IMG/VR virus record: IMGVR_UViG_3300045988_177228
Span: 1 to 64,000 of that record
Length of the DNA stretch: 64,000 nucleotides
Origin: a virus
Reading direction: 5' to 3' (one strand)
The notes under the pieces were generated by a model. It made no database searches and had not been told where the DNA came from. It was given only the letters and a program-made list of their open reading frames with translations. Positions 1 to 64,000 of the stretch are shown piece after piece. The first letter of the stretch is position 1; each line of letters begins with the position of its first letter. The position numbers and the translations under genes are program-made.

Positions 1-29
1 GGAAGGAACAGCGAGAGCATAATCGAACG

Positions 30-167
30 CTACATAGACGAACAACAACAGGCAGGGCGATTCATCCGCGACACTGAAGATGACGCGGCTTTCTCGCCAA
101 AACAAAAAAGGTAAACGAGGTTGGCAGTCCACTTTTTGGTAAGACTGTTGATTGCGTCGTTGTCCAT
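30..167 (-). CDS. small hypothetical protein (46 aa)
   Basis: ATG at 167 follows M1-box 191-212 and RBS-like agaaggagaaacc. ORF runs to 30. Odd Cys-rich C-terminus, so weak. Confidence 0.3.
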   Translation of the reverse strand: MDNDAINSLTKKWTANLVYLFCFGEKAASSSVSRMNRPACCCSSM

Positions 168-190
168 GGTTTCTCCTTCTCGGCATATCT

Positions 191-212
191 TGTGTGAACA
201 ATTCCAGTATAG
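191..212 (-). promoter_or_regulatory. M1-box copy (tgtgtgaacaattccagtatag), 25 nt upstream of the gene starting at 167
   Basis: Near-identical 22-mer recurs at least 15 times in the window, always 5' of a gene and in the gene's orientation. Contains a TAnAnT -10-like hexamer. Confidence 0.7.
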
Positions 213-327
213 CCTAAGTTGAGATAAAACACAACACGCAACCAAGCCAAAACGAAGACGCAATCCCCGCCCATACGAAAAAAAGGAATACGCCCACATG
301 ATTTTCCTGCGGGCGTATTCCCATGTT

Positions 328-636
328 TTAGTTCAGAAGTCCGGAGCGATACAGAATCCTGCGGATATTGATGCTGTGGACGAAAGCGGTGTCAGGCTGT
401 CCAACGAAGTCGGCAAGCTGCTCGTCGGAGCAAGTCTCGTCAACGGCGGCATCCAAAACCACCTCGGTCGGAGAGTCGAACATCCTACAGCCGACGCCGT
501 CATGCCCCTCAATGTGCTCGAACAAGGCGAAGTATGTCATGTTCTCGTCTGCAACACGCAACATGACATAGGAGGTATTGCCGTTGTGGAAGATGTTGTA
601 GTCTGCTGCGCCGAATCGTGCGAAATACTCGTTCAT
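328..636 (-). CDS. hypothetical protein (103 aa), paralog of 6129..6443
   Basis: ATG at 636 with RBS after M1-box 658-680. Shares FGA(A/E)DYNIF(H/A)NGN(T/K)SYVM...LFEH(I/V)EG with the 6129..6443 product. The longer track ORF reads through the motif. Confidence 0.6.
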   Translation of the reverse strand: MNEYFARFGAADYNIFHNGNTSYVMLRVADENMTYFALFEHIEGHDGVGCRMFDSPTEVVLDAAVDETCSDEQLADFVGQPDTAFVHSINIRRILYRSGLLN

Positions 637-657
637 TTTGGCTCTTTCTCTCATATT

Positions 658-680
658 TGTGTGAACAATTCCAGTATAGC
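658..680 (-). promoter_or_regulatory. M1-box copy
   Basis: tgtgtgaacaattccagtatagc, upstream of gene start at 636. Confidence 0.7.
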
Positions 681-813
681 ATATTTGAGAGAAAGAGCAA
701 AAACACAAAACACAAAAAGCCGCGCAAACGCAAAAGCATCCACACGACTCGATATTTTTTCACCACTATACGGAGGGCGGTGCGGTTCCCTCCGCCGCAG
801 TAGGTGCTACCGA

Positions 814-1110
814 TTAGTCGTAGTCCGACGGTTCACCATTGACATAGTTCCAAAACTGGTCGAAGGCATATTGCGCGGTATCCTCATACCGGCATGGCTT
901 CGGCTGTGCGTTCTTTTCCTGCTCTTTCTGCTCTATCAACTGGTCTATTTGGCTTTGCTCATTGCGGTGCTGCCATGAAAGTGGTTCGTTGCCTTGGGCT
1001 AGGTTCTCATACACCGTGTATTCGTGCCCGCGATAGCTGTAGACAAGATAGACCATATGTGCGTCGTATCCGTGCCCGTAGTATTTTCTGATAAATGTCG
1101 CTTTTCGCAT
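814..1110 (-). CDS. hypothetical protein (~98 aa)
   Basis: ORF with internal ATG at 1110 preceded by gaaaggga RBS, 11 nt after stop of the upstream gene (1122). Codon usage consistent with neighbours. Confidence 0.45.
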   Translation of the reverse strand: MRKATFIRKYYGHGYDAHMVYLVYSYRGHEYTVYENLAQGNEPLSWQHRNEQSQIDQLIEQKEQEKNAQPKPCRYEDTAQYAFDQFWNYVNGEPSDYD

Positions 1111-1121
1111 TGCTATCCCTT

Positions 1122-2042
1122 TCAACCAATCTCGCGCTCGGCACGCTCCCAAATCTTCCGGCGAATCTCACTATCCTTGGAAAACATGGAGCCAAGCTCC
1201 AACACTTGACGGACGGCTTCGCGGTATTCCTCCAAACGGTCATGCAAGGCCATATACGCGTCGCTTTCGAAAGCCTGATTGATGAACGAGTCCGGCATGT
1301 CACGCATGACCTTGACCAGCCTGTAACGTCCCACCTCGTCCGCGTTCTCCCAAGCGTTCATGACACGCTCACAAGTGGCCCACTGCGGCTTGCAGGCCAG
1401 CACATGCGCCACATCCTGCGGGTTAAGACGGGACAACACTTCATCCACCTTGCCGTCTTCGGTCAGAAGAGCCGCCTGAACGCGAATCTGACTGTTGGGA
1501 TTGTCCAGCCAATGTTCGACACATTCCTTATCGAAGTTATGGTTATAGATAAGGGTTTTGACCACACGCTCGTCCGACTCCTCGAAGAAGAGGTGAGGGT
1601 CTGCGTTCTTTGCCGCCATGAGTCGAATCTGATAATCCTCGTCGTGGGACAAACCGTTCGACGTTTCCTTGTCGAGCTTGCTGAACTTGTTGAGCATTGT
1701 GGCCGCTTTCTTGCGAATCTCGGCGCTCCTGTCATGTAGGGCCACTTTGGATAGTTCCTTGACGGGTAGTTTCTTTTCGTCGTATACGCGCCAGTCGAAG
1801 TAGTAGTTACGGACTTTCAGGGGTAGTTCGGAGAGTTTGCCGGAGTTGAAATGCTGTCTGATGTTGGCGAGTTCGTCTTCGCCTGTTTGGGTGAGAGTCC
1901 AGTCGCCCGTCTCGTTTTCCTGAATGAGTCCGGCTTTGGCGAGTTTGGTGATGTCGCGGTCGGGGAATACTCGGCGTTCGGGTTCGCGCTCGAATCGCAT
2001 GAATTCGTAGACTGCGGTTTCGTTCCAGTTGATGTCGCTCAT
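1122..2042 (-). CDS. HEAT/LRV-like helical repeat protein (~307 aa)
   Basis: Long ORF. ATG at 2042 with AAGGAG RBS immediately after M1-box 2079-2100. Repetitive helical DExxxIRxxAA motifs. No catalytic motif recognised. Confidence 0.6.
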   Translation of the reverse strand: MSDINWNETAVYEFMRFEREPERRVFPDRDITKLAKAGLIQENETGDWTLTQTGEDELANIRQHFNSGKLSELPLKVRNYYFDWRVYDEKKLPVKELSKVALHDRSAEIRKKAATMLNKFSKLDKETSNGLSHDEDYQIRLMAAKNADPHLFFEESDERVVKTLIYNHNFDKECVEHWLDNPNSQIRVQAALLTEDGKVDEVLSRLNPQDVAHVLACKPQWATCERVMNAWENADEVGRYRLVKVMRDMPDSFINQAFESDAYMALHDRLEEYREAVRQVLELGSMFSKDSEIRRKIWERAEREIG

Positions 2043-2078
2043 TTTTTGCTCCTTGGCTTCCATATTTTTGTGTGAACA

Positions 2079-2100
2079 ATTCCAGTATACAATTTGCTTG
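2079..2100 (-). promoter_or_regulatory. M1-box copy
   Basis: tgtgtgaacaattccagtatac directly 5' of the gene start. The track ORF N-terminus MSKQIVYWNCSHK is a translation of the box. Confidence 0.7.
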
Positions 2101-2185
2101 GACAAAACACGCTACAAAACAAAAAGCGGGAACTACAGCAACAAGAGTGTGATGCAAGGCTTCCTTTCTTTTTGCCGAATATGAG

Positions 2186-2224
2186 AGAAGTAGAAGGAAG
2201 TAGTAATACGGCAGTCTTCCAATT
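2186..2224 (-). repeat. 39-bp conserved element R39, copy A (reverse orientation)
   Basis: Reverse complement aattggaagactgccgtattactacttccttctacttct matches 28802-28840 and 56102-56137 at about 36 of 39 positions. Confidence 0.7.
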
Positions 2225-2234
2225 TTAGCGTGGG

Positions 2235-2531
2235 TCAGAGGATTCGGGTTCCCTTGCGGGTGACGAGCATGATTCGGTTTTCGTGGCGGTTCTCGAAAAC
2301 GTCCCAGTTGCCGCTCAGGACAGCCAAGCACGCGTTGCCTTTGATGAGGTTCCAACGTTCGTCGCAGTTGGATACGACGTGCTTCCAGTTGGTTGGGTTG
2401 GGCTTGTGGTGGGAGGTTTCCACGATGGCTTCGGTCATGGGCTTGTCGGCGTAGGCGTGGTCGTAGGTGTTGTCGCTTGCGACGATGCTGATGGTGCCGT
2501 TGTCGAATGCGATTGGCTGGATGGTGTTCAT
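2235..2531 (-). CDS. hypothetical protein (98 aa)
   Basis: ATG at 2531 with aaaggagaaaac RBS. Degenerate M1-box at 2580-2602. Confidence 0.55.
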   Translation of the reverse strand: MNTIQPIAFDNGTISIVASDNTYDHAYADKPMTEAIVETSHHKPNPTNWKHVVSNCDERWNLIKGNACLAVLSGNWDVFENRHENRIMLVTRKGTRIL

Positions 2532-2579
2532 GTTTTCTCCTTTTGTTGTTGTGGGGACGAACCCTTTTTGTGTGGACAT

Positions 2580-2602
2580 GACCACTATAACACATGGTCT
2601 GA
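2580..2602 (-). promoter_or_regulatory. degenerate M1-box (tgtgtggacatgaccactataac)
   Basis: 17 of 23 match to consensus, same position relative to gene start. Confidence 0.3.
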
Positions 2603-2701
2603 AATATCACAATACGAAAAACAAAAAATGCCGACCAGCGCCTAGAAGCGGAAGACCAAGCCGCAAAAGCTAAACCCGTCGAATCCAACGGGTTTGGAAT
2701 C

Positions 2702-3025
2702 TCAGGAAATCAGTTGCCAAATCAGCCAGCCGACCAACCCCCACAGTACGAGCACCCCAATCGCATACATCCACGTGCCCGCGTATCCGCCCGCGAGGAA
2801 CGCGCTCATCCGACGTTTCCGTTGCTCCAGCAGTGCGTACCATTCGCTCTCGCAACGGTCGAACATGTCCGCGTCCATGCGGGTGCCGCCGTACATGTCG
2901 AGCCAATCGCGCACGGTCGGCATGGGACCCAACGGGTCACGCAGACGGGCGTGCGGTATGAGGGCTATTTTCAACCCCTGCCACATGCCCTTGAGGAAGA
3001 ACGCGGGTAGCCTGTCCCCGGTCAT
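2702..3025 (-). CDS. hypothetical protein with C-terminal transmembrane helix (108 aa)
   Basis: ATG at 3025 overlaps the stop of the upstream small gene (ATGA). Hydrophobic C-terminus IGVLVLWGLVGWLIWQLIS. Confidence 0.5.
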   Translation of the reverse strand: MTGDRLPAFFLKGMWQGLKIALIPHARLRDPLGPMPTVRDWLDMYGGTRMDADMFDRCESEWYALLEQRKRRMSAFLAGGYAGTWMYAIGVLVLWGLVGWLIWQLIS

Positions 3026-3190
3026 GACAGCTCCCCGCATGGTTCGACGGTTTGCCTCAGCCCCCGTTCGACCAGTGCTCTCACCGCCGCGTTCCACGTG
3101 AGTTCGTTATCGTCGGCGTATTGCATGGTCTGCCGGTACAGGTCGGCGGGCATCTGTATTACTCGGCTTACGTTTGGCGTCTTCAGCATT
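3024..3190 (-). CDS. small ribbon-helix-helix-like protein (55 aa)
   Basis: Not in ORF track (<60 aa). ATG at 3190 with taggagacaacc RBS. Product MLKTPNVSRVIQMPADLYRQTMQYADDNELTWNAAVRALVERGL resembles CopG/RHH antitoxin-type DNA binders. Confidence 0.45.
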
Positions 3191-3202
3191 GTAGGTTGTC
3201 TC

Positions 3203-3379
3203 CTATCGGAATATGCGGGCGAGCGAGTCCGCGTCTATATATCGGCGGTGCATGACCTTGTAGGTGCGGATTCGTCCTGCCTTGATGAGGTCGTACACGT
3301 GCTGGCGGGAGCAGTGCAGGTACACCATGGTGTCCGCGATGGTGAGGATGGTGGGCAGTTCCTTGTTATTGGCGCTCAT
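3203..3379 (-). CDS. excisionase-family / MerR-like HTH DNA-binding protein (58 aa)
   Basis: MSANNKELPTILTIADTMVYLHCSRQHVYDLIKAGRIRTYKV is a typical HTH_17/Xis-type helix-turn-helix. Start overlaps stop of 3376..3684. Confidence 0.6.
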   Translation of the reverse strand: MSANNKELPTILTIADTMVYLHCSRQHVYDLIKAGRIRTYKVMHRRYIDADSLARIFR

Positions 3380-3684
3380 GACCTGACCCCCAGTGCCGTG
3401 GCGACGGCCATGTGCAGGCGGTCGGCGTCCAGCTTGTCCAAGGTCTGCGGGGCGAGTGTGGCGGGCATGGTGTTGGCCGCGTCCGGTGTGTTGTAGATGC
3501 CGCCGGTCCACAGGTGGCGTCCGTCGGGGAGGGGTTTTTCCTTGGCGGTGTAGAACCATACGCCTTCGCCCAGTGTGAAGGTGATGTTGACGCCGTTGTG
3601 GTCGGGGGTGGGTTCGGCGTCCTTTATGCGGGGGTCGTCGGTGAGCTGGTCGAAGAGTCGTTCGTAGATGGTTTTGCGAATCAT
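3376..3684 (-). CDS. hypothetical protein (102 aa)
   Basis: ATG at 3684 with aaaggagaaaagc RBS downstream of M1-box 3717-3739. Confidence 0.6.
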   Translation of the reverse strand: MIRKTIYERLFDQLTDDPRIKDAEPTPDHNGVNITFTLGEGVWFYTAKEKPLPDGRHLWTGGIYNTPDAANTMPATLAPQTLDKLDADRLHMAVATALGVRS

Positions 3685-3716
3685 GGTGCTTTTCTCCTTT
3701 GTTGCGTCAACTCTTT

Positions 3717-3739
3717 ATGTGAACAATTCCAATATAGCA
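3717..3739 (-). promoter_or_regulatory. M1-box copy (tatgtgaacaattccaatatagc)
   Basis: Motif recurrence. Confidence 0.65.
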
Positions 3740-3816
3740 CGTTTGGATAAACATACAAAACAAGACACGTCCACACAAAAAGCCCCGCCAAAACGACGGG
3801 GCCACAATCCTGAAAA

Positions 3817-4017
3817 CTAACGATTCATACTCAATCGAACTTCAACCGCGACGGTCAGCAACACCACCGTAATGGCGCACACGGATACGATACCGAACGT
3901 GCGGCCAAACGTGAACAGCCAAGTGCCGAACGAGTAGATGCCGAACGCGACTGCGGTTGCCACCCCACCGAAAGCGATGGTGACAAGCGTCATAAGCAGA
4001 ACATCCTTGATATGCAT
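3817..4017 (-). CDS. small membrane protein (66 aa, two TM helices)
   Basis: ATG 4017 with aaaggagaaaa RBS after M1-box 4057-4078. Hydrophobic throughout. Confidence 0.5.
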   Translation of the reverse strand: MHIKDVLLMTLVTIAFGGVATAVAFGIYSFGTWLFTFGRTFGIVSVCAITVVLLTVAVEVRLSMNR

Positions 4018-4056
4018 TTTTTCTCCTTTTGGTGATGGGTTTTACGAACCCTTGTT

Positions 4057-4078
4057 TGTGTGAACAATTCCAGTATAC
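4057..4078 (-). promoter_or_regulatory. M1-box copy
   Basis: tgtgtgaacaattccagtatac. Confidence 0.7.
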
Positions 4079-4150
4079 ATCATGTTGGGTACGACACGCC
4101 AAACAAAAAGCGCCCCACCCATCCAAGGGAGAGGCGCTAAAACCCGACGG

Positions 4151-4528
4151 TCAGAACTCATACTCGCAATCGGAATCGAGATACCATTTGTCGCCGTAAC
4201 CCCAAAGAACACGACGGATGGTCGCAGGGTCGTTCAGCTCAACGAACTTGGACGCCAGTTCATCCACCGACTTGGCGGAAAAAGCCTTGCCGACGGAAGC
4301 GTAGAATTCATCCCATTCCGCCTGTTCGGCGTCGGAATCGACCAGCTCACGGAACCGTCCGGCAAGCTTCTCGTCCGGTAGTGTCGCTTCCGCAAAATTC
4401 GTGTCCTCTATATCCGACCAAGCGCCGAAACACTTGTCGGCCAACGATTCAACCGGAATGGTGAGGATGCTGGAATACGTGCCCTTCCAAGCGTTCTTCT
4501 TGAAGAAGCTAACGTCTCGTGCCTTCAT
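4151..4528 (-). CDS. acidic hypothetical protein (125 aa)
   Basis: ATG 4528 with aggagg RBS. Strongly acidic (D/E-rich). Confidence 0.55.
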   Translation of the reverse strand: MKARDVSFFKKNAWKGTYSSILTIPVESLADKCFGAWSDIEDTNFAEATLPDEKLAGRFRELVDSDAEQAEWDEFYASVGKAFSAKSVDELASKFVELNDPATIRRVLWGYGDKWYLDSDCEYEF

Positions 4529-4541
4529 TTTCCCGTTCCTC

Positions 4542-5036
4542 CTATTCTTCCTCGCCATCCGCCTGACGGAGTGGAACGATACGGTTCCACTGTTCCGTGT
4601 ATTCATTCTCCACATCCTTGGAACCATTGTCCAGCAGTTCGTTCAAAGTGGCTCGTCCTACGTCGCTGAGACGGCTGATGCTGCGGAGAATGCTCGCCAC
4701 GTCGTCGGCTTCGTATAGTTTATTGCGATTGTCCGACAGTTCCTGATACTTCGAGTCGGTGAGGTTCCAAACATAGTCTTCCAGCAGTTTCCAGTCCTCC
4801 TTTTCGGCAGAGGGTACTGGAATCGGCTTGGTGAGCCGCCAATCTTCGAGAATGTCCGCCCAAAGGTCGGTCTTGACATTGTATTCGCCAAGGTCTTCCT
4901 CGTGGGTGAGTTTTTCGATTCGCTGTTCTTCGCCATCCTCGTCCAAGTAGTCTATTGTGAGATATTCCCTATCCACTGACAAGGTGGAGAGTTCGCGTAG
5001 TTTGGTGATTTTGAGGTTGACGATTGTGTTAATCAT
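4542..5036 (-). CDS. very acidic hypothetical protein (164 aa), candidate DNA-mimic/anti-restriction-type protein
   Basis: ATG 5036 with caaggagg RBS after M1-box 5068-5090. About 30% D/E. The ArdA-like idea rests on size and charge only, no motif match. Confidence 0.55.
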   Translation of the reverse strand: MINTIVNLKITKLRELSTLSVDREYLTIDYLDEDGEEQRIEKLTHEEDLGEYNVKTDLWADILEDWRLTKPIPVPSAEKEDWKLLEDYVWNLTDSKYQELSDNRNKLYEADDVASILRSISRLSDVGRATLNELLDNGSKDVENEYTEQWNRIVPLRQADGEEE

Positions 5037-5067
5037 TTTTTGTTCCTCCTTGTTGGAATCTATTTTT

Positions 5068-5090
5068 TGTGTGAACAATCCCAGTATACC
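5068..5090 (-). promoter_or_regulatory. M1-box copy
   Basis: tgtgtgaacaatcccagtatacc. Confidence 0.7.
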
Positions 5091-5150
5091 ATGTTTGTTG
5101 TGAAAAACAAAAACAGCCCACTCCCCAAAGCAAGGAAGCGGGCTGAAAAG

Positions 5151-5975
5151 TCAGGCATTCAGCAAAGCGTGGGACGAAACACCCATTTCAGACAAACCCA
5201 AACCCACATTGTTCGCGTCACTCACACCACGGGCAAAACCATCCTTGCTACCACGAGCAGTGGCCGCATGACCCGACACCAGCTCAAGCTTGTCAAAATA
5301 CTCGTTCAGACGCTGACTCTTACATGACACCAGCTCACGACCGGAAGGAATGGCGAGACTCTGCTTGCGAAGCTCCTCGAAACGTTCGCTCAAACGTTCG
5401 TTGAATCCACCGCGATAACCATAGTAGAACTTGGCGCGTGGATAATCACGACGCATGTACTGTTTGCATTCCGTCAGCGTCGGATAGGATTCATGTCTGT
5501 AATGCGTTTCGACGTATTCCTTGTTGTTCTCATAGTACGCTTTGGCGTGCTGGTCAATCATGTCCGCGTAGCTGGTGCGGGCGTGGATTGAGCAGTATAG
5601 GTCGATGCTTTGGAAGAGAATGACTGCGGCGTTCACATCGTCCTCCTCGCCTACGAACATGACGGCACGTTCCTCAATCCTTCCGCCACACCGGCTTTCG
5701 TGAAGGTAGGTGCGGCATTCGTTAGCTTGGGCGATGATGGTCGCAAGGTAGCCTTGCTGATGGTAGATGGTGGTTTTGCTTACGTTCACGCCACGTTCGA
5801 TGATTGGCTTGTTCGTGCGGGTGCGGTCGCGTTTCCAGTCTTCGATACGATATTCGTTAATGAGTTTCTGTGCCCGCTCGAACGCCATTTGCGCCTCATT
5901 GTCGCTGGAAGCTTCGTTTTCGGCTATTGCCATGAGGTTGTTGATGCGTTCGATGATGCTGTCGATGTTGCTCAT
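5151..5975 (-). CDS. DUF2786-like protein (274 aa)
   Basis: ATG 5975 with caaggagc RBS after M1-box 6006-6027. N-terminus IIERINNLMAIAENEASSDNEAQMAFERAQKLINEYRI matches the DUF2786 signature (..KLLALAEST.NE.EA.AA..KAQELM.KY.I) seen in phage and plasmid proteins. Confidence 0.55.
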   Translation of the reverse strand: MSNIDSIIERINNLMAIAENEASSDNEAQMAFERAQKLINEYRIEDWKRDRTRTNKPIIERGVNVSKTTIYHQQGYLATIIAQANECRTYLHESRCGGRIEERAVMFVGEEDDVNAAVILFQSIDLYCSIHARTSYADMIDQHAKAYYENNKEYVETHYRHESYPTLTECKQYMRRDYPRAKFYYGYRGGFNERLSERFEELRKQSLAIPSGRELVSCKSQRLNEYFDKLELVSGHAATARGSKDGFARGVSDANNVGLGLSEMGVSSHALLNA

Positions 5976-6005
5976 TTTTTGCTCCTTGGTTTTCTTTTAT
6001 CTCTT

Positions 6006-6027
6006 TGTGTGAACAATCCCAGTATAC
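6006..6027 (-). promoter_or_regulatory. M1-box copy
   Basis: tgtgtgaacaatcccagtatac. Confidence 0.7.
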
Positions 6028-6128
6028 AGCGTGTGAAAAAAACGACACACCCAAAAACTATAAACAACCTCTGAAAAAACAAACCCCTCCAACCTATAAG
6101 GGAAGGAAGAGAACTGTTACAGAATCGC

Positions 6129-6443
6129 TCAGGCGTCCAAGTGGGAATGACGCAGAAGCCTACGAACATTGATATTGTGGACAAACCTATCCTGACCGAC
6201 AATCCTCGAAGCAAACTCCCTATCGGTATATCCACCGTCGGAAACACCGTCCAAAACAGTCTCGGGAATATTGTCTAACATGTAATAGCTGACGCCGGTC
6301 TGACCCTCGACATGCTCGAAAAGCATGTAGTAGACGCCCTCGGGGTCGTCGATGAAACGGCTCATGACATACGACTTGTTGCCATTGGCGAAGATGTTGT
6401 AGTCCTCTGCGCCGAACTGCTTGAAGTATGCGGGCTTATTCAT
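6129..6443 (-). CDS. hypothetical protein (104 aa), paralog of 328..636
   Basis: ATG 6443 with caaggagaaaaaa RBS after M1-box 6473-6494. Paralogous to the 328..636 product. Confidence 0.65.
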   Translation of the reverse strand: MNKPAYFKQFGAEDYNIFANGNKSYVMSRFIDDPEGVYYMLFEHVEGQTGVSYYMLDNIPETVLDGVSDGGYTDREFASRIVGQDRFVHNINVRRLLRHSHLDA

Positions 6444-6472
6444 TTTTTTCTCCTTGGTTTTTCAACTTTTTT

Positions 6473-6494
6473 TATGTGAACGATTCCAGTATAC
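6473..6494 (-). promoter_or_regulatory. M1-box copy
   Basis: tatgtgaacgattccagtatac. Confidence 0.7.
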
Positions 6495-6729
6495 TCCAAG
6501 CGTGGAAACAATACAAAAAAAGAGGAACGGAAACCGAAACGGGAACCGTCCCTCAATGCCTTTTAGAAAGTGACCTATTATCTCAAACAAGATTATCTTG
6601 ATTACTTCTGTTTAGGCTGTCAACCTCTACTTTCGACAAATCCCACCCATTATCGAACTCAGCCCTTTAGTACATGCTTTTTTAAAGTATTATACTTATT
6701 ATAATTATTATAAAATCAAGGAAACAGAC

Positions 6730-7887
6730 ATGACCAATCCGTTCAAACCAACCGCCGGACGTATCCCGCCGATACTCGTCGGACGAGAAGAAATCATCGA
6801 AGACTTCGACTATGCGCTGAAAGACGGTGTAGGAAGCCCCGGACGGCTGATGTTCCTCACCGGAGCCAGAGGCGTAGGAAAAACAGTCATGCTGGACACG
6901 TTAGGAACACACGCGCAGAAGCAAGGCTGGAAAGTCTATAACGAAAGCGCCGATAGAGGTTTCACCCAAAGACTGGTGGACGCACTTACCGGCAAGGACA
7001 CGACTCGCATATTCGCCTACGACATGCCTAGCGTCGGATTGAAAGGTGATGTAGGGAATCTGGAACTGAGTTTGGGGAGAATCGAACTCGAACACAATGA
7101 GGAACGTTCCTTGACGCTACGTCAAGCGGTCGGCAAACGTTTGGACAAGATAAATGAAAGCAAGCAGGGCATTCTCATCACGTTGGATGAGGTGCAGTCC
7201 GGTTCCATGGACGAAATCAGAGCACTGTCCACCGCAGTGCAGCATCTCATCCGGGAAGGACGGAACATCGCGTTCGTTTTCGCCGGACTGCCGTCCGCAG
7301 TGAACGACGTGCTGTCCGACAATGCCATCACTTTCCTGCAACGGGCGGAACGATACCATTTGGGGTCTGTCCCCACGGAAAAGGTATTGAAGGCGTTCGA
7401 GGAATCCTTCAGCGGCGAGAAGAAAGCCGGAATGGAAACGCTGATACGGTTGACCAACGCCACTCACGGTTATCCGTTCATGATTCAGCTGGTGGGCTAT
7501 TGGGCTTGGCGGATGTCCGAAACCAACGGTCATGTGAATCAAGTGACCGAGGAGGACGCGGTCAAGGGTATCGAAAAAGCCCAAGCCAAACTAGGGGATA
7601 TGGTTCACGCCCCAGCATTGCATGGCTTGCCATCCCATGCGGTGAACTATCTACTTGCCATGTCGGTGGATGATACGGTGTCGAATACAGGTGAAATCGC
7701 CCGTCGGTTGAACCGTTCGCCACAGTTCGCCAACGTGTATAGAACCAAGCTGATTGAGAACGATTTGATTGAGCCGGTCGGTTACGGTGAGGTCGCTTTC
7801 AAAATGCCGTATTTGCGGGATTACTTGCGTGAGCATGGGGCTTATTTGCAGATGCGGGAGAATATCAGCGAACGCTCGGAGAACTAG
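6730..7887 (+). CDS. AAA+ P-loop ATPase with C-terminal winged-helix (ATPase_2/DUF234-like)
   Basis: Walker A LTGARGVGKT, Walker B ILITLDEVQ, C-terminal wHTH-like region. AT-rich promoter tataattattataaaatcaaggaaacagacATG. Confidence 0.8.
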   Translation: MTNPFKPTAGRIPPILVGREEIIEDFDYALKDGVGSPGRLMFLTGARGVGKTVMLDTLGTHAQKQGWKVYNESADRGFTQRLVDALTGKDTTRIFAYDMPSVGLKGDVGNLELSLGRIELEHNEERSLTLRQAVGKRLDKINESKQGILITLDEVQSGSMDEIRALSTAVQHLIREGRNIAFVFAGLPSAVNDVLSDNAITFLQRAERYHLGSVPTEKVLKAFEESFSGEKKAGMETLIRLTNATHGYPFMIQLVGYWAWRMSETNGHVNQVTEEDAVKGIEKAQAKLGDMVHAPALHGLPSHAVNYLLAMSVDDTVSNTGEIARRLNRSPQFANVYRTKLIENDLIEPVGYGEVAFKMPYLRDYLREHGAYLQMRENISERSEN

Positions 7888-7960
7888 GTTTTGTTGTTCT
7901 GGGCGGTTTAGCATGGACAAGCTGGAAGAATTCAATCCCGACACCATGTGACATTTACTG

Positions 7961-7992
7961 AAAAAGCCCCTCAGTCGAGGGGCTTTTCTTTT
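7961..7992. terminator. bidirectional intrinsic terminator
   Basis: aaaaagCCCCTCagtcGAGGGGcttttctttttg between convergent genes. Confidence 0.7.
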
Positions 7993-7994
7993 TG

Positions 7995-9002
7995 CTATCC
8001 CTTGTGCGTTTTCTCATACCATTCCACGAATCCCAGCATGGCTTGCTGGAATGATGGTTTGAATTCGCCGTTTACGGGAATGTTTCTGTTGAGTGGTGTG
8101 GTCTTATAGTTTTCCGGTAAGGGTGTGGCGCACCATTCGGGTGGTATCCGGTCGGTGAATGGTTCCTCGCAATCGTCGCTGAACATGAGTCCTACGGGCT
8201 TGCCGTTGAGGAGGATTGTTGCGTGGGGGCTGATTTGTCCTTTCGCCAACCGGTATTCTCCTCTTGTCGTGTGTATTGGATAGTGGAAGGTTTCAGGTAG
8301 TCCTCCCCGCCGGTATTCGTCGCGTAATAGTCGAATCGGATTATAGAAGCGTTCCAATGCGGGGTATGCCCATTCGCATCCGCTCCAACAGTCGCGTACC
8401 CTGTCCATTCCGTCCCAATGTTCTTTCGGATTGGGTTGGATGCTGAGTTTGCGGTATCGGTCGGTTTGGCACCAGCGGGTGGGATTGTTCAGGGCATAGT
8501 TCGGCGTGGTTTGTTCGGCTAACCGTATGAGAGTGCCGAGGGTGCATGAAGCATAATGTTGCTTGTCGTATCGTGCGACAAGCCGATACGGGTCGGCATC
8601 ATCCTTGTTAAACACAGGCTTCAACACGCGTAAATGTTCCTCCGTTACGGGAATATCAAGGTCGGCTGGTAAACCCAACACTTCCATCCAACCTCCAAGC
8701 CTGTTCGTATCCCACTTGTAATCCTTGCAGTATTGCGCTTGCAACAGCCAAACCATCCAACGGCGCACATTCCGCATCAGTACGGGATGGGACGCGAATT
8801 CGAGAGGACGCCCCAGCATGTCATGATTCACATTATCCGGCGTGGTAATACTGGTTCGATTACCGTACTCGTCCACTGCCGTCACGACGATATTGTGTCC
8901 GGCGTCCACAGCCTTGAACATGTCGCTGATGTTGTCTTCCACGAACGTGGGCGGAATGAGACGCGACTGGACTTGACCATTAATCGGCACGGAGAGCATC
9001 AT
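7995..9002 (-). CDS. hypothetical protein (335 aa)
   Basis: Long ORF, GC3-rich coding pattern, start overlaps stop of the upstream gene (8999/9002). Confidence 0.65.
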   Translation of the reverse strand: MMLSVPINGQVQSRLIPPTFVEDNISDMFKAVDAGHNIVVTAVDEYGNRTSITTPDNVNHDMLGRPLEFASHPVLMRNVRRWMVWLLQAQYCKDYKWDTNRLGGWMEVLGLPADLDIPVTEEHLRVLKPVFNKDDADPYRLVARYDKQHYASCTLGTLIRLAEQTTPNYALNNPTRWCQTDRYRKLSIQPNPKEHWDGMDRVRDCWSGCEWAYPALERFYNPIRLLRDEYRRGGLPETFHYPIHTTRGEYRLAKGQISPHATILLNGKPVGLMFSDDCEEPFTDRIPPEWCATPLPENYKTTPLNRNIPVNGEFKPSFQQAMLGFVEWYEKTHKG

Positions 9003-9610
9003 TCACCATCCTCACTATTAGAGGCGAGTCGGGTTCGGAGTTCCCTCAACCGGCCTAACCGTTCCTCCATAGCCTGAATACGAACGTCAACCGCAGTCAA
9101 CGTGTCACCATCCGGCTCAGACAACTCATACTTGCCGGACGACAGTCGTTCCAGAAAACTGGTTGGAACATCCCATACCAATAATCGGAGTTTGTCGGGA
9201 CTGAGATTCAACCCCGTGTACAAGCCGGTTTTAGGCCACATGCCATCTACGAGAGCCACATTCGGCATCATGCGCGGTGGACGGTCGGGCTGATATTTTT
9301 CGACTAGGATTCGACCAGCGAACCAGATAATGTCGCTATCCTGCTTGGAGTACGCGTACAAGTAGTCGTAGGGGTCGATGGTGACTGTGACACGCTTTTC
9401 AGCGTCCACGCCCTTATGCCACCAGAAGTATTTGTCTAAAGCTTCGAACACCAGCCTTTCCACACGAACATTGAACGTCCAAGTCTTCAACTTGTCATCA
9501 AACGTTCCACCCAACGCGCGGGAGCGACGGGCGAACAACGGATTATACGGAGCCTTAACCTTCAAACGGCCATCACTGCGAGTGACCGTAATATCATCAA
9601 AACCTGCCAT
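8999..9610 (-). CDS. hypothetical protein (203 aa)
   Basis: ORF with aaggaaactgtcATG RBS at 9610. Confidence 0.65.
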   Translation of the reverse strand: MAGFDDITVTRSDGRLKVKAPYNPLFARRSRALGGTFDDKLKTWTFNVRVERLVFEALDKYFWWHKGVDAEKRVTVTIDPYDYLYAYSKQDSDIIWFAGRILVEKYQPDRPPRMMPNVALVDGMWPKTGLYTGLNLSPDKLRLLVWDVPTSFLERLSSGKYELSEPDGDTLTAVDVRIQAMEERLGRLRELRTRLASNSEDGE

Positions 9611-9854
9611 GACAGTTTCCTTTCACTCAAACGGCATACTCTGACCAATGCGCTGATAACCTCTAAAGCCCCACATGGGCGAAGTCCCGAGGAAGGAAAT
9701 GCAAGTAAACCCAGTGTAACACCAAGCCGGGAAGAAAAACTAGCCGACAAGCATGCCGATGTGAAATACGATGCAATCCAAGCCGCACGAAATCTCATCC
9801 AACGCTTCCAGCAGATTACGCCCCTCCACCACACAATCTGGAAAGTCAGGAATA

Positions 9855-11009
9855 TCACGGGTGAAAAGCCAGCTTCCGCATTTCACAATGCCTCCGATAC
9901 CACGCTTTCTCCCGAGCGCACAGTCCACGACGGTGAGTTAGACCCGACAGTGTGCTCTCATGGCTCGTCCAAGAATCCTGAACTGTCCGCAATCCCACAT
10001 GCACGCCATCATATGAGCGGATAAGGTTACGCGCATGCCGTCGGCTTGCACGCAACGCCTTATGGTGCATGCGGATAAGAATACTGCCGTCATCCTGTAC
10101 ACTGTATACGCGTTTCAGGAATGTGAGTTGACCGGTATGACAGTCCACTATGCGGGTCTTATGCTTGTTCAACCGCAATCCCAATTGATTGACACGCCAC
10201 TCATAACCGGCCAGCACACGTTCAGCCTGTTCACGATTCTTGCAGAAACAGTAGGCATCGTCCATGTACCGTCCGTAGAATCCTTGCGACATGCACCAGT
10301 GGTCAACCTTGTTCAAATACCAGATAGCCATGGTTTGGCTCGTCTGATTACCTAACCCTAAGTGAGGTTCGTCCAATACGAAGATTCTCAATACGGTTAG
10401 AATCCGTTCCACATCCTGCTTCTCCCGTCCGGTGCGGGCGATGCTCCGGTACAGGGTGGAAATCATATCGAACGCGCGTTGGGAGCTGATACTGCCGAAA
10501 TAGTTGGAACAGTCGAATATGACAGCATACGGATGCTCCCATTTACCCAAAGCCCGCTTATAGTGTAGTTCAAACCGTTTTCGGGCGAACGATGTTCCAC
10601 GTTTCGGAAGGCTCGCCGCATTATCATATATCAGTTGGCTTTCCACGATGGGGACGAGACTGTTGTCGCATAAGGCGCGTTGCACCACCCGGTCTCGGAA
10701 GGATACCGCGCTGATGTGGCGGAGTTTGCCTCGTTCGGAAATGTCGAATCGGATTGGCGCTCTCTTCTTGTATGTGCCGTCCTCTAATTCTTGTGCGAGT
10801 TTCCAACAGTTGACGGCACGCCTATTGTCGAAGTTCAACGCTGTGTTTTTCCACGTGACGCCGCGTTTGCATTTTCTTGCGGCTTGGTAGAGCGCGTCGA
10901 ATCCGAATGTTTGTTGGAAGTCGATGTAACGGTGGAGCTTCCTGTACTTATCATCCGAGCGTTGTTGCAGTCTGCGTTGGCGTCTTCTACGTCTTTGACT
11001 CGCATTCAC
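9855..11009 (-). CDS. diversity-generating retroelement reverse transcriptase
   Basis: RT motifs including YMDD. DGR-specific LGLGNQTSQ in place of QGxxxSP. Likely GTG start at 11009 with gaaggaag RBS (longest ORF reaches 11084). Immediately 3' of TR. Confidence 0.85.
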   Translation of the reverse strand: MNASQRRRRRQRRLQQRSDDKYRKLHRYIDFQQTFGFDALYQAARKCKRGVTWKNTALNFDNRRAVNCWKLAQELEDGTYKKRAPIRFDISERGKLRHISAVSFRDRVVQRALCDNSLVPIVESQLIYDNAASLPKRGTSFARKRFELHYKRALGKWEHPYAVIFDCSNYFGSISSQRAFDMISTLYRSIARTGREKQDVERILTVLRIFVLDEPHLGLGNQTSQTMAIWYLNKVDHWCMSQGFYGRYMDDAYCFCKNREQAERVLAGYEWRVNQLGLRLNKHKTRIVDCHTGQLTFLKRVYSVQDDGSILIRMHHKALRASRRHARNLIRSYDGVHVGLRTVQDSWTSHESTLSGLTHRRGLCAREKAWYRRHCEMRKLAFHP

Positions 11010-11278
11010 GATTTTAATGCTTCCTTCACTAGGGAAAGAGAAAAGAATGGTTGAGGGCAGGTCGTCGGCAACAACCCAAGACATGCAATGATGTTGGACG
11101 CCCAGCTTAAGGGGCGAGTATCCGTCGTTTCCGACAGTCTTAATATCTCCCTCAACCTATTTCACACGCAACCCATTTTTCGAGGGGCCGCGCATTCGAC
11201 CATATCCCCTTCCCCTTCGGGAGGCTTTCACCCATTGGGCTACTGGCCTATCTGATGTTAGTTTTTGGTAAGAGGAAT

Positions 11279-11430
11279 CGGGGACAACGGAGTAGCGATT
11301 GTTAGCATTGTTGTTGTAGCTGGGGTCACCGTTCGAGTTCACTTGGAGGAAATTGCCGCTGTTGTTCGGGTTGGGCGAACGCTCCCACCAATTGTTGTTG
11401 TTGGCACCGGAGGGTGCTGAACCGGAAACG
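11279..11430 (-). repeat. DGR template repeat (TR)
   Basis: 152 bp, identical to 12069-12220 except 14 positions, all T on the plus strand (A on the coding minus strand). Coding strand rich in AAC/AAT codons. Confidence 0.85.
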
Positions 11431-11465
11431 GAAACACCATTTTGGATATGGCCGGTTTTGTTTAG

Positions 11466-11987
11466 TTATATTTGGGGTTGAACCCAAGTGTCCATTCTAG
11501 TGGTGGTCTTTGACTCGACGGTTTTGGCTTTCTTCAACTGGTCTCGCTCGTATCGGACTGCCCCCGTGAACACCCCCATGGCTTTGTAGAGTGTGCCCGC
11601 ATAGTTGACAAATTTCTTCTCCTTGATTACGGGATTGTAGGTGGGGTCGCCTTCCTGACTGTTCTGGTAGGCTTTCATGTCGCGTTCTCGTGGTGGATAG
11701 TCTATCCAGTCGTCTACGAGGCCGGAGAGTGCGTTCAGCATTCCTTGGGCCTTGCATAAGAGTTGCAGTTTCATCTTATGCTCTTCGAGGGTGCTCGCGT
11801 AGATGGTGTCGGCGCTGTAGGCGGCTGTGTACATGTCGTAGGCGATGTGCATGACGTGTATGGTTTCGATGTTGTCTCGGCTTTTGGGCCATTTCCGGAA
11901 GAGGTTTCTGGTGGCGTAGAGTACGATTCTCGCTTGGTTCGCATATTCGCTTTTTGCTTTTGTCCGCTTGCTGGCGGGTACTGTCAT
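11466..11987 (-). CDS. putative Avd-like accessory variability determinant (173 aa, basic, helical)
   Basis: Position between target VR and TR as in canonical target-avd-TR-RT cassettes. Lys-rich helical protein. No direct motif proof. Confidence 0.45.
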   Translation of the reverse strand: MTVPASKRTKAKSEYANQARIVLYATRNLFRKWPKSRDNIETIHVMHIAYDMYTAAYSADTIYASTLEEHKMKLQLLCKAQGMLNALSGLVDDWIDYPPRERDMKAYQNSQEGDPTYNPVIKEKKFVNYAGTLYKAMGVFTGAVRYERDQLKKAKTVESKTTTRMDTWVQPQI

Positions 11988-12053
11988 AGGGGCTTCTTTC
12001 GTGTGATGTTTTAGCGGGGGTGGGGATGAACCCCACCCCCTAAAGATGGGGGA

Positions 12054-13019
12054 TTAGAAGGAGAAAGCGGGGACAACGGAGTAGCGATAGTTAGCATAGT
12101 AGCCGTAGCTGGGGTCACCGTTCGAGTACACTTGGAGGAAACTGCCGCTGTTGTCCGGGTCGGGCGAACGCTCCCACCAACGGTTGCTGCCGGCACCGGA
12201 GGGTGCTGAACCGGAAACGGTTTCGTAGATTCCAGACAGAATATTATTGTTTGAATAGTTGTGCATCACCTTGCCTTGGAAATACTCGTATTGGCTTCCC
12301 TCCTGACTTAACGCTTGGAATCCATTAGAGCTTTTCCACCCGTCGTATATGGTTGGTACGAGTTCCCTGTAGGATACGAGCCATACCTTGTCTGCTGTGG
12401 CGGATGCGGCGGAGCCGGAAGTGTTTCCGTAGTCCATGTTGTTGGTTTGTTTCAATACGGTGGTCACGTTGTTTTGGAAGTCGGTGGGGAATTGGTTCCA
12501 GATTTCCCCATTGTTCATCCATTGACGGAGATTACTGTCGCGCCATCCGCCCTTGTTGGTGTAGCCGTTCGTGCAGGTGGTCGTGTTGTCGGTTGGCATG
12601 ACGCCGTTTATGCAGTACGCTTTCGGTAACGCGTTCCATGCCATGAACGTCAAGCCAGCCTTTTTGCCGCTACCATCAGCCTTGTCGTCGTGGAGGATGC
12701 CGATGAGCCGGAATGGAAGATTGGAACCGTCCGACAGTGTGAGCGAGCCTTGCGTGCCCTTAGTCAGATTATCCTCCATTTCCGCATAGTAAGCGCTTCC
12801 CTTGCCCTTGTCGCTCAAATCGTCGGCAATCTGCTTCAATCCTGCGGCGTTGTAGCCCGCATAGCAGACCTTGTCCACGCCGGTCGAACATTTGGCCGGT
12901 TCCGAAGCGATGGCGCTACCGGTGATGAGTCCGCCGCAGACCGCCGCCACGATGGCGAGGGTGGCGAGGATTCGTTGTCCCAAGTGGCGGTTCACACGGT
13001 TACTGGCGTGCATGCCCAT
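12054..13019 (-). CDS. DGR variable target protein, secreted/surface (signal peptide, C-terminal VR)
   Basis: ATG 13019 with aaaggaac RBS (GTG at 13034 overlaps adhesin stop). Hydrophobic N-terminal signal LATLAIVAAVCGG. C-terminal 50 aa encoded by VR ...QVYSNGDPSYGYYANYRYSVVPAFSF. Confidence 0.8.
   Translation of the reverse strand: MGMHASNRVNRHLGQRILATLAIVAAVCGGLITGSAIASEPAKCSTGVDKVCYAGYNAAGLKQIADDLSDKGKGSAYYAEMEDNLTKGTQGSLTLSDGSNLPFRLIGILHDDKADGSGKKAGLTFMAWNALPKAYCINGVMPTDNTTTCTNGYTNKGGWRDSNLRQWMNNGEIWNQFPTDFQNNVTTVLKQTNNMDYGNTSGSAASATADKVWLVSYRELVPTIYDGWKSSNGFQALSQEGSQYEYFQGKVMHNYSNNNILSGIYETVSGSAPSGAGSNRWWERSPDPDNSGSFLQVYSNGDPSYGYYANYRYSVVPAFSF
12069..12220 (-). other. DGR variable repeat (VR) at 3' end of target gene
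   Basis: Aligned to TR it shows 14 substitutions, T to A, C or G on the plus strand, all at TR adenines of the coding strand. Flanks diverge at both ends (IMH-like 3' boundary at 12051-12068). Confidence 0.85.
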
Positions 13020-13030
13020 TTTTGTTCCTT

Positions 13031-16000
13031 TCACTTACGGTCTTCCTTTCTCAACAGGATGATTGCGGTGACGAGTCCCAGAATGCTGACGAGTATGAGG
13101 ATTGGCAACAGTAAGCCCATGCCGGTGTGGGGCATGCTCATCATCCATGTTTCTGGTAGGACGCCCGCGTCCACATTCTCCTTGTCCGGCTTATCCTGTG
13201 TGAGGATGATGGTGAACGTGGATTCACCGTACTTGTCGTCGCTCGTGTTCGCGTCGGAGTCGGTGGAACTCGCGTCATTCGGAATGTCCATGTCGTTCGC
13301 ATCCGGCTTGGTGAACTCTTGGTGGGTGACGCGGCTGAATTGGATGGTGTACTGGTCGCCGTCCGCGTCCAAGTGTTCGAACTTGTACTTGCCGTCCTTG
13401 TCGGTCTTGGTGGATGCCACCTGCTTGCCGTTCTTGTCGTACAGGATTACGGTCTGGTTGGCGAACCGGTTCGACTCGTTGTCGCTTCGAATACCGTCCT
13501 TGTCCGTGTCCTCCCAATACAGGCCGCTGATGGTGCCGAGTTTCTTCGCGCTGGTGGTTGGTGTGATGATGGTGCCGACTTGGTCGCAGGAGTCTTCGTC
13601 GCTGGTGCTGAACCAGTGTTGGTGTCCTTCCTCCGTATAGTCGGTGTCGGTGCGGCATGTCGGATTGCCGGTCACGTCATTCGTGTTCGTATCCAGTTTG
13701 GATGCGTTCGGAGGGTCCGGCTTGGTTTTGCCGCTTGCATGTGGCGTGCCTGAGTATGGCGTGTGTTCGGAGGTGAACCATGCTTGGTTGAGAATGGTCT
13801 TCGTATTCTTCTTGACCCACTCGTCTTTCTCAGTTGGAGACCACTTGGTAGTATCCGCAGTTTCACGGTCAACGGTGCCAGTGAAATGGTAGATGACATA
13901 GCCGCCCGACTCAATCGCATACGGCAGATTGTACGTGCGGGTCGTCAACCCCTTCTCCGTGGACTCGCTCAACGGTTCGACCGGTACGGCGGTCGGGTCG
14001 GACGATACGACCATTCCCTTCAAACCGGTGGAACGTGCGCCACCCGTCTTGCCGTCACCATACGGGTCGAAGCCCGCAATCATGACCTGCTTGCCGACAA
14101 TGAGCACGTCACGGTCGCCGCCCGCAACGTCGGATGCGGTAATGCCCGTATCGATTGGCGTGGAAACAATATCCGCGTTGCCGCTCGTACTGCCGTTGGT
14201 CCAATACCTGCCTGTACCGGTCTTACCGTTCGCTAATTGGCCGTCACCATTCCAGCCAGCCGCCCACAAGTGTTGGTTCTTGTCGATGGCGTAGAAAGTG
14301 TTGTATCCGCCACCGATACGGGTGATGTACCTCAGATTAGACACATTGGACTGGCCGATACCGCTATCACCTCCGCCGACGAGCACTATCACTGTACCCG
14401 CGTCAGTCAACCCGTAGGCGTTGCCGAATGAGGCGACAACTTGCGTGAAACCAATAGAGAAAAACTCGTCGCCGTCCACCACACAACCGCCGTAGGACGT
14501 CAACGCGACCCACCTGTACGTGCTGGCGCTGACCTGCGTGAACGTCTTACCCGACTGGATTTGCGTCCACGTTGAATACGAGGTGGAACTGACTTTTCCG
14601 ACCACCCACAAGGTGCCGTCACTTGCTATCGCCACAGTGAACTGGTTGCCGCACGCCACGTCAACAAACGTCTTATCTTCTGCGACTAGAGTCCACTGGT
14701 CACGATTATCCGTATCACCCGTACCCAATTGGCCTTTACCGTTCCAACCAGTCGTGTACAAGTGGCCGTCCGTGCTGATGGCGGCGGAATGCTTGCCACC
14801 GGCGGCGACTTTCAGCCAACTACCGTTGACGATGGTCGGCTTGTTCACGTTCGTTGGGGTAGCGGTATTCGTCGTGTCAGGCTTGAAACCTAATTGACCA
14901 TACTGGTTGTTACCCCACGCATACAACAAGCCCTCGTTCGTCAACACAAACTTATGGTCGCCACTCGTCGCAACCTGCTTCGCACCACCAGACTCGATAG
15001 AAACCGTACCGGCGGTAGCGGAAACATCATGCACGTCGGCGCTCATACGGTCAGAAACGACACTGGAAGTATCAAAACGACTAGTGCCAGAATTCTGTAC
15101 TTTGACATCCCAGTTGATGACGCATTTCGTATCGGTGCAACTGGTGCCGGTGACGGTTTTGTCCACGGTGGCTTTCGGGTCTGGTTTCGCATACCCGTAG
15201 TCCACGTTCTTCTGGTCTGCGCCGATGCCTAGGTGGATGTCGTCGGACGTGTCTTTCGCGTTGGACTTGATTTTGTTCGACCAGCTTCGCGTGTTCGTCA
15301 CGTTTTCGAGCTTGCCATAGTAGGTTTTGACCTGCGTCTGCACGCCATCACCCGTACTGGTGCCAGTGTTGCGTTTCACCGAAGTACGGTAGGTGCCGGA
15401 GTGGAGCAGGTTGAACTCGTAGTAGCCGTCCTTGTCGGTCTTCACCGTTTTGACGGCCTGCCAGCCGCCGCTTGAATCCTGCTTGCCGAGGGTGACTTCC
15501 ACTCCTTCGATACGTTCTTCACTGTCACCGATGAGCGTGTTCTCATCCTTATCCCACCAGACGGTGCCGCTGATGCTACCGGCCACTACCTTCGCCACGT
15601 CAGGCCACGGCTGGTTGCCCGCCGGTTTGTCGGAAGCGTCGGAATAATAGTTACGGCCAAGCCACAGCGTGTACTTGTCGTCTTTCACATTGTCGGATGG
15701 GGTGAGCGTGATGGCGCCGTTCACCGCCGAATAGGACAGTTTATCGTCGGACGCGACGACTGTGCTGGTCAGTCGGATGGCGATGATGTTCTTCTTCTCG
15801 ATGGAGGACAATTCATCCCATGTCTTCCACTCGTAGTCAGCCGGATTATCCGACTTCTTTCCGGTGGTGGTTGAATAGTAGACGGTCGTACTGGTCGAAT
15901 TGTCCATATTGACCGTGACGGGCTGGGTCAGTTCGTAGGAGCCATGATAGTTGCTGTATCCACGCTCATATTCGACCAGCTTGTCCTGCACGTACTTCTC

Positions 16001-18421
16001 ATCACCATTCGCAGGAAGCAGTAGCATGCTATCCATGGTGCCGGTATGTCCGCCGCCCTTGCCGTACACGTTGAACTCCCAAGTAAGCGGGTCACTGATT
16101 TCAGCCTTCGTGGTCTTCACACGCATGATGCCACTGTTGGTTTCCGCATTGGAGACAGGGAATGGGACGCTGGGCGTATTGCTTTTGATGGTTTGGGCTT
16201 GCAATGCGCCGTTCTCGTCAACGTCCACGCTCATATTCGCACTGGCGGTCACAGTCCCGGTGGCGAGATTGGATACGATGCCACTGAAATGCAGGTCAGG
16301 CAAAGTGGCCGACCCCATACGGTCTACTTCCGGCGTGACTTTGCCGGAACGTGGCGTGAACACGAGATTATTCCCGTCCACTTTCATCTGCCAGAACGAA
16401 TCATCACAGGTCGGATTGTACAAGCCTTTCGGTTTCGGCACCGTGATGGTCGGCGTCATGCTCGTATTGGACAGGAGAATGGTGCGCAATTGTTCCGTGA
16501 CCGTATAATCCACTCGCATGCCGGGAGTCAAATCGACTGCGCTTCCGGACGGGTGATTGGAACTGTTGTTCGCATACACTTGATTGCCTTCACCATCGTA
16601 GGCTTTTAGACTGATGTCGATACTGGTGGTCGGGTCTACCGGCTTGGCAATCCACACCCAATTGGTGACGCTCGCCTTATCGTCTTCGGTAAGCCATGCG
16701 GTCAGCGTATCCAAAGCTTCCACATTGCCTTTGGACACGTCGGCTATGGCGAGCGTGTTGAACGTGACCTGAACGTTCGGCGCACCCTTTCCCAAAGTCA
16801 AAGTGTCGGGGTTGAACGTCACCCGAATCTTCTTGACGTTCGGAGCGTCTGTGTCGGATGGTTCCCCGTCATGCCAATTGTCTTTGCTATCATCCCATTG
16901 AACTTTGTAGTCGGAAACCGGAGCGCCGTTCTGGGTGACTTCCAAGCTTCCATCCCACCGCATGCGCGTATTATCCCACTCGTCCTGCATGGTCGGCGTA
17001 GTGTTTTTAAGCTTGTCCGCCGTAACGTTCGCCGCATACATTTCCAAAATGGTTTTGACTTGCGTTCCACGGGACACGGTGTCGCCGGAACCGTCGGAAT
17101 AGTAATGGTAGATGTCAGCTTTGCCTTCGGCGGCGTCGAACGTCAGATTCTCCTTGTCGAACATGGTCTTGGACGCAGTGTTAGGACGTTGCAGTCCTTT
17201 GCCGAACAGTGGAATCTTGCCAGCTGGAGTCGGCTTGAGCCGTTGGATGATGGCTCGTGACCAGTCATTGTTCGCATACGGGTAGCCTACGCGGGCACCC
17301 GTATCCTTGTCGTAGGTGCTCTTGTCCCGTCCAATGTTCCAGCCGGGTTCGCCGCCCTTGCCCATGTTCAACAGTGCGTCGCCGTTATCGTCTTTGACAC
17401 TGAACACGGTTTCGTCGGGAACAAGGTGGACATCGTAATATTTGACGTCTCCTTCTTTCATGTTTTTGAGCGCGTCGGTTCCGGCGGGAATCCTGTAGCT
17501 GATTGTCGCCGCCGCACCGTTTTTGCCACTGGATACGGTCAAATACTGTTCTTTATCACTGTTACGGGTAATCCGCTGACCGCCTACAGTCCACACGGTG
17601 CCCTGCGGGAAGTCGGAAATATCCACTTTGGTCGTCCAATCGATGCTGGTGGACGCGCCCTTCGTGGACGAATAACCCGGATAGGTCAACGTGTCGGCAC
17701 GAATAGTGAAATCGCCGGTCGCGTCGGTGTTCTGACTCCAATAAGTACGATGCTCATACGAGTATTGGCCTTTCACCGGATTGCCGCCATTGTCAATGAC
17801 CAAGTCAGCCGCCGGAGCGGATACTACAGTCAACTCATCCGTACGATACGTGGTTGACGTTCCACCTTCGCGGGCGACGACGATTTTCGGAATCTGACCC
17901 GGCTTGACCAAGCCTCCCGTGTCTTTTGCTTTCAGATAGAAGGTTTGGGTCATGGTTTCCACGCCACCGGCTGGAACCGTGTAGGAGCAGGAGCCGTCAC
18001 TGTTTTTCTTTGCGGTGACGAGTTGTCCCGGCTGGCAGAAGCCACCACCGTCAGCAGTCTGCAAATACGGTGCGTCGTCCAAGTCGAACTTCACGTTGAT
18101 GGTGCGTTTGCCCGCCGCGTTGAAGTTCAACGTCAATGAATATTCGACCGTATCACCGGATGCGACCACGCCATCGGTAGGGGAATCATCGCCCGTGGCG
18201 AACCCGTTCTTCGAATTCACGAACGTTTGAGAACTCGTGCCATGCCCCGTACCGTCGGCTTTCTTAACGATTTTCGCAGTAGCATACGCGGGTTTCAACT
18301 CGTCCGCATGCGCTGTCGGAGAAGCCACCGGATTGGTCATGCATGTCAGGCCGGATGCCAGTGTGGCGATTGCGGCCAATAATGCTACCGGATGTGCCAC
18401 ATGCTTTTTGAGAATACTCAT
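13031..18421 (-). CDS. large cell-wall-anchored adhesin (1796 aa) with RCC1-like propeller repeats and Cna-B/SdrD-type domains
   Basis: Signal peptide. RCC1 repeats (WGNNQYGQLG, GWNGKGQLG). SdrD-B/CnaB-like DKDGYYEF and DKDGKYKF. C-terminal sorting signal MPHTG plus hydrophobic stretch plus RKEDRK. Confidence 0.85.
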   Translation of the reverse strand: MSILKKHVAHPVALLAAIATLASGLTCMTNPVASPTAHADELKPAYATAKIVKKADGTGHGTSSQTFVNSKNGFATGDDSPTDGVVASGDTVEYSLTLNFNAAGKRTINVKFDLDDAPYLQTADGGGFCQPGQLVTAKKNSDGSCSYTVPAGGVETMTQTFYLKAKDTGGLVKPGQIPKIVVAREGGTSTTYRTDELTVVSAPAADLVIDNGGNPVKGQYSYEHRTYWSQNTDATGDFTIRADTLTYPGYSSTKGASTSIDWTTKVDISDFPQGTVWTVGGQRITRNSDKEQYLTVSSGKNGAAATISYRIPAGTDALKNMKEGDVKYYDVHLVPDETVFSVKDDNGDALLNMGKGGEPGWNIGRDKSTYDKDTGARVGYPYANNDWSRAIIQRLKPTPAGKIPLFGKGLQRPNTASKTMFDKENLTFDAAEGKADIYHYYSDGSGDTVSRGTQVKTILEMYAANVTADKLKNTTPTMQDEWDNTRMRWDGSLEVTQNGAPVSDYKVQWDDSKDNWHDGEPSDTDAPNVKKIRVTFNPDTLTLGKGAPNVQVTFNTLAIADVSKGNVEALDTLTAWLTEDDKASVTNWVWIAKPVDPTTSIDISLKAYDGEGNQVYANNSSNHPSGSAVDLTPGMRVDYTVTEQLRTILLSNTSMTPTITVPKPKGLYNPTCDDSFWQMKVDGNNLVFTPRSGKVTPEVDRMGSATLPDLHFSGIVSNLATGTVTASANMSVDVDENGALQAQTIKSNTPSVPFPVSNAETNSGIMRVKTTKAEISDPLTWEFNVYGKGGGHTGTMDSMLLLPANGDEKYVQDKLVEYERGYSNYHGSYELTQPVTVNMDNSTSTTVYYSTTTGKKSDNPADYEWKTWDELSSIEKKNIIAIRLTSTVVASDDKLSYSAVNGAITLTPSDNVKDDKYTLWLGRNYYSDASDKPAGNQPWPDVAKVVAGSISGTVWWDKDENTLIGDSEERIEGVEVTLGKQDSSGGWQAVKTVKTDKDGYYEFNLLHSGTYRTSVKRNTGTSTGDGVQTQVKTYYGKLENVTNTRSWSNKIKSNAKDTSDDIHLGIGADQKNVDYGYAKPDPKATVDKTVTGTSCTDTKCVINWDVKVQNSGTSRFDTSSVVSDRMSADVHDVSATAGTVSIESGGAKQVATSGDHKFVLTNEGLLYAWGNNQYGQLGFKPDTTNTATPTNVNKPTIVNGSWLKVAAGGKHSAAISTDGHLYTTGWNGKGQLGTGDTDNRDQWTLVAEDKTFVDVACGNQFTVAIASDGTLWVVGKVSSTSYSTWTQIQSGKTFTQVSASTYRWVALTSYGGCVVDGDEFFSIGFTQVVASFGNAYGLTDAGTVIVLVGGGDSGIGQSNVSNLRYITRIGGGYNTFYAIDKNQHLWAAGWNGDGQLANGKTGTGRYWTNGSTSGNADIVSTPIDTGITASDVAGGDRDVLIVGKQVMIAGFDPYGDGKTGGARSTGLKGMVVSSDPTAVPVEPLSESTEKGLTTRTYNLPYAIESGGYVIYHFTGTVDRETADTTKWSPTEKDEWVKKNTKTILNQAWFTSEHTPYSGTPHASGKTKPDPPNASKLDTNTNDVTGNPTCRTDTDYTEEGHQHWFSTSDEDSCDQVGTIITPTTSAKKLGTISGLYWEDTDKDGIRSDNESNRFANQTVILYDKNGKQVASTKTDKDGKYKFEHLDADGDQYTIQFSRVTHQEFTKPDANDMDIPNDASSTDSDANTSDDKYGESTFTIILTQDKPDKENVDAGVLPETWMMSMPHTGMGLLLPILILVSILGLVTAIILLRKEDRK

Positions 18422-19326
18422 TAGTGTTCCTTCTTTGCGTGGTTTTTTCTACGGATGATGAGAATGGTGATGATGATTACCGCAAGCCAGAAGCCGCCGA
18501 CGTACAGTATGAGCCATTGGTTCGTGTGGTCTTTCGGCGCGTTTTCGGGTTTGGGTGCGGGGTGTGGCATGCTGGCGCGCGTGCCGGTCACTAGGAGTCG
18601 CTTGTTGTTGATGCCGTATGGCGTGCAGGTTAGGAGTGTGGCGAGGTCTTTTCCTGTGACGATTTTCAGTTTAGAAAAGTCGGACGGGTCTACCACATTG
18701 ATGCTCGTGACCTTGTAGGCGAGCGTATGTCCGGCGGTTATCAGATAGAAGACGTCACCTTTTTTGGCTTCACTGCCGAAGCCGCGTAGCTTGTCGAACA
18801 TGAGCTGGTCGGCCAAACCCGTATGCGCGGATATGACAGTATGCGTGTTCTTGCCGCCGACGGGGAGACTGGAACCGTATAAGTGTCCGGCTCCAGCGGC
18901 CAACACGTTTTGCGACGTGCCATGCCGGATGGGCAGGTTGATGCCCAAGCGTGGATATTTGATGGTAGCCATGACCCCATCCTTGGGGGTGGATAGTTGC
19001 TTCCGATACGTGTTGTCCGTTTCGGACTTGTTGACGCCCGTCCAAGGGTCTTCCGCCTCACCAAGAATGGGCTGACCCTCCTCGTATAGGCGTTGATTGT
19101 AGGCTTTCGCGTCCGCATACTCTTGGGCGATTCGTTTCACGTCAGTGTTTTCCACGGCTTGCGCGTGGGAGTCAGTCAACCGGTTGGATTGGCTGCTATT
19201 CGAAATCATGAGGATGAATGGGATGGTTCCGGACAGGGCGGATAGGATTAGGCAGAGGAGTCCCGCTATGGCTCGATTTCCCAAGCCTTTCGGTTTCGCC
19301 GTATGTTTTCCCAAAACCCCTCCCAT
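18421..19326 (-). CDS. class C (pilus-specific) sortase
   Basis: TLLTCTPYG catalytic Cys motif, conserved His region, N-terminal signal/TM and C-terminal TM anchor. Confidence 0.85.
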   Translation of the reverse strand: MGGVLGKHTAKPKGLGNRAIAGLLCLILSALSGTIPFILMISNSSQSNRLTDSHAQAVENTDVKRIAQEYADAKAYNQRLYEEGQPILGEAEDPWTGVNKSETDNTYRKQLSTPKDGVMATIKYPRLGINLPIRHGTSQNVLAAGAGHLYGSSLPVGGKNTHTVISAHTGLADQLMFDKLRGFGSEAKKGDVFYLITAGHTLAYKVTSINVVDPSDFSKLKIVTGKDLATLLTCTPYGINNKRLLVTGTRASMPHPAPKPENAPKDHTNQWLILYVGGFWLAVIIITILIIRRKNHAKKEH

Positions 19327-19443
19327 GCGGTTATAAAGAATCTAAAAGGTGGCGTGTCGATATTTGGGTTCCCGACACGCCAAGCGGAACATTTCATGCT
19401 TTTCCAGCCGTCAAACGGTCAGAAAAGTTTTCTCATACGACTC

Positions 19444-21135
19444 TCACGCCTTGCGACGAAGCAGCAGGGCGGAAGCGCCAGCCAACAGGACGGTCATCAC
19501 GCCGAAGATGGACAGCCAGACCGCACCGGTCTTCGGCATGTCGGCAATGTTACGGGCGTTGATGACGGTCACACCCAGATGGTCGGCGTTCTCGGAAGCC
19601 AGATTGTTGGCGTCCTTATCGAACTGACTGAGCGTGTAGGAGCCGTTCGATTGGTTCACCTTGATGGTCAGGGTGAACTGCGGCAGGATGGAGCCATTGA
19701 ACGGACTCTTTGTCTCCTTGACCGTGTACTTGCCGTCGAGACCAGTCAGAGTGAGCACGCCATTGCTAGTAGCGACGCTGGTGACGGTGTCGGTGGTGCC
19801 GGTGCTCTCGGTCAGGTCGGCCTTACGGTACGTATTGTCGTTCACCTTGATGAACTTGACCGGAGTGGCGGTCTGGTTGCCCTCGTACACCTTGAACTCA
19901 GCTCCGGCGAGCGGCGCGTTGTTCGTGTCGTGCTTGGTGAGGGTGAACTTGCCGACGTACACCTTGTCGGTCTGGCCCGGAGTGGTCTTATGGTCGGTGA
20001 CAGTGTTCGGGTTGTGGGAGTATTCGACGTTGTTGGTGTTGGTGTCGGCGGTGCCGGAGACGGCGTTCTTGTTCACATACATGTCGTAAGTGACTTTGAC
20101 GGCGGCATCGACCGGGAACTTGGCTTTCATCGCCACGATGTCGGATGCGGTGGTGGAGTCACCGGTGGTCGGAGCGAAGATGATGTGGAACTTGCCATCC
20201 TCAGTAGTGACCTTGTAATCGGTGTCGCGGATGAGGGTCTTACCGTCCACGGTCACGACCATGTTGTCCTTGGCCGCGTCATAGGTCAGGCCCTTGGAAT
20301 ACGTATCGTTGATGGCGTAATAGTACTTGTCGTAGCCAGTCCAGTTCGGCACTTTGCTGGTCATTTCGAAGCTGACCTTCTTGCCGATAGCGGTTTCGGC
20401 GGTCGCGCCACTGTTTTCGACGGTGCCGTTTTCGGCGGCGGTAATCTTCTTCGTGACGGTGGTGCTGTGTACCTTATAGTTCACGGTGCCCAGTGTGTAG
20501 GTCTTGGCGCCGTTCTTCAACATAGTCTTGCCGTCGATGCCAGTGCCGTTGAACATGACGATGGATGCCTCGCCCTTGACGGTGGTGTCCACTACCGCAT
20601 ATACGCCCGGACGGACGGATGCGGTCATGTGCTGGGCGTCGGCGCCCTTGGCGAACGCGGTGCCCTTGTCGCCGGTGACGGCGGTCTCGTTCTTCAACTG
20701 GTCGAGGAAGTCACGAAGCTTGCCAGCCCACGGACTGTTCTCGGAATCAAGCAAGTTCTGTACGACCCACACCATCGGATTGGACGCATTATAGTCGTAT
20801 CCGGCAGTCTGGTCTTTCTTGGACTTGGTGTCGATATTGGCTTTAGTCAATGCGTCAGCGATAGCAGAAGCCTTGCCCGCGTCAATCAAGTCAAAGCCAG
20901 TAATATTAGTACCATCAGTCTGCGCATACGAATAGTAGGCGAGCGGCACAGCCTTCAACGTGCGATTGCTAATATCACCATTAGCAGTGACGGTCAACGT
21001 CTGACGAGCAGCCGCACCAAGCTTGGATGCGTCAACACGAGCATCAGCCGCCATGGCGGAGCCGACTCCAGCCAAACCCATGGCACCGGCCACAAGCGTG
21101 GCGACCGTTGCCTTCAACAGGTTTTTGGTTTTCAC
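19444..21135 (-). CDS. sortase-dependent major pilin (SpaA/FimA-like)
   Basis: Signal peptide. E-box YTVKETKSP. C-terminal MPKTG plus hydrophobic plus RRKA sorting signal. GTG start with ggaaaggaaaac RBS. Confidence 0.8.
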   Translation of the reverse strand: MKTKNLLKATVATLVAGAMGLAGVGSAMAADARVDASKLGAAARQTLTVTANGDISNRTLKAVPLAYYSYAQTDGTNITGFDLIDAGKASAIADALTKANIDTKSKKDQTAGYDYNASNPMVWVVQNLLDSENSPWAGKLRDFLDQLKNETAVTGDKGTAFAKGADAQHMTASVRPGVYAVVDTTVKGEASIVMFNGTGIDGKTMLKNGAKTYTLGTVNYKVHSTTVTKKITAAENGTVENSGATAETAIGKKVSFEMTSKVPNWTGYDKYYYAINDTYSKGLTYDAAKDNMVVTVDGKTLIRDTDYKVTTEDGKFHIIFAPTTGDSTTASDIVAMKAKFPVDAAVKVTYDMYVNKNAVSGTADTNTNNVEYSHNPNTVTDHKTTPGQTDKVYVGKFTLTKHDTNNAPLAGAEFKVYEGNQTATPVKFIKVNDNTYRKADLTESTGTTDTVTSVATSNGVLTLTGLDGKYTVKETKSPFNGSILPQFTLTIKVNQSNGSYTLSQFDKDANNLASENADHLGVTVINARNIADMPKTGAVWLSIFGVMTVLLAGASALLLRRKA

Positions 21136-21257
21136 CTTTGTTTTCCTTTCCTTACTAGACCCGGCGCGCGTTCATTCATCGAACGGGGTCAATATCGGAT
21201 TACATTCCTAATATACCGCACGCACCCCATTAAAAACCTTCGAAAAGGACTCTTTCA

Positions 21258-21299
21258 GCCTTTGAAAAATAAAGGAGGGCATGGCTTCCCATACCCTCC
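21258..21299 (-). terminator. intrinsic terminator downstream of the flotillin/DnaB operon
   Basis: On the minus strand GGAGGGTATGG-gaag-CCATGCCCTCC followed by TTTATTTTTC. Confidence 0.5.
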
Positions 21300-21317
21300 A
21301 ACATGCCCCTGAGCAGG

Positions 21318-22715
21318 TTAGTTTCCGGACTGTTCGGAACCTTTCCCACCTAGTGCGGAACCGGCGGCATGACCGGCCACCATACTGTTCAGTATGGCTT
21401 TCAAATCGATGCCCAAGGATTGAGACAATCCCTCACTCAACTGGCTCACACTGTTCACCGTGTCGCCCACGAGCTTCGTGCTGTTTCCGTCGCCATACAT
21501 GGTGATGTGGTCTACCTTGGTGAGCGGTTCGGCGGCGGCTCGAACCATGTCGGGGAGAATCTGAATGTACTGTTGGGCGAGGATGTACGTGTTGTTCATC
21601 GAGTTGTACGCCTCGCCCTGAGCGCGGATTGCCTCCGCCTCGCCCACGCCCTTGGCCTGTGCGGCGGAGCCTTCAGCCTTGCCTTTGACCTCGGTCGCGT
21701 GCGCGTCCGCGTCGGCGGTGGATTGGGTGGCCTGAGCCTCCTGCTGGCGTAGATACAGTTCCGCATCCGCATGCTTGCGGGTCGTGTACACTTGCGCGTC
21801 GGCCTGCTGTTCGGCGGCGTATCTGTCGGCGTCGGCCTTCTTGCGGATGGTCGCGTTCAGTTTTTGCTCTTCGATTTCGGCGTTCTTCTGTTCGAGGACT
21901 GCCTTCTTTTCGGCGGCGGCGATTTCCGCCTCCTGCTCCTTGACCTTGAGGGTCTTGGACTGTTCGGCGGCGGTGATGCCCTTCACCGCGTCAGCCTCGG
22001 CCTGCGCCTTGTCGGAGATGGATTGGAGTTCGGCTCGTTTCAGGTCGAGCTGGTTCTGACGGACGGCCACATCCTGTTCCGCGTTGATGGACGCGAGCTT
22101 CGCATTCCGGCTGATTTCGGCGGCCATTTCAGCGCCCATGTTGGCGATGACGTTCTGACGGTCGGTGAAGTCTTGAATGTTGAACGTGGTCAATTGAAGG
22201 CCAAGCCGTTCCATGTCCACGCGGGCGGATTCGGCCACGGTCGCAGCGAACGTGTCCCTGTTCTCCATGAGCTCCTTCAACTCGGTCTTGCCGATGACCT
22301 CGCGCAGCTTGCCCAAAAGCACCTGCGTCACGTCCTTCTCCATGCGCTCCTTGGACTGGTTCAGATAGTTCTTGGCGGCGTTCTCCAACGCCTTCACCTG
22401 TTTACCGTTCTCGTCCACGGTCATGGTCTCGGATGCTATCTGGAAGTTCGCGACGGCGTTCACGTCGATGAGGATTGCGTCCTTCGTCGGAATCGGCGTG
22501 TCGGTTCTCAGGAGCGACTGCACCGCTCCGAGGGAGAGCCAGTCCACGCGCATGATGAACGGTATGATGAACGCGCTTCCGCCGGAGACGAAGCGTCGTC
22601 CGCCCGGCCCGGTGATGACCATGACTCGGTCGGCGGGGCAGACCTTGTAGCTTGCGGTTGCGAGCAGGATGATGAGTATCGCCACTGCCGCGACGATTAT
22701 CAATGTTGTTGGCAT
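21318..22715 (-). CDS. flotillin/SPFH (band-7, YqiK-like) membrane protein
   Basis: N-terminal TM, SPFH domain, long Ala/Glu/Gln-rich coiled-coil. Confidence 0.8.
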   Translation of the reverse strand: MPTTLIIVAAVAILIILLATASYKVCPADRVMVITGPGGRRFVSGGSAFIIPFIMRVDWLSLGAVQSLLRTDTPIPTKDAILIDVNAVANFQIASETMTVDENGKQVKALENAAKNYLNQSKERMEKDVTQVLLGKLREVIGKTELKELMENRDTFAATVAESARVDMERLGLQLTTFNIQDFTDRQNVIANMGAEMAAEISRNAKLASINAEQDVAVRQNQLDLKRAELQSISDKAQAEADAVKGITAAEQSKTLKVKEQEAEIAAAEKKAVLEQKNAEIEEQKLNATIRKKADADRYAAEQQADAQVYTTRKHADAELYLRQQEAQATQSTADADAHATEVKGKAEGSAAQAKGVGEAEAIRAQGEAYNSMNNTYILAQQYIQILPDMVRAAAEPLTKVDHITMYGDGNSTKLVGDTVNSVSQLSEGLSQSLGIDLKAILNSMVAGHAAGSALGGKGSEQSGN

Positions 22716-22766
22716 TGACTTTTTCCTTTCTTTTTTGTGGGAGTGCCCACTATGATAGAACTTGTT

Positions 22767-24107
22767 TCAGAACTCGTTTTCGAAGTCTGCGGCCATGTCC
22801 GCGAATTTGGAGCATTCGCCCATGAACGCGAGATTGAACGTTTCGGTAGGCCCGTTGCGATGTTTGGCGAGAATCACGTCGGCTTCGCCCGGACGTTCCT
22901 CACGGTCGTAGTATTCGGGACGATGCACGAGAAACACCATGTCGGCGTCCTGTTCGATGGAACCTGATTCACGTAGGTCGGACAGTTCCGGCTTCTTGTC
23001 GGCACGCTGTTCCGCATTACGGTTCAACTGGGACAGCACGACCACTGGGCATTGCAGTTCCTTGGCGAGCATTTTGCATTGGCGGGAGAAGTTCGACACT
23101 TCCTGCTGACGGTTCTCGACGGTTTTACCGGAGGACATGAGTTGCAGGTAGTCGATGACGATAAGCTTCAACCCGTTGACCTTGCGGCTGAGCGCGCGGC
23201 ATTTCGCACGGATGGTGCTCATGTTGATGATGGCGGAATCGTCAACCCACAAGGGTGCCTTCTCGACCTGATAGCAGAGCGCGTTAAGCTTGTTCCAATC
23301 ATTCGAGTTCAGATTCTCGGGATGTTGGAATGATGCGAGACGGATGCCCGTTTCGGCGGCGAACATGCGTTGCATGAGTTCGTGACCGCCCATTTCCAGA
23401 CTGAAAATCACAGTCGGCAGACCCTTGTGTAGTGCGGCGTTGCGTGCGAAGTCCATACCCAACGTGCTCTTGCCCATGCCCGGACGACCGGCCACGATGA
23501 CCATTTGTCCGGCTTGCAGTCCGTGCGTCAACGCGTCGATGTCGCGGAAGCCGGTGGGTGTTCCGAACTCGGTTGGGTTCTGTGACATTTCATCCAACTG
23601 TTGGAGCATTTCGTCGGACAGGCGGTATGCGGTCTTCAACTCGTCGTCTTCGGAACGGCTTGAATCCTCCAACGAGAACGCGGCCTCCAACGACTTGCGG
23701 AGCACGTCTTCGGCGGAAGCGTCGGACACGTTGCTCATCTGTTGCAACTGTTGTCCGACCACGTTGATGTGGCGGAGGATTGCCGCGTCACGAATCTGCT
23801 TGATGAAATAGTCACTGTTGTTCGACGTGGGCGCGGAGCCGACAAGCTGGGCGATGTAGTCGATGCCGCCGACCTGTTCCAGCTGTCCGTTGTCCATCAT
23901 GTGTGAGGACAGCATTTGCGCGTCCACACGGTTATTGTCTGCGGCCAGTTCCTTTATATTGTGGAAGATGGTTTGGTTGGTCGGCTGGTAGAAGTCCTCT
24001 TCGGAAAGTTGGCCGATGACCTTGTCCAACGTTTCCGAGTCTTGAAGCATGGCCCCCAACAATACTTGTTCGGCCATATCCTTGTGGATTGGTGTGGGGA
24101 CGCTCAC
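22767..24107 (-). CDS. dnaB: replicative DNA helicase DnaB
   Basis: N-terminal DnaB domain, Walker A GRPGMGKST, RecA-like C-terminal domain LVHRPEYY. Confidence 0.9.
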   Translation of the reverse strand: MSVPTPIHKDMAEQVLLGAMLQDSETLDKVIGQLSEEDFYQPTNQTIFHNIKELAADNNRVDAQMLSSHMMDNGQLEQVGGIDYIAQLVGSAPTSNNSDYFIKQIRDAAILRHINVVGQQLQQMSNVSDASAEDVLRKSLEAAFSLEDSSRSEDDELKTAYRLSDEMLQQLDEMSQNPTEFGTPTGFRDIDALTHGLQAGQMVIVAGRPGMGKSTLGMDFARNAALHKGLPTVIFSLEMGGHELMQRMFAAETGIRLASFQHPENLNSNDWNKLNALCYQVEKAPLWVDDSAIINMSTIRAKCRALSRKVNGLKLIVIDYLQLMSSGKTVENRQQEVSNFSRQCKMLAKELQCPVVVLSQLNRNAEQRADKKPELSDLRESGSIEQDADMVFLVHRPEYYDREERPGEADVILAKHRNGPTETFNLAFMGECSKFADMAADFENEF

Positions 24108-24472
24108 TTGTCGCTGTTCTCCTTCTTGCCGGTGTTGGTCTGATTCTTGTTCAACGTCTCATACAGGCGGTGTTCCGCTTGCCAACGTTTGACACGGGAT
24201 TTGCTGGGATGGTTGACCCACCGGTATACGCAACGTTCTATGCGCTTGTATCCGAGGACTTCCGGCCCGAGATTGTGACTGCGGAATATCTCCGAGGGAC
24301 GTTCCCCTTGCAGATATCGGAGGGTCACTTCGTCTTGGAATTGGGTGGTGAAGATTACCCACCATCCGTGCTTGTTTTTCATGACGTTGACGACTTCCGG
24401 TCGTCTTCCCAAGGCCAAAGCCTCGTCTGCGGTCAGAAGCTTCGCCGGGGATGTGTTCGGTTTTTCGACCAT
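24104..24472 (-). CDS. hypothetical protein (122 aa)
   Basis: ORF with ATGA overlap to dnaB start, in operon. Confidence 0.5.
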   Translation of the reverse strand: MVEKPNTSPAKLLTADEALALGRRPEVVNVMKNKHGWWVIFTTQFQDEVTLRYLQGERPSEIFRSHNLGPEVLGYKRIERCVYRWVNHPSKSRVKRWQAEHRLYETLNKNQTNTGKKENSDK

Positions 24473-24494
24473 GCTTTGTTCGTCCTTTCCAAGG

Positions 24495-24964
24495 TCAGAT
24501 TGCGTCGGGGAACTGTTCGTTCGGAGAGAATTTGAGGAGTTTCACGGTCGCTCCCTCACGCCACTTGTTCCACGCTTTGATGGTGATTCCGACGATGCGT
24601 CGGCGGCTTGTACGGTCGCTGTGCGCCCCACGCTTGTTGATGTCGAACAGCGTGTTGCGGAGTACGAGGATGGGGCTTCCCTCATTGAGGTTAGCGCCGG
24701 AGGCGAGCATGTCGAAGAACCGTTCGCACGCCTCACCGTCGATTTCGTTGAACGTCCAGTAGAGGAGCGCGGCCATGCTGATGGACATGAGATGGCTGCT
24801 TTTCGTGTAGAACGTGCTGGCCTGTCGTAGCGTATCCTCCAATTGCGGAGTGCTTTCGATGAACGTCAGCAGTTCATTTCGGGTCGGTGACATGTTGTTG
24901 ACGCATGCGGCTTCCACACCCAACTGTTCGCTCAGATAGATGGAACGGGCCACGGTGGAAGCTG
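24495..24964 (-). pseudogene. C-terminal continuation of the ParB-like gene in a different frame (apparent frameshift near 24955-24975)
   Basis: Frame 2 reads QLQTASTVARSIYLSEQLGVEAACVNNMSPTRNELLTFIES... with protein-like composition and stop at 24495. The first ~130 codons of the track ORF 24495..25310 are His/Arg-rich junk. Confidence 0.4.
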
Positions 24965-26257
24965 TTTGGAGTTGTTGCGGCCTTTCAGTTCGAGCACGTT
25001 CGCCATGGTGCGGCCCTTGCCTGCATCCATGGTCTCCTGCGTATCTTCGGGTAGTCCGCGAATGACCAGAGTGCGGAACGGAACGCCGGATTCGACGCAT
25101 GCGAGGAGTCTGTGCTGGCTGTCCAACAAGCGTCCCGTGTTGCTGAATTTGATGGCTTCGCCGTTCATTTTCCAAGCCTTCTGCGCCATGGTTCGGGCGA
25201 ACAGTTCGACCTGTTTGCGGCTCACGTTGCGGTTGTTGGTGTTCACGCCGAGCATTTCCTTGGCAACGTCCGGAGTGATGGTTTCGACCCGTCCGGTGAT
25301 GCTGTCCCAATCGTATTCGTCGGTTTCATCGGCATAGGATGGCGTGGCCTTGGGTGCTGGCTCTTCCGGCTTCAAATGGATAAGCAACGTGGTTTTCGGA
25401 GCGCCGGAATGCCTTCTGATTTCGGTTTTCGGCGGCTTCACTTCGACCGTCTCGTACTGTTCGGATTCCTCGACCTGATTCATGGCGAACGCGAACGCGG
25501 TCATGGTGAACGCGAGCATGAACCTGTCCACGCTTCGTTTCGGAGGGAACCGTTTCATCCCGTCGATGATGCGGGTGGCGTCCGAATGGGTGATGTATGG
25601 GCAGTGGTTCACGACCGTGTCCAGTCCGCCCTCGTATTCCTTGTGGGTGAGGAAGACGAATGGTGCGAGGGGAGTACGCGCCTGTGCCATTCCCTTGAAG
25701 CATTGGCCGACCTCATTGTAGATTTCACCAACCTGACGGTAGCGTGAAACAGTGTCGATGCCGTACTCGTCCACGGGATTCGTGTACTCGTATTCGTTGC
25801 TTTTGAAGATGCGTTCGTTGTATCGGCTGGCTTCGCGTAGTCCGGGGCAACGTCCGAAACCGAGCGTGGTTCCGTTGCCTTTCGTACCGTCAGTCCGTTT
25901 CAGATTGTCCTTGCTTAGCCAGTAGGCTTCCATGTCCGCGATGAATGTTTTCGCCGCGACTTTCTTGGTGAGGTTTCGTCCGGTCATACGTGCGAAGTAT
26001 TCGCCTTCGACGCCGGTGAGTACCGGCAGTCCGGTTCCGACGAACAGATTATCAGGCAGGAGGCCGTACCATTCGGGGTTGATTTCATGGTCGCTCATGT
26101 AGGAGAGAATCCGTCCCACGCTGTCACGGTCGATGAACACGGTTCGCGCGTTGGCGAACGGGTCAACGTCGAGATTCAACGCCTTGCATGTCGGGAGGAG
26201 GTCTTTTTGAATCATGGTCATGAACCGTGGTTCGGTTTTGATGTCTTTGTTAGGCAT
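24932..26257 (-). CDS. ParB-like nuclease-domain (ParB/Srx) protein
   Basis: ParB N-terminal domain with DSQHRLLA motif. ORF ends at 24932 but a second frame continues with a plausible C-terminal domain to 24495. Confidence 0.7.
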   Translation of the reverse strand: MPNKDIKTEPRFMTMIQKDLLPTCKALNLDVDPFANARTVFIDRDSVGRILSYMSDHEINPEWYGLLPDNLFVGTGLPVLTGVEGEYFARMTGRNLTKKVAAKTFIADMEAYWLSKDNLKRTDGTKGNGTTLGFGRCPGLREASRYNERIFKSNEYEYTNPVDEYGIDTVSRYRQVGEIYNEVGQCFKGMAQARTPLAPFVFLTHKEYEGGLDTVVNHCPYITHSDATRIIDGMKRFPPKRSVDRFMLAFTMTAFAFAMNQVEESEQYETVEVKPPKTEIRRHSGAPKTTLLIHLKPEEPAPKATPSYADETDEYDWDSITGRVETITPDVAKEMLGVNTNNRNVSRKQVELFARTMAQKAWKMNGEAIKFSNTGRLLDSQHRLLACVESGVPFRTLVIRGLPEDTQETMDAGKGRTMANVLELKGRNNSKQLPPWPVPSI

Positions 26258-26801
26258 GGTTTCCTTCCTTCAATCGTTTCAGTATCCGGTAGGTTTTGGG
26301 GGCACAACCGGATGGATTGTGTTCCTCTTTCCGATACTGTTTTTCGAGTTCGTCCCAATGGTCGATGATGGTTTTCCAATCGTCCGACACGTCGCGCATG
26401 AGACTCAGATAGGCGCGTGCGGTTGGCACCATGTCGAACATTTCGAGTATCCGACGTAGGTCTCCGGGGTCTTTCGGAGTGTCCTCGCAACCATGTTTGC
26501 GCGTGCCGTTCACGGTCATTGTGATTCCGGTGAGCCGTTGGACGATGGCGAGCGAACTGAGGCCCACGTCGCCGTTGGCGAGCCATGCGGCGAACATTTC
26601 CAAGGGGAGTCTGGGATTGTCCGTCATGCCGTCGGAGGCTGGGTTGAGGTTGGCAACGAGCCTGTTCTTCGGAACGTCCGCGATGATGTCCGGCTGGGTT
26701 TCGGAGTCGGGCATCCGACCGTAGACGAGATGGTTGTTAACAAGTATGGACGGCTGTCGGCCACCATATACGCCGATGGTGCAAACTGTGTCTTCGACCA
26801 T
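26250..26801 (-). CDS. hypothetical protein (183 aa)
   Basis: ORF with 8-nt overlap to ParB-like start, in operon. Confidence 0.6.
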   Translation of the reverse strand: MVEDTVCTIGVYGGRQPSILVNNHLVYGRMPDSETQPDIIADVPKNRLVANLNPASDGMTDNPRLPLEMFAAWLANGDVGLSSLAIVQRLTGITMTVNGTRKHGCEDTPKDPGDLRRILEMFDMVPTARAYLSLMRDVSDDWKTIIDHWDELEKQYRKEEHNPSGCAPKTYRILKRLKEGNHA

Positions 26802-26804
26802 GGT

Positions 26805-27029
26805 TCACGCTTCCATCCAGTGGATGCTTTCGTTAAGGAAGTCTCTGATTTTGCGGAGGGTTTCTATATCTTCGATGGTGATGCTGGTCGCGGTGTCGTC
26901 GTCGGTGATGGTGAACATGAGTTCCTTCCCGAAGCTGGGGGATTGGAGGATTGTGAGTTTGTTGGTTCCCTCGTTGCCGATGACTTGGAGTGCGGATGTG
27001 TTGCCGTTGTCGTATTTGGTTGCGCTCAT
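26805..27029 (-). CDS. hypothetical protein (74 aa), first gene of the minus-strand operon
   Basis: ORF ending 4 nt before the next start. Divergent promoter region upstream. Confidence 0.45.
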   Translation of the reverse strand: MSATKYDNGNTSALQVIGNEGTNKLTILQSPSFGKELMFTITDDDTATSITIEDIETLRKIRDFLNESIHWMEA

Positions 27030-27148
27030 TGTTTCTGTGGTCTTTTCCGTTCCTGTGGAATGTTTTGTGTGGGCGAGGTCAGCTTAACACACTAGGTGGG
27101 GGTATGCAAGCGTTCGGAGATTCGCGGTCGGATGACTTGCGTTCGACT

Positions 27149-27170
27149 ATACCCTTTGTTATACTGGAAA
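27149..27170 (+). promoter_or_regulatory. M1-box copy, plus orientation (ttatactggaaacgtccacaaa)
   Basis: Reverse-complement orientation of the box, 60 nt upstream of ATG 27230. Confidence 0.65.
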
Positions 27171-27229
27171 CGTCCACAAAAAAGGGAGTCGCACACCTCC
27201 CCAACACGCCAGAACAAAAAGAAGAAACC

Positions 27230-27406
27230 ATGAGCAAGCAGACAGAAAACAACATCAACCTGACACTGACACTCATCACAATCGTCAGCGCACTCCTCAT
27301 GTGGAGACAGGATTACGGACACGCGGTAATGGCAACCACCAGCATCACATTCCTACTCAGCTCCGCCGCCCTGCTCGCTCACTTCCTCAACGGATTGGAC
27401 GCCTAA
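27230..27406 (+). CDS. small membrane protein (58 aa)
   Basis: ATG 27230. Two hydrophobic helices. Confidence 0.45.
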   Translation: MSKQTENNINLTLTLITIVSALLMWRQDYGHAVMATTSITFLLSSAALLAHFLNGLDA

Positions 27407-27476
27407 CAAAAAAGAATGCCCCAGCCTGAAAAGACTGGGGCATAGGCATGTCACCACACAGAAAAAGGCAACACAC

Positions 27477-27857
27477 ATGGAAAACGAAACCAAAACGGAA
27501 CAGAAACCGAAAACCAAACTCGACCTACTCCTAGAAAAAAACGAACGCATGCAGTACGCACTGCTCGACCTCAAAGACATGATAAGCCGAATGATTGGAG
27601 AAGGCAGACTGCCAAACGACGGCGAGACCCGACAGTGGCTCGAAGGAATCGACAACAGACTCGAACACGAACACGCAGACCGTGACGTTCTACTGTTCAA
27701 CCATGGTTCGATGACCACCATCGTCCCACCAGCAACGGAACGATACCAGCCGGATTTGGAAGTCCGCTATCAGGAACTCGCATCCACCATCAACGAAACG
27801 TATGCGGATTCAGACCGCAAGTACTGGCTTGGACGTATCCGTCAAGCCGGACTGTAA
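27477..27857 (+). CDS. hypothetical protein (126 aa)
   Basis: ORF with aaaaaggcaacacacATG start. Confidence 0.55.
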   Translation: MENETKTEQKPKTKLDLLLEKNERMQYALLDLKDMISRMIGEGRLPNDGETRQWLEGIDNRLEHEHADRDVLLFNHGSMTTIVPPATERYQPDLEVRYQELASTINETYADSDRKYWLGRIRQAGL

Positions 27858-27887
27858 AAGAAACCAGAAGGAGACCACGGGAGAACG

Positions 27888-28229
27888 ATGTCGGAGCAGG
27901 TGCAGACATACCATCCAACGTTCGAGAAGACCAAGAAGCTCTTCAACCTGCGTAAAAGATTGTGGGAGATAGCCGACGGTAAAAGCGACGGAACAATCTC
28001 ATATGAGGAGGCGAACCATCTCGCCGTGGACGCGGTGGCGACCGCCAACGGAGGAATGCCACGCGCCACGAGCGGCCCCATGGTACGACTCTGCAAGCTT
28101 TGCACCAACGGTTGGATTCGTGAAGCGGCAAACGAGATGGGCTTGGTTTACCCGGACTTGGACTATCCGGAACGGTGGGACAAACATCGAGACCATAGCC
28201 GTAAAAAGGAAAGGAAGGCAACGGTTTGA
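27888..28229 (+). CDS. hypothetical protein, NGWIREA-motif family member 1
   Basis: ggagaccacgggagaacgATG start. Shares K(L/N)C(T/K)NGWIREA...YP(D/Y)LD(Y/H)P(E/D)(R/L)W with the next gene. Confidence 0.6.
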   Translation: MSEQVQTYHPTFEKTKKLFNLRKRLWEIADGKSDGTISYEEANHLAVDAVATANGGMPRATSGPMVRLCKLCTNGWIREAANEMGLVYPDLDYPERWDKHRDHSRKKERKATV

Positions 28230-28567
28230 GCAGCAACGGATTCGGCAAGGAAGACATAAGCAGAACAGCCATTCCGGCACGCCCATACGCCAAGGATATG
28301 GCCGTCATCAACCGGCTGTTGTCACGGTTGCAAACCATTTCGAACGATAAGGCCAAAGGGAAAATCACATTCCAACAGGCGAACAAGAAGGCTGTGGAAG
28401 CAATCCACAAGGCTCGGAACACCAAGTCGAAGTCCCTGCAACGCAAGCCATTAGATTATTTAGAACATATCTGCAAGAACGGTTGGATTCGGGAAGCTGT
28501 GCGAAAGATTCCCGAACTGTACCCGTATCTCGACCATCCAGATTTGTGGCTTCGTAAAGGCGCCTGA
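28226..28567 (+). CDS. hypothetical protein, NGWIREA-motif family member 2 (tandem paralog)
   Basis: TTG start overlapping previous stop. Paralogous over full length. Confidence 0.55.
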   Translation: MSSNGFGKEDISRTAIPARPYAKDMAVINRLLSRLQTISNDKAKGKITFQQANKKAVEAIHKARNTKSKSLQRKPLDYLEHICKNGWIREAVRKIPELYPYLDHPDLWLRKGA

Positions 28568-28797
28568 TGTATTCCAAAGAGCAGATATGTTGCATGGTTT
28601 CTCTCATAATATTGTCGGCGTTGAGCTTGACCGCGCTGGTGCATTACGCTCGACTGTCGATAGGAAGAATGAGTCGGATGCCTGACGAGAAATCCCGTTC
28701 AGACCTGTTCAACTATCGGCTGATGACCGTCGTGTCACTGCTGGTGTTGTCGGTTTCGGTGGGTTCCATCATCGTCTACGGTTCCTCTCTCAAATAG
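28567..28797 (+). CDS. small membrane protein (76 aa)
   Basis: ATG overlapping previous stop. Two TM helices. Confidence 0.45.
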   Translation: MYSKEQICCMVSLIILSALSLTALVHYARLSIGRMSRMPDEKSRSDLFNYRLMTVVSLLVLSVSVGSIIVYGSSLK

Positions 28798-28801
28798 ATT
28801 G

Positions 28802-28840
28802 GATTGGAAGACTGCCGTATTTATACTTCCTTCTACTTCT
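28802..28840 (+). repeat. R39 element copy B
   Basis: gattggaagactgccgtatttatacttccttctacttct, 55 nt upstream of AAA ATPase start. Confidence 0.7.
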
Positions 28841-28894
28841 CAAACATTGACCATAACGTTACAAAAATCATTTTCAGAAAGCAGGAAGGTCAGT

Positions 28895-29851
28895 ATGTTA
28901 AACAGCACGGAAATGCTTCGACTGGTCAGAGCCGCATGCAACGGAGACCATTTGAAACTGGCCCAGCAAATCGACTTGCTGGCCGACTCGGTGGAGAAAG
29001 CCAAGCCGACCGCCTACACTACGAATCTGCGTCGGCTGGCAGAGTCGGAACGCGAGAAAGGTCTGGCTGTCAACACGAATCTGGCACCGGTTGACGGGTT
29101 GACCGAACCGTTGCTCCCACCGGACGGGACTCATAAGCCCGTATGGGATAAGACCGTGCGGGGATTGTTGGATGGGCTGGTTGCCGAATATGGGAAACTG
29201 GATGTCCTGACCGCGCATAATCTCGCTCCCCGTAATCGAATCATGCTCACTGGAGCGCCCGGCACGGGTAAGACCACCTTTGCTTCCATCCTGTCGGAGA
29301 GGCTTGGGTTGGATGGGGTCATCCTTCGTGCAGACCGTGTTATCAGCAGTCAGCTCGGTAAGACGTTAACCAATATCGCCTTGGTGTTCGACCGGCTCCA
29401 CATGGAACGAAAGCTCCTGTTCATAGACGAATGCGACATGCTTCTGGCCAGACGAGACAATTCCCATGACGTTGCTGAAATGCGTCGGGCAACCAATCTC
29501 ATGTTACGGAAAATAGACCTGCTTCCGGAGGATTGCATTCTCATCTGCGCGACCAACATGGACGGTCTCATCGACCGTGCCGCATGGCGTCGGTTCGACG
29601 TTCGAGTTCGCATGACACTGCCCGACAAGACTACGACAAGGCTTATTATCATGCACCGGCTTAAGGAGTTGAATATCCAAGCCGACGTTCGACCATGCGA
29701 CATCAATGTGGAGAACATAAGTCCAGCCCTTATCGTCCAAACCGTGGACAATCTGGCCCGCAAGACTTTGATTTCCGGTTCGGAAACCATTCCGACCGAC
29801 CTGTTCGTCAATGCTTTCAACTCTCTGAAGATGGAGGTTTCCAACCAGTGA
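28895..29851 (+). CDS. AAA-family ATPase
   Basis: Walker A LTGAPGTGKTT, Walker B LLFIDECD, AAA lid-like C-terminus. RBS aggaaggtcagtATG. Confidence 0.8.
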   Translation: MLNSTEMLRLVRAACNGDHLKLAQQIDLLADSVEKAKPTAYTTNLRRLAESEREKGLAVNTNLAPVDGLTEPLLPPDGTHKPVWDKTVRGLLDGLVAEYGKLDVLTAHNLAPRNRIMLTGAPGTGKTTFASILSERLGLDGVILRADRVISSQLGKTLTNIALVFDRLHMERKLLFIDECDMLLARRDNSHDVAEMRRATNLMLRKIDLLPEDCILICATNMDGLIDRAAWRRFDVRVRMTLPDKTTTRLIIMHRLKELNIQADVRPCDINVENISPALIVQTVDNLARKTLISGSETIPTDLFVNAFNSLKMEVSNQ

Positions 29852-30114
29852 ACCGTGACGGATACAAGTTCGATATCAATGTCCGCAGAAACGGTTTCAT
29901 GTCATATCTGTGGAGCGCCGAAGTGGAAGATGAAGGATTCTTCACTCCCATTGCGAACGGTACTGCCCACACTCTCAACGGCGGCAAGAAAGCCGCTATG
30001 AAACAAGCGAGAAAGTGGGCGCAACACCAGCTCGCCCACCCCAGTGAAAAGGAAAGGTGGGCGGAATGTGCGACGATGAGCAACACCAAAACCAGACACC
30101 GGCGAAGTCACTGA
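29848..30114 (+). CDS. hypothetical protein (88 aa)
   Basis: GTG overlapping AAA stop. Low confidence because it overlaps the next ORF by 58 nt. Confidence 0.35.
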   Translation: MNRDGYKFDINVRRNGFMSYLWSAEVEDEGFFTPIANGTAHTLNGGKKAAMKQARKWAQHQLAHPSEKERWAECATMSNTKTRHRRSH

Positions 30115-30365
30115 AACGTTCCGGAAGGCAACCGAAACTATCCGACGTCGTCATGCTCGACCGGGGTTGTCAACTGTGGATTCGTGAAGCCCGTAAAGGG
30201 AACATCACTGACACGTCGAAGACCTTGGAGAAGATTCGATACCAGCTTCGATTGGAACGTCGTGTGGCCGGACAATCCGGTTCTGGACTTCGTAGACCTG
30301 TGGGTAGGGATAAAAAACCCGATACGGATGGGAACGGTTCAAAGCCGGATAGGAAAGACTTATAA
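30057..30365 (+). CDS. hypothetical protein with WIREA motif (third family member)
   Basis: aaggaaaggtgggcggaATG RBS. Contains RGCQLWIREARKG resembling the motif in 27888 and 28226 products. Confidence 0.35.
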   Translation: MGGMCDDEQHQNQTPAKSLKRSGRQPKLSDVVMLDRGCQLWIREARKGNITDTSKTLEKIRYQLRLERRVAGQSGSGLRRPVGRDKKPDTDGNGSKPDRKDL

Positions 30366-30489
30366 CCCATCAGGGTGCCGGTAGACGGTGCTGTCAACCG
30401 GCACCTTTTGGTATCCGACCTCACAATACTGGGGGTATCATTGTGTTATCGACGGAACCACACGCCCGTCATTTTTATAAGGAGACACA

Positions 30490-31254
30490 ATGAACGAAGG
30501 AACCTATGGGCTGGAGACCCTGAAAGCCGACTATCATACGATACTCGGCTACGATATCGGCTATCTCACCGCGGAATCCTATCCGCTGTTCGCACCCTAT
30601 CGTGCGAAAACCAAGAACAGTTTCTCCGGTAGGGTACCGCGACTGTTGAGCGTAATCATCACCACTCTCGTCAACACGCCAAGCCGCGAATGGGATGCGG
30701 AAACCCGCGCGCTCACCATCGGTGACGACTTCTTCTTCCTCGCCAACAAATGCGGGTTGAACAGTGGAGGAGACGGACGCACTACCGTCCGGAACCAGCT
30801 TCTCATGCTTTCGTCAATCCAGTTCACCGGAGCGGACGGAGTCAAAGTCACGCCGGTCGAACACACCGAAATCACCGCCGACAGTCTCACTATCGAGCAT
30901 CGGAAAATCACGTTCACGGAACCGTTCGTAAAAATGATGACAAGGAACGTCCGGCAGATGCCGTTGAAGTGTCTGTACCCCAACGCGGGTAGCGCCATAG
31001 CGATAGACCTGCTCGCATTGGCGGCATTGTACTGTCCGAACGACCATAGGCTCATCATCGAACGGGCAGACCTTCCATCACTGCTTCCAGCAAGCAGGCA
31101 AAGCCTCTCCAAGCAGAATCTTCTAAATAGATTCAAGGAGTTGAACGACAGTCAGAACGAGTGGACGTATCGTATAACGAAATACAGCGTGACCATCAGC
31201 CCGTTCGGAGTGTACTCGTCCGAAGACGCTTTGAGATTACGTCGCAGACAATAG
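30490..31254 (+). CDS. hypothetical protein (254 aa)
   Basis: taaggagacacaATG RBS. No recognisable motif. Confidence 0.65.
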   Translation: MNEGTYGLETLKADYHTILGYDIGYLTAESYPLFAPYRAKTKNSFSGRVPRLLSVIITTLVNTPSREWDAETRALTIGDDFFFLANKCGLNSGGDGRTTVRNQLLMLSSIQFTGADGVKVTPVEHTEITADSLTIEHRKITFTEPFVKMMTRNVRQMPLKCLYPNAGSAIAIDLLALAALYCPNDHRLIIERADLPSLLPASRQSLSKQNLLNRFKELNDSQNEWTYRITKYSVTISPFGVYSSEDALRLRRRQ

Positions 31255-31267
31255 TTCGAGTATGAAA

Positions 31268-31300
31268 AGAGGGGAGCCGACCGTAAGGCCGACTCCCCTC
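31268..31300. terminator. stem-loop between convergent genes (putative bidirectional terminator)
   Basis: aGAGGGGAGccgaccgtaaggccgaCTCCCCTC. Confidence 0.45.
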
Positions 31301-31320
31301 AATGATGTCGGAATGGGAAC

Positions 31321-32043
31321 TCAGATTTTCAGCTCATCGATAACGGAAAGGTCAACACCGTCACCCCAATTATCGACAATCTTGCTCAGGTTCTTACGCA
31401 TTCCGGCAGGAGACTGGTCGTCAACCGGACGTCCGAAATTCTTCTCCGGCGCGACCGCGTTCAGCACGGAGAACAGCAGGTTGGTCATATCCTTGCCCTG
31501 CGCGAACACCAACGTCACCTCTGCGGCAATCATGCCCGGCTCGGCTGTAGCCAACCCTTCCAACGCGGACGCGAACTCGGAGATTCGACGTTGGTTCTTC
31601 GGCTCGGTCAATGCGTCCAGCACTGCTTCCGGAGTGCTCTTCTTCGTATCGGTCAACGCCTTGGCAAGAGAAACCACACGCTCGTCATCCAACGATTTGA
31701 CAAGAGGAATCAGCTTCTTGCCGAACTGTTCCTCGATGTGCGGCATGGTCTTTTCACGCGGTTTGCGATTAGAACGGCCCTTACCTTTCCCCTTCGGCTT
31801 GTCTTCGGTTTCAGTGGACTCAGCGTCCACGTTCATGTCCTCACCATCAGCCGGTGCGGACACGTCAGCGACAGGCTCCGAACTCTCCTGATTAAGAGAA
31901 TCGGATTCCGTCTGCGACTCCTCGACAGAAGACTGCTCCGGTTCAGCATAATTGTCGGAACCGTAACCATTGTCCTGCTCCGACTGCTGGTTGTTGTTGA
32001 ATCCCCAATTGGTGAAGTCTGGCATCATACCTTCTTTCGTCAT
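31321..32043 (-). CDS. hypothetical protein with highly acidic N-terminal half (240 aa)
   Basis: ORF. N-terminal 80 aa D/E/S-rich, KGKGKGR linker, structured C-terminal domain. Confidence 0.65.
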   Translation of the reverse strand: MTKEGMMPDFTNWGFNNNQQSEQDNGYGSDNYAEPEQSSVEESQTESDSLNQESSEPVADVSAPADGEDMNVDAESTETEDKPKGKGKGRSNRKPREKTMPHIEEQFGKKLIPLVKSLDDERVVSLAKALTDTKKSTPEAVLDALTEPKNQRRISEFASALEGLATAEPGMIAAEVTLVFAQGKDMTNLLFSVLNAVAPEKNFGRPVDDQSPAGMRKNLSKIVDNWGDGVDLSVIDELKI

Positions 32044-32149
32044 ATCCAGCGAACACTCCGGTCGTACAGGCTGTTAACAGTCGGAACGAGGTGTTCTGTA
32101 TTTTCAATTCACGAGTGTAGCGCCCGACGGCATCCCTAAACGGGGAAAA

Positions 32150-32930
32150 CGGGGAAAAACAATTCCCCGCGCCACCCGCGCCGGTAGTTCCAACAGAAAA
32201 GCGGAACCAAAAAGAGTCCCCAACAAATATGAAAAAAGGAACAGCACCCGACCATTATCAGAAAAACCATGAAAACCATCCAGTCCACGCCGGTAGGTCA
32301 ACATGAATAGCAGACTCAAAAAAAGAGAAAAACCAAAAATCAAAAAGACTAAAAGAAAGGAAGCACTACCCACCAAAAATCAGAAAAAGAAACCAAACAC
32401 CATCACACCAAAAAAAGAAGAACCAAGAAAATCAGAAAGAAAAGAAAAACCAAAAGGAAGAAAAGGAGAATATAAGAGAAGCAATCTTAATCAAATAGAA
32501 GCAACAGAAGAACAGGACAATAAAAGAAGAAACACCTACCCCTAAATCGGGAATACAACGTATAGAAGCAACAGAAGCAACGCAACCATCCACCAAAAGA
32601 ACAACATATCAACCCATATGACATACAGGACAGAAGAACAACAGCACCCAACACCCCAAGAAACAAGAAAAGCCAAGCAACAGCACCACAAGGCAACAGG
32701 CCAAGCAACAGCACCAGCACAAACAACAACCAACAGCCACTACAACAACAAAAAAACAACAAAAAGGTCAATAGTCTCACTAACAAGGTCAACGGCAATC
32801 AGAACAAGGTAACATCAATACAGGAACAGCCAATGCAACGAAAAAAGCAACAGCAAAACCAACAAAAAACTAAATATCAAAAAACTATAAATGCCAGAAC
32901 TCGGACAAAACCGTAAACGTTCCGATGAGA
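32150..32930. repeat. ~780-bp low-complexity A/C-rich, G-depleted region (plus strand) between divergent genes
   Basis: Runs of aaaaag/aacaac/caacag. Extreme strand asymmetry unlike the rest of the window. Track ORFs inside are K-rich or Q/T-rich artefacts. Confidence 0.6.
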
Positions 32931-32940
32931 ACAACGGAAC

Positions 32941-34155
32941 ATGACCCATCAGGAGGCGGTCTTATTGGAAAAACGAACGATTTCCCTGATAATCGGCTCC
33001 GGAGGGCTTCTCACAACCATCAAAAAGGCCCTTACGAGAGCCGGAAACATGCGTTGGCAGGTGCCCGCCGCAGACAATATTCAAGCACAGGCCGACTATC
33101 TGGTAAGACATCCGGTGCCCTCCGGGTTCAAAGGAATCATCTTCACCGACAGGGCTGGAAACTGGCTTCCGATAGCCAACGCCGGATACATGGTCTACTG
33201 GTGCAACACCGGTCAGATACCGGTCGGAGCCATGGGCATGAGCGAACAGATGTTACGCATGAGCGTGGCTGATTTTGTACGGACTTATTGGGGAATCCAG
33301 CTTGCGGACAAGCGTCTCGTAGTTGATATCCTCCAAAACAAAGTGAAGGAGACTGCGGTTCTCCTACCCATCACATCCAACACCGGAGGAGTGGGGAAGA
33401 CCACGTCCAGCCGACAGTTGGCAGACCGTGCGTCGCAAGCCGGATTGCGTGTTCTACTCATCGACGGGAACATTCGGCAGTCCAGCCAACGTAGTTTTTT
33501 CGACCCGAGACAGGACAAGCCATTGCATACGATAGCCGACTGGCGACCGGGCATGCAGGTGCAGGTCGGGGCCAATCGAGGACGTGACCTTGGGGTTCCA
33601 TACGACATCTGTTTCGCACCTCCAGCAGGCGTCGGAGTGGACTGGCAGATATACCGTCAGTACATCCAAGCGGCACGCCGACTGTGGGATTTCGTCGTGC
33701 TCGACCTTGACCGAATCAGCGCGGACGATTTGGATGATAGGGAGAATATCGCCAACGGTTTACTGCTTCCATACATTCAATCGGGAGACCCTTGTCTGGT
33801 TATCGTCAAGGCTGGAAGGCAGACGCAGATTGACGCGTTGAATCTGCTGACGGCATTGGCGGAACATCATCTTCCGAAGGAACTCATCGGCATCAAGGAC
33901 ACCGTTCCGGTCGGATTGCAAGGTTACAGACGACTCGACTATACGAGATACGGAACGTTTCTCGGGACCGAATATCAGACGGTCGAGGCAAGCAACCATA
34001 TCGCCAACGGTGATGTCAGATGGGATGACCCCGGTCTTGCTTTTGCTAGGGAGAACATTCTTAACTGGGCTTTGCCCGACCGTGGTTTCAATCCGGAAAG
34101 ATTCAATCCGAACGCTAAGAACAGTGAAGGAAAGAAAGGTCGTGGGCGTAAGTGA
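32941..34155 (+). CDS. ParA/MinD-like P-loop ATPase with N-terminal extension (CpaE/TadZ-like)
   Basis: Deviant Walker A ITSNTGGVGKTTSS, LLIDGN Walker A'-like, FVVLDLD Walker B. Confidence 0.7.
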   Translation: MTHQEAVLLEKRTISLIIGSGGLLTTIKKALTRAGNMRWQVPAADNIQAQADYLVRHPVPSGFKGIIFTDRAGNWLPIANAGYMVYWCNTGQIPVGAMGMSEQMLRMSVADFVRTYWGIQLADKRLVVDILQNKVKETAVLLPITSNTGGVGKTTSSRQLADRASQAGLRVLLIDGNIRQSSQRSFFDPRQDKPLHTIADWRPGMQVQVGANRGRDLGVPYDICFAPPAGVGVDWQIYRQYIQAARRLWDFVVLDLDRISADDLDDRENIANGLLLPYIQSGDPCLVIVKAGRQTQIDALNLLTALAEHHLPKELIGIKDTVPVGLQGYRRLDYTRYGTFLGTEYQTVEASNHIANGDVRWDDPGLAFARENILNWALPDRGFNPERFNPNAKNSEGKKGRGRK

Positions 34156-35348
34156 CATTCGATGACCGTTTTCTTTTCGACCCGAACGACGAGAATCTTT
34201 GGAAGACCGGAAGCATTGCCGACTGGTATAAAGGCAACGACATGTTCGAGATGGAGCATCCCGGATTGTTCGCGCAGACCCACCCGTGGTTCGTTGCGAA
34301 CAAACTGTTCGCGGAGACAATGGTGAAAGCGAACAGCGAACTCGTTTCGAGTATCCTCGGCGCATTGTTCACTTGGAAGACATGCACGGTTGACCAACTA
34401 CGTGCGGGACTTTCCATCAAAGGCGCTCCCGCTTTCGAGCGTGACGAACCGAACCTGTATGGTGCGATGAACCGTTTGGGAATCATCAACGTCGGTTTCA
34501 GTCAGGCGGAACGATTGTACGGTCAGACCGTGAATCATGTTTGGCTTTCACCGTCGAACAGTCCACGTCTTATCAACCGTGCGATGAAATTGTACGGGAT
34601 GGAAAAGTGGATGCGTGAGACGATGGCGGTTTCCTATTACGCGGGGAATCGTTTCCATGTTCGGCATAACACTTATGCGGCGCACGCGGGATTGATGTTG
34701 GCACGCGATTCACGTGTGAAATTCTCATCCGGTGATGGTTGGGGAAAATTCCGTAGTGTTGACCCACAGGCTGTTGCCGAGTCGAAGGTCGGCAAGGCTT
34801 GCGCGACCGACGTGGTGACGTTGTGCCGGAACAATGTGTTGGCGGGTATCGAAATCCAAACGTCGAACAGCGAATTGGATAAGAAGATGCAGAACTGGGC
34901 TAAGATGCTCGCCTATTCTCCGATGAAGCGTCGCGGACTCATCTGCGTATGGTTGCAGATACCGAAGGCAAACGAAGGTTACGAATCGTTCAACGCGGTG
35001 ATACAACGCACGCAAGGCATGACGGAAATGGTCGTGGGCAATCCTACCGTGTCGCAACGAATGGGAATCGCGGTCTGGGATGAATGGTTCGAGCATGGGA
35101 TGCCGACCGACAGGTTCGGTGACTATACGGATATGAGTGGAACACGGCGCAACATTTTCTCCGACGAGTGGGCGCAATACACTCCGCAGGTTCGTGACGT
35201 TCGCAAAGTCAGCGAATGGGGTTGGGACGTGACGCGAGACATCATAAAGAAGGATTGGGGTTGGGATGTTTCCGGTTGGACAATGCCGGAAGCGTACCGT
35301 GGCGGTTTCTACGGTTTCATTGGAAAGGATTGCGATGGTCTCCACTGA
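34152..35348 (+). CDS. hypothetical protein (398 aa)
   Basis: ATGA overlap with previous gene. No confident motif. No HUH relaxase triad recognised. Confidence 0.65.
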   Translation: MTFDDRFLFDPNDENLWKTGSIADWYKGNDMFEMEHPGLFAQTHPWFVANKLFAETMVKANSELVSSILGALFTWKTCTVDQLRAGLSIKGAPAFERDEPNLYGAMNRLGIINVGFSQAERLYGQTVNHVWLSPSNSPRLINRAMKLYGMEKWMRETMAVSYYAGNRFHVRHNTYAAHAGLMLARDSRVKFSSGDGWGKFRSVDPQAVAESKVGKACATDVVTLCRNNVLAGIEIQTSNSELDKKMQNWAKMLAYSPMKRRGLICVWLQIPKANEGYESFNAVIQRTQGMTEMVVGNPTVSQRMGIAVWDEWFEHGMPTDRFGDYTDMSGTRRNIFSDEWAQYTPQVRDVRKVSEWGWDVTRDIIKKDWGWDVSGWTMPEAYRGGFYGFIGKDCDGLH

Positions 35349-35775
35349 GGAATCATTCCAACAGACGCAGGACGCGTTGGATGTAGCAAGATTGGAACGT
35401 GCGCGGGCTTTGCAACAGGTTCAGACATTATGTGAGACGGGACGTAGACATTTGGTCATTCCGTTTCTGATGGCGAACATGCAACGTGTTCCCGCATTAC
35501 GGAAGATACGACTCTGGCAATTGGACTCGATAATGTTCAACACTTCCCGGCGGATTGCGAACAAAACAATCCGCGTCATGCGTGAAACCATCAACGATGA
35601 TTCGAGCGTGAACGACGGTTACGTGACATTGGGTTGGGCTTTGGAGTCGAAGGAGAAAACCGTCCGTATGACTACATGGCTTCTCCAATTGTCGTTACGT
35701 GAGAAGCTTTCCACTTTCCAGAAGCCGGAAGGTTTCCCATACGCGCAGTTGTATCAGCAGAGCACGAATGATTAA
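35335..35775 (+). CDS. hypothetical protein (~146 aa)
   Basis: ATG 35335 overlapping previous stop. Confidence 0.5.
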   Translation: MVSTEESFQQTQDALDVARLERARALQQVQTLCETGRRHLVIPFLMANMQRVPALRKIRLWQLDSIMFNTSRRIANKTIRVMRETINDDSSVNDGYVTLGWALESKEKTVRMTTWLLQLSLREKLSTFQKPEGFPYAQLYQQSTND

Positions 35776-35800
35776 ACAAAAAAGGAAAGGAAGGTAAAAC

Positions 35801-38461
35801 ATGGGTAATCCGAACTGGTATCAGATAACCAGAACGTTGCAACAGTTAGACCCGGACGAGCAACGTTCGAAAATGGAAAGCATTCCAGCCGAACTGGATG
35901 GTTGCACCCTTCTCCTCATCAAGAAGGGCGAGGAGCCGGTCAAGGAATATATTTACGGTGACGGCGAGGGAATCGTCAACGCCGGACAGTTGGCTGGTTT
36001 TGACGCGAGACTGGTCGAAGATGATGAGGAACCGGTGTTGCCGGATGGCGTGAACAGTGCGGCACATCCTCTTGTACCATTCCGCGCCCGGTTGAACTCG
36101 AAAAGCAACATGGAGAAAATGCGGACGAACTATTCCGGCGTTCGTACAAGTATCGAAAAAGTCATGCCGCCGGACAGTTACGTGAGCATCACCCTTCGCA
36201 ATCAGGGATACTTCGAGCAGATTCGTATTCGCAATTGGATTAGCGACGAATACAATGCGGTGGAGGATTCAAGCGAACTCGCTTCAACCAACACGATGTG
36301 CGCCCGTGTGAGTTTCGGTTGCCGTCAGGCTTCCCGTAACCGACAGCTTGCGCAGAAGATTGGTCAAATCATCTGTCCGCTCATGTCCAACATGTCCAGT
36401 CATGCGAGCCGTCCGAAGTTCGGGTTGCTGTTCGTCAGCATGCTGTTGGAAGTGTTGTCCGTGATTTGGAGCGTGTGCGGTCTTGCAAGAGGATACGTGA
36501 TGGATGGGATTTTCCCATTATTCCATTCCGCTTGGGGTTTCGGAATCGCACTTCCACTGCTTGCTGTGACGTTGGTCGTGTTCCTGTTCCTCATGCTGTT
36601 GTCGTGCATTCCGTTCGTTTACATTCCAAGACCTCAGATTGCCGGTGGCTCGGTGGCGCTCATGCTTTACCTGCTGTTGGGGTTGCTTCCGCTACCGACA
36701 TTCATTCCTGTTCTTTTCGTTCCTCTTCTTGTATTCGCGTTCATCCGTTGGAAGAATTGGACGTTGTGGGATGACATTTTCCAAACGCCACGCAGATATT
36801 ATGCGATTGCGAACGACCGTGGCGCGAACGAGTCCGATAATCAGACCCGTCTTGGCGTGCGAACTCATAAGGAGCGCGTGTCGGCTTATGGTGCGCAACG
36901 TACCACGTTGATTCTTTCCCCGATTATCGTAAGTTCCGTGTTCACTCCGGTCACTCAGGGAGTGGCGATGAAACAGGAGTTACATCCGGTTCCGGAAGTA
37001 TTGTCGCATGATGGAATCTTCCTCGGGAAAGACGATACGGGACGTAACTGTTATCTCGACCCGTCGCAATTGTTCGGCGGCATCGCCATCAACGGCGAAG
37101 CCGGTTCTGGTAAGACCGTGCTCACCCATGGCATCAGCCAGTGGGCAATCAGCGCACGAGAAACCACCAGTCCGAAAATCTGGGGACACGACTCCCGTAT
37201 CATCCATTTTTGGATGAAGGATGATACCGGTGTTAACGTGTTGGAACGTTACCGCAAACGTCACGGTTTCACCAGTCCGCAGCGAGTCGTCTACTTGGCA
37301 GACCCGAACAGCGTGTGCTTGGACATGTTTGGCATGAAGGATGGGAACAATGCGATGGAGACTGCGGCGAGCGTGGCGAAGACAATGCGCTACTCGTTCG
37401 ATGACGGTGATATTCTGAACGACTCGCAGAACATCATCACCCAAGCGTTGACCATCGGCGTGGCAGTTGACCGTTACGTGCAGGAGGAACGCAAGCATAA
37501 TCCTGAATCCGCGAACAAGGATTGGGAAAGCGAGATTGTGAAACGTTGCCACCAGCTCGAACAATCGTATCCGGGTGCGGAACAGTTGCGAATGCAGTTG
37601 AGTCCAATCGGATGGGCCGTCGTCGCATTATGCGGTTCCGACGGTCAGGCCGGTTCCGCGAAAGCGTTGGGCCATGTGTGCCGCGCGTTGAGCATGGAGT
37701 TGAAGAGTGGCTACATGTTCGAGGAGATGACGCATGCGGCTCGTGCGGCTGAACAATTGTATGGCCGTCCGGACGCGGCTGGTCATACGGTTCGTTCCGA
37801 CCGTGACATTCTTGCGAAGACGAACGCTTCGTTGAACAAGGTGAACCAGTTCCTTCCCATCGAACACATGTTCACGGCACGTCGCGGCAAGGTGACTTGG
37901 ACGAACATTCTCGACCATGCGGGTGATTATCACATTGTGCTCGCACCGCATAACGGGTATTCGTTGCCGGAACGTATGGATAAGATTCTCGGCGGCTGGC
38001 TCATGTACCGTTTCTGGAATACGGTGTTCGCGCATTGCAAGGATTGGGACAAGGCTGGCAAGTGGACGATGCTCGTGTGTGACGAGTTGAGCCTGTTGGC
38101 TAACGGCAATGATGGCATTATGCCCGCGTTGCGTGAGCAGGGTCGTTCGTTCGGTCTGCTTCTCGTGTTCGCCACCCAGTATCCGACCCAGTTGTCCGAC
38201 GCGATGTTGGATTCGTTCATCGGCTATTCGACGTTCATTACATACAATACGACGATTCCGCGTATTGCCGATATGACGGCGAAACGTTTGACGAACAATG
38301 ACGGGGAGGATGGTTGGCGTTCAGGTGCGGTCATGAATCTTCCACGTTATGCGGCGGCTGTTCGCACTCGAACCCAAGAACAGTTGCAGCCGACGTTCCT
38401 TGTTCATGTGAACGATTTCGATAACGGTTATCGCAATGGTGACATGGATAATGATGACTAG
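35801..38461 (+). CDS. membrane-anchored FtsK/HerA/VirD4-superfamily ATPase (putative conjugative coupling protein / DNA translocase)
   Basis: aaggaaggtaaaacATG. About 5 TM helices at residues ~200-330. Walker A GEAGSGKT, Walker B MLVCDELS, GRSFGLLLVFATQYPTQL (FtsK/VirB4-like ATQ motif). Confidence 0.75.
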   Translation: MGNPNWYQITRTLQQLDPDEQRSKMESIPAELDGCTLLLIKKGEEPVKEYIYGDGEGIVNAGQLAGFDARLVEDDEEPVLPDGVNSAAHPLVPFRARLNSKSNMEKMRTNYSGVRTSIEKVMPPDSYVSITLRNQGYFEQIRIRNWISDEYNAVEDSSELASTNTMCARVSFGCRQASRNRQLAQKIGQIICPLMSNMSSHASRPKFGLLFVSMLLEVLSVIWSVCGLARGYVMDGIFPLFHSAWGFGIALPLLAVTLVVFLFLMLLSCIPFVYIPRPQIAGGSVALMLYLLLGLLPLPTFIPVLFVPLLVFAFIRWKNWTLWDDIFQTPRRYYAIANDRGANESDNQTRLGVRTHKERVSAYGAQRTTLILSPIIVSSVFTPVTQGVAMKQELHPVPEVLSHDGIFLGKDDTGRNCYLDPSQLFGGIAINGEAGSGKTVLTHGISQWAISARETTSPKIWGHDSRIIHFWMKDDTGVNVLERYRKRHGFTSPQRVVYLADPNSVCLDMFGMKDGNNAMETAASVAKTMRYSFDDGDILNDSQNIITQALTIGVAVDRYVQEERKHNPESANKDWESEIVKRCHQLEQSYPGAEQLRMQLSPIGWAVVALCGSDGQAGSAKALGHVCRALSMELKSGYMFEEMTHAARAAEQLYGRPDAAGHTVRSDRDILAKTNASLNKVNQFLPIEHMFTARRGKVTWTNILDHAGDYHIVLAPHNGYSLPERMDKILGGWLMYRFWNTVFAHCKDWDKAGKWTMLVCDELSLLANGNDGIMPALREQGRSFGLLLVFATQYPTQLSDAMLDSFIGYSTFITYNTTIPRIADMTAKRLTNNDGEDGWRSGAVMNLPRYAAAVRTRTQEQLQPTFLVHVNDFDNGYRNGDMDNDD

Positions 38462-38627
38462 CTTTTAGCGTTCATCATATTGCTTTTCAGAATCCGTTCG
38501 GAACTTTCAACTTCCGGACGGATTTTTTATACCTAAAAACCTCGCTACGACTGGAAACAACCGCGTAGGTTGATAGGATGAAAAATGCAGGAGAGTTCCG
38601 TTTGGAAAACGAAAGGGAACTCAAAAA

Positions 38628-38972
38628 ATGGGTGGAACCATTACCTTGGCTGGAAGCAGCCTTGAGAGCACCTATCATAAGATGTTCGACACCATTTTGA
38701 GCAGTAGCGCAGGAACCGTGTTGACCAACATCGGTCTTGCCGCAGCAGTGCTTCTCGCACTCGGCCTTATCGTCGGTAGCATTTGCAAGGCATTGGGACG
38801 CCAAAACAAGCTCGTGCAGATGTTCTGCCCGAACATCGGACGTATTCTCGTCGTCCTCGCAGTCGGATTCATTCTCGCTGGCCCGACCTTCACCATTCCG
38901 GCAATTCTTAAGTTGATTGACTGGTTCGTTGACGCGGTTGGCGGCAGTGGAAAGACCTATCTGGGAATCTGA
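38628..38972 (+). CDS. small membrane protein, possible T4SS pilin-like (VirB2/TrbC-type)
   Basis: aaagggaactcaaaaaATG. Two long hydrophobic helices. Followed by a strong hairpin. Confidence 0.45.
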   Translation: MGGTITLAGSSLESTYHKMFDTILSSSAGTVLTNIGLAAAVLLALGLIVGSICKALGRQNKLVQMFCPNIGRILVVLAVGFILAGPTFTIPAILKLIDWFVDAVGGSGKTYLGI

Positions 38973-38985
38973 CATCCGCAGAAGG

Positions 38986-39048
38986 AAAACCGGAGTGGAT
39001 ATGCGAAGAGGACCTTTCCGGTTCTGTTCCCACTCCGGTTTTCTTTTA
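38986..39048 (+). terminator. long hairpin (attenuator/terminator) after the pilin-like gene
   Basis: AAAACCGGAGTGG ... CCACTCCGGTTTT followed by CTTTT. Confidence 0.45.
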
Positions 39049-39077
39049 AGAACCTTACGTACGAAAAGAGTTGAATC

Positions 39078-39500
39078 ATGAGCGATGAGGAAGACGAAGG
39101 ATACAAAGGCCCCTTGCATCCGAGGTTGACGATGGACGACATCACGGAAGTGTCCGGCCCGGAGGAAATCGAACGGAAGAACACGTTCCAGATAACCAAG
39201 AACACTGAGGCCCGTTCCAAAACCGTGTTCTCCGTTATCGTCGGCGCATTGGCGGGCTTGGCTCTTTGCCTCATATTCGCCCCGTTGCTCGGATACATGT
39301 TCAGCTCGTTCTTCGTACTGTTGGGCGGAATACTGGCTCCGTTCTTCGCAGTCGGCACCATTAGAGACCGCACCCAACAGACACGGTGGAAGAGAACCTT
39401 GCAGGATATGAAGAGCCGCAAGATTGAAGGGCAGGTCTTCTACCCGAATTCCACTCAGCCGGAAAACATTATCGACCTTCAAGAAATGGAAATCCGTTGA
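39078..39500 (+). CDS. membrane protein (140 aa)
   Basis: aagagttgaatcATG. Acidic N-terminus then two TM helices. Confidence 0.5.
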   Translation: MSDEEDEGYKGPLHPRLTMDDITEVSGPEEIERKNTFQITKNTEARSKTVFSVIVGALAGLALCLIFAPLLGYMFSSFFVLLGGILAPFFAVGTIRDRTQQTRWKRTLQDMKSRKIEGQVFYPNSTQPENIIDLQEMEIR

Positions 39501-42500
39501 ATACAAAATATCGAGACCCAGTGAAACGGGCGGGTAGAAGGAACCTGCTCGTCATTCTGATGTTGTGCGTGGTCATGACATTGTTCGTCTTGCCGTCCAG
39601 CGTGTTCGCCGCACAGGTCAACGATTCGACCACGACGATAACATGCGCCAACGGCGGGACTGACAGTGCTACATCAGACATCTCTAGTTGTCTTCCTTCC
39701 GGACGTTGGGGAAACTACGTTGGGGAAATCACTTCGCGTACGGAACCGTACAGTGGCAGCGATGTCGCCGGTTGGTTCTCGAACGTCAAGCAGACCATCA
39801 GCTCGCAGACCCATATCGTCCTTCCCAACATTCTGATGCAGTTGACTCAGGTCTGCTGGTCTTCCGCATTGTCCATCAGCCAGTTCGCCGCTTCGTTCGA
39901 ACCGATGAAACAGGCTGGTGCGAACATCGACTCCGCAGTGTCCACCATGGTGACGAGTCTGATGGACGGTGGTATCCCCGCCACCATCGCAGTGCTCGGC
40001 ATCGTGGCTTGGGTTGGCGCGGCTGGATTCCAAATCGGCACCGTCAAAGAGGCGAGCAAACGAATCGTCATCATGGTTCTCTGCTTCGCTTCAATCACGA
40101 TGCTTGGAGCTGGAGCGGCCAAAACCGGAAAGAACGCCACAGAACCGGCGACCGGAAGCCCATGGTGGGTCGTGCAGACAATCAACAACACCATCAACAA
40201 GCTTTCGGTCAACCTCGACCTTGACGGCATGGCAGACAGTGATAAAAACATGATGTCCTACCATCATGCGGCGAACGGTGCGAAAACCAATTGTCAGGAT
40301 TACCTGTACTTCATGCATCAGGCGTATGACGAACAGGCGAAGTCCAACGGCAATCAGGATACAAGCAACGTCACCAAGGCCATCAACCGTATTTGGGAGG
40401 AGACCTCTCTTCGCTCGTTCGTGACCATGCAGTACGGAAACCCGCAGACCACCGGAACATCCTCGTTCCGTATCGCGGAAAACGCTCGGCAAGGTTACTG
40501 CCACGTGTTGGAGATGAAAGCCAACACGAACACGACCATCCAGAAGGATTTGACCAACAAGGCCATGGCGTTGCACATCAGCGACCAGCGAGCCAAATGG
40601 TTGTTCTCCGTGGACGGTTGGGTAGACCCGCGTAATCCTTACTTCACCGACAAACCGTTGGAAAGGGAGAACGCGACATATCTCAGCCGTGCGGGCGTGT
40701 TCTGGGAAACCTGTGGCACGAAACGCAATCAGGAAATCTACGCGCGAGCCGGATGGGCGACACTCATCAACAACCTCGGTGACACAGGAACCAAGAACAT
40801 CAAGAACGGCAGTACGAAAGTACGTGTCAAGATTGACGACTTGGACAATGTGAAACCGACCAACGGTGGCAAAGGCGTGATGGACGCGAAACAAAACGGC
40901 AGTGAAGACGAAACCATCCAACAGACCACTTCGGTCTGCCAGACGATTCTCAAACAGGGTTCCGTAATCTTCTCCCGTTCCACCGATATCAACAAGGAGG
41001 ATGACGGAACATATAAAGACCAGCAGAACGACACCAACTGGGGCGACTCCGCTACGGTCGGATGGCGTTTCGACGTGCCGAACGTTTCCGGAACTTGGAG
41101 TGAGGCGAATCTTCGTGACGCTCAGGATGATTCCACTGTCACGGGCGGTGCGAAGAAAACCATCGACTACATGTATGGCAACAACAACGTCGATACGTTG
41201 GGTGCTTGCGGAACACTTATCGGAGGCATCGTCAATCTCGTGGTCTGGGGATTGTTGAGCCTTGTTCTAATACTGACGAAGCTCATGCTGATAATGATGG
41301 CGTTGTTCCTCGTGGTCACGTTCCTTGTCCAAGCGTTCCCGATTGGCGAGAAGCCGAAGAACGCGTTGAAGAACTGGGCGACGTACACCTGCCAGTTGAG
41401 TATGGTAGGAGCGTTGTACGGTGCGCTCGGTACTCTCGCAACATTCATTTGTGGCCTGACGTTGAAGTTCACCTCTGCCAGCAGTGGTTCGTTCACCTAC
41501 CAGTTGATTGCGGGATTGAGTCCGGTGTTGGCTCTCGCCGCAATCGGCATGTTCTGTTCGAAAGTGTTGAAGTGTGGTAATCCGTTCAGCGTCAACGCTC
41601 TGATGGGCATGGCGGGTGGAACCGCAATGGCGTCCGGTCTTCGCAAGGGAATGCACATGATTGGACAGTACCGTATGATTCGCGCCATGCGTGGCGGATT
41701 CCGTCGTGGCGGCAATGGTGTCGGACGTTTGTCCACGAACGGTACCGGCGCTGGCATGGCCCATAACGGAGCACGTCAAAGCGAGACTGTCCTAAGCAAG
41801 ATGAGCCGCGCGCAACAGGATTCGTTGAGTCAGGGCGATAGGAATCTGATGAATCGTAACGCCAAGGAGTTCGAGGCGATTCAGACGCGTGGACGCGGAA
41901 GCAAGAACTGGGCACGAATGGACAAGAGCACGGTGAGAGGAAGTCTTGCCGGTGCGAAACTCCATTTTGAGGATTCCACGGGCAAGTTCAAGGGACGGTT
42001 GAACAAAGCCGTTTCCAAGTTCCATGGCGAGGACAATACGGAGGCGTTCGCCCATAGTATCGCCCAACGTCACCCGGGCATGTCCCTCAACGATGTGCAA
42101 CGCAAAGCGCAAAGGATGAACCATCTGAACAATGCCGGACGCAAACTCCAAGGTGCGGCAAGAGTCGCCGGAGCCGGAGCCGCAATGGCCGGTGCTGGTC
42201 TCGCTTTCGCCGCACGAGCCGCGAAGAGCGCTCCTTTGCGTAACGTAGCCGCACGCGGAGCGAAGGTCGCCGCGAAAGCCGCTGTCGCAGGAGCTTTGTT
42301 CTCCAATCCGATTACCGCACCGTTGGGATTGATTGCCGCAGGAAAGCTGGCTGCCGACCGTAACCTCCATCATGGTCTAGCGGTGGGTGCGGGAGCCGCG
42401 ATGGATAAAATCCGCGACATCAGGAACGCTGCTCCCGGCAGTATGAGAGAACGCGACCAGTGGCGTCGCGACGTGTTGGGCATGGCTAATGGTGACGCTC

Positions 42501-43504
42501 CGTTGTCGTCTCCGTTCTCCGGCGCCGGTGACGGTGGTTCCGACAATGGTAACAGTCCTATGCCTTCTCCGTCGGCTCCGAATCCGGATGTCCCAACCCA
42601 AACCGGTGGTGTCGGTGGCGCGTCCCCGATTCCGACGGACGCGCAGACCGAGACGATTCCGATTGGCGCTCCGACTGGTCCGATTCCAGCGGACGCCCAA
42701 GGACAGCAGACTCCGGTGTTGACTGAACAGTCCGCGTTCAATCAGGTTCGTGAGGGAATGATGGCAGACTTCACGAATAACCAGCACATGTCTCAAGAGG
42801 ATGCGGAACAGGCTTTCCAAGAAGCCGTGGCCTCCGGTGAAGTCGATGATTCTGTCCAAGCGTATATGAGCCAGAACAATCAATCTCCTATCGAGAATGT
42901 GACGGCTCAACCTGAGATGAATGCCAATCAGCCGGTGTACAACACTGAGACAGGTGAGATTGTTGGTGAGACCCTACCCTCCGGGACGATGGACGCCGCC
43001 GTGTCCTCCGCCTCCACTTGGCAGAAGGCAACCGACAATGCGACTCCGATGCCTGAATCGGTGAACAATTCACTGCAACAGGCGTACATGCGCGAGAATC
43101 CGGTACAGCAGTCTCCGGAGGAACATTTGCGGATGGCGCAGGAGGAGTGGACTAGGACGACTGGTCTTCCGAGCGATATGATGCCTGCGAGTGCGGAACG
43201 TGCCATGAATCCGAATGGAATTCAGCCGAGTAGAGAATTCACGGTTGATTCCGGTCAGACGCAACAGCAGGGTTCGGTACAGGCGCAAGCTCCGCGACAG
43301 CAGTCTCAACCGCAGCCACAAGCTCAGGTGAGGCAGCAGCCGTCGGTTCGAATGCAACCGCCAACCACACCGTCACCGACCGTCAAACAGCCAGTGGACG
43401 CCAACCCGTCAAACCTGACAGGTTTCCCCTCCGTAGGCAATCTTCACATGAAGAAACCGCCGACCGGAGGACAGCCGACACCCAAACCGCCGTTCATGAA
43501 GTGA
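39497..43504 (+). CDS. 1335-aa polytopic membrane protein with Pro/Gln-rich C-terminal tail (VirB6/TrbL/TcpH-like candidate)
   Basis: ATGA overlap with previous gene. Signal peptide. Many TM helices in two clusters. Ala-rich and PQ-rich low-complexity C-terminus. Confidence 0.7.
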   Translation: MNTKYRDPVKRAGRRNLLVILMLCVVMTLFVLPSSVFAAQVNDSTTTITCANGGTDSATSDISSCLPSGRWGNYVGEITSRTEPYSGSDVAGWFSNVKQTISSQTHIVLPNILMQLTQVCWSSALSISQFAASFEPMKQAGANIDSAVSTMVTSLMDGGIPATIAVLGIVAWVGAAGFQIGTVKEASKRIVIMVLCFASITMLGAGAAKTGKNATEPATGSPWWVVQTINNTINKLSVNLDLDGMADSDKNMMSYHHAANGAKTNCQDYLYFMHQAYDEQAKSNGNQDTSNVTKAINRIWEETSLRSFVTMQYGNPQTTGTSSFRIAENARQGYCHVLEMKANTNTTIQKDLTNKAMALHISDQRAKWLFSVDGWVDPRNPYFTDKPLERENATYLSRAGVFWETCGTKRNQEIYARAGWATLINNLGDTGTKNIKNGSTKVRVKIDDLDNVKPTNGGKGVMDAKQNGSEDETIQQTTSVCQTILKQGSVIFSRSTDINKEDDGTYKDQQNDTNWGDSATVGWRFDVPNVSGTWSEANLRDAQDDSTVTGGAKKTIDYMYGNNNVDTLGACGTLIGGIVNLVVWGLLSLVLILTKLMLIMMALFLVVTFLVQAFPIGEKPKNALKNWATYTCQLSMVGALYGALGTLATFICGLTLKFTSASSGSFTYQLIAGLSPVLALAAIGMFCSKVLKCGNPFSVNALMGMAGGTAMASGLRKGMHMIGQYRMIRAMRGGFRRGGNGVGRLSTNGTGAGMAHNGARQSETVLSKMSRAQQDSLSQGDRNLMNRNAKEFEAIQTRGRGSKNWARMDKSTVRGSLAGAKLHFEDSTGKFKGRLNKAVSKFHGEDNTEAFAHSIAQRHPGMSLNDVQRKAQRMNHLNNAGRKLQGAARVAGAGAAMAGAGLAFAARAAKSAPLRNVAARGAKVAAKAAVAGALFSNPITAPLGLIAAGKLAADRNLHHGLAVGAGAAMDKIRDIRNAAPGSMRERDQWRRDVLGMANGDAPLSSPFSGAGDGGSDNGNSPMPSPSAPNPDVPTQTGGVGGASPIPTDAQTETIPIGAPTGPIPADAQGQQTPVLTEQSAFNQVREGMMADFTNNQHMSQEDAEQAFQEAVASGEVDDSVQAYMSQNNQSPIENVTAQPEMNANQPVYNTETGEIVGETLPSGTMDAAVSSASTWQKATDNATPMPESVNNSLQQAYMRENPVQQSPEEHLRMAQEEWTRTTGLPSDMMPASAERAMNPNGIQPSREFTVDSGQTQQQGSVQAQAPRQQSQPQPQAQVRQQPSVRMQPPTTPSPTVKQPVDANPSNLTGFPSVGNLHMKKPPTGGQPTPKPPFMK

Positions 43505-43519
43505 CGTCGGTTTGACCAT

Positions 43520-43575
43520 CCGGCGTCGAATGTTTTGAGCATCTTCCACAGCATTCGACGCCGGTTTCCCTTTCG
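43520..43575 (+). terminator. putative intrinsic terminator
   Basis: CCGGCGTCGAATG-17 nt-CATTCGACGCCGG then tttccctttcg. Confidence 0.5.
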
Positions 43576-43605
43576 TAAACCTTCCAACGTCAAGGAGATT
43601 AGAAA

Positions 43606-43959
43606 ATGGAAGAGGTAGGAAACCAAGCCGCTGACACTGCGGGACGAACGTTGGGTGACGTGCTCACTGTGTTCTTCTCTTGGGTGTTCACGCCGACGGG
43701 CGCAATCCTCACTTTGTTGATGATTATTATTTGCGCCGGTAGTGTCGTGTTCGCAATCTTGCAGAAAAGCACCCGCGCGTTGATGACCGCGTTGACCATC
43801 TGCGCGTTCCTGTTGTTCGTGTGGATTATCACCGGTGTCTTGGAGGTCATGGGTTTGCCCGTGCGTGAATGGATGAAGGATATCGCGGCCCAGATGCCTG
43901 ATATCGGTTCACTGTTCATGGAGTTCCTTCGCAAACTGGTGTTCACTGCTACCGAATGA
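43606..43959 (+). CDS. small membrane protein (117 aa), TrbC/VirB2-like candidate
   Basis: aaggagattagaaaATG. Three hydrophobic helices. Confidence 0.5.
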   Translation: MEEVGNQAADTAGRTLGDVLTVFFSWVFTPTGAILTLLMIIICAGSVVFAILQKSTRALMTALTICAFLLFVWIITGVLEVMGLPVREWMKDIAAQMPDIGSLFMEFLRKLVFTATE

Positions 43960-44196
43960 TTTTTGTTCGGCGGTAAAAACAAAAGAAGGCCGTATCCGTT
44001 TCATCGCGGACGCGGCTTTCTGTTTTTCTGTTCCGCCTGTAAACTTGTACGCCGTTCAACTGTTTTACTGGAATGTTTCTCCGAACGGTTTTCTGGTTCG
44101 GCGTGCCGACTTTTCGCCGTTGTTATCATCGAAACAAAAAGACATACCCCCACCATGATTCCGTCCACACCGGAAGCAGAAAAAGGAAACCAGAAC

Positions 44197-44859
44197 ATGA
44201 GAGTCAAAAACCATACGGTCATCATCACCGTCGCAATCATCAAAGGCGGTTCAGGAAAAACAACCACATCAATGGCATTGGCCGAACTATTGCACAAACG
44301 CGGGGAACAAGTCACAGTCTTGGACTCCGACAACACGGGCGGCGCGACCATGTGGGAAATGTACGTCGAACAGGAAAACCGCAGACGCAGACAGGACAAT
44401 CCGGACGCGGAACCATACACGCTCGGCTTCCCCGTCGTGCAAACCAACGAAGCCGTATTGAACAATCCGGAACTCATCCGCGAAAAATATTCAGGCTGGG
44501 TCATCATCGACACCCCACCGTCCGACGCGGGAGTGGTGCAGGCGGCGATAAACGCGGGCGACGTGGTGATAATCCCATGCCAGCCATCCGTATCCGATTT
44601 GACCCACGCGGGACGCACATACGCGGCGGCACGCAACGGCATCGTCCTGTTGACACGCGTGAAGCCGAGAACGAAACTCGCCCGGAACAGCATCAGCGAA
44701 CTGGATGAGGAAGGCATCGCACGGTTCGAAACCGTCATCACGGAACGTGAAGCCGTCAAGAACATGTACGGCACGACGGAAATCGACAACAAGGAGTATT
44801 CCAGCGTCGTGCAGGAACTCATCGACTATCTGTCTGAAATCAATCTGGTGGAAGAATAA
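44197..44859 (+). CDS. parA: ParA-family plasmid partition ATPase
   Basis: Deviant Walker A KGGSGKTT, VLDSD, IIDTPP. Real start inside track ORF 43963..44859. Confidence 0.85.
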   Translation: MRVKNHTVIITVAIIKGGSGKTTTSMALAELLHKRGEQVTVLDSDNTGGATMWEMYVEQENRRRRQDNPDAEPYTLGFPVVQTNEAVLNNPELIREKYSGWVIIDTPPSDAGVVQAAINAGDVVIIPCQPSVSDLTHAGRTYAAARNGIVLLTRVKPRTKLARNSISELDEEGIARFETVITEREAVKNMYGTTEIDNKEYSSVVQELIDYLSEINLVEE

Positions 44860-44889
44860 AAACAGGAGCAGGGGAGTAAGTAGGCAATC

Positions 44890-45345
44890 ATGGTCAAGAA
44901 CATCAAACGCAACGCTTTCGCAACAGGAATGCAGGACAAGCGTGACATGCGCCCATTGGAATCACCGGAAAACATTAGCGAACCGAACACGGAGCAGGAA
45001 CCGACACAGGCCATTCCTGAAACGCGGGAACCGTCAGACCAGTCAGTCCAAACGTCCGCCGACATGCATGCCCAAACGCTCACGGAGGAAGAAGCCGACC
45101 GTCGGGCACGGCTCATCACCGACATAACCCATCCTGAAACACCGGCACCATCCGAAACGCATCAGCCGCCGAAAGAGAAAAGAATCGGCAGCAACGTCAC
45201 CGTCGAAAACTGGCGGGCATGGAAGATGAGAAGCATCGAATACGGGACGAAGCAGGCTGTATTGTTGAATGCCGCGATGGACTACTGCTTCCAGCAGGGG
45301 CACTTCGACCAGACGCTCATCGACAAGTACGAGCAGAAGGATTAG
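44890..45345 (+). CDS. small partition protein (ParG/ParB-like, RHH-type C-terminus)
   Basis: Immediately follows parA. Acidic linker. C-terminal SNVTVENWRAWKMRSIEYGTKQAVLLNAAMDY RHH-like. Confidence 0.5.
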   Translation: MVKNIKRNAFATGMQDKRDMRPLESPENISEPNTEQEPTQAIPETREPSDQSVQTSADMHAQTLTEEEADRRARLITDITHPETPAPSETHQPPKEKRIGSNVTVENWRAWKMRSIEYGTKQAVLLNAAMDYCFQQGHFDQTLIDKYEQKD

Positions 45346-45453
45346 GCTCCGGTATACTAATATTCGGATGAACAAAAAGATTTCATCGAAGTCTTCCAGA
45401 TGGGGCGACGCTCATATCAGAGCGTACGCCCCATTGGTTTTTCTAAAACACAG

Positions 45454-46323
45454 TCAGGATACGAACGGGTTCATTGGCTCGTTATCGTCTGCCACGCCCG
45501 CGTCCGTGTCGGCATCATCGTTAGCCGACTGGATGGAAGGGAGACTGGGGCGGACTATGACGCCGGTTTCCGTGATTTCGACTTTCAGCTCCGGCCATGC
45601 GAGCTGAATCTTCTCCAACGCTCTCTTGAACTTGCGTTTGAATTCACGTATCGGATACCCGTCATACTTGAACTGCATCAACAGAGCTTCCCATGTTACG
45701 CCGGTTTCACGTCGGGCACCGTTCGCGCGGAACGCGAGCCATTGGTAGATATCCAAAGCGAGGGCGTCACTGCGAAGCTGACGGACGATGTACGGGTTGA
45801 GTGGCACGCAGTTCTCGGTCAGCAGCGCCCACATCTGTGGGGAGAATTCTATGAACGACTTCTTGTTTTCGTCGGTCACGTAGTTGAGCGCCACGGTGTT
45901 GGCGACGAAGAACGAGTGGGCTATGAATCCGTCTGCTGACCAGTTTTTGAGGATGATGGAAGTGGTGGCTAGATTCTTAACCATCTGCATCACATTATCC
46001 TTGCTGGACCCCGAATAATGGATTCCGGCATTCTTGCAAAACGAGTTATACGTGTCGTCCAAGTAGACGGTGTGACGCTCCGCGTCCACGCAGTCGCTTC
46101 CATTCTTGATGAGCGAGCGGATGTGGATGAGGAACATTCTGGGGGCCGCACCGTAAGCCCATTCGCCATTAGATGCCGAAACTGTGATTGACGAGCGTCC
46201 GTTGGTTTTCGTCACGCTGGGTGTAGTTGGTTTTGTCTGGGGGAGGAAGCTCAGCTTCGACATCACGGACGGCGTATAGCGGTATGAGTTGTTGTTGTCT
46301 GCGGGGACGATATCATGGTTCAA
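45454..46323 (-). CDS. plasmid replication initiator protein (iteron-binding Rep, winged-helix type)
   Basis: ORF directly downstream of iterons and AT-rich stretch. DIYQWLAFRANG...VTWEALLMQF resembles Rep_3-type initiators. Confidence 0.65.
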   Translation of the reverse strand: MNHDIVPADNNNSYRYTPSVMSKLSFLPQTKPTTPSVTKTNGRSSITVSASNGEWAYGAAPRMFLIHIRSLIKNGSDCVDAERHTVYLDDTYNSFCKNAGIHYSGSSKDNVMQMVKNLATTSIILKNWSADGFIAHSFFVANTVALNYVTDENKKSFIEFSPQMWALLTENCVPLNPYIVRQLRSDALALDIYQWLAFRANGARRETGVTWEALLMQFKYDGYPIREFKRKFKRALEKIQLAWPELKVEITETGVIVRPSLPSIQSANDDADTDAGVADDNEPMNPFVS

Positions 46324-46476
46324 GTGACCATAGCTCCTTTATGGTTGCCAACGCCCCGGCTGTTGACCCAGCGCGGGGTTTTCTTTTTCTTCGATTCTAA
46401 CCGGTGCTTCTGACCTTCCCGCTGTTGTATTCAACCTTTCGGGCGTGCGTGAGAAAGTGACACACAGAACATGAAA

Positions 46477-46565
46477 AAGTTGGCACTTTCGACACGGAAA
46501 GTTGGCACTTTCGACACGGAAAGTTGGCACTTTCGACACGGAAAGTTGGCACTTTCGACACGCTT
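46477..46565. repeat. iterons: 4 tandem copies of a 22-bp direct repeat (aaagttggcactttcgacacgg)
   Basis: Perfect head-to-tail repeats at 46477, 46499, 46521 and 46543, plus partial ctttcgac. Confidence 0.85.
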
Positions 46566-46599
46566 TCGACCCGAAACGCCTACTCCCATAAGGGATTCC

Positions 46600-46800
46600 G
46601 ACACCTGCAAAAGGTATACAAAAGGTTACAAAATATATTAATAACCCTTATATTCCCTTCTTTTTAAAAAAAACAGGTTTTTTCAAAAAGAAGCAAAAAT
46701 CAAAAATCAGAATAAAACCATTTTTCGGATTCCATGTTTGGTCAGGTCTAAACCCGCTCACAGGGTATCCTCAATGCTTTTAGAAAAAATCAAGTCAACG
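46600..46800. other. AT-rich stretch next to iterons (candidate DNA-unwinding element of oriV)
   Basis: ttaataacccttatattcccttctttttaaaaaaaacaggttttttcaaaaag etc., far more AT-rich than the window. Confidence 0.5.
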
Positions 46801-46991
46801 TGAACGTTTAGGCATGTCCGAATGCTTTCGAAGGAAGAGAGAAAAAGAAAAGTTCCGGAAAAAGAAAAACAGAGAAGCCGACACCGGCGGCGGACACTTT
46901 TCTGAAAACCTCGAAGACGGTGAAATCAACCTCCGATGAACGGTAGACTGGAGGATGCAAGTCAGACGAAAAACGGATTCGGAGCGGGACT

Positions 46992-48272
46992 GTGTTCGGA
47001 AGCAAGAAAGACAAGAACGGCAAACAGCCGATGGGTCAGCAGAAGGCGAAGCAGAACCCGAACAATGAGACCGACCTGTTCGCTGACGAAAAAGAACGCA
47101 AGGACGAGATAGAACTCACCGCGTGGAAGAAGGCGTTGAAGAACACCCAGAAGTGGAAGGTTCTCATCATCCTGTTCATCTGCACCGGTCTGGTCGCTCC
47201 GATGGTTTCCGTCCGCGCAATCAACACGTTGAACGAAATGGGTTCCTACCTGACGGAGAAGTACAAGGAAATCAGCGGCGACAAGCCCGGCAAGCAGGTC
47301 GCATTGCAAGCCGTGTACAGTTGGCTGGATGATGACAAGGGCGCTTTCCAATACGGGTATGCGAACCTGTGGTGGAATGGTGCCACCGAGGTCAGCACAT
47401 CCACTTCGGACGATTCCAACGGTTCTATCACCCAGTATTGGAGCCATCAGATGTCCCTCACCGATAAGTCGGATGGAAGCACGAGGGATATCACCCAGCT
47501 TGTCGCCGTCACCGACGGAGTGGCTACTGCGGTGGGGACGCCGACCGTGCTTCCAAAGACCGTCACTTCGAACAGCAATACGGACACGTACCGTCCCGAC
47601 GATTACATTCAGCTTGACCAGAACACGAGCCTGACGAACGTGGTCAGCGCTTGGTCTAAAGCGTACATCGGCAAAGACTCCAACGCTTTGACGGTTCTTG
47701 TCGGAGACCCGAACAGCGACCACATGTATCAACCCGCAAGCTTGGGTTCTTATCTGAACTCGTCCCTCGACTGGCTTGTGCAATGCACCAAGGACGGCAA
47801 GACCGTTGACAAGCAGAACAAGTCCGACAATCCCGAATGGGCGGCGGCGAGCGTCAGCATCTCGTTCAAACCCTACGAGAAGAAGGTTGATGCAAGCACG
47901 GCCAACGACCCGAACGCGGACACTGGTTCAACGAGCGACGTGGAGACGAGCGTCACCGTCCTCATCCATAATCCGACCCGTGGTAGCGCGAAAATCGTTG
48001 ACTGGGGCGCCGAAGGCAGTCTGACCACGTTGAAGGCGTTCAGCAATGCCATTGACCGTTCGCTGATTGGCTCTTCCAACAGTGATGACGATGATGATTC
48101 TTCCGATTCCAGTTCATCGGATTCCGATAGCGGTTCCGGTGATGACGGTTCCGACAATGACGATTCCGACTCCTCCGATTCGGATTCGTCAGACAACAAC
48201 AGCAGTAGTTCATCCCAGAATTCCGATGACGGTTCCGTAACCGGCGACCCCAATGAGGGTCCGAACGACTAA
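46992..48272 (+). CDS. membrane-anchored protein with Asp/Ser-rich acidic C-terminal tail (426 aa)
   Basis: N-terminal TM VLIILFICTGLVAPMVSV, extracytoplasmic body, C-terminal DDDDDSSDSSSSDSDSG low complexity. Confidence 0.65.
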   Translation: MFGSKKDKNGKQPMGQQKAKQNPNNETDLFADEKERKDEIELTAWKKALKNTQKWKVLIILFICTGLVAPMVSVRAINTLNEMGSYLTEKYKEISGDKPGKQVALQAVYSWLDDDKGAFQYGYANLWWNGATEVSTSTSDDSNGSITQYWSHQMSLTDKSDGSTRDITQLVAVTDGVATAVGTPTVLPKTVTSNSNTDTYRPDDYIQLDQNTSLTNVVSAWSKAYIGKDSNALTVLVGDPNSDHMYQPASLGSYLNSSLDWLVQCTKDGKTVDKQNKSDNPEWAAASVSISFKPYEKKVDASTANDPNADTGSTSDVETSVTVLIHNPTRGSAKIVDWGAEGSLTTLKAFSNAIDRSLIGSSNSDDDDDSSDSSSSDSDSGSGDDGSDNDDSDSSDSDSSDNNSSSSSQNSDDGSVTGDPNEGPND

Positions 48273-48290
48273 TCCGAAAGGAAAACTAAA

Positions 48291-48425
48291 TTGACAGGAC
48301 ATAACAAGCCCAGTGAGGGTGACAAGTTCGCCGAGTTCATCAACAGCAATGGCCCGTTGACCGGTGCGATTATCGCCATCGCGTTCATCGTGTGTCTCGT
48401 CATCAGCATCATCTTGAACCTGTGA
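48291..48425 (+). CDS. possible small membrane protein (44 aa)
   Basis: TTG after aaaggaaaa RBS. One TM helix. Below track threshold. Confidence 0.25.
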   Translation: MTGHNKPSEGDKFAEFINSNGPLTGAIIAIAFIVCLVISIILNL

Positions 48426-48469
48426 AGCGGAACTTGTTTTTTGGAGCAGGAAATGGTTGAGGACATGAT

Positions 48470-49780
48470 GACGATAGTTCACACCTACTCGTGCAGGTTG
48501 TACGGGCTGCGCCGTTACAGGAAGGCGTTCGACCTTATCGGCAAGGACGGCACATGATGGCCGTCATGCGCCGCGCGTTCAAAACCCGATTGAACGTGAA
48601 CAACAAGACAGGGAATATGCTCGCACGCTGGTGCGGCATCTCCAGACTGGCATACAACATCTGCCTGATGAAATGGAACATGGACTATCGGGACGGCGTG
48701 GCGAAACACAACTACTACAGCATCAAGAAATGGTTCAACAGCGTCAAGTACGAACGGTTCCCGTTCATCAAAGAATGCTCGAAATGGGTGCCGGAAGCGG
48801 CAATCAAAGACCTGCAAAACGGTTTTACGAACCTGTTTCAACATCGTGGCAACCATCCGAAACTACACCGCAAAGGACATAACGACTCGTTCCGTATCGA
48901 CGGCAGTGTTGTCAAAATCGACGGTCGGACAGTACGGCTGCCCAAAAAACTCACCATAAGAATGATGGAAAGGATACCCCATGAACGGAGGATAACGAAA
49001 ATCAACAACATCACAGTTAGCCATAAGGCGGGCCTATGGTTCATCAGCGTCAACTACGAAACCGATATGAGCGTGTGCGAAAACCAAGCCACGGGAGTTG
49101 TCGGAATCGACTTGGGGGTGAAGACCTTGGCGGTCTGCTCGGACGGTCTGACGGTGAAGAACCCGCACGTCCTACGCAAGCGCGAACGACGCAAGAAACA
49201 CTTGCAACGCATCGTCGCACGCAGGAGGAAAGGCTCCAAGAACCGTCGCAAGGCCGTAGCGCGTCTCGCACGCTACGAATACCATACGGCTTGCAAACGT
49301 CGTGACTGGCTACACAAGGCGACACGGACGATAGCGGACGAGAACGCCGTATGCTTCATGGAAGATTTGAACGTGAACGGCATGCTCAAAAACCACCGTC
49401 TCGCCAAATCAATAAGCGACGGCAGCTTCAACGAATTCAAACGCCAACTCTCATACAAGACGCAGGTGCGGAACATCGACCGCTGGTATCCCAGCAGTCA
49501 AATCTGCTCCCGCTGCGGCATGAGGAAACCCATGCCGTTACCCGAACGCACTTACGAGTGCGAACGATGCGGACTCACTCTCGACAGGGATTTGAACGCC
49601 GCGTTGAACATTCTTCAAGTAGGGATTGCGAACTATCCCGAACTTATGCCTGTGGAGGGTGACAACCACCTGAACGCCATCGGCGCGACCGATGTTGCGA
49701 CGGCACCCCGTGAAACAGGAATCGACCATCAAAAACTGCATGAGCAGCTATGAATAAGAATCGAAAGGCAGGTTTCCTAT
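48470..49780 (+). mobile_element. solo IS200/IS605-family IS1341-type element (tnpB only)
   Basis: tnpB with no adjacent tnpA. Ends approximate. Confidence 0.55.
48554..49753 (+). CDS. tnpB: TnpB (OrfB) RNA-guided nuclease
   Basis: N-terminal wedge/helical region, RuvC-like motifs, C-terminal zinc finger CSRCG...CERCG. ATG at 48554 (MMAVMRR). Confidence 0.85.
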   Translation: MMAVMRRAFKTRLNVNNKTGNMLARWCGISRLAYNICLMKWNMDYRDGVAKHNYYSIKKWFNSVKYERFPFIKECSKWVPEAAIKDLQNGFTNLFQHRGNHPKLHRKGHNDSFRIDGSVVKIDGRTVRLPKKLTIRMMERIPHERRITKINNITVSHKAGLWFISVNYETDMSVCENQATGVVGIDLGVKTLAVCSDGLTVKNPHVLRKRERRKKHLQRIVARRRKGSKNRRKAVARLARYEYHTACKRRDWLHKATRTIADENAVCFMEDLNVNGMLKNHRLAKSISDGSFNEFKRQLSYKTQVRNIDRWYPSSQICSRCGMRKPMPLPERTYECERCGLTLDRDLNAALNILQVGIANYPELMPVEGDNHLNAIGATDVATAPRETGIDHQKLHEQL

Positions 49781-50804
49781 GGCTAAGAAGAAAGGCGGCA
49801 TGTCCGCCGGTTCGTTGATTGGCGGCATTCTGGTCGTGTTGACGGCCATGGTGCTCATCGTGAATCTGGGATTGTGGACTCCCATGTCGAAGATTTTCGG
49901 ATTGCCGGAAATCAATGACTTGTCCCAGTTGATGCCGGGTGAGGATTCCAAGGTGAAACCGGATGTGAAATTGGGGTTGAAGGAGCCTTCCTTGAAGTCG
50001 TCCGGCTCCAATTCGCAAACCAATACTCCAGAAGCCACAGAAACGCCCTCAGAAACGACGCAGACACAAAACGGGGATAATTCCTCAAGTCAAGCACAAA
50101 AAGCCTCTACAAGCGTTCCTGAAGGTGCTTTAAGCCCCATCACCACGAAACAGGCGCTTGACAAACTCGCTGACATCGAAACCGCAACCCCGCACACCAA
50201 AGGATACAACCGCAAAACCGACTTCGGCACATGGCAGAACAGCAACCAGCTCTGCGGTTACGGCACCACCCGCGACTACATCCTCAAACGCGACATGACC
50301 GACGTGACCATGGACAAGAACTGCAAGGTGCTCACCGGCACCCTCCAAGACCCATACACAGGCAAGACCATCAAATTCCAACGCGACACCTACGAGACCA
50401 TCAACGGCAAACAGAAGAAAACAGGCGGAGACAGCATGGCCGTCCAAATCGACCATGTGGTGGCGGTCAACGACGCTTGGGCCAGTGGACTGTGGAAGGA
50501 CTCGCGTAAGGGCGACCGCATCACCTACGCGAACGACCCGGAAGTGCTTGTCGCGTCCGAAGGTGAGGCAAACAACATCAAACAGCAGGGCGTGAACCTC
50601 GTGAAGGATGATGCCTTGAACGGTTCCTCGACCAAGTGGAAGGACGCAACGCCCAGCATTTGGCTCCCGTCCAACAAGACGTACCAATGCTCGTATATGG
50701 CTAAACGCGTGTACATCAAAGACAAGTACAAGCTGTCCATGAGCAGTTGGGAGAAGGCCGAAACGAAAACGTTCCTCACGCAATGCGTTGCAGATGAGAA
50801 CTGA
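49779..50804 (+). CDS. membrane-anchored DUF1524/HNH-like extracellular nuclease
   Basis: ggtttcctATG. N-terminal TM, Ser/Thr-rich linker, C-terminal IDHVVAVNDAW His-Me finger-like motif. Confidence 0.55.
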   Translation: MAKKKGGMSAGSLIGGILVVLTAMVLIVNLGLWTPMSKIFGLPEINDLSQLMPGEDSKVKPDVKLGLKEPSLKSSGSNSQTNTPEATETPSETTQTQNGDNSSSQAQKASTSVPEGALSPITTKQALDKLADIETATPHTKGYNRKTDFGTWQNSNQLCGYGTTRDYILKRDMTDVTMDKNCKVLTGTLQDPYTGKTIKFQRDTYETINGKQKKTGGDSMAVQIDHVVAVNDAWASGLWKDSRKGDRITYANDPEVLVASEGEANNIKQQGVNLVKDDALNGSSTKWKDATPSIWLPSNKTYQCSYMAKRVYIKDKYKLSMSSWEKAETKTFLTQCVADEN

Positions 50805-51327
50805 TAGCCTGTTTCTCCATGCGACCCGTCGCCCGTAAAGTATGGTTATAGATTCCATATGAGGGCGGCGGGTTGTCTTTTTGTATGAGAGATAAGGGTT
50901 TGCAATGTCCGATGTCAAAAAAAATTCAGAGTACGAAATTGAAAACTATGACGAACATGTAAACGCGGTAGGAGATAGCTCTGCACCTGTTTCTCTCCTC
51001 TTGGGAATAGGTGTCGGTGGTTTTGACGAAAAAGATTACAGAGATTATCTGGAAGAGAAAAACACGCGTTGAACCCCTTGTCAGAAAAATTTTTCCTGTT
51101 TTTCCGGTTTCTCGCTCGATGAATGTTCGAGGTCGTTTACTGTGACAGTTGAGACCGGGTTTTCGTGGTATATCTTCCACCATCTGGTTTCTTCCCCGGT
51201 CTCTGTGGAAAGCTCCTCTCGGGGAGTGTGTTTCGGGTTCCGCCACCCGTGTGTGGATTCTTTTTTGGGTGGCGGAACCATTTTCTTTCCTAATTGGCAT
51301 TGTGGCGATTCGAGAAGAGAATGATGT

Positions 51328-51349
51328 TATACTAGAAGCGTTCACACAA
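51328..51349 (+). promoter_or_regulatory. M1-box copy (ttatactagaagcgttcacaca)
   Basis: 30 nt upstream of ATG 51380. Confidence 0.65.
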
Positions 51350-51379
51350 TAACAGAAAAAGCCAGCCAAGGAGAAAAAC

Positions 51380-51751
51380 ATGAGCAACTACTTCAACAGC
51401 ATCGAACATCAAATCAACCTCATGCTCGACAGGGAACAAGACCTCCAAGACGAACAGGAACAGCGTCTACGGGACATTCACGACGGCATTGGGGACTACG
51501 TGCTGTTGCCCGAAGGCGACCCGTGGAACATCGATGACTACGAGCAAGACCCACGGCCCACCAACGTCAACAACACTTGCAGTCACGGACTCTATGTTGA
51601 CGAAGGTGTGAAATCTGGAACCATGTATCATCTCAACCCCGACCTTGGACTGTGGGCGGCTTGTGACGACTACGAGGACATAGAAAAAATGGTCAGGGAA
51701 GGCAAGACGCTCACCCAGCCCATTGACGATTACGATTCGAAGCTCGCCTGA
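51380..51751 (+). CDS. acidic hypothetical protein (123 aa)
   Basis: aaggagaaaaacATG. Confidence 0.6.
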   Translation: MSNYFNSIEHQINLMLDREQDLQDEQEQRLRDIHDGIGDYVLLPEGDPWNIDDYEQDPRPTNVNNTCSHGLYVDEGVKSGTMYHLNPDLGLWAACDDYEDIEKMVREGKTLTQPIDDYDSKLA

Positions 51752-51795
51752 GAAAGAATTTTTCCTACAACCTTCCTTGTTTGCGAAAAACTACG

Positions 51796-51819
51796 TTATA
51801 GTGGAACCAGTCACAAACA
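51796..51819 (+). promoter_or_regulatory. M1-box copy (ttatagtggaaccagtcacaaaca)
   Basis: Upstream of TTG 51835. Confidence 0.55.
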
Positions 51820-51834
51820 AGGAAGGTTTCTTTT

Positions 51835-52167
51835 TTGAACACCGAAACGGACATCACGGACAGTCAAAACCAACAACGTTCCCGTCCGCGCAAAGACCTT
51901 GACACCGTAGGCGGATTCCTTGACTCCTGCAAGGACGAGACGCCAATCCTGCTTTACTTCAACACAAACGACGGAATACAAAGAATCCCCCACATCCTAG
52001 GAGACCCGCCTACCGTCGGACAACTCCGACTCAACAAATATCTGCGGCCACTGAAAATCCAACGAAGAGTCCGCTACCAGATTGCCGGAACCAGCGACAC
52101 CGGCTGGGTCATCCGGGTCGATGAACGATTCAAGAAAAAGAAATACGTCAAAGCGTCGAAAGCCTGA
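51835..52167 (+). CDS. hypothetical protein (110 aa)
   Basis: TTG start after aaggaaggtttc RBS. Confidence 0.45.
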   Translation: MNTETDITDSQNQQRSRPRKDLDTVGGFLDSCKDETPILLYFNTNDGIQRIPHILGDPPTVGQLRLNKYLRPLKIQRRVRYQIAGTSDTGWVIRVDERFKKKKYVKASKA

Positions 52168-52192
52168 ATCCTTGGAATATCAGAACAACACC

Positions 52193-52921
52193 GTGAACAA
52201 AAACTGCCTATACTCCAACGGAGACCGGGAAGCGGTCTTGCAGACCATCTTCCGTAGGGGAGTCCTCCCACAGGTCGTGGTGTACGCGCTCGGACTACTG
52301 GTGGCGGTATGGCTCCTCGCATATTCGAACTCCCTGACGGGAGGATGGAAAATCATCTTCCTGTTCCTGTCCATCCTGAACTTCGTGTCCGGAATCCGTG
52401 GACTTGTCAAGGTCGGCGTCAACTGGACGACGCTCCGTGACTGCGCGTATCCGAACATCGACGCGAACGCGGCTGAAACATGGGATTTGGCGGTATGGCT
52501 CGCCAACAGTCCGCAATTCGGAGGAACCCCAATCCGGGATATGCGACAGCAGGAACTACGTGAGGCATTGGATGAGTACGGGACACTGTTCCAAGCGAAC
52601 AATCCCGAAGACGTGACCGTCCAACTGAACCGGTTGGAACGGCTCATGCACGAAGTGGATTGGACGGGCCAATACGTTCATGCGCTCCTTCTATTCCGAC
52701 AGTTGAAAGACTCGCATCTCAAATATTGGAGCCAACTGGACGAAGCCTACCGTCAAACGTTAATAAAACTGACGTCAGGCATGCGTTTGGAAAACCTAAG
52801 CGAAGACGTGCAACTCTCCCCACACCGCATGGTCATCTTGGACGGATTGCAGATTAACTGCGGACTGCATGGTACCGCAGGAAAATACACCGTCGGCTAC
52901 GAGGACGGCGGAGTCCTGTGA
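52193..52921 (+). CDS. membrane protein (~240 aa), start uncertain
   Basis: In-frame GTG at 52193 after previous stop (52167). Alternative ATG 52121 overlaps the upstream gene. Two TM helices then soluble domain. Confidence 0.45.
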   Translation: MNKNCLYSNGDREAVLQTIFRRGVLPQVVVYALGLLVAVWLLAYSNSLTGGWKIIFLFLSILNFVSGIRGLVKVGVNWTTLRDCAYPNIDANAAETWDLAVWLANSPQFGGTPIRDMRQQELREALDEYGTLFQANNPEDVTVQLNRLERLMHEVDWTGQYVHALLLFRQLKDSHLKYWSQLDEAYRQTLIKLTSGMRLENLSEDVQLSPHRMVILDGLQINCGLHGTAGKYTVGYEDGGVL

Positions 52922-53235
52922 ACTATCAGATGCTACGGGACGCTCGCACCGGACGAATCCACCTGTTCTCCAACAATTGTTGGATGCTTAGGGATTGGGT
53001 GGCGAAAAACATCGGATTGGACGAGAACGGCGTAGCTCTCATACGCAGACTCGACCTGTTGGAAATGGAAAAATACTCCACCAAAATGATGGACAATCCC
53101 GAATCGTCCAGTGAGGAATACTGGCAAGCCAAAACCATGCATGACGGCATCGTCAAAACGTTCGAGGAACTATCACCTGTCGCACGAATCGAATACTGGG
53201 ACTGTTTTAACGACACTCCCGTCAACATCCTCTGA
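52918..53235 (+). CDS. hypothetical protein (105 aa)
   Basis: GTG overlapping previous stop. Confidence 0.5.
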   Translation: MNYQMLRDARTGRIHLFSNNCWMLRDWVAKNIGLDENGVALIRRLDLLEMEKYSTKMMDNPESSSEEYWQAKTMHDGIVKTFEELSPVARIEYWDCFNDTPVNIL

Positions 53236-53273
53236 TTTTAGAAAAAAACACAAAACCTCTGAAAGGAGCAGCA

Positions 53274-53717
53274 TTGGACGAACAATCCTCCACCCAACGT
53301 TTCCGTGTTCTCATGGCCGGTATCAGCGAAGGTGAGACCAGAATCCTCTACAACATCGAAAAAGGAAGGTTGACCGCCGACATTCTCAAAAGCAACATCG
53401 GCAGACGACTGCTGGATGCCGGACTCATCCGACGTAACGGGCAATCGGCCCCGTCCCTCACCAAGGATGGCATACGTCTCGTATCCACGCTCGCCCAAGG
53501 CGAGGCAGACCGTCCAATCCGACTATACGAGCGCAACGGCGAAACGCTGCTCCGCCAAGCCGGACAGGGAACGGCCAACGCATACAAGACCGGTTTCGAA
53601 AACGCCGCCATCGAACTGCTGAACGACAAGCTGGTTCGCCTCGACATCGCAACAGGTGCTCTGACGCTGCTTCCTGCGGGACGGGAACTATTGGAACGAC
53701 TGGAGCAGACGTCTTGA
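53274..53717 (+). CDS. hypothetical protein (147 aa)
   Basis: gaaaggagcagcaTTG start. Confidence 0.5.
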   Translation: MDEQSSTQRFRVLMAGISEGETRILYNIEKGRLTADILKSNIGRRLLDAGLIRRNGQSAPSLTKDGIRLVSTLAQGEADRPIRLYERNGETLLRQAGQGTANAYKTGFENAAIELLNDKLVRLDIATGALTLLPAGRELLERLEQTS

Positions 53718-54670
53718 AGCCTTGGTTCCAAGACGACACGCTGACGCTCTATCTGGGCGACGCATCGTCCGTGCTTCCCGATTTGCCCGACGGAAGCGTC
53801 GATTGCATCGTCACCAGTCCGCCGTACTACGGGTTGCGTCAATACACGGATTCCGAACTGGAAATCGGACGCGAACCCACACCCGGCGGCTATGTGGAAG
53901 ACCTCAGCAAAGTATTCCGCGAATGCAGACGAATCCTAGCCGATGACGGCACGCTCTGGCTGAACTTGGGTGACACGTACTCCACGCCGAACCTGTGGGA
54001 CGGCGGCGACGAGTCGGAGACCAGCATCGGATTGCACGGACATGCGCAGAAACCGAACGGCAGAAAACGTCCAGACCGTCCGGCGAAGAACCTGCTCGGC
54101 ATCCCGTGGAGAGTGGCGTTCGCATTGCAGGATGACGGTTGGATATTGCGCTCGGATATCATTTGGGGAAAAACCAATCCCATGCCGGAAAGCGTGAAAG
54201 ACCGTCCAAGCAAAAGCTACGAGCATATTTTTCTATTCTCCAAAACCGAAAAATACTATTACGACTACCAGTCCGTAAGACAACGGCAGTCGGAGAAAAC
54301 CATTGAGGATTTAGCTCACCGGCATACGCTCGGCAACAAAAGCGCATATGGTGGCGTCCGCGAGGATTTGGGAAGAGACCGTAGGGAATACGTGGCATCG
54401 GACGGCAGACGAAACCTACGCGACGTGTGGATGTTGCCGACCCGCCCGTATGCGGGAGCGCATTTTGCGGCTTTTCCGTTGGATATTCCCCTCACATGCA
54501 TTCAGGCCGGTTGCAAGCCGGGCGGCGTGACGCTCGACCCGTTCAACGGTTCCGGTACCACCGGGTTGGCGGCTGCGATGCTGGGGTGTAGGTATGTCGG
54601 TGTTGATTTAAACGAACAATATTTGGAATTGAGTCTGCGAGACCGTCTGAATCAGCCTGCGTTCGTATAG
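53714..54670 (+). CDS. DNA methyltransferase, beta-class amino-MTase (N4-C or N6-A)
   Basis: Motif IV VTSPPYYGL before motif I LDPFNGSGTT. TTG overlapping previous stop. No adjacent restriction endonuclease recognised. Confidence 0.85.
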   Translation: MKPWFQDDTLTLYLGDASSVLPDLPDGSVDCIVTSPPYYGLRQYTDSELEIGREPTPGGYVEDLSKVFRECRRILADDGTLWLNLGDTYSTPNLWDGGDESETSIGLHGHAQKPNGRKRPDRPAKNLLGIPWRVAFALQDDGWILRSDIIWGKTNPMPESVKDRPSKSYEHIFLFSKTEKYYYDYQSVRQRQSEKTIEDLAHRHTLGNKSAYGGVREDLGRDRREYVASDGRRNLRDVWMLPTRPYAGAHFAAFPLDIPLTCIQAGCKPGGVTLDPFNGSGTTGLAAAMLGCRYVGVDLNEQYLELSLRDRLNQPAFV

Positions 54671-54684
54671 GAGATTGGAAAAAA

Positions 54685-54888
54685 ATGCTGTCGTTATTAT
54701 CACAACAGAATGTGCTTATCGCATTGGCTGTGGGAGCTATCATATTGGCGCTCATGTTCCTTGTGTCCGCATTGGAAGACTTGTTGGGTAGTGATACGAG
54801 ACTAGGGGAGTTGTGCGGTCGCAGGAACCTGAGATGGGCTGTGGTCATTCTGACCATCGTGGCGGTTCTCACGGTAGTGGTCATCTGA
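54685..54888 (+). CDS. small membrane protein (67 aa)
   Basis: gagattggaaaaaaATG. Two TM helices. Confidence 0.45.
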   Translation: MLSLLSQQNVLIALAVGAIILALMFLVSALEDLLGSDTRLGELCGRRNLRWAVVILTIVAVLTVVVI

Positions 54889-54896
54889 CTTTTCTG

Positions 54897-54926
54897 ACTG
54901 GGGCGGCGTCGAGTCGCCCCTTTTTT
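54897..54926 (+). terminator. rho-independent terminator
   Basis: GGGGCGgcgtcgagtCGCCCC followed by TTTTTTATTTT. Confidence 0.75.
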
Positions 54927-54975
54927 ATTTTCGGAATCGTGGATTTGAGTTTTCAGGCAATCACTTAACCTATGC

Positions 54976-54997
54976 TATATTGGAATCGTTCACATAA
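54976..54997 (+). promoter_or_regulatory. M1-box copy (ctatattggaatcgttcacata)
   Basis: 20 nt upstream of ATG 55017. Confidence 0.65.
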
Positions 54998-55016
54998 GCA
55001 GACGTAAAGGAAAACC

Positions 55017-55274
55017 ATGAACCAAAAAGTCCTCATCGCTCTCAACAACGGAGCGAAACGTATCGTATACCGTGACGACCTCTGCCACGAGCTGGCCGAC
55101 CTGCTCCGGCTCTACCTGCACGCCGACGCGTTGCCGGGAACAGGGGAACGTTGGGAACTGTTGAGGACGCTTGCATCCACTCTCATTGGTCGCGCTGTCG
55201 AAAAAGGGCTTTTTGAGGACTGCGCCCGCGTGAACGTGTATCCGGTTTCTTTTCAAATGGTTCAGCCTGATTGA
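55017..55274 (+). CDS. hypothetical protein (85 aa)
   Basis: aaaggaaaaccATG. Confidence 0.55.
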   Translation: MNQKVLIALNNGAKRIVYRDDLCHELADLLRLYLHADALPGTGERWELLRTLASTLIGRAVEKGLFEDCARVNVYPVSFQMVQPD

Positions 55275-55293
55275 CGTATTCAACAAACTGAGT

Positions 55294-55317
55294 TACAGTG
55301 GAACTGTTCACACATAT
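55294..55317 (+). promoter_or_regulatory. M1-box copy (ttacagtggaactgttcacacata)
   Basis: 22 nt upstream of ATG 55339. Confidence 0.65.
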
Positions 55318-55338
55318 AGACCCAAAGGAGAAAACCAA

Positions 55339-55602
55339 ATGACCGTCAACGAACTCATAGAACAATTGAAGAACCTACCCAAGGAAGTATGCGAACAACC
55401 CATCATGAACGGCAAGCCGAACGTAGGCTACCGGCTAGCCGGTCTTCACGCAATTTCAGCCGCCAAGGTCATTGTATCCGACGACGGCGTTTGCAACGTG
55501 TACGACCCGGAGCTTTCCGACGAGGAAAACGTAACAGAGTTGGAAAACCGATATGGCATGCCAATGCATGTCGAGCATCGAGTGCTGGCGTTCTTCGATT
55601 GA
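55339..55602 (+). CDS. hypothetical protein, MTVNELIEQLKNLP family member 1 (87 aa)
   Basis: aaaggagaaaaccaaATG. N-terminus paralogous to the 57386 and 57610 products. Confidence 0.6.
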   Translation: MTVNELIEQLKNLPKEVCEQPIMNGKPNVGYRLAGLHAISAAKVIVSDDGVCNVYDPELSDEENVTELENRYGMPMHVEHRVLAFFD

Positions 55603-55612
55603 GAAAGGTTCT

Positions 55613-56074
55613 ATGAAAATGGACGCGCACACTCCTATCAATATTCCCATCCGTCTCGAACAGTGGCTCAAAGGCGACAACGTTTTAGATGTCGAAACAA
55701 TCATCATCGACGCCCGGCCAATCCTAGACGCAACCGATTTCGACAATCTTCCCGAATGGGAGGATTGGGATGCGGACTTCATCGCGGAGGACGCTCAAAG
55801 AATCGGACTGCTGAAAATGTGGTCTGGGCCATTCACGGTCGAACTGTTTAATTGCGACGAGTATCCCGACTATCTCGAATGGCGTAAAACCCATAAGACC
55901 ATTGAGGGTGCCGCAGAACATATCCTCGACTTGAGCAAGAAGGAATTGCAACGGCGAATCGAAGAAACCAAGAAGCAACTCGACAAGTATGTTAGCCAAT
56001 ATGAGGCATTATGCGAGGAACAGTATCCGCGTCAAACTTCTGGAACGGAACTGGTTGGCAGACTACTCGTCTAA
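55613..56074 (+). CDS. hypothetical protein (153 aa)
   Basis: gagaaaggttctATG. Acidic. Confidence 0.55.
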   Translation: MKMDAHTPINIPIRLEQWLKGDNVLDVETIIIDARPILDATDFDNLPEWEDWDADFIAEDAQRIGLLKMWSGPFTVELFNCDEYPDYLEWRKTHKTIEGAAEHILDLSKKELQRRIEETKKQLDKYVSQYEALCEEQYPRQTSGTELVGRLLV

Positions 56075-56101
56075 CATCCGAAGGGAAAAAGGAAAGCCAA
56101 A

Positions 56102-56137
56102 GATTGGAAGACTGCCGTATTCATACTTGCTTCTACT
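56102..56137 (+). repeat. R39 element copy C
   Basis: gattggaagactgccgtattcatacttgcttctact. Confidence 0.7.
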
Positions 56138-56195
56138 CTGTTGGACATGGCCCGCGCCATGGGTGGTCACAGCTACGACGAGATGTGGCGGGCCA
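56138..56195 (+). other. duplicated fragment of the 5' end of gene 56512..56880
   Basis: tggacatggcccgcgccatgggtggtcacagctacgacgagatgtggcgggccaacg is about 85% identical to 56556-56612 (tggatatggcccgtgctatgggtggctacggctacgacgagatgtggtgggctgacg). Confidence 0.6.
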
Positions 56196-56252
56196 ACGCT
56201 TTGCCGGGCATAATCGGGTCGGCCTGTACGACGAACAAGGAAAGGTTTTTTA

Positions 56253-56510
56253 ATGTCGGTTGATTCGATTCTCTCATTGGTGGGCCTGCTGTTCGCTGTT
56301 CTGGGTGTGCTGGCCACTCTCATCTCCTACGCCTTCGGTTTGGAGTGGGCGGACGTTCTAGTTCCGTTCTGTTTCTTCGTTCTGCTGGTCTGTCAGATGG
56401 TGCGACTTGTCTGCTATCGGGAAACCGACGCGCTGGCTCCCATGGCGACAGCAGGATTTGCCGTCATCATCTGGCTGGTGGCTCTCACGCGGCGGAACGG
56501 AGGTTCTTGA
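56253..56510 (+). CDS. small membrane protein (85 aa)
   Basis: Three hydrophobic helices. Stop 1 nt before next ATG. Confidence 0.45.
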   Translation: MSVDSILSLVGLLFAVLGVLATLISYAFGLEWADVLVPFCFFVLLVCQMVRLVCYRETDALAPMATAGFAVIIWLVALTRRNGGS

Positions 56511-56511
56511 A

Positions 56512-56880
56512 ATGATTGACATGCAGGACACTGAGGAAAATCGTTGGCTACTGCTGGATATGGCCCGTGCTATGGGTGGCTACGGCTACGACGAGATGTG
56601 GTGGGCTGACGTTTTTGAGCCGGACGAATTGGAGTATTCCGCTCCCGACTTGTATGAGAAGTTCGTCAACTCGTCCGACTATGACCCTGCCGCTCACTGG
56701 TTCCGTCGTAAGGAATACGGTGTCGGTTTCAAGTCGGTCACGGACGAGAGCCTGTTGGCGGATGCTTGGCATATGCGGGATGATATTGTCGAATTGGCTT
56801 CTCGTAGGGATGTGTGGCTGAATATTCCGGATATCGATTTTGTTTCGTGTATTCGGAAGCTTGGGGTTGTGGTTTCTTAG
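56512..56880 (+). CDS. hypothetical protein (122 aa)
   Basis: ATG 56512 (MIDMQDTEENRWLLLDMARAMGGYGYDEMWW). Its 5' coding segment is partially duplicated upstream. Confidence 0.55.
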   Translation: MIDMQDTEENRWLLLDMARAMGGYGYDEMWWADVFEPDELEYSAPDLYEKFVNSSDYDPAAHWFRRKEYGVGFKSVTDESLLADAWHMRDDIVELASRRDVWLNIPDIDFVSCIRKLGVVVS

Positions 56881-56905
56881 GATTATTTCCCTGAATATTT
56901 CATGC

Positions 56906-56927
56906 TATACTGGAAACGTTCACAAAA
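56906..56927 (+). promoter_or_regulatory. M1-box copy (ctatactggaaacgttcacaaa)
   Basis: 21 nt upstream of ATG 56948. Confidence 0.65.
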
Positions 56928-56947
56928 AAGTTTTCAGAAGGAGCAAA

Positions 56948-57382
56948 ATGGGCAACATCGAAACACTCGTCACACCCATCCCAAAGGGCCAGACGAAAAA
57001 TGCAACCACGGAAAAGGCCATCGTCATCTCCTACAGTTCGAACGGCCACTACCGTGAGCGAATCTTCTCCAAGGAATCCTATACAAGTGGCAGTTCATGC
57101 TATCGGAACGGAGCATATTATCTGGATGCACTTCTCGGCGGACAACTCGACTGGGAGTCCGTGGAAGCCGCAGGTTTCGACTCGACAGCCGGATTGAAAG
57201 CCTACGCCATCAAGGACGGAGTTCCCTTGTGGCATTGGGTTCTGACTGACGGCACCGTCATAACCTCAATACAACAGTTCGAATACTGCAAGTTCTCAAT
57301 GGCTAAAATCAAAACATTGGATGGCCGGAATGTAATCCTGAACATGTCGAACGTCCTGTACGCGACCACTGACGAGAAGTGA
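56948..57382 (+). CDS. hypothetical protein (144 aa)
   Basis: gaaggagcaaaATG. Confidence 0.6.
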   Translation: MGNIETLVTPIPKGQTKNATTEKAIVISYSSNGHYRERIFSKESYTSGSSCYRNGAYYLDALLGGQLDWESVEAAGFDSTAGLKAYAIKDGVPLWHWVLTDGTVITSIQQFEYCKFSMAKIKTLDGRNVILNMSNVLYATTDEK

Positions 57383-57385
57383 GGT

Positions 57386-57601
57386 ATGGGAATGACGGTG
57401 AACGAGCTTATAGAAAAACTCCAAAAACTCACGCCGGAAGAACGAGAACTTCCCGTATGCAACTATTCGTTGCTTGACCCATATGCCATCAACGAATTCG
57501 AATACTATGACGAAATAGTCGATGAAGTGCATGTGGACGAGATTACTAATCCCGCTAATTCAGAACTGACGGTGGGTGAAAAAGCCGTGTTTTTAAGGTA
57601 G
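57386..57601 (+). CDS. hypothetical protein, MTVNELIE family member 2 (71 aa)
   Basis: gaggtATGggaATG. N-terminus MTVNELIEKLQKLTPEERELPV. Confidence 0.5.
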   Translation: MGMTVNELIEKLQKLTPEERELPVCNYSLLDPYAINEFEYYDEIVDEVHVDEITNPANSELTVGEKAVFLR

Positions 57602-57609
57602 GAACAAAA

Positions 57610-57828
57610 TTGACCGTGCAAGAACCCATCAAAGCGCTTCAAAACCTTCCAGCAGAATCCCAGAACCGTCCGGTCTGTGTGGCCGTAGCCTCGAACGACC
57701 CTAACGGTATCCCCTATTCGGAATACCGTCTGGGAGATTCCTCGAAAGTGGAGGAACGATATTCCGAATGCGGGGGAGGGAGAACCGCAGTGGTTCTTCC
57801 CGCAGTGATGGACGAGGTTGTTAAATAG
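57610..57828 (+). CDS. hypothetical protein, MTVNELIE family member 3 (72 aa)
   Basis: TTG start. LTVQEPIKALQNLPAESQNRPV. Confidence 0.4.
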   Translation: MTVQEPIKALQNLPAESQNRPVCVAVASNDPNGIPYSEYRLGDSSKVEERYSECGGGRTAVVLPAVMDEVVK

Positions 57829-57951
57829 AGGATTTGTTGACGACGACAGGAGGGAAGACAAACATGGTCGAGGAATACTGGAAACGTCTTTGCCGCTCGT
57901 TTAACAAGAAATACGTTCGTGAAATAGAGACGAGATTGCAGGAGAAAAACC

Positions 57952-58170
57952 ATGATGGTGAACGTCGTCATACTTGAAGACCAGTATGCGCCGGAGGAAT
58001 ACGAGATTGTCGGCGTATGTGATGACACGCATCTCAGGAACACATATGCGGAAGCTGTTAGAAGACATGTCGGGAACCCTGTTCTCGAATTCGAGCGACA
58101 TGACCGTGAGCGGGAAGCGCACTCGTACATTCATGTCACACGAATCGAAATGAACAAAACGAAGGAGTAA
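57952..58170 (+). CDS. hypothetical protein (72 aa)
   Basis: caggagaaaaaccATG. Partial M1-like sequence gaatactggaaacgtc at 57876-57892 upstream. Confidence 0.5.
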   Translation: MMVNVVILEDQYAPEEYEIVGVCDDTHLRNTYAEAVRRHVGNPVLEFERHDREREAHSYIHVTRIEMNKTKE

Positions 58171-58172
58171 CC

Positions 58173-58874
58173 GTGGAAAACCACTATTATGCGACGTTAG
58201 GTCACGCTAATGCCGACATATTGCCACTCGTGCAACAGTTCGATAGTCGGCGGCGGAGAGACCAGTGGGTTCAGCATTCCCGACTAGCTGGTTCCGATAT
58301 TGAGGTGCGACCGGTCACGGCTAGACAGGCTGATTCGTTGACCCGTAGACTGGTTCACCGGCTCGACCGGTATCTTCTGCAAGCTCCGGAATACGAGCCG
58401 TTATCGGACATGAAAGACGAATACTATCTGCGACGTAACCCGTTCTGCCATCATGACGGCAATTACGACGCGCCACTGTCCACAGTCAACGGCTCCTACC
58501 GTCCCTACCTGCAATGGCGGGAAAGCAACACGTGGGAGCATGAAGTCTGGTACTGGGGGGTACTATTGGCTTCTGCTGCGGATAGGATGCTTGCGGAGAA
58601 GTTTAGAAAACATTTGAGCGAACTGCACAGTCGGGAGGACTGTCGGGATATTCAACGCATGACTGCGGAAATCAAATGGTTCACCATCCCCGAAGTCAAT
58701 CTCATGGCAGAGACCGGGGACTCACAAAACTGGTACCCTCGCTACTCGCATTCAGACATGAACGACAATATTCGTCTCCGCTTGAACAAGGCGATTGAAA
58801 CCACCGACTCTGAGGAATTCGTGGACATTGCCTACAAGCTGGGACTATTCCTCCCGGAAGGGGAAGACGATTGA
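58173..58874 (+). CDS. hypothetical protein (233 aa)
   Basis: aaggagtaaccGTG start. Confidence 0.55.
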   Translation: MENHYYATLGHANADILPLVQQFDSRRRRDQWVQHSRLAGSDIEVRPVTARQADSLTRRLVHRLDRYLLQAPEYEPLSDMKDEYYLRRNPFCHHDGNYDAPLSTVNGSYRPYLQWRESNTWEHEVWYWGVLLASAADRMLAEKFRKHLSELHSREDCRDIQRMTAEIKWFTIPEVNLMAETGDSQNWYPRYSHSDMNDNIRLRLNKAIETTDSEEFVDIAYKLGLFLPEGEDD

Positions 58875-59497
58875 GCGTCGAAGAAACAGGAGTTTGGACG
58901 GAAACTTATCCAAAAGAACCTTGCCCATTCTGCGGAAAAACGGTTGCTATTCGAATCAGCGAGATTCTTATTGTGGACAAAAAATACTGGAAAGTCCGTA
59001 TTTTCGACGATAGTGGTTGCCCGTTGTCCGCAATGTTCGAGCGGGGCTTGCGAATGGGGTCAGCGGGGGAAGTGTGTGCCGTTCTTAAAAAGGATTGGCA
59101 TGAGATTGTGGAAACCGTTTCCAATATGCCGGTTTGTCCTGAATGTGGACGCTCTCCGGTTTGTCGTTATTCCAAGAACCTCGACCGTTGGATTATCCTT
59201 TGCGAAAAAGGACATTTGAGAACGGATGAGGCTTTCGTTCTCTCTGCCATGAGGAATTGGAACAAGAAAGTCGGTCAATATGTTTGCGACAATCAGAACC
59301 AACGACTCGGTCAATGTCTGACGGAGTTTTGGTATCAAGGGGATACGTCGGACGAGAATCTTCCGGAATTCATGAGGCAAAGCTGGCGTGAACGAAAACG
59401 TGAATTACCATCCGCTCCGCCGTTGCGTCATCTGCAACGAACTAGTGGAGGCCGACGACCCGACATGCGCGGTCTGCGGACAACCGGCTTGCAGTGA
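58871..59497 (+). CDS. Cys-rich (zinc-ribbon-like) hypothetical protein
   Basis: TTG overlapping previous stop. CPFCG...CPECG pairs. 3' end overlaps next ORF by 110 nt. Confidence 0.45.
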   Translation: MSVEETGVWTETYPKEPCPFCGKTVAIRISEILIVDKKYWKVRIFDDSGCPLSAMFERGLRMGSAGEVCAVLKKDWHEIVETVSNMPVCPECGRSPVCRYSKNLDRWIILCEKGHLRTDEAFVLSAMRNWNKKVGQYVCDNQNQRLGQCLTEFWYQGDTSDENLPEFMRQSWRERKRELPSAPPLRHLQRTSGGRRPDMRGLRTTGLQ

Positions 59498-59747
59498 CCA
59501 CGCTTACGATGTGGGTGGCGGCGAATGGTATTGCACCGACTGCTGCCACGGAAAAACTCACCCGTGTGCGGACTGTGATGCGCCCTCCCATTGGCGGTGC
59601 AAGGATTGCGGCAAATGGGTTTGCGAAAACCATTCGACATTCGTCACGGTTCAAGGTGAGGAATTCTATACTCTTTTCGGCTACTACTGCGATACTGATT
59701 TACGGTGGGAACTAGCGGAAGAACAAGCTAAGGAGGTGACGTTGTGA
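59388..59747 (+). CDS. Cys-rich zinc-binding hypothetical protein (119 aa)
   Basis: CVICN..CAVCG..CTDCC..CADCD..CKDCGKWVC: multiple CxxC pairs. Confidence 0.45.
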   Translation: MNENVNYHPLRRCVICNELVEADDPTCAVCGQPACSDHAYDVGGGEWYCTDCCHGKTHPCADCDAPSHWRCKDCGKWVCENHSTFVTVQGEEFYTLFGYYCDTDLRWELAEEQAKEVTL

Positions 59748-59941
59748 GCGAAAAAACCAGACGGGATAAGACGTTGAAGCTTATCGAGGACGGCGAAGAC
59801 GATGAGGTCATTCGAGTCCTAACCGGATACCAGCCGTCGGTAATCCAAATGCTCAGAAAGGAAGCCATATGCAACATCACAAAACCCGATAGAGGGGACT
59901 CCTCTGATTCGGATTTGGAAGTGCAAGGCGACCTGTTCTAA
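59744..59941 (+). CDS. small hypothetical protein (65 aa)
   Basis: GTG overlapping previous stop. Confidence 0.35.
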   Translation: MSEKTRRDKTLKLIEDGEDDEVIRVLTGYQPSVIQMLRKEAICNITKPDRGDSSDSDLEVQGDLF

Positions 59942-59981
59942 TATTTCGGCAAAAACAAGCACTAACCCAAAGGAATAAATC

Positions 59982-60236
59982 TTGACCGTTGAAATCAGCG
60001 GCATGTACACCGCCAACATGAAACGCCGGGCGAACCTATATCTTTGGCGGGGCAATATCCCCATCGTGGACTCCGTTCAGGATGTTCGGCGGGAGGATAT
60101 CGGCACTGTTGTAGAAAAGCTCCGAATGTTTGTGGGTGCTCTTATCGACGCCGGATACGGCGGGGATAACGTGTTGGGTTGGCGTAATGACCCGGTTTGT
60201 GTGAGAGGAACAAGCTGGTTCACGCTTGAGTTTTAG
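59982..60236 (+). CDS. hypothetical protein (84 aa)
   Basis: aaaggaataaatcTTG. Confidence 0.4.
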   Translation: MTVEISGMYTANMKRRANLYLWRGNIPIVDSVQDVRREDIGTVVEKLRMFVGALIDAGYGGDNVLGWRNDPVCVRGTSWFTLEF

Positions 60237-60288
60237 CCGCTCCTTTTCTGGGAGTGGCTTTTATTTTCCCATCCAGATGTTATAGTGG

Positions 60289-60310
60289 AATTGTTCACAA
60301 AAAAAATGGT
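60289..60310 (+). promoter_or_regulatory. M1-box copy (ttatagtggaattgttcacaaa)
   Basis: 14 nt upstream of RBS/ATG 60324. Confidence 0.65.
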
Positions 60311-60323
60311 TAAGGAGAAAAAT

Positions 60324-61052
60324 ATGAGCGACAAAAACACCACACCAAAACTTCCCAAGTACAAGAAGACCATCGACACCACCGGGTTCGGACTATCCTG
60401 CGTCACCGAATACGGGTTCGATGACGCAGGGCTGTTCCACCACTCATACACGTACGACTACAAGAACAGGAAGGCCGTCATCCAAGTGATGGGAAGCCAG
60501 CAGCCCGCCGACTGGCATACCCGCCAAAGCGCCTACGCCTCCTACTATGAGGATGGGAAACAGGTAGGCCGAACCCGTGCCTATAACATTCTTGAAAACG
60601 CTCAAATCAAGGCAGTCCGTTGGATTATGGGCTTCGGCTCGGATAGCAAGGCGGAAGAAGCCTATCGTGCCGTTCGACTGGAGAAAAGCCATCGCAATCA
60701 GCAAATCTGCCGTCGCATCCCCAAACCATTGCGCATGGAAGTCGAGGGGCTTGCAAATAAGCTGGGTTTGAAAATCCACGGCGACGAAGACAACAGCATT
60801 GTGGAAACGTTCGTGAACACGTATCTCGCCACTGCGGAACAGAATGGTCTGATTGAACTGAGAGAACGTCAATACGGTTACGAAAAGTCGATGACCGTAT
60901 GGCTGGACGGGGATGCGAGCCGCAAAACCGAAGACGCCCCCGACTGGGAGAAGTTCAAGGAAACCGTCGTGGAAATCGTCCCACTCTATTTGGAATGTAG
61001 ACGGAAAACGGCGGAAAGCGTTGGTCTGGGGGAGAAGCTGGCTGAAAACTAA
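60324..61052 (+). CDS. hypothetical protein (242 aa)
   Basis: ttaaggagaaaaatATG. Track ORF N-terminus MELFTKK is box read-through. Confidence 0.6.
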   Translation: MSDKNTTPKLPKYKKTIDTTGFGLSCVTEYGFDDAGLFHHSYTYDYKNRKAVIQVMGSQQPADWHTRQSAYASYYEDGKQVGRTRAYNILENAQIKAVRWIMGFGSDSKAEEAYRAVRLEKSHRNQQICRRIPKPLRMEVEGLANKLGLKIHGDEDNSIVETFVNTYLATAEQNGLIELRERQYGYEKSMTVWLDGDASRKTEDAPDWEKFKETVVEIVPLYLECRRKTAESVGLGEKLAEN

Positions 61053-61531
61053 TCCTGATGGTTGGGACAGAAAACTGCTCCAACCATTTTTGTTGCGTTC
61101 TCCAATATCTGCCTATAATCCTCAAGGACACCTACTGTCACGTTTAAGTCCACGGCCATTGGGAAAAGCTCACCCTCATAGATTCGTTCGGATTGGATAT
61201 ATTCGAACGGATTGATAAGCAGTATCGCCGTCTCCTTACGAACGTATGATTCAGCCTTGTCATCGTATTGTTTCCAGCAACAAGTATCACCGTGAGTCCA
61301 ATGGAATAGTTCATGCGTTAACGTGCATCGTTTCTGCCGCTCGTTCAACCGTGGGTCTATGACGATTATTCGGGTTTCCTCGTCATATACGCCGTTGATG
61401 TTTTCCGGAAGTTCCTCCTCGAAAACGTATGGCGCTTGACGTGCGAGTCCTACCATCCGTTTTATCTCTTCATAGCACATTCGCCGGTCGATGGCGACGC
61501 TTCTGTTGTCTACTGGGGGATGTTTCAGCAA
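61049..61531 (-). CDS. ImmA/IrrE-family zinc metallopeptidase
   Basis: HEXXH (THELFHWTHGD). Co-oriented immediately downstream of the XRE HTH gene with 7-nt overlap. Confidence 0.8.
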   Translation of the reverse strand: MLKHPPVDNRSVAIDRRMCYEEIKRMVGLARQAPYVFEEELPENINGVYDEETRIIVIDPRLNERQKRCTLTHELFHWTHGDTCCWKQYDDKAESYVRKETAILLINPFEYIQSERIYEGELFPMAVDLNVTVGVLEDYRQILENATKMVGAVFCPNHQD

Positions 61532-61896
61532 CCGTCCTCGCTTTCCGATTCCGCTTGCTTGTTGGGGTCGTGGTTTGCGGCCAATGTGAGGTCGCCGGAA
61601 TTGATTTTACGCAGGACGGCTTGAAGCTGCTGTTCCACGACGGATTGCGTGGAATGGTATCCGTTGTGTCCGGCGATGAGTTCTTCTGGGGTCATGTTCC
61701 ATGCGTGGGCGAGTTTTTCCACGTCGGCGGGGAGCCATTCGACCGTTTCGTTGTATCGTGTGGTGACGTAGCTGGGGCTTTTGCCTAGTTGACGCGCGAT
61801 GTCCCGTGCGGAGAGCCGTCGGATTCCGGCTTCCGCTAGGATGCGTTGGTTGATTCTTCTGTTGAATTCGCTGGTTTGGTTTTTTCTTTTTCCCAT
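61525..61896 (-). CDS. XRE-family helix-turn-helix transcriptional regulator
   Basis: HTH LSARDIARQLGKSPSYVTTRYN. Divergent AT-rich promoter region upstream. Confidence 0.75.
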   Translation of the reverse strand: MGKRKNQTSEFNRRINQRILAEAGIRRLSARDIARQLGKSPSYVTTRYNETVEWLPADVEKLAHAWNMTPEELIAGHNGYHSTQSVVEQQLQAVLRKINSGDLTLAANHDPNKQAESESEDGC

Positions 61897-61957
61897 GTTT
61901 TTTCATGATAACTGATTTTTAACATGAAACGCGTGGTTTTAGATTTGATAGCATACT

Positions 61958-61979
61958 TTTATATGCTATTGTCTGTAAT
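61958..61979. promoter_or_regulatory. perfect palindrome ATAGCATA-N6-TATGCTAT (candidate operator of the XRE regulator)
   Basis: gatagcatacttttatatgctattg in the AT-rich divergent intergenic region. Confidence 0.4.
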
Positions 61980-62217
61980 TACGAACACTTGTTCACTTGA
62001 AGAAACAGGAAGTCAATGCATAACATGAGTTACGACAAGGCACGGACGCCCTTGTGGACAGTCGGGTAGACACCTCCAAGAAACCCGTCCCACACACCCC
62101 GCCTCAAAATTGGAGGAACACACCCCCAATTTTGTGAATACGCCCAGTATGACTAGAATAAAAAACGTCCACACAATATAAGCCAGACTCCATACAGGCC
62201 AGACCAAAAGGAATGTT

Positions 62218-63789
62218 TTGAGAAAGACAATAGACCAGAAAATCCTCTTGGATAAACACTTCACAAAATTGGACATCCTAGGCCAGCACCTATGGATGAT
62301 GCTCCAACTGCATCCGAAGACCAATGCTCTCGGCGTATGTGATTGGACGTTTGGAAAAATCAACGCTTACACTCACGGAAACACTCCCACCCTATTCCAA
62401 CAGGCGGGCCGGGAACTCGTAAACGAAGGACTACTGGTCATAGACGAGGACACCGAAGAAGCACTCCTCCTCGACCACATCGACCCCACGGCGGACTCCG
62501 GAACCATCGAATCCGCATACCTTGGAACCGCCAGCCCAAGACTGCGCAGAATCCTAGTCAGTGAACTGAACCGAACCCTCCGACAGGGAAAGCACTTCTC
62601 GTTCGAGTGGGAGGAGATTCATGACATCCTCAGTGAATCGAATGCCGACTCCGACGAATATGAGGAGCCGCATCCAAGCGTGGAACCCGTCGAGGATGAT
62701 TCCCTAAACACCTCCCAGACAGATAATTCCACCTCCAAAAAGGAAAAAGAACCCGCCAAGCAGGACGATACCGAAACCTCAAGCGTGAAACCCGTAGAAG
62801 CGGAAGACAAGCCTGTCGGGAAGCGTCGTGGACGGCCACGTAAGAATCCACTCCCTCCGGAAGGAGAAGACAAACCGAAGCGTCGTCGCGGTCGCCCCCG
62901 CAAGTACAAACCCGAACCGGTCGAACTGATGGACGGAACCATGGAGCCTCCGTTCGAGGAGCCGATGACCATGGAACAGGTCGAGGTTCTGCCCCAATAC
63001 GATTCCGACACCCCAATCGACGTGGATGATGACGGGGAACCCAAGTATTTGCAGTGGGATGAAATCCCGCAACAGCTTTGGTTCTGGCATCCACTGCCCG
63101 AAGACTGGTCTCCGACCGAGAAAGCATCGAAACTGTACAAGGATTTGGGTGGTGGAAGCAAGATGACCATTTTGCAAGCGGCTGACTCGTTCCGTAAGGT
63201 CTACGATTCACGCTTGTACGTGAAACGTGACAATGGTTTCAAGGCCGCTCCGCTTTCGCCTGACCGACTTTTCATCCAGCAGTTGCTTCACTGGCGTAAG
63301 GAAAAGGACGAGGAAAACGAACGCAAAGCCAAGGAAAAAGCCGAGCGGGAAGCGTTTCTCGATGAAGAACCGACAATCGACGTAGACCCCATCTGGGGAA
63401 ACCCCGAAGACTTGGTTTCCGCCAAAGTGGAACAGGAAAATCCCCAACAGGAGGAAGTGACCCCACTGATTCCAGACGAGGAAGTACCGAAAGTCCGCCA
63501 CTACAAGCGGATGGTGCCGAAGGATTGGAAACCGAACCAGAAGCACATCGACCGAGCCAATGAACTGAACATCGACGTGAACACGGAAGCCGAGAAATTC
63601 TACAACTACAGCCATTCCAATGGCAAGAAATACTTGGACTTCGACCGCGCCTTTGACAATTGGCTTCTCAATGCCGACAAGTTTAACAGGAACGGTCAGA
63701 GCAGACGCAAAACCCGTAGCGAGGAAGGATACGAGCACAACATGAACATGCTGAAAGAATCCCTCGCCCAAGCCGGATGGGATGAATGA
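62218..63789 (+). CDS. hypothetical protein with two AT-hook motifs (GRPRK) and acidic linker (523 aa)
   Basis: KRRGRPRKN and RRRGRPRKY AT-hooks. C-terminal region with F(D/Y)NWLLNA resembling DnaD/replisome-organiser C-terminal motif (weak). Confidence 0.65.
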   Translation: MRKTIDQKILLDKHFTKLDILGQHLWMMLQLHPKTNALGVCDWTFGKINAYTHGNTPTLFQQAGRELVNEGLLVIDEDTEEALLLDHIDPTADSGTIESAYLGTASPRLRRILVSELNRTLRQGKHFSFEWEEIHDILSESNADSDEYEEPHPSVEPVEDDSLNTSQTDNSTSKKEKEPAKQDDTETSSVKPVEAEDKPVGKRRGRPRKNPLPPEGEDKPKRRRGRPRKYKPEPVELMDGTMEPPFEEPMTMEQVEVLPQYDSDTPIDVDDDGEPKYLQWDEIPQQLWFWHPLPEDWSPTEKASKLYKDLGGGSKMTILQAADSFRKVYDSRLYVKRDNGFKAAPLSPDRLFIQQLLHWRKEKDEENERKAKEKAEREAFLDEEPTIDVDPIWGNPEDLVSAKVEQENPQQEEVTPLIPDEEVPKVRHYKRMVPKDWKPNQKHIDRANELNIDVNTEAEKFYNYSHSNGKKYLDFDRAFDNWLLNADKFNRNGQSRRKTRSEEGYEHNMNMLKESLAQAGWDE

Positions 63790-64000
63790 TGACAGCACAG
63801 GCTCCAACACAAGGAACGTTGACCACGGCACAGGCCAGCAATGGCAAACAGCATTACCCACGCGCCTTCGAACGCCCGTGCGCCATCGCGCTGTTGACTC
63901 AAATCAACAGCCATTACGGCAACAAGCCGTTGGATGACGCGCAGGTGGATAACTTCGTCAACGAAATCGACCATACGATTAAAGCCGACGAAGCCCGTCA
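63786..64000 (+). CDS. hypothetical protein, 5' partial (truncated by window end)
   Basis: ATG overlapping previous stop. ORF open to window edge. Confidence 0.4.
   Translation, partial: MMTAQAPTQGTLTTAQASNGKQHYPRAFERPCAIALLTQINSHYGNKPLDDAQVDNFVNEIDHTIKADEAR

Follow-up and report, generated by a model that had tools for sequence, protein, structure and literature searches.

Small-gene cassettes sharing a promoter motif on a distant relative of the Bifidobacterium megaplasmid pMP7017

The left end of the DNA analysed here (a stretch of 64,000 nucleotides from IMG/VR record IMGVR_UViG_3300045988_177228, referred to throughout as the window) is occupied by a row of small genes, and the question it raises is whether these form an establishment or anti-defence island of the plasmid leading-region type, as the initial annotation proposed. 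Our analysis supports a modular array in which small, mostly orphan genes point the same way and use shared promoters, on a backbone of conjugative-plasmid type, and positions 111–6500 are best explained as the innermost part of an extended, hypervariable array of cassettes. The features of this region, and the second array found at the other end of the window, are:

1–110, plus strand: IS200/IS605 3′ end (tnpA end), 90 % identical to the tnpA end in Bifidobacterium longum plasmid NZ_CP084013
111–166, minus strand: truncated g03-family gene, first 19 codons (MDNDAINSLTKKWTANLVY...); full 148-aa version at 15444–15890 of sister scaffold L350
192–211, minus strand: motif promoter copy, 0 mismatches, for the truncated gene 111–166
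328–636, minus strand: g01, 102 aa, orphan, g13 paralog, without Pfam or PHROG match
659–678, minus strand: motif promoter copy for g01, flanked by a 24-nt inverted repeat (636–659 / 680–703)
814–1110, minus strand: g02, 98 aa, orphan, second in the g03-g02 unit
1122–2042, minus strand: g03, 306 aa, HEAT-like repeats below threshold, family recurrent in these arrays
2070–2089, minus strand: motif promoter copy for g03-g02
2235–2531, minus strand: g04, 98 aa, orphan
2570–2589, minus strand: degenerate motif copy (TATAGTGGTCATGTCCACAC) for g04, 3′ half matching the pMP7017 variant
2702–3025, minus strand: g05, 107 aa, hydrophobic C-terminus, 45 % identical over 49 aa to the pMP7017 ORF adjoining Lar
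3022–3189, minus strand: g06, 55 aa, possible RHH protein
3203–3379, minus strand: g07, 58 aa, HTH_17 (Xis/AlpA-type) DNA-binding protein, E 2.2e-9
3376–3684, minus strand: g08, 102 aa, orphan, leads a four-gene unit
3717–3736, minus strand: motif promoter copy for g08-g05
3817–4017, minus strand: g09, 66 aa, hydrophobic, GRAVY 1.32
4058–4077, minus strand: motif promoter copy for g09
4151–4528, minus strand: g10, 125 aa, acidic, helical core, orphan family, pI 4.44, net charge −10
4542–5036, minus strand: g11, 164 aa, acidic, orphan family, pI 4.35, net charge −20, modelled as a three-stranded sheet plus helices
5069–5088, minus strand: motif promoter copy for g11-g10
5151–5975, minus strand: g12, 274 aa, DUF2786 + DUF7168, phrog_421, 30 % identical to the motif-driven pMP7017 DUF2786 gene
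6007–6026, minus strand: motif promoter copy for g12
6129–6443, minus strand: g13, 104 aa, g01 paralog
6474–6493, minus strand: motif promoter copy for g13, innermost cassette
51328–61052, plus strand: second cassette array, motif copies starting at 51328, 54976, 55294, 56906 and 60281

All 14 ORFs in 111–6500 lie on the minus strand, and the co-orientation first noted is therefore correct, though the count of twelve genes is not, as there are 13 complete small ORFs and the truncated one at 111–166. Each gene had also been credited with its own "M1-box" promoter. A repeated promoter motif is indeed present, but the nine copies in 1–6500 correspond to eight complete transcription units (g13; g12; g11-g10; g09; g08-g07-g06-g05; g04; g03-g02; g01), and therefore five genes lack a promoter of their own. 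The paralogy of g01 and g13 (51 % identical, E 5e-29) was correctly recognized, but this pair does not bracket the array, which extends past the left edge: in sister contigs it continues for at least 5 kb beyond that edge, and on the L350 scaffold at least 13 strictly co-oriented cassettes span more than 12 kb. Homology with the sister arrays begins at position 111, and the IS200/IS605 end at 1–110 cuts the adjoining array gene.

The DUF2786 assignment for g12 (37.0 bits, cutoff 23.9) was upheld and extended by DUF7168 (34.8 bits, cutoff 25.5), both above the gathering score, and the Xis-type HTH is g07. The HEAT-repeat assignment of g03 falls under the Pfam threshold (22.2 versus 23.5 bits). 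ATGA overlaps are found at 3022–3025 and 3376–3379, the former joining the supposed RHH and membrane-protein genes, but the RHH label for g06 was not confirmed, with no Pfam match and a CopG match in PDB only at E 0.28; the hydrophobic C-terminus of g05 suggests a membrane protein. The pair described as "very acidic", g10 and g11, is acidic (20–24 % D+E) but not very acidic at the pI and net charge listed above, and classic DNA mimics are more acidic. When both were compared with ArdA, Ocr, Acr and Ssb, neither fold nor sequence similarity was found for either protein.

The motif, TATACTGGAATTGTTCACAC, is present in 14 copies in the window, nine in 1–6500 and five in the second array. Thirteen are matches with no more than three mismatches, where 0.01 would be expected by chance, and the remaining one is the degenerate copy at 2570–2589. 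The architecture is identical at all 14 sites, with the block overlapping a TATACT −10 and an RBS and start codon downstream. Each cassette consists, in order, of an intrinsic terminator, a T/G-rich stretch almost without a −35, an extended −10 (TGnTATACT), the block, a leader, an RBS and the ORFs. The extended −10 is fused to an invariant block, GGAATTGTTCACAC followed by AAA, which extends across the predicted transcription start, and the leader of 20–45 nt includes a strong AAGGAG RBS and precedes one to four small ORFs. Terminator-like hairpins lie directly 5′ of the motif promoters, between the small ORFs; 17 terminators were found versus 7.4 expected. Across 402 distinct sites, conservation is limited to the TGn, the −10 and the next 17 nt, and the −35 is represented by a weak TT only.

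Judged by its sequence, the window is distantly related to pMP7017, a Bifidobacterium breve megaplasmid described as conjugative (PMC10832533). The backbones are collinear at 45–58 % amino acid identity, with 22.7–51 kb of the window corresponding to 60 to 36 kb of pMP7017 and the DnaB proteins sharing 54 % identity. The host element is best explained as an uncultured gut Bifidobacterium-type conjugative megaplasmid of roughly 220 kb, and ParA, RepA-like, DnaB, sortase-pilus and FtsK-type transfer genes are present. A 34-bp, promoter-overlapping motif, AWAYATGYTATACTGAATATGTCCACATAAAAWA, has been reported in pMP7017 as marking a presumed regulon, with 19 sites and 56 genes, and chromosomes lack it (Dineen 2024, PMC10832533); we found 23 sites over 190 kb, on both strands. 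The "M1 box" is a lineage variant of this published motif, and as such marks a plasmid-wide promoter set, not a single region. The two variants agree in their TGn-TATACT −10 and in the block of equal length and the A-run that come after it, are identical at 9 of 14 downstream positions, including GT.CACA, and have in common the 8-bp palindromic core TGT-N2-ACA. Both are plasmid-specific, with many copies upstream of an RBS and small genes, and homologous DUF2786 genes are motif-driven in both. However, the block is GAATATGTCCACAT in pMP7017, the backbone proteins are only 45–58 % identical, no homologs of the 1–6500 genes are found there save g12 and part of g05, and shuffling of cassettes at the motif has not been described for pMP7017. 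Many copies of the motif were also found on gut metagenome contigs, while the 80 listed stretches, out of 107, from GTDB species representatives contained single chance matches only, and no Bifidobacterium was among them.

The approximately 70 nt that all cassettes have in common (motif, leader, RBS and first codons) serve as recombination points, where sister plasmids have lost, gained and re-joined cassettes. Of 91 internal BLASTN breakpoints, 76 (84 %) lie within 100 nt of a motif, compared with 30 % of positions, and 20 lie within 10 nt, versus 5.6 % of positions, though the intergenic clustering of breakpoints is partly expected under any gene-wise mosaic. In one sister contig (L214) the g13 cassette is missing, and its two blocks of alignment share 73 nt at a single promoter region; in another (L147) the g12 promoter is joined straight to g03. 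A 47-nt repeat (2028–2074 / 5961–6007) consists of leader, RBS and first codons. The arrangement resembles the promoter-early stem-loop (PeSL) cassettes of T4-type phages, which are terminator and promoter composites between small orphan ORFs in hyperplastic regions, and in which the junctions of insertions, deletions and replacements between close relatives lie in the conserved motif (PMC2839356, PMC4122927). It differs in that PeSLs belong to lytic phages, not to a conjugative-type actinobacterial megaplasmid, and involve a sigma70 early promoter with a −35, whereas here the −10 and start-site block are conserved; an excised circular intermediate (minicircle) is a further mark of PeSL-type cassettes.

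A true leading region would adjoin oriT, enter the recipient first, be expressed from the incoming single strand and neutralize defences. L350 has 13 or more strictly co-oriented cassettes in a stretch of over 12 kb, which favours this, as do the ArdC-like gene in this sister plasmid's copy of the array, ArdC of R388 being required in the recipient (PMC7213743), and the orphan-looking methyltransferase of the second array, for which no restriction partner was identified; such genes are enriched in known leading regions (PMC11541004). The anti-defence islands of leading regions (Samuel et al. 2024, PMC11541004) likewise comprise co-oriented small genes, and here ArdC-like, methyltransferase and ssDNA-binding genes are found within such arrays or downstream of promoters of this type. 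However, those islands have Frpo/ssi-type ssDNA promoters, in which a long hairpin recreates the −35 and −10. When the 14 promoter regions were folded as ssDNA, 13 were no better than shuffles (z −1.65 to +1.5), the sole exception being 659–678 (z = −3.5), and hence no Frpo-like promoter was found. In addition, no oriT, relaxase or transfer gene was detected in the window or in the 10 kb flanking it at each end, and the lineage's FtsK/lysozyme transfer module is virtually free of the motif and has no array up to 10 kb away in either direction. Promoters of this type are scattered over the whole plasmid on both strands: the window's two arrays diverge in orientation and the pMP7017 motif promoters face both ways, and a single transferred strand therefore cannot serve them all. 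Finally, MOB-suite detects no relaxase in pMP7017, which it classes as non-mobilizable, and promoters with the pMP7017 motif are active where the plasmid is already established in its host. We consider a leading region improbable, and with a plasmid-wide motif, no Frpo-like promoters and no nearby oriT, relaxase or transfer gene, that part of the initial annotation is not supported.

An entry or anti-defence role for the array is nevertheless plausible. Pfam and PHROG searches found no recognizable anti-defence, SSB or methyltransferase gene in 1–6500, and none of the 13 products has a homology-based anti-defence function. However, where the window's array continues on the 222-kb L350, a motif cassette contains an ArdC-like gene (L350 16848–17702, not in the window) with matches to ArdcN (48.2 bits, cutoff 22.6) and Peptidase_M78 (35.8 bits, cutoff 22), the product combining an ArdcN ssDNA-binding domain with a C-terminal HExxH metalloprotease domain (HETAH). 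First ORFs behind motifs also include an RNase_T exonuclease, an Enc34 ssDNA-binding protein and DUF3846, and in pMP7017 motif sites precede ssb, a methylase operon, a DUF2786 gene, the Lar operon and an exonuclease gene. The cargo consists mostly of lineage-restricted orphan proteins, but the recognizable genes behind this promoter type (ArdC-like, orphan methylases, ssb/Enc34-type, DnaQ-like exonuclease, Lar and DUF2786) suggest the handling of incoming DNA and counter-defence. The proposed establishment or anti-defence island draws its support from the ArdC-like, methylase and ssb genes under the same promoter type; for each gene of 1–6500 itself such a role is putative. The pMP7017 motif is also found upstream of CRISPR-Cas, SecE/G and sortase operons, and its regulon is therefore not purely one of establishment.

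The reading we favour, to which we give about an even chance, is that of a hypervariable cassette array on a pMP7017-related megaplasmid in which the motif is a shared operator, cassettes are shuffled at the motif, and the cargo serves DNA entry and counter-defence. The block would be bound by a plasmid-encoded regulator on the start site, so that in a recipient lacking the regulator the entire promoter set would be switched on at once and subsequently damped, as in R388. The R388 repressor network (ArdK, StbA, KorA), of which the ardC operon is a member and which shows a transcriptional overshoot, provides the model for a shared operator giving an entry burst followed by repression (PMC3937220), though its proteins and operators have no sequence relationship to those of the window, where the regulator is putative. 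The pMP7017 motif was first noticed at six genes that carrier cells express highly during log phase (PMC10832533), and establishment therefore does not simply switch these promoters off. This discovery at highly expressed steady-state genes is also in keeping with there being no dedicated regulation, the block then being a strong −35-independent promoter-leader module that duplicates with its cassettes and the cargo an accessory or selfish miscellany, not specifically anti-defence. An extended −10 with a near-consensus −10 is able to work without a −35, the pMP7017 regulon is functionally heterogeneous, and more than 85 % of first-ORF families behind motifs have no Pfam match. Yet the 14–17 positions 3′ of the −10 are near-invariant across the 402 sites, with flanks that fade to background levels, and the window's lineage and pMP7017 each keep their own internally uniform variant, which is difficult to account for unless something reads the sequence specifically; both variants also retain the palindromic core. 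We regard an unregulated module as possible but doubtful. An early region of a jumbo phage or phage-plasmid, with the motif as early-promoter signal, is very improbable: though IMG/VR files the contigs as viral and includes contigs of 100–217 kb with many motif copies, g12 matches phrog_421, and the cassette architecture mirrors that of PeSLs (PMC2839356), the ORFs scanned included no capsid, portal, terminase or tail genes, and the backbone is collinear with that of a plasmid described as conjugative (PMC10832533) and accompanied by the replication, partition, pilus and transfer genes noted above.

The second array reported on the plus strand was recovered, with five motif copies and an N6_N4 methyltransferase at 53714–54670 (E 1.2e-49). 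The ImmA/XRE switch assigned to it, however, corresponds to ImmA-like and XRE-like genes (61049–61896) that lie on the opposite strand, outside the array.

All candidate genes in window positions 1-6500 share one orientation, as the initial annotation had claimed, and lie on the minus strand; reading that strand gave 13 complete ORFs (g01-g13) and one cut ORF. Homology to the arrays of sister contigs begins at position 111, and the terminal 3' part of an IS200/IS605 tnpA gene, 90 % identical to its counterpart on a B. longum plasmid, occupies positions 1-114.

Genes of the array at window positions 1-6500

start at 166, minus strand, 14th gene, interrupted after 19 codons (intact 148-aa version in a sister scaffold)
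328-636, minus strand, g01
814-1110, minus strand, g02
1122-2042, minus strand, g03
2235-2531, minus strand, g04
2702-3025, minus strand, g05
3022-3189, minus strand, g06
3203-3379, minus strand, g07
3376-3684, minus strand, g08
3817-4017, minus strand, g09
4151-4528, minus strand, g10
4542-5036, minus strand, g11
5151-5975, minus strand, g12
6129-6443, minus strand, g13

The array had been recognized largely correctly. The paralogy of g01 and g13 (51 % identical, E 5e-29), the DUF2786-like nature of g12 (DUF2786 + DUF7168) and the Xis-type HTH of g07 (HTH_17) were all confirmed, and the methyltransferase at 53714-54670 in the second, plus-strand array is a solid call. Proteins g10 and g11, described as very acidic, are acidic without being extreme (g10, pI 4.44 with net charge -10; g11, pI 4.35 with net charge -20). 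The HEAT-repeat call for g03 scored under threshold, the RHH call for g06 found no confirmation in Pfam/PDB sequence searches, and the ImmA-like and XRE-like genes that had been assigned to the second array are on the opposite strand and beyond it. Nine promoters serve the 14 genes, five of which are in operons, two with ATGA overlaps, which contradicts the claim of a separate promoter for every gene.

These promoters share a repeated block, the M1 box of the initial annotation. The 20-mer TATACTGGAATTGTTCACAC has 13 matches in the window at ≤3 mismatches, against 0.01 expected, and a further degenerate copy is at 2570-2589. The nine copies in 1-6500 are without exception on the minus strand and the five at 51.3-60.3 kb without exception on the plus strand; there are none in the 7-51 kb backbone. 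Anchored alignment revealed one layout at 14 of 14 sites, namely a terminator hairpin, a T/G-rich stretch, TGn-TATACT, GGAATTGTTCACAC, an A-run, AAGGAG and an ATG that lies 22-45 nt downstream of the block. Over 402 distinct window-variant sites from related contigs, selected using the core and not the flanks, high information content is confined to the stretch from TGn through the A-run, and the -35 is a weak TT only. Rfam (gathering threshold) and tRNA scans of the window gave no match, hence the conserved leader belongs to none of the known RNA families. Readings of the block as a LexA site (Cheo box) or a CRP-like site were rejected, since its half-sites are not spaced accordingly. A 24-nt inverted repeat (88 % complementary, window 636-703) flanks the motif of the g01 promoter and no other.

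The M1 box is of a kind already described for pMP7017, a conjugative Bifidobacterium breve megaplasmid. The 34-bp motif published for that plasmid, AWAYATGY-TATACT-GAATATGTCCACATAAAAWA (Dineen et al. 2024, PMC10832533), covers the -10 of 19 promoters, whose predicted transcription units comprise 56 genes (24 % of the plasmid), is found at genes highly expressed in log-phase carriers, is not in bifidobacterial chromosomes and is considered by those authors a probable transcription-factor site (PMC10832533). The window block has the same -10, is of equal length and is identical at 9 of 14 downstream positions, and both lineage variants have at the predicted transcription start the 8-bp palindrome TGT-N2-ACA (TGTTCACA in the window, e.g. 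661-668, and ATGTCCACAT in pMP7017). Our own scan of the 190,178 bp of pMP7017 found 23 copies of its variant, on both strands and over the whole plasmid; the window variant is essentially missing from it, and each lineage thus keeps its own uniform version. Sites in pMP7017 are upstream of ssb, the DUF2786 gene, a two-adenine-methylase operon, an operon ending in Lar, and genes for a 3'-5' exonuclease, WhiB, CRISPR-Cas I-E, SecE/G and sortase. One plus-strand copy, at ~120545, immediately precedes a region (~120.5-125.9 kb) without annotated protein genes, which may hold the reported tRNA genes.

The backbone points to the same plasmid family. Window 22.7-51 kb is collinear with pMP7017 from 60 to 36 kb (45-58 % amino-acid identity), and the second array occupies the position of the small-gene, methylase and DUF2786 array of pMP7017. 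The window encodes two ParA-type ATPases, TnpB, a GmrSD_C protein, flotillin, a sortase, a SpaA-type pilin, a 1796-aa RCC1/SdrD surface protein and a DnaB, to which the DnaB of pMP7017 is the closest (54 % identity). PLSDB nucleotide searches with the array and with window 20-45 kb returned nothing but a 114-nt IS match. Given the collinear backbone and no plasmid match in PLSDB at the nucleotide level, the element is a distant, uncultured lineage of the pMP7017 family, a new lineage with its own motif variant. In the listed stretches of 185,579 species-representative genomes (GTDB), the window pattern gave single chance matches only. IMG/VR contigs of 100-217 kb and contigs from human-gut metagenomes carry it many times over, and on such motif-carrying contigs the array genes are 85-99 % identical. 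IMG/VR files contigs of this lineage (loci L109-L227, 100-217 kb) as viral genomes. This is likely a misclassification, in view of a backbone that follows the gene order of a conjugative plasmid and of scanned ORFs among which no virion gene was recognized.

The array is a mosaic when window 1-8000 is compared with sister loci by BLASTN. Considering alignments of ≥80 % identity and ≥200 nt, 76 of 91 internal alignment ends lie ≤100 nt from a motif copy (vs 30 % of positions) and 20 of the 91 lie ≤10 nt from one (vs 5.6 %). In one sister locus, L214, precisely the g13 cassette is missing, and the two blocks of its alignment share a 73-nt overlap at one promoter-leader region; in another, L147, the promoter that precedes g12 in the window is fused directly to g03. 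A 47-nt repeat (2028-2074 and 5961-6007), part of a shared segment, consists of leader, RBS and first codons, and terminator-like hairpins are in excess (17 vs 7.4 expected). The record of these alignments shows recombination at the motif in cassette turnover. The same shuffling behaviour is known for the promoter-early stem-loop (PeSL) cassettes in the hyperplastic regions of T4-type phages (PMC2839356, PMC4122927).

The initial annotation had likened 1-6500 to a plasmid leading region, the defining features of which were taken from PMC11541004. No oriT or relaxase was found in the window or within 10 kb past either end; pMP7017 is typed as non-mobilizable by MOB-suite, and no oriT or relaxase is known for its family. 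The lineage does have an FtsK/SpoIIIE-lysozyme transfer module, 62 % identical to that of pMP7017; it has just one motif, with 4 mismatches, and neither of its 10-kb flanks contains an array. Frpo-like ssDNA promoters were rejected, as the g01 promoter region (ssDNA fold z of -3.5) is the only one of the 14 to fold better than shuffled sequences, unlike the remaining 13. The two window arrays point in opposite directions, the promoter type is plasmid-wide, and the log-phase expression of motif-bearing genes in pMP7017 carriers argues that expression is not confined to the moment of entry. With no single-strand promoters, opposed arrays, a plasmid-wide promoter and a transfer module without an array in its 10-kb flanks, the leading-region label is unsupported. 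The best description of 1-6500 is a single arm of a cassette array that is hypervariable, bounded by the motif and part of a pMP7017-type promoter regulon.

An anti-defence or establishment role is plausible for part of the cargo, and for genes in 1-6500 it is a candidate function, with positive hints from gene context. In L350, a 222-kb sister scaffold, the same array comprises 13 co-oriented motif cassettes over 12 kb and, past the cut end of the window, extends to a cassette for an ArdC-like protein (ArdcN 48 bits, Peptidase_M78 36 bits, HETAH motif); ArdC of R388 is needed in the recipient to overcome restriction (PMC7213743). Searches of the array products against Pfam, PHROGs, PADLOC and PDB sequences identified only DUF2786/DUF7168, HTH_17 and phrog_421, the last being the sole PHROGs match of 10 array proteins and a family without assigned function. 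PADLOC gave no match for g12, the one array protein searched, and phmmer against PDB found nothing significant for the ArdC-like protein, g12, g03 or g06. The g10 and g11 families are restricted to this lineage; a profile HMM of g11, searched exhaustively against 1.84 billion representatives, recovered 20 proteins, hence no remote annotated relatives. Only 4 of 31 first-ORF families behind motif promoters of this lineage have Pfam matches (RNase_T exonuclease, Enc34-type ssDNA-binding protein, DUF3846 and zinc ribbon).

That a divergent lineage keeps its own version of the block implies a putative sequence-specific reader. In the mechanism we favour, the block would be an operator for a plasmid regulator, overlapping the transcription start; it is also the recombination point for cassette turnover, as the comparison with sister loci shows. 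A more far-reaching proposal, which we consider improbable, is that the cassettes are to plasmids what PeSLs are to phages and make up a self-shuffling "expression slot" system of a conjugative megaplasmid, where one plasmid regulator would allow zygotic induction of a large, fast-turnover arsenal including new anti-restriction/anti-CRISPR families, e.g. the acidic orphans g10 and g11 without known fold. Restriction systems make bifidobacteria hard to transform. The cassettes define dozens of small orphan proteins as a tractable candidate pool for counter-defence or establishment functions, and the block could become a portable expression or regulation signal in Bifidobacterium genetics. Recombination at shared promoters is also a possible mechanism for the wide diversity of gene organisation reported in pMP7017-type plasmids, which are reported from ~10 % of microbiome samples, mainly from infants and mothers (PMC10832533).

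Several further features of the window were recorded. IS200/IS605-family elements, present in many copies in pMP7017 and in the B. longum plasmid, are at 1-110, where the tnpA end truncates the array, and at 48491-49753, where the TnpB gene stands between the backbone and the second array. The AAA ATPase at 28799-29851 (plus strand) matches the PADLOC IetA model (E 9.5e-61) and may belong to an IetAS-type defence system on the plasmid. An AAA_16/STAND-like ATPase gene at 6730-7887 (plus strand) faces the array; its product shares 52 % identity with a pMP7017 protein and 96-99 % with its versions in sister contigs, though it is found in some contigs only. Between the ParA and TnpB genes is a RepA-like ORF (45454-46323, minus strand), 34 % identical to pMP7017 RepA. 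The surface protein with RCC1/SdrD repeats, a class C-type sortase and the pilin form a sortase-dependent pilus cluster (13031-21135, minus strand), which parallels that of pMP7017. A diversity-generating retroelement is at 9855-13034 (minus strand).

Components of the diversity-generating retroelement

9855-11084, minus strand, reverse transcriptase
~11265-11431, minus strand, template repeat
~12054-12220, minus strand, variable repeat, at the 3' end of ORF 12054-13034 (annotated as DUF6273 in sister contigs)

All 15 differences between the template and variable repeats (alignment columns 10-163) are at template adenines.

Follow-up and report, generated by a model that had tools for sequence, protein, structure and literature searches.

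The closest described counterpart of the promoter element considered here is a motif of the Bifidobacterium megaplasmid pMP7017, reported in 2024 as a 34-bp element lying over the -10 of highly transcribed genes (Dineen et al., Microb Biotechnol 17:e14405, PMC10832533). The motif was located upstream of these genes via RNA-seq and was reported absent from bifidobacterial chromosomes, strong promoters included; no reader was named and DnaA is nowhere mentioned (PMC10832533). A published estimate has it driving about 24% of the coding capacity of the plasmid.

DnaA is well known both to repress and to activate transcription, and plasmid-borne boxes titrate it. The consensus of its box is TTWTNCACA in E. 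coli, with TT(G/C)TCCACA as the actinomycete form and TCATTCACA as that of H. pylori, and the oriC of B. longum holds TTGTCCACA and TTATTCACA among other types. Strong regulation and titration by DnaA usually involve clusters of boxes. Promoters of the sigma-70 family that combine an extended -10 with a GGGA discriminator and act independently of a -35 are known from the Thermus and E. coli literature, and the strong early promoters of coliphages T5 and T7 share homology in the early transcribed region. In the IncP KorA/KorB, IncW ArdK/StbA and inc18 omega systems, a plasmid protein recognises operators that are either palindromes (12-13 bp for KorA/KorB) or heptads in tandem arrays. In cluster A mycobacteriophages the immunity repressor reads the stoperators, which have no fixed register to a -10; the start-associated sequences of cluster K phages keep a fixed register to the start codon. 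In an Frpo-type ssDNA promoter, one strand folds into a long, stable hairpin and so restores a -35/-10 duplex.

The repeated box and the plasmid that carries it

Judged by its sequence, the window (the whole 64-kb stretch of DNA analysed) is part of a ~225-kb relative of pMP7017. The plasmid genes found in it (RepA_C, ParA and a T4CP-like ATPase) are syntenic with pMP7017, as is the backbone, with 30-68% amino acid identity (59% for one backbone protein); the preliminary description of the replicon as a plasmid therefore stands. The host genus is Bifidobacterium. Megaplasmids bearing the M1 box form a very prevalent family of ~190-230 kb and are very common gut megaplasmids of Bifidobacterium; no isolate of the window's own plasmid lineage was found among GTDB representatives.

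The repeated 20-bp box is confirmed as a real feature (Table 1). Sixteen strong copies of TGnTATACT-GGAAnn-GTYCACA occur in the 64-kb window against 0.04 expected. A window scan with the pattern TTATACTGGAANNGTTCACA, allowing up to three mismatches, returned 15 sites (0.04 expected), and the 3' half alone, with up to one mismatch, returned 16 (1.85 expected). A PWM built from the 15 sites recovered them at 30-48 bits, compared to a top score of 6.6 bits across 20 shuffles, and added 2571-2590(-) at 28 bits and the weak site 62133-62152(-) at 12 bits. A gapped search (TAnnnT-N5-8-GTYCACA) gave 18 matches versus 0.8 in shuffles. The spacer between the -10 and GTYCACA was 6 nt in 16/16 strong boxes; the same search additionally yielded 62154-62173(+), with a 7-nt spacer, so that two weak variants (62133 and 62154) stand beside the strong set. 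All 16 boxes carried the hexamer TATACT, TATAGT, TATATT or TACAGT, and the block was GTTCACA in 13, GTCCACA in two and AGTCACA in one.

Every strong box was followed, 19-51 nt downstream and on the same strand, by a start codon with a Shine-Dalgarno site. This upheld the preliminary description, in which the box was placed upstream of small genes, near their starts and in their orientation. Its coordinates were off by 0-10 nt and its first group, written as plus strand, is in fact read on the minus strand. Among its degenerate copies, 2571-2590(-) was recovered, whilst those at 44060 (parA) and 57876 share TACTGGAA only and fall below threshold.

Table 1. Positions of M1 boxes in the window, with the genes behind them and associated features.
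Box	Strand	Box sequence or type	Gene or operon behind the box	Flanking features	pMP7017 orthologue
193..212	-	CTATACTGGAATTGTTCACA (pattern and PWM match)	ORF 30-167 (45 aa)	-10 at 211-206; DnaA-box-like TTGTTCACA at 201-193; predicted start G199; terminator-like hairpin 272-256 upstream	
660..679	-	CTATACTGGAATTGTTCACA (pattern and PWM match)	ORF 328-636 (102 aa), paralogue of 6129-6443	Bracketed by 13-bp inverted repeat; terminator-like hairpin 750-717	
2071..2090	-	GTATACTGGAATTGTTCACA	1122-2042 (306 aa); weak HEAT-repeat match, under Pfam cutoff		79231-80163, box present
2571..2590	-	Variant TTATAGTGGTCATGTCCACA, C-type, ATGTCCACA	2235-2531 (98 aa)		
3718..3737	-	CTATATTGGAATTGTTCACA	Operon: 3376-3684, small HTH_17 protein (within 3203-3559), RHH-like ORF 3022-3189, 2702-3025	Terminator-like hairpin 3803-3781	
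4059..4078	-	GTATACTGGAATTGTTCACA	3817-4017 (66 aa, hydrophobic)		
5070..5089	-	GTATACTGGGATTGTTCACA, GGGA discriminator	4542-5036 (164 aa)	Terminator-like hairpin 5145-5114	
6008..6027	-	GTATACTGGGATTGTTCACA	5151-5975 (DUF2786/DUF7168)		27466-28245, box-bearing
6475..6494	-	GTATACTGGAATCGTTCACA	6129-6443 (104 aa)	Hairpin 6552-6536	
27159..27178	+	TTATACTGGAAACGTCCACA, C-type	27230-27406 (58 aa) and plus-strand genes downstream		147990-148136, box-bearing
51327..51346	+	TTATACTAGAAGCGTTCACA	51380-51751 (123 aa)		34788-35150, box-bearing
51796..51815	+	Degenerate TTATAGTGGAACCAGTCACA, AGTCACA type	51835-52167 (110 aa, basic)		
54975..54994	+	CTATATTGGAATCGTTCACA	55017-55274 (85 aa)	Terminator-like hairpin 54900-54920	
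55293..55312	+	TTACAGTGGAACTGTTCACA	55339-55602 (87 aa)	Canonical -35 TTGACG, 17-nt spacer	
56905..56924	+	CTATACTGGAAACGTTCACA	56948-57382 (144 aa)		
60280..60299	+	TTATAGTGGAATTGTTCACA	60324-61052 (242 aa)	Terminator-like hairpin 60235-60259	
62133..62152	-	Weak variant TCATACTGGGCGTATTCACA	Faces XRE / M78-peptidase operon (61896-61049)		
62154..62173	+	Variant TAGAAT-AAAAAAC-GTCCACA	Precedes 62218-63789	7-nt spacer	

On the 190-kb pMP7017 the sister motif TATACTGAATATGTCCACA has 26 copies. Both motifs combine TG-n-TATACT, a 6-nt spacer, GTYCACA, an A-rich leader and a Shine-Dalgarno site, and both occur as many dispersed, co-oriented copies less than 60 nt 5' of gene starts. The backbones are homologous, and a box precedes both members of five orthologous gene pairs. 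However, the consensus differs (GGAATT-GTTCACA-c in the window, GAATAT-GTCCACA-t on pMP7017), and C-type boxes make up ~20% in the window's lineage in comparison to the GTCCACA consensus of pMP7017. The flanks of the pMP7017 motif, AWAYATGY (5') and TAAAAWA (3'), correspond in M1 to ATG/TGn in 10/16 boxes and to cAAA rather than TAAAA. The M1 box is a family-specific 'cassette promoter' of pMP7017-type Bifidobacterium megaplasmids; the motif itself is already known from this family, and neither this nor the DnaA-box match of its 3' half was recognised in the preliminary description.

Promoter architecture of the box

There is good support for reading the 5' half as a sigma-A promoter of the extended -10 type, in which the -35 is weak and the discriminator is GG(A/G)A. 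TG was present at -15/-14 in 10/16 boxes and TAnnnT at -12..-7 in all of them, and 164 unique relatives displayed a weak TT(G) at the canonical 17-bp spacing as well as GG at -6/-5; only three boxes passed a -35/-10 consensus scan. The -10 element proposed in the preliminary description was thereby borne out, and the dedicated sigma factor offered there as one explanation is unnecessary because an ordinary extended -10 is present. Host sigma-A RNA polymerase would read TGn, TATACT and GG(A/G)A with little or no contribution from a -35, as in the extended -10/GGGA-discriminator class, where TGnTATACT is likewise followed by GG(A/G)A and the -35 is weak or absent. Unlike that class, M1 also has a conserved start-site block.

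Transcription is predicted, from the spacing, to start at the G 7 nt past the -10. The 3' block then occupies -2..+7, exactly 6 nt from the -10, so its earlier placement at the start site was sound. Conservation runs on to +10/+11, with a conserved cAAA at +8..+11. Leaders varied in length (26-58 nt) versus the fixed 6-nt spacer, indicating that the -10, rather than the start codon, sets the position of the block. M1 resembles cluster A stoperators and cluster K start-associated sequences in being a short, asymmetric, transcription-oriented motif with dozens of copies on an actinobacterial mobile element, but it differs from both in this -10-locked register. Terminator-like hairpins lay directly upstream of eight boxes, and each unit would run from terminator to M1 box, A-rich unstructured leader, strong Shine-Dalgarno site and small accessory or establishment gene.

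The leaders were 49% A and unstructured (mean z 0.06), and Rfam returned nothing, which disposed of a conserved structured leader RNA. An Frpo-like ssDNA hairpin was likewise rejected, as three of four boxes folded no better than shuffles on both strands (z -0.8 to +1.4), and CRISPR targeting was rejected as an explanation of the boxes. An unstructured RNA role is very unlikely. The block would then act as a shared 5'-GUYCACAyAAA tag, read by an RNA-binding factor or nuclease for stability or translation; with the first base of the block at the predicted +1, every cassette transcript would open with this tag. The conservation to +10/+11 fits such a tag, as do the transitions at variable positions (Y at +3; R at +1 in ATTCACA and AGTCACA), which pairing to a partner RNA could tolerate. 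However, the block lies at differing distances from the Shine-Dalgarno site, a complementary conserved RNA was not found, and the absence of secondary structure and of an Rfam match also weighs against a tag. In addition, T(-1) and an A/T-rich -2 are conserved although they lie upstream of the transcript, as for a DNA site.

A DnaA-box match in the start-site block

The best reading of the box, to which we assign a probability of about 0.5 on sequence evidence, is that of a DnaA-gated cassette promoter, possibly also titrating DnaA. The block reads TTGTYCACA, matching the actinomycete DnaA box and varying at the N position of that box. At -2..+7 the 9-mer was TTGTTCACA in 9/16 boxes and ATGTCCACA in one more; 10/16 were within one mismatch of TTGTCCACA, and T-N-CACA was kept in 15/16. 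When an anchor placing no constraint on the block was used, the commonest 9-mers were TTGTTCACA (45), ATGTCCACA (39) and close variants, with six occurrences of perfect TTGTCCACA. G3, T4, C6, A7, C8 and A9 were conserved and position 5 alternated between T and C. This difference was inherited gene by gene and both forms occurred on one plasmid, suggesting that position 5 is free. Such a match makes a reader supplied by the host more likely than one encoded on the plasmid.

The block, (T/A)(T/C)GT(T/C)CACA, would thus be a DnaA box with the actinomycete G at position 3, a free position 5 and a T-N-CACA core. If occupied by host DnaA, this site would cover the transcription start, so that all these promoters would be gated according to the free DnaA pool. 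Its effect could be repression, activation or titration. The simplest mode would be repression; since the motif genes of pMP7017 rank with the most strongly transcribed ones during growth, this repression would be partial, or activation would apply instead. Together, the boxes could form a DnaA sink on a single-copy ~225-kb replicon (16 strong boxes in the 64-kb window, 26 on the 190-kb pMP7017).

Comparison with DnaA-regulated promoters (dnaA, nrdAB, guaB, lambda pR) and datA revealed the same kind of asymmetric 9-mer (TTWTNCACA / TT(G/C)TCCACA) varying at position 5, and the M1 block lies inside the RNA polymerase footprint, as DnaA boxes do in occlusion-repressed promoters. However, M1 has a single box per promoter in a fixed register (-2..+7) without clusters, whereas oriC, datA and other DnaA-box clusters are cooperative arrays; and DnaA-regulated host promoters serve a few host genes, whereas a mobile element here deploys the site at 16 promoters in the 64-kb window, with 26 copies in pMP7017. 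Several observations count against DnaA. Tandem or inverted arrays were rare, and box pairs within 25 nt occurred at chance level in the window and rarely in relatives. Box positions 1-2 were only weakly T-rich, and most window copies had T at position 5, a poorer box by the E. coli literature. The cAAA at +8..+11 is not accounted for by a DnaA box. The match is also post hoc, as it came after several other consensus sequences had been tried, and the chance-match estimate of ~0.003 is prior to allowing for those comparisons.

A plasmid-encoded regulator as the reader is unlikely. The block would then be the operator of a KorA/ArdK-type regulon, shut down after establishment. The idea of a regulon operator in the preliminary description agrees with the interpretation proposed for pMP7017 (PMC10832533), but a palindromic operator of the KorA/KorB type is not supported. 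Like the IncP, IncW and inc18 regulons, M1 is one short sequence repeated at many maintenance, establishment or leading-region promoters; unlike their operators, its block is a single asymmetric 9-mer at each promoter and matches the site of a host factor. Candidate readers would be the ImmR/ImmA-like XRE protein (61525-61896), the small RHH or HTH_17 protein, the ParA-adjacent protein (44890-45345; no Pfam match) and an Orc1/Cdc6-like AAA+ winged-helix protein (6730-7887). A KorB/ParB-family or omega homologue was not detected.

The sequence TGTYCACA is an 8-bp quasi-palindrome, a size that would suit small dimeric proteins. Further copies of the block lie in the XRE/M78 control region, with GTYCACA at both 62053 and 62167, where about 0.1 would be expected, and TTGTTCAC within a palindrome; a conserved variant box precedes the XRE operon itself. 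The Orc1/Cdc6-like DNA-binding ATPase, 52% identical between the window and pMP7017, is conserved and adjoins the left box cluster, and on pMP7017 both a variant box and a TGTGAATTCACA palindrome precede parA. However, the palindromes upstream of the XRE genes are unrelated in three lineages (RAACA-NN-TGTTY, a 17-bp inverted repeat, TGCGTC-N6-GGCGCA), whereas the M1 core is constant; an immunity-repressor stoperator or operator was rejected for this reason. The block core was unchanged across the three lineages while the plasmid proteins diverge to 30-59% identity, and its constancy despite the unrelated palindromes speaks for a reader conserved in the host. On pMP7017 no homologue exists of the HTH_17 and RHH-like proteins, isolated or clustered blocks elsewhere were not above chance, and no candidate plasmid regulator could be linked to the block sequence.

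Cassette structure and inheritance of the box

The boxes are also mosaic recombination joints. Joints at box edges suggest that promoter cassettes were spread by recombination, and this can be counted for a promoter without a dedicated reader, in which 25-30 bp form an optimised 'super-promoter' (extended -10, GGGA-like discriminator and an initial transcribed sequence adapted to both start-site selection and promoter escape) copied with each cassette. The early transcribed homology among strong coliphage T5 and T7 promoters offers a precedent for this. Also in its favour are the fixed 6-nt spacer beside the variable leader, the position of the motif at the most highly transcribed pMP7017 genes (PMC10832533), and the inheritance of block variants with the gene: the C-type block was found in 10/10 relatives of gene family 2235-2531, and the AGTCACA type was inherited along with gene family 51835-52167. 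Nevertheless, the near-invariant heptamer extends to +7, beyond any known base-specific RNA polymerase contact, and the reported absence of the motif from bifidobacterial chromosomes extends to strong promoters. The block is missing from some other extended -10 promoters of these plasmids, which marks it as an add-on, and the DnaA-box match would have to be coincidental. We consider this explanation quite improbable.

Returning to DnaA gating, a wider and more tentative picture drawn from the sequences is that these prevalent ~190-230-kb megaplasmids set a host DnaA box at -2..+7 of their cassette promoters. Plasmid gene expression would then be tied to the host replication machinery, the host replication initiator acting as master regulator of accessory and establishment genes. 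The plasmid, as a DnaA sponge, could shift host replication timing, and the same boxes would serve as crossover points for the exchange of gene cassettes between plasmids.

Both weak variants have counterparts amongst relatives. That at 62133..62152 was kept in relatives whose XRE proteins are 83-99% identical, and relatives of that at 62154..62173 read TAAAAT-AAAAAC-GTCCACA, with the canonical 6-nt spacer.

A promoter box heading accessory-gene cassettes

The M1 box, a repeated element made of an extended -10 (TATACT type), a 6-nt spacer and the block GTYCACA, is strongly supported as a promoter module of the sigma-A extended -10 class, placed at the head of insulated accessory-gene cassettes and homologous to a published motif of the related Bifidobacterium breve megaplasmid pMP7017. 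The repetition reported in the preliminary description held up. Allowing up to three mismatches, TTATACTGGAANNGTTCACA occurred at 15 sites in the window compared with 0.04 expected, and the 3' half of the box alone at 16 sites compared with 1.85 expected. In a PWM scan the 15 pattern sites scored 30-48 bits (best shuffle, 6.6 bits). The matrix also detected 2571-2590(-) (28 bits), bearing out a degenerate copy proposed near 2580, and a weak site at 62133-62152(-) (12 bits). Copies proposed at 44060 and 57876 shared only TACTGGAA with the box and were not supported; the claimed copy upstream of parA in the window is not a box. A gapped search placed the -10 exactly 6 nt from GTYCACA in all 16 strong boxes and found one extra variant with a 7-nt spacer (62154-62173(+)). 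Of the 16 boxes, the nine at 193-6494 are minus-strand and the seven at 27159-60299 plus-strand, and a start codon with a Shine-Dalgarno sequence followed 19-51 nt past every box on the same strand.

The motif itself is of an already published kind, and the window copies are further members of it. In pMP7017, a 34-bp motif (AWAYATGYTATACTGAATATGTCCACATAAAAWA) was described over the -10 of highly expressed genes in 19 copies, was predicted to drive 56 genes (~24% of coding capacity) and was termed 'likely a transcription factor binding site' (Dineen et al. 2024, PMC10832533). The same study reported the motif in related plasmids and its absence from bifidobacterial chromosomes, named no regulator that reads it and never mentioned DnaA. 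We found 26 copies of TATACTG-N5-GTCCACA in pMP7017, laid out as in the window, and the box was kept in five orthologous gene pairs between the two, which makes the window boxes homologous members of the published family.

TG at -15/-14, 5' of TATACT, was present in 10/16 window boxes, and 164 non-identical copies from relatives showed a weak TT(G) at the canonical 17-bp spacing and GG directly 3' of the -10. As a plain -35/-10 consensus scan detected three boxes only, these are, for the most part, extended -10 promoters that do not depend on a -35 and carry a GG(A/G)A discriminator. From the spacing, transcription would start at the G of GTYCACA. At least eight boxes had a terminator-like hairpin just upstream, giving the unit order terminator, box, leader, Shine-Dalgarno site and small gene. 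Being compact, portable, strong and -35-independent, the promoter is usable in Bifidobacterium engineering.

The leaders (26-58 nt, 49% A) showed no more structure than shuffled sequence (mean z 0.06) and searches for known RNA families and tRNAs returned none; a structured leader RNA was thus not supported. That the block serves as a 5' RNA tag, at the head of the transcript where the predicted start places it, is the least probable of the readings weighed here. An Frpo-like single-stranded hairpin had also been raised; when both strands of four boxes were folded, only box 660 stood out, owing to a flanking inverted repeat. This perfect 13-bp repeat (GCTCTTTCTCTCA / TGAGAGAAAGAGC; window 620-720) encloses the whole promoter in its loop and is unique among the boxes. 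A short element (AAGGGTTCG...) lies a few nt 3' of the block in some leaders (e.g. boxes 4059 and 2571), is found again in relatives and could fold into a small hairpin.

Box variants, driven genes and mosaic joints

Scans of IMG/VR yielded >200 box loci. Some were pure GTCCACA, like pMP7017, and the window lineage carried ~80% GTTCACA and ~20% GTCCACA. The variant travelled with the downstream gene family: GTCCACA preceded 13/13 copies of a DnaQ-like exonuclease family and all ten copies of a 98-aa family, and other families carried ATTCACA, AACCACA or AGTCACA. T/C at +3 is thus tolerated rather than a plasmid-wide specificity switch. A concerted switch, considered as a sign of a co-evolving factor, was rejected since the variant moves with each gene and both types coexist on one plasmid. 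Box-driven genes were mostly ORFans in Pfam and PHROG scans, the recognisable ones encoding SSB, the DnaQ-like exonuclease, DUF2786/DUF7168 and DUF3310.

When the window (1-9600 and 46900-64000) was compared with IMG/VR loci, 18 of 53 homology breakpoints fell within -80..+40 of a box (3.6 expected), many at box offsets 0-1 or 21-26. This accumulation of high-identity-block breakpoints at box edges marks the boxes as joints of the mosaic, and suggests that cassettes are exchanged by recombination inside the shared box.

Candidate readers of the GTYCACA block

The 9-mer spanning -2..+7 was TTGTTCACA in 9/16 window boxes, the others being ATGTCCACA, ACGTCCACA, TCGTTCACA and similar. Published DnaA box consensuses are TTWTNCACA for E. 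coli (PMC5835720), TT(G/C)TCCACA for Actinomycetes and TCATTCACA for H. pylori (PMC4285127), and B. longum oriC boxes include TTATCCACA, TTGTCCACA, TTATTCACA, TTACCCACA and TTATGCACA (PMC2430713). Set against these, the window 9-mers have the actinomycete G at position 3, vary at the free position 5 and keep T4 and C6-A9. When the anchor left the block unconstrained, these 9-mers again dominated, perfect TTGTCCACA occurring six times. The rare M1 variants GCCCACA, GTGCACA and ATTCACA mirrored, in positions 3-5, the types of box seen at B. longum oriC. We calculated the chance of a conserved 9-mer within one mismatch of the DnaA consensus at ~0.003 (~24 registers and strands), the comparison being post hoc.

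DnaA is both repressor and activator and is titrated by plasmid-borne boxes (PMC8203912). We give roughly even odds (~0.5) that the start-site 9-mer is bound by host DnaA, which would thereby gate the box promoters. The effect could have either sign; because highly transcribed genes carry the pMP7017 motif, any repression would be incomplete, or else RNA polymerase may be stabilised by DnaA. In B. longum relatives, a 2021 replicon paper found the pMP7017 origin to lack a DnaA consensus, so the M1 boxes are not origin elements. The constant spacing from the -10 would also place the block where an intrinsic promoter or initial-transcribed-sequence optimum could lie; set beside the DnaA-box match, we consider such an optimum improbable.

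A plasmid-encoded regulator of the block is unlikely, if somewhat less so than an intrinsic optimum. The control region of an ImmR/ImmA-like XRE/M78 pair does carry additional copies of the block. Plasmid proteins diverge to 30-59% identity with no change in the block, which argues for a conserved, hence host, reader. The XRE/ImmR-like repressor itself was weakened as a candidate: palindromes upstream of its gene were wholly different in three lineages (RAACA-NN-TGTTY; a 17-bp inverted repeat; TGCGTC-N6-GGCGCA), whereas canonical M1 boxes were present in all three. In the window the palindrome upstream of the pair is GAACA-AG-TGTTC, kept as RAACA-NN-TGTTY in 83-99% identical relatives, and the 320-bp control region contains four DnaA-box-like sequences. 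The HTH_17 and RHH-like proteins of the operon behind box 3718 were rejected, having no pMP7017 homologue.

The supplement of the pMP7017 paper re-annotates B7017_p0202 as DnaA (PMC10832533). The window encodes a 52%-identical orthologue of a pMP7017 'ATP-binding protein', itself paired with B7017_p0202 by annotation, and this orthologue is likely the counterpart of B7017_p0202. Its structure model (pLDDT 81) gave archaeal Cdc6/Orc1 proteins as top PDB matches (E ~1e-11), and similarity to DnaA was confined to a weak Walker-A match. By this model the protein is an AAA+ ATPase, Orc1/Cdc6-like and with a winged helix at its C terminus (archaeal-initiator fold), not a domain-IV DnaA. It remains a candidate DNA-binding protein, with nothing connecting it to the box. 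Its family is widespread in Bifidobacterium species, on plasmid-sized and chromosome-sized contigs alike.

Other readings were discarded. The 15 spacers of the second pMP7017 CRISPR array did not match the box, against Cascade targeting; tandem or inverted arrays of the block were rare, against omega-type heptad arrays or palindromic doublets; and LexA/Cheo, CRP/GlxR, PhoP, ECF -35/-10, rrn boxA and integron core sites had the wrong spacing or mismatched the C-type block (GTCCACA). Separately, pMP7017 carries a triple packed into 27 nt, made up of a perfect E. coli-type DnaA box (TTATCCACA) and then ATCCACA and TGTCCACA, which looks like a decayed box.

For the reader of the published motif, the DnaA-box match offers one directly testable hypothesis: the host protein can be purified, and B. 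breve UCC2003 with pMP7017 already serves as a genetic system. If true, the boxes would give a mobile element an unusual route to sense host replication state without its own regulator, and plasmid carriage would be predicted to cause fitness-relevant DnaA titration. The DnaA reading, gene-linked inheritance of box variants, mosaic joints at boxes and the very high prevalence of the lineage were not found in the literature searched.

The replicon and its other features

Searches of plasmid and phage collections gave no near-identical DNA beyond a 114-bp IS-related match. An 886-aa T4CP-like protein was 59% identical to Bifidobacterium megaplasmid versions (pMP7017 and five B. longum plasmids), window 27.5-52 kb was syntenic with pMP7017 55.8-34.8 kb, and genes for RepA_C, ParA, DnaB and a class C sortase homologue were found. 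The element is extremely common: its exact ParA sequence was present in 1626 metagenome-collection blocks, where the contigs measured 210-232 kb. Patches of the window matched IMG/VR contigs (100-217 kb, filed as viral) at 85-99% identity. The element was absent from GTDB representative genomes, where a 19-mer scan gave one chance match only. All organism-named homologues of the Orc1/Cdc6-like protein came from Bifidobacterium, save one from the related Bombiscardovia apis.

Positions of features in the window and in pMP7017 (L001 and L002 are pieces of its sequence with their own coordinates)
Feature	Position	Strand	Remark
IS-related match	1-114		90% match to IS200/IS605-adjacent region of B. 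longum plasmid CP084013
Paralogous small genes (MN..YF..FGA.DYNIF..)	328-636 / 6129-6443		each with own M1 box
98-aa family member	2235-2531		
Orc1/Cdc6-like protein	6730-7887		pMP7017 orthologue at 173878-175044
Putative sortase-dependent locus	12054-21054		
Class C sortase homologue	18421-19314		40% identity to pMP7017 sortase
RepA_C gene	45454-46323	minus	
22-bp direct repeats	46454-46576		four to five copies
TnpB (OrfB_IS605 / Cas12f-like TNB) gene	48554-49753		
Paralogous genes (MTVNELIEQLKNLP..)	55339-55602 / 57392-57601		own M1 box in one member
M78 metallopeptidase	61049-61531		ImmR/ImmA-like pair with XRE; counterpart conserved in pMP7017
XRE HTH protein	61525-61896		as above
XRE/M78 locus	61049-62217		
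pMP7017 parA-upstream elements	L001 41820-41905		
pMP7017 DnaA-box-like triple	60354-60380 (L002 10353-10380)		precedes gene 60403-60795
pMP7017 CRISPR spacer	L002 22907-22940		second type I-E array
Spacer-matched pMP7017 gene segment	81718-81750 (L002 31718-31750)		

The 22-bp repeats (AAAGTTGGCACTTTCGACACGG) lie in a 670-bp non-coding stretch upstream of RepA_C, and are probably origin iterons unrelated to the M1 box. Upstream of its own parA, pMP7017 combines a TGTGAATTCACA palindrome with a variant M1 box, TACACT-GAATGC-AGTCACA. The pMP7017 record annotates no cas3 in its listed cas region, and one spacer of the second pMP7017 array matches the plasmid's own gene at 33/34 nt and, on this match, is self-targeting. 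The 45-aa ORF behind box 193 may have been cut short by an IS200/IS605-type insertion. The window's class C sortase homologue adjoins a 1796-aa ORF, as in pMP7017, and from the sortase match we take the surrounding cluster to be a putative surface-protein or pilus locus.

Follow-up and report, generated by a model that had tools for sequence, protein, structure and literature searches.

Solitary repeat units (SRUs) were reportedly first listed by Faure et al. in 2019. In Francisella, scaRNA and long-form tracrRNA are said to programme Cas9 for regulation, as described by Sampson in 2013, Ratner in 2019 and Workman in 2021, and the spacers of mobile elements reportedly hit close relatives, both in the virus mini-arrays of Medvedeva (in 2019) and in the plasmid-plasmid conflict of Pinilla-Redondo (in 2022). 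For class 1 and V-A systems, SRUs are known to act as RNA anti-CRISPRs (Racrs); type II-C SRUs have already been catalogued (Camara-Wilpert et al. 2023, PMC10651486). Further, ecrRNAs have been argued to divert Cas9 (Feussner et al. 2025, PMC12080349), and the Cas9 of C. jejuni loads mRNA-derived crRNAs, with the upstream mRNA serving as guide (Jiao et al. 2021, PMC8224270).

In the whole 64,000-nucleotide stretch analyzed here (the window), the sequence ATTGGAAGACTGCCGTATTNNTACTTNCTTCTACT was present at 2189-2223 (-), 28803-28837 (+) and 56103-56137 (+); with the preceding base counted, this element, R39, comprises 36 nt (Table 1). The earlier note had taken the three near-identical copies for a real element, and this was borne out, as no R39 match occurred in 100 dinucleotide-preserving shuffles and the copies are therefore not due to chance. 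A search of the 64-kb window returned no others at up to three mismatches. Each copy follows a co-oriented gene, with the stop codon of ORF 2235-2585 (-) located 10 nt before copy A, that of ORF 28567-28797 (+) 4 nt before copy B and that of ORF 55553-56074 (+) 27 nt before copy C. A position 50-120 nt upstream of a gene had been claimed for every copy; this holds for copy B (57 nt from the AAA ATPase start at 28895) and copy C (115 nt from the next start codon), but not for copy A, whose next start codon is 146 nt away. The M1-box promoter in between, a motif published for pMP7017 (PMC10832533), lies outside R39, and its position ahead of the HEAT-repeat gene (1122-2042, -) shows copy A to be the end of the preceding unit and not the head of the HEAT gene.

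Copies A and B have 11 nt more in common (46 nt, 89%). Alignment of the 100-nt flanks of the window copies showed no homology beyond R39, so the copies are not the ends of a duplicated segment, which was one refutation that the earlier note had proposed. Ends of a mobile segment were discarded likewise, the flanks being unrelated and the only recurrent feature being a partial duplication of the repeat start (5-8 nt) at the 5' junction. At copy C, a gene fragment directly abuts the repeat, which identifies R39 there as a rearrangement junction. The 10 ORFs flanking SRUs gave no Pfam or PHROG match and no match to an anti-CRISPR family.

Table 1. Coordinates of R39 copies and associated features in the window.
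Feature	Position	Strand	Remarks
R39 copy A	2189-2224	-	Solitary type II-C CRISPR repeat of the AC variant, with A in place of G as first base
R39 copy B	28802-28837	+	Solitary repeat, TA variant
R39 copy C	56102-56137	+	Solitary repeat, CA / TTG variant
A/B extension TCTCnnAnATT	2178-2188	-	Counterpart at copy B: 28838-28848
Truncated, diverged gene copy (83%)	56138-56202	+	Codons ~14-35 of gene 56512-56880; abuts copy C
M1-box promoter motif	2067-2097	-	Between copy A and HEAT-repeat gene
Empty site	53725-53752	+	28/28 identical to sequence directly before solitary R39 in L050/L058/L070
Empty site	59776-59803	+	27/28 identical to sequence before solitary R39 in L003 and 8 other loci
Empty site	19442-19463	-	Directly followed by a partial R39 in L025 (22-nt stretch)
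Protospacer	47128-47155	-	28/28 match to spacer of L011 R39 mini-array

Comparison with related elements revealed that R39 is the 36-nt repeat of a type II-C CRISPR-Cas9 system of this plasmid family. The R39-bearing elements are extrachromosomal, Bifidobacterium-associated and distantly related to the megaplasmid pMP7017. The 18-mer core of R39 was found at 75 loci in viral contigs and at more than 116 in metagenomes, these last being from the human gut wherever labelled; since most loci were retrieved by an exact 18-mer (R39 positions 3-20), the conservation of that part is partly due to ascertainment. At least eight related human-gut elements of ~100-220 kb carry a Cas9 locus with an R39 array, in the order tracrRNA-cas9-cas1-cas2-array and with 28-nt spacers. 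At several loci, the arrays comprise 6-33 copies at a 64-bp period, separated by unique 28-nt spacers (n = 129 unique spacers), and when these arrays were tested as CRISPR, the spacers proved to be unique, and targets of spacers were found. The adjoining cas9 (Pfam Cas9_a, 4e-76; TIGR01865), cas1 (cas1_NMENI, 1e-66) and cas2 (PF09827) form a locus without csn2 or cas4. Between cas2 and the start of the array there are ~40-370 nt, varying with the locus (L089, L018), and no further gene. The first repeat of the array, at its cas-distal end, carries mutations and has a hairpin and T-tract ahead of it, as described for the 'extra repeat' of II-C arrays (PMC12080349).

Neither cas9, cas1, cas2, a tracrRNA nor an array was found in the window, and no second repeat, spacer or nearby partial copy was found beside its R39 copies, which are therefore SRUs: full, intergenic repeats with no neighbouring repeat within 100-200 bp and no cas gene nearby. 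The earlier note's suggestions of a small RNA or a recombination site had both pointed in roughly the right direction; the key fact, not visible to its author, is that in relatives R39 forms CRISPR arrays adjacent to cas9.

Directly upstream of cas9, eight loci harbor a conserved RNA gene, the tracrRNA, whose fold differs from that of shuffles (z = -4.7). This gene starts from a TATACT promoter, includes a hairpin resembling a nexus and ends in a terminator. The calculated duplex with this tracrRNA amounted to -22 to -26 kcal/mol for R39 in the forward direction vs. -12 for its reverse complement, and to -19.6 to -21.5 kcal/mol for copy A. In the L089 lineage, a variant repeat (GTTTGAATATATGTCGT...) is accompanied by compensatory tracrRNA changes (A-U to U-A; C-G to U-A), which are shared by L087, whose array is absent from the data. 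The conserved tracrRNA and these compensatory changes establish that R39 as written is in the crRNA sense, i.e., the crRNA strand is that on which it reads GATTGGAAGACUGCCGU..., and the neighbouring genes run in this direction too. SRUs and array repeats vary at the same positions (21, 22 and 32), of which 21-22 are unpaired in the predicted duplex.

Across the family, at least 18 distinct intergenic sites carry an SRU, in every case behind a gene of the same orientation. The SRUs number 3-6 per genome, and they are as frequent in Cas9-bearing as in Cas9-less genomes. The earlier note's view of R39 as an element distinct from the M1-box and co-oriented with genes was upheld, and R39 proved to be conserved in related elements. 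At least five sites, all incidental finds, carry truncated copies that retain the 5' tracrRNA-pairing part, and the 3' part by itself was found at none. pMP7017 lacks Cas9, a type I-E system being its only one, yet carries an exact copy of the first 23 nt of R39, intergenic and co-oriented, in surroundings that are not alignable. At the site of copy B, R39 was present in all relatives with an AAA identity of at least 91% and absent from those at 69-81%; the sequence variant of copy C recurs in L068 in a different context. That identity between the copies implies selection was an overstatement, since they may share a recent array source and R39 at site B diverges at about the rate of its flanks.

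Many SRUs coincide with deletion or replacement junctions that truncate genes or a tRNA. In the relatives corresponding to the first empty site of Table 1, the gene downstream of R39 is replaced, and in those corresponding to the second, R39 stands in place of window positions 59806-60224 (~420 bp, 1.8 small ORFs). In L025, a 23-nt partial R39 (ATTGGAAGATTGGAATACTGCCG) replaces the 5 nt AGTCG directly after the third on the minus strand, with both flanks kept. One class of SRUs in relatives is followed by an intrinsic terminator 12 nt on, and another is preceded by an M1-box promoter.

Judging from sequence matches, some spacers of the Cas9 systems on sister plasmids are directed against this plasmid family. 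Protospacers numbered four: a contig of a gut phage supplied one and relatives the other three, including the one in the window. The protospacer in the window lies inside ORF 46992-48272, which follows 22-bp iterons.

Since the window carries lone copies of the repeat of a Cas9 system that sister plasmids direct against this plasmid family, these copies are most likely guide-RNA look-alikes in a conflict between plasmids rather than operators. Our leading reading, held with slightly less than even confidence, is that SRU transcripts pair with the tracrRNA of rival plasmids, thereby serving as decoy (extraneous) crRNAs. To judge from the gene layout, read-through from the preceding gene would generate transcripts with the repeat in the crRNA sense. 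Where a sister plasmid with Cas9 shares the cell, its tracrRNA would pair with the repeat over the first ~17-24 nt in a predicted duplex of an 8-bp lower stem, a small internal loop and a 6-bp upper stem. RNase III would then cut this duplex and Cas9 would load a guide-less, self-matching 'extraneous' crRNA, so that tracrRNA and Cas9 would be diverted from genuine crRNAs, some of which probably target this plasmid family; in Cas9-bearing members, SRUs may damp or tune their own system. In line with such decoys, SRUs follow co-oriented genes at all of these sites, neither a terminator nor a promoter was called around the window copies, including the interval between each copy and the preceding stop codon, truncated copies keep the tracrRNA-pairing 5' part, as does pMP7017, and array spacers match relatives, the window included (28/28). 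Against them, the window copies, in contrast to characterised Racrs, have no promoter or terminator of their own; further, a decoy in a Cas9-bearing genome would weaken that element's own system, and the location of SRUs at deletion and replacement junctions points to a DNA-level origin, so that they could be by-products. We know of no type II RNA anti-CRISPR that has been demonstrated; if this reading is true, SRUs would represent the counterpart of RNA anti-CRISPRs in type II systems, acting through the tracrRNA.

That SRUs are nothing but DNA-level by-products, i.e., scars or remnants of CRISPR-array events that serve as neutral marks and hot spots of module exchange, is unlikely, albeit worth serious consideration. 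Mini-arrays may collapse through repeat-repeat recombination, dispersed repeats may recombine, or a targeted plasmid that Cas9 has cut may be repaired with the attacker's array as template, in which case spacer-protospacer pairing would be followed by synthesis into the adjacent repeat and by end joining that removes the PAM side. Such copying from spacer into repeat would give the precise 5' edge and variably truncated 3' end that R39 displays, and several independent deletions end exactly at its 5' edge (L045 vs. L059; L036 vs. L066). The rearrangements fit as well: R39 replaces 420 bp of ORFs intact in the window and part of a tRNA-Arg intact in L068, truncates the L066 homologue of a pMP7017 gene and, as copy C, adjoins a truncated gene copy. 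Mini-arrays are found at SRU-type sites (L002, L011), L059 has two R39 copies 11 nt apart, and the repeat diverges like its flanks at site B. However, a pure repair scar predicts random orientation, and all examined SRU sites were co-oriented with the upstream gene; none of the 129 unique spacers matched SRU-flanking sequence, and the 23-nt copy in pMP7017 is exact, yet its surroundings are not alignable. A scar origin is also compatible with a later function.

It is rather improbable that SRUs are orphan guide genes, in which an SRU crRNA would have the final 20-28 nt of the preceding gene as its spacer and be employed in allele targeting or homing. Cas9 and tracrRNA from the same or a sister plasmid would cut rivals in which that gene end is not followed by the repeat. 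An allele with the SRU would be immune because the repeat replaces the PAM, and repair from that allele would spread the SRU. This would account for the linkage between SRUs and indels, and it agrees with the location of SRUs, in the crRNA sense, directly 3' of transcribed genes, with the existence, in other family members, of perfect or near-perfect 'empty' counterparts of SRU 5' flanks, such as the first two in Table 1, and with the presence of SRUs in Cas9-bearing genomes; in one of these, L012, the SRU flank is identical (28/28) to the intact tRNA-Arg of Cas9-bearing relatives. Nevertheless, no PAM motif was shared by the four protospacer flanks, too few to define a PAM, and nine empty-site flanks, more distant relatives lack a matching empty allele at site B, and both the making and the Cas9 loading of SRU RNAs are putative.

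In repeat-embedded promoters of the N. meningitidis / C. jejuni type, a conserved (extended) -10 box is located close to the repeat's 3' end. Type II-C repeats with their own embedded promoters have been reported (PMC12080349), and a solitary repeat might likewise drive the gene downstream, which we regard as less probable still. The arrays here seem insulated from upstream transcription, an RBS and start codon occur within 24-60 nt after many SRUs, and the TA variant includes TATACT, the -10 hexamer of M1-box promoters. The TATACT-like core mentioned in the earlier note is, however, the most variable part of R39 (ACTACT, GCTACT, CATACT, TATATT, ACTAAT), with most variants lacking A2 or T6, and neither a TG extension nor a -35 element at 16-18 nt is present. 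One SRU class has the intrinsic terminator 12 nt downstream, a separate M1-box promoter lies downstream of copy A, and truncated copies keep the 5' part and lose the AT-rich part. A II-C-type promoter at the R39 3' end was rejected specifically, as this end reads CTTCTACT, the sole -10-like hexamer is central and polymorphic, and the sigma-70 scan was negative.

Finally, a CRISPR-unrelated protein operator, an attenuator, a structured small RNA or the ends of a mobile or duplicated segment, as the earlier note had partly favoured from intergenic, conserved and co-oriented copies, is very improbable, given that R39 has no dyad symmetry, folds no better than shuffles (z of -0.13, 0.03 and 0.55 in sense and -0.8 to 1.4 in antisense), shows no T-tract terminator, sigma-70 promoter, Rfam match or flanking homology, and forms Cas9-associated arrays at a 64-bp period with the identical sequence, which an independent operator would not.

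Under the decoy-crRNA reading, R39 SRUs resemble Racrs in being lone intergenic repeats on a mobile element, far from cas genes, that match a system the element meets. They differ in that type II requires pairing with tracrRNA, whereas the Racrs tested so far imitate repeats to which Cas6, Cas5 or Cas12a binds directly; in that they are embedded after genes, 3-6 per genome at the sites described, and are not stand-alone small RNA genes; in that the cognate Cas9 system resides on sister plasmids, at times in the same genome, and not on the host chromosome; and in that many mark deletion junctions. As with ecrRNAs, a repeat after non-spacer sequence would, upon upstream transcription, give a target-less crRNA-like RNA that engages tracrRNA and Cas9, and R39 arrays show the counter-measures described, namely the mutated first repeat and upstream hairpin/T-tract; the window repeats, by contrast, lie outside arrays, uninsulated and with the tracrRNA-pairing part intact, which is the opposite of array silencing. 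The non-canonical crRNAs of C. jejuni derive from parts of mRNAs that base-pair with the anti-repeat of the tracrRNA and, once processed, enter a II-C Cas9, but these rely on fortuitous partial matches, in contrast to a full repeat at conserved positions here. scaRNA and long-form tracrRNA are also repeat-like or tracr-derived RNAs outside the array, acting in regulation rather than immunity; they come from single dedicated loci beside cas9 and have partial target matches, none of which was found for R39 SRUs. Lastly, L002, L011 and L013 carry arrays or mini-arrays aimed at relatives, as mobile-element mini-arrays do, whereas the window R39 copies stand without any spacer.

It is nearly certain that R39, the 36-39-bp element present three times in the window, is a solitary type II-C CRISPR repeat lying in the crRNA sense, a reading well supported by its occurrence in relatives. 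When IMG/VR was scanned for exact matches to the 18-mer core TTGGAAGACTGCCGTATT, 75 loci on 39 contigs of 13-217 kb were obtained, and several loci carried 6-33 copies of the motif at a 64-bp period. L012 (L-numbers denote the retrieved relatives, from a family of ~100-220 kb human-gut elements) contained a textbook CRISPR array, with the 36-nt repeat GATTGGAAGACTGCCGTATT[AC/TA]TACTTCCTT[C/T]TACT and unique 28-nt spacers. Adjoining the arrays are genes for a Cas9 of 1,108 aa (Cas9_a at 4e-76, RuvC_III, HNH and TIGR01865), a Cas1 of the NMENI/type II kind (1e-66) and a Cas2 (PF09827), with no other gene between cas2 and the array; this layout is that of type II-C. Neither cas9, cas1, a tracrRNA nor an array was found in the window, which makes its three R39 copies solitary repeat units (SRUs), i.e. 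lone repeats with neither spacer nor second repeat. An origin from the host chromosome was rejected, as the 18-mer had no more than 8 matches, all by chance and lacking the rest of the repeat, in representative genomes of bacteria and archaea; the nearest chromosomal Cas9, from Bifidobacterium, is 48% identical.

All three copies were found where the earlier note had placed them, and they were the sole matches at ≤3 mismatches in the window, with none in 100 shuffles. The unit is 36 nt long once the base preceding ATTGG is counted, and copies A and B have 11 extra bases in common (repeat pair I1). Alignment of 100-nt flanks confined the similarity to the element, so that the copies are not the ends of a longer duplication. 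A co-oriented gene ends 4-27 nt upstream of each copy, and the co-orientation with genes described previously holds throughout; the distance of 50-120 nt to the next gene was right for copies B and C (start codons at 57 and 115 nt, plus strand) and too short for copy A (146 nt, minus strand). A separate M1-box, a promoter motif named in the earlier note, lies between R39 and the HEAT-repeat gene. On folding of both strands no copy was better than shuffled sequence, Rfam gave no match in the window, and a scan for sigma-70 promoters and intrinsic terminators around the three copies called none, which effectively excludes an attenuator or structured RNA. The proposed second operator class is likewise effectively excluded, because the identical sequence forms cas9-adjacent arrays in relatives, and so is a mobile-element end. 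No near-identical records were present in the phage and plasmid collections. Site B is kept in all relatives whose AAA ATPase is ≥91% identical and is missing in those at 69-81% identity, where the two genes abut.

Comparison with related elements, which had been proposed as a check, revealed conservation: besides the arrays, R39 recurs at no fewer than 18 distinct SRU sites among the fetched loci, with 3-6 per genome, in Cas9-bearing and Cas9-less contigs alike. At every site checked a co-oriented gene precedes the SRU, including one site where local AT skew hinted otherwise. Repeat positions 21, 22 and 32 are polymorphic in SRUs and array repeats and the remainder is largely constant, although constancy at positions 3-20 is partly built in, since most loci were retrieved by exact match to them. 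Partial copies met incidentally in flanks comprised only the 5′ 16-25 nt at a minimum of five sites and only the 3′ part at none. The Bifidobacterium breve megaplasmid pMP7017 has type I-E as its sole CRISPR system, and no related Cas9 was found in it; it carries the exact first 23 nt of R39 as an unannotated intergenic copy, co-oriented and 34 nt after a stop codon, within otherwise unalignable intergenic DNA. Ten ORFs flanking the SRUs, considered as anti-CRISPR candidates, gave no Pfam or PHROG match.

The strand of the crRNA was deduced from a conserved RNA gene, which occupies the region directly upstream of cas9 in each of the eight loci where this was available. It has an M1-type TATACT promoter, a nexus-like hairpin (AAGUCCGGUGACAGACCGG), a strong terminator and a fold with z = -4.7 relative to shuffles. 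The 3′ anti-repeat of this tracrRNA, ACGGCAAGUUUCAAUC, pairs with GAUUGGAAGACUGCCGU, i.e. R39 as the earlier note wrote it, in a predicted duplex whose lower (8 bp) and upper (6 bp) stems flank a small internal loop, at a predicted -22 to -26 kcal/mol compared with -12 when the reverse complement is used. It follows that array and cas9 are transcribed in opposite directions and, since SRUs are co-oriented with genes, those of the window lie in the crRNA sense. The order of the cas genes and the degeneracy of the distal repeat had suggested a crRNA corresponding to the reverse complement, but this tracrRNA overturned it; as tracrRNA, a degenerate copy that follows an M1-box in L003/L068 was discarded because it is not conserved across all cas9 loci. 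The tracrRNA of L089 and L087 is the variant ACGACAUAUAGUUUAAAC, predicted to pair at -22.8 kcal/mol with the variant repeat of the L089 array (GTTTGAATATATGTCGTATTACC...) versus only -13 with R39, which is compensatory change on both partners in this lineage. A short decaying array of L089 holds the sister-lineage repeat GTTTGAATATATGTCGTATTACCTTTTGCTCAAACT, which, together with the tracrRNA bearing matching changes, is a natural co-variation pair. The uniform, newest repeats adjoin cas2. At the cas-distal end, the first repeat carries mutations (TTTTTGGAAGATTGCC), and before it lie a hairpin and a T-tract, which a simple terminator scan did not call. The same configuration has been described for type II-C arrays, where the mutated first repeat and the upstream hairpin/T-tract match two published ways of silencing extraneous crRNAs (ecrRNAs) (PMC12080349).

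Many SRUs lie at rearrangement junctions. R39 takes the place of ~420 bp in nine loci, L003 among them; the corresponding window segment encodes one complete small ORF and the end of another, and in these loci an intrinsic terminator is called 12 nt after R39. In L059 the first R39 is preceded, 11 nt upstream, by a diverged second one, and in L045 a further 290-bp deletion ends at the R39 5′ edge. The Cas9-bearing L012 has R39 in place of ~230 bp including most of tRNA-Arg(CCU), which is intact in other relatives, and the sequence before this SRU matches their intact gene at 28/28 positions. In L066 a homologue of a pMP7017 gene is truncated by R39, in L025 a 23-nt partial R39 stands in place of 5 nt directly following the corresponding window stretch on the minus strand, and downstream of window copy C lies a truncated version (83% identical) of a nearby gene. 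These replacement, truncation and deletion junctions tie SRUs to gene loss and module exchange. The 5′ edge of SRUs is precise and the 3′ end variable, and at many 5′ junctions the start of the repeat is duplicated over 5-8 nt (e.g. ATTGG followed by ATTGGAAG, or ATTGGAAG followed by ATTGGAAT), which may be the signature of an insertion mechanism. The same duplication also precedes the first repeat of mini-arrays.

Spacers were examined by searching 129 unique sequences against ~2 Mb of family DNA and phage and plasmid collections. Three match family members, one at 28/28 within the window, inside the ORF following the iterons, and one further spacer matches a phage contig from the human gut; the four protospacers gave no PAM consensus on either side. 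Three-repeat mini-arrays outside cas loci were present in L002 and L011, one within a tRNA cluster and the other beside Cys-rich small genes. One mini-array spacer matches the 5′ UTR and gene start behind an M1-box promoter in relatives (19 nt only in the window), and the other has its match in the rep-like ORF of the window. This 426-aa ORF, without a family match, lies downstream of five tandem 22-bp iterons (AAAGTTGGCACTTTCGACACGG), and the two are probably initiator and replication origin.

The window DnaB is 50-54% identical to Bifidobacterium DnaB, with pMP7017 and 184-198 kb B. longum plasmids as best plasmid matches, and AAA-ATPase genes identical to those of the window occur on ~206 kb human-gut metagenome scaffolds. 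Relatives encode tmRNA, a tRNA cluster and RepA, and the M1-box corresponds to a 34-bp motif already reported for pMP7017 promoters, where it overlaps the -10 box (PMC10832533). The window therefore belongs to a large plasmid or phage-plasmid that is associated with Bifidobacterium and is a distant relative of pMP7017. About 17 M1-box copies (TGyTATACTGGAAnnGTTCACAnAAA), all gene-directed, are present in the window. As in pMP7017, 6-9 tRNA genes and tmRNA (tag AKTNSSRNFQLAA) lie between the CRISPR array and RepA in L012, L013, L018 and L068, with degenerate R39 copies scattered among the tRNA genes. The window also contains a complete diversity-generating retroelement (DGR), in which 16 of 19 template/variable mismatches fall at template adenines, and genes for RCC1-repeat and flotillin/SPFH proteins, unusual cargo beside dnaB.

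Coordinates of R39 copies, their junctions and other features in the window and its relatives
Feature	Sequence	Position	Strand	Remark
R39 copy A	window	2189-2223	-	
R39 copy B	window	28803-28837	+	
R39 copy C	window	56103-56137	+	
Partial R39	pMP7017 (L124, NZ_KM406416.1)	182185-182207		
Partial duplication, 5-8 nt	window	28797-28807		
Partial duplication, 5-8 nt	L068	8426-8436		
Partial duplication, 5-8 nt	L025	10891-10906		
Segment replaced by R39	window	59806-60224		L003 and eight other loci
R39 replacing tRNA-Arg(CCU)	L012	1604-1700		
Intact tRNA-Arg(CCU)	L068	7925-8000		
Gene with truncated copy after copy C	window	56512-56880		
Empty site	window	53725-53752		
Empty site	window	59776-59803		
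Empty site	window	19442-19463	-	matching stretch precedes partial R39 in L025
Sister-lineage repeat array	L089	14680-14980		
tracrRNA with compensatory changes	L087/L089	~9860-9890		
Mini-array	L002	80-250		
Mini-array	L011	13870-14035		
Spacer match, 28/28	window	47128-47155		
Spacer match, 19 nt	window	4015-4033		
Iterons	window	46454-46562		
426-aa ORF	window	46992-48272		
M1-box copies	window	190-6527	-	
M1-box copies	window	27157-60305	+	
DGR, complete	window	9855-13034	-	
DGR reverse transcriptase	window	9855-11084	-	RVT_1, phrog_1423
DGR template repeat	window	11265-11431	-	
DGR variable repeat	window	12054-12220	-	3′ end of ORF 12054-13034
RCC1-repeat protein	window	13031-18421	-	1,796 aa; SdrD-B/prealbumin-like domains
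Flotillin/SPFH protein	window	21318-22715	-	
dnaB	window	22767-24107		

Regarding function, we infer, and tentatively favour, a role of SRUs at the RNA level, although the chance that it is correct falls somewhat short of even. Read-through transcripts would carry an intact tracrRNA-pairing module and, in a Cas9-less plasmid targeted by armed relatives, the SRU RNA could serve as a decoy. Type II-C arrays suppress such ecrRNAs because they divert Cas9 (PMC12080349), mRNA-derived crRNAs are loaded by a II-C Cas9 (PMC8224270), and lone repeats are RNA anti-CRISPRs (Racrs) in other CRISPR types (PMC10651486). The main difficulty for a decoy is that Cas9-armed members have SRUs too. The junctions fit an origin at the DNA level, by recombination among repeats, collapse of mini-arrays or array-templated repair; however, the strict co-orientation of SRUs with genes speaks for RNA-level selection, and we consider it rather unlikely that such an origin is the whole story. 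None of the 129 spacers equals an SRU flank, which neither supports nor excludes array-templated repair.

It is improbable, with roughly half the chance given to a purely DNA-level origin, that SRUs are orphan guides in a natural Cas9 allele war, each making the last stretch of the gene before it a guide RNA that targets sister plasmids without a repeat there. The plasmid's own copy would be protected because the repeat replaces the PAM, and the three empty sites of the window (stretches matching sequence that precedes an SRU in relatives, with no repeat there) would be unprotected targets. SRUs might then arise or spread when Cas9 breaks are repaired with a partner that bears the repeat (an array or an SRU allele) as template, which would explain both their location at deletion junctions and their precise 5′ edge. 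Slightly less probable still is a repeat-internal promoter, whose sole -10-like hexamer is variable.

SRUs and Racrs are already known, and type II-C SRUs have been listed previously but not studied. New here are a multi-copy, sense-oriented, gene-embedded II-C SRU family, a cognate Cas9 on sister plasmids that target this family, the need for a tracrRNA-mediated mechanism, and the association of SRUs with deletion junctions. The large Bifidobacterium plasmids concerned, common in human gut metagenomes, are engaged in CRISPR-armed conflict, with CRISPR repeats linked to their gene loss and module exchange. Their Cas9, tracrRNA and repeat form a compact set that comes with natural "decoy" substrates and is suited to studying ecrRNA effects on Cas9 immunity. 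To our knowledge, RNA anti-CRISPR activity of solitary repeats has been demonstrated only where Cas proteins bind the repeat directly. If the RNA-level role holds, intact type II-C SRUs placed in sense orientation after genes would extend this idea to action through the tracrRNA, a weak point of Cas9 that is obvious yet still to be demonstrated.
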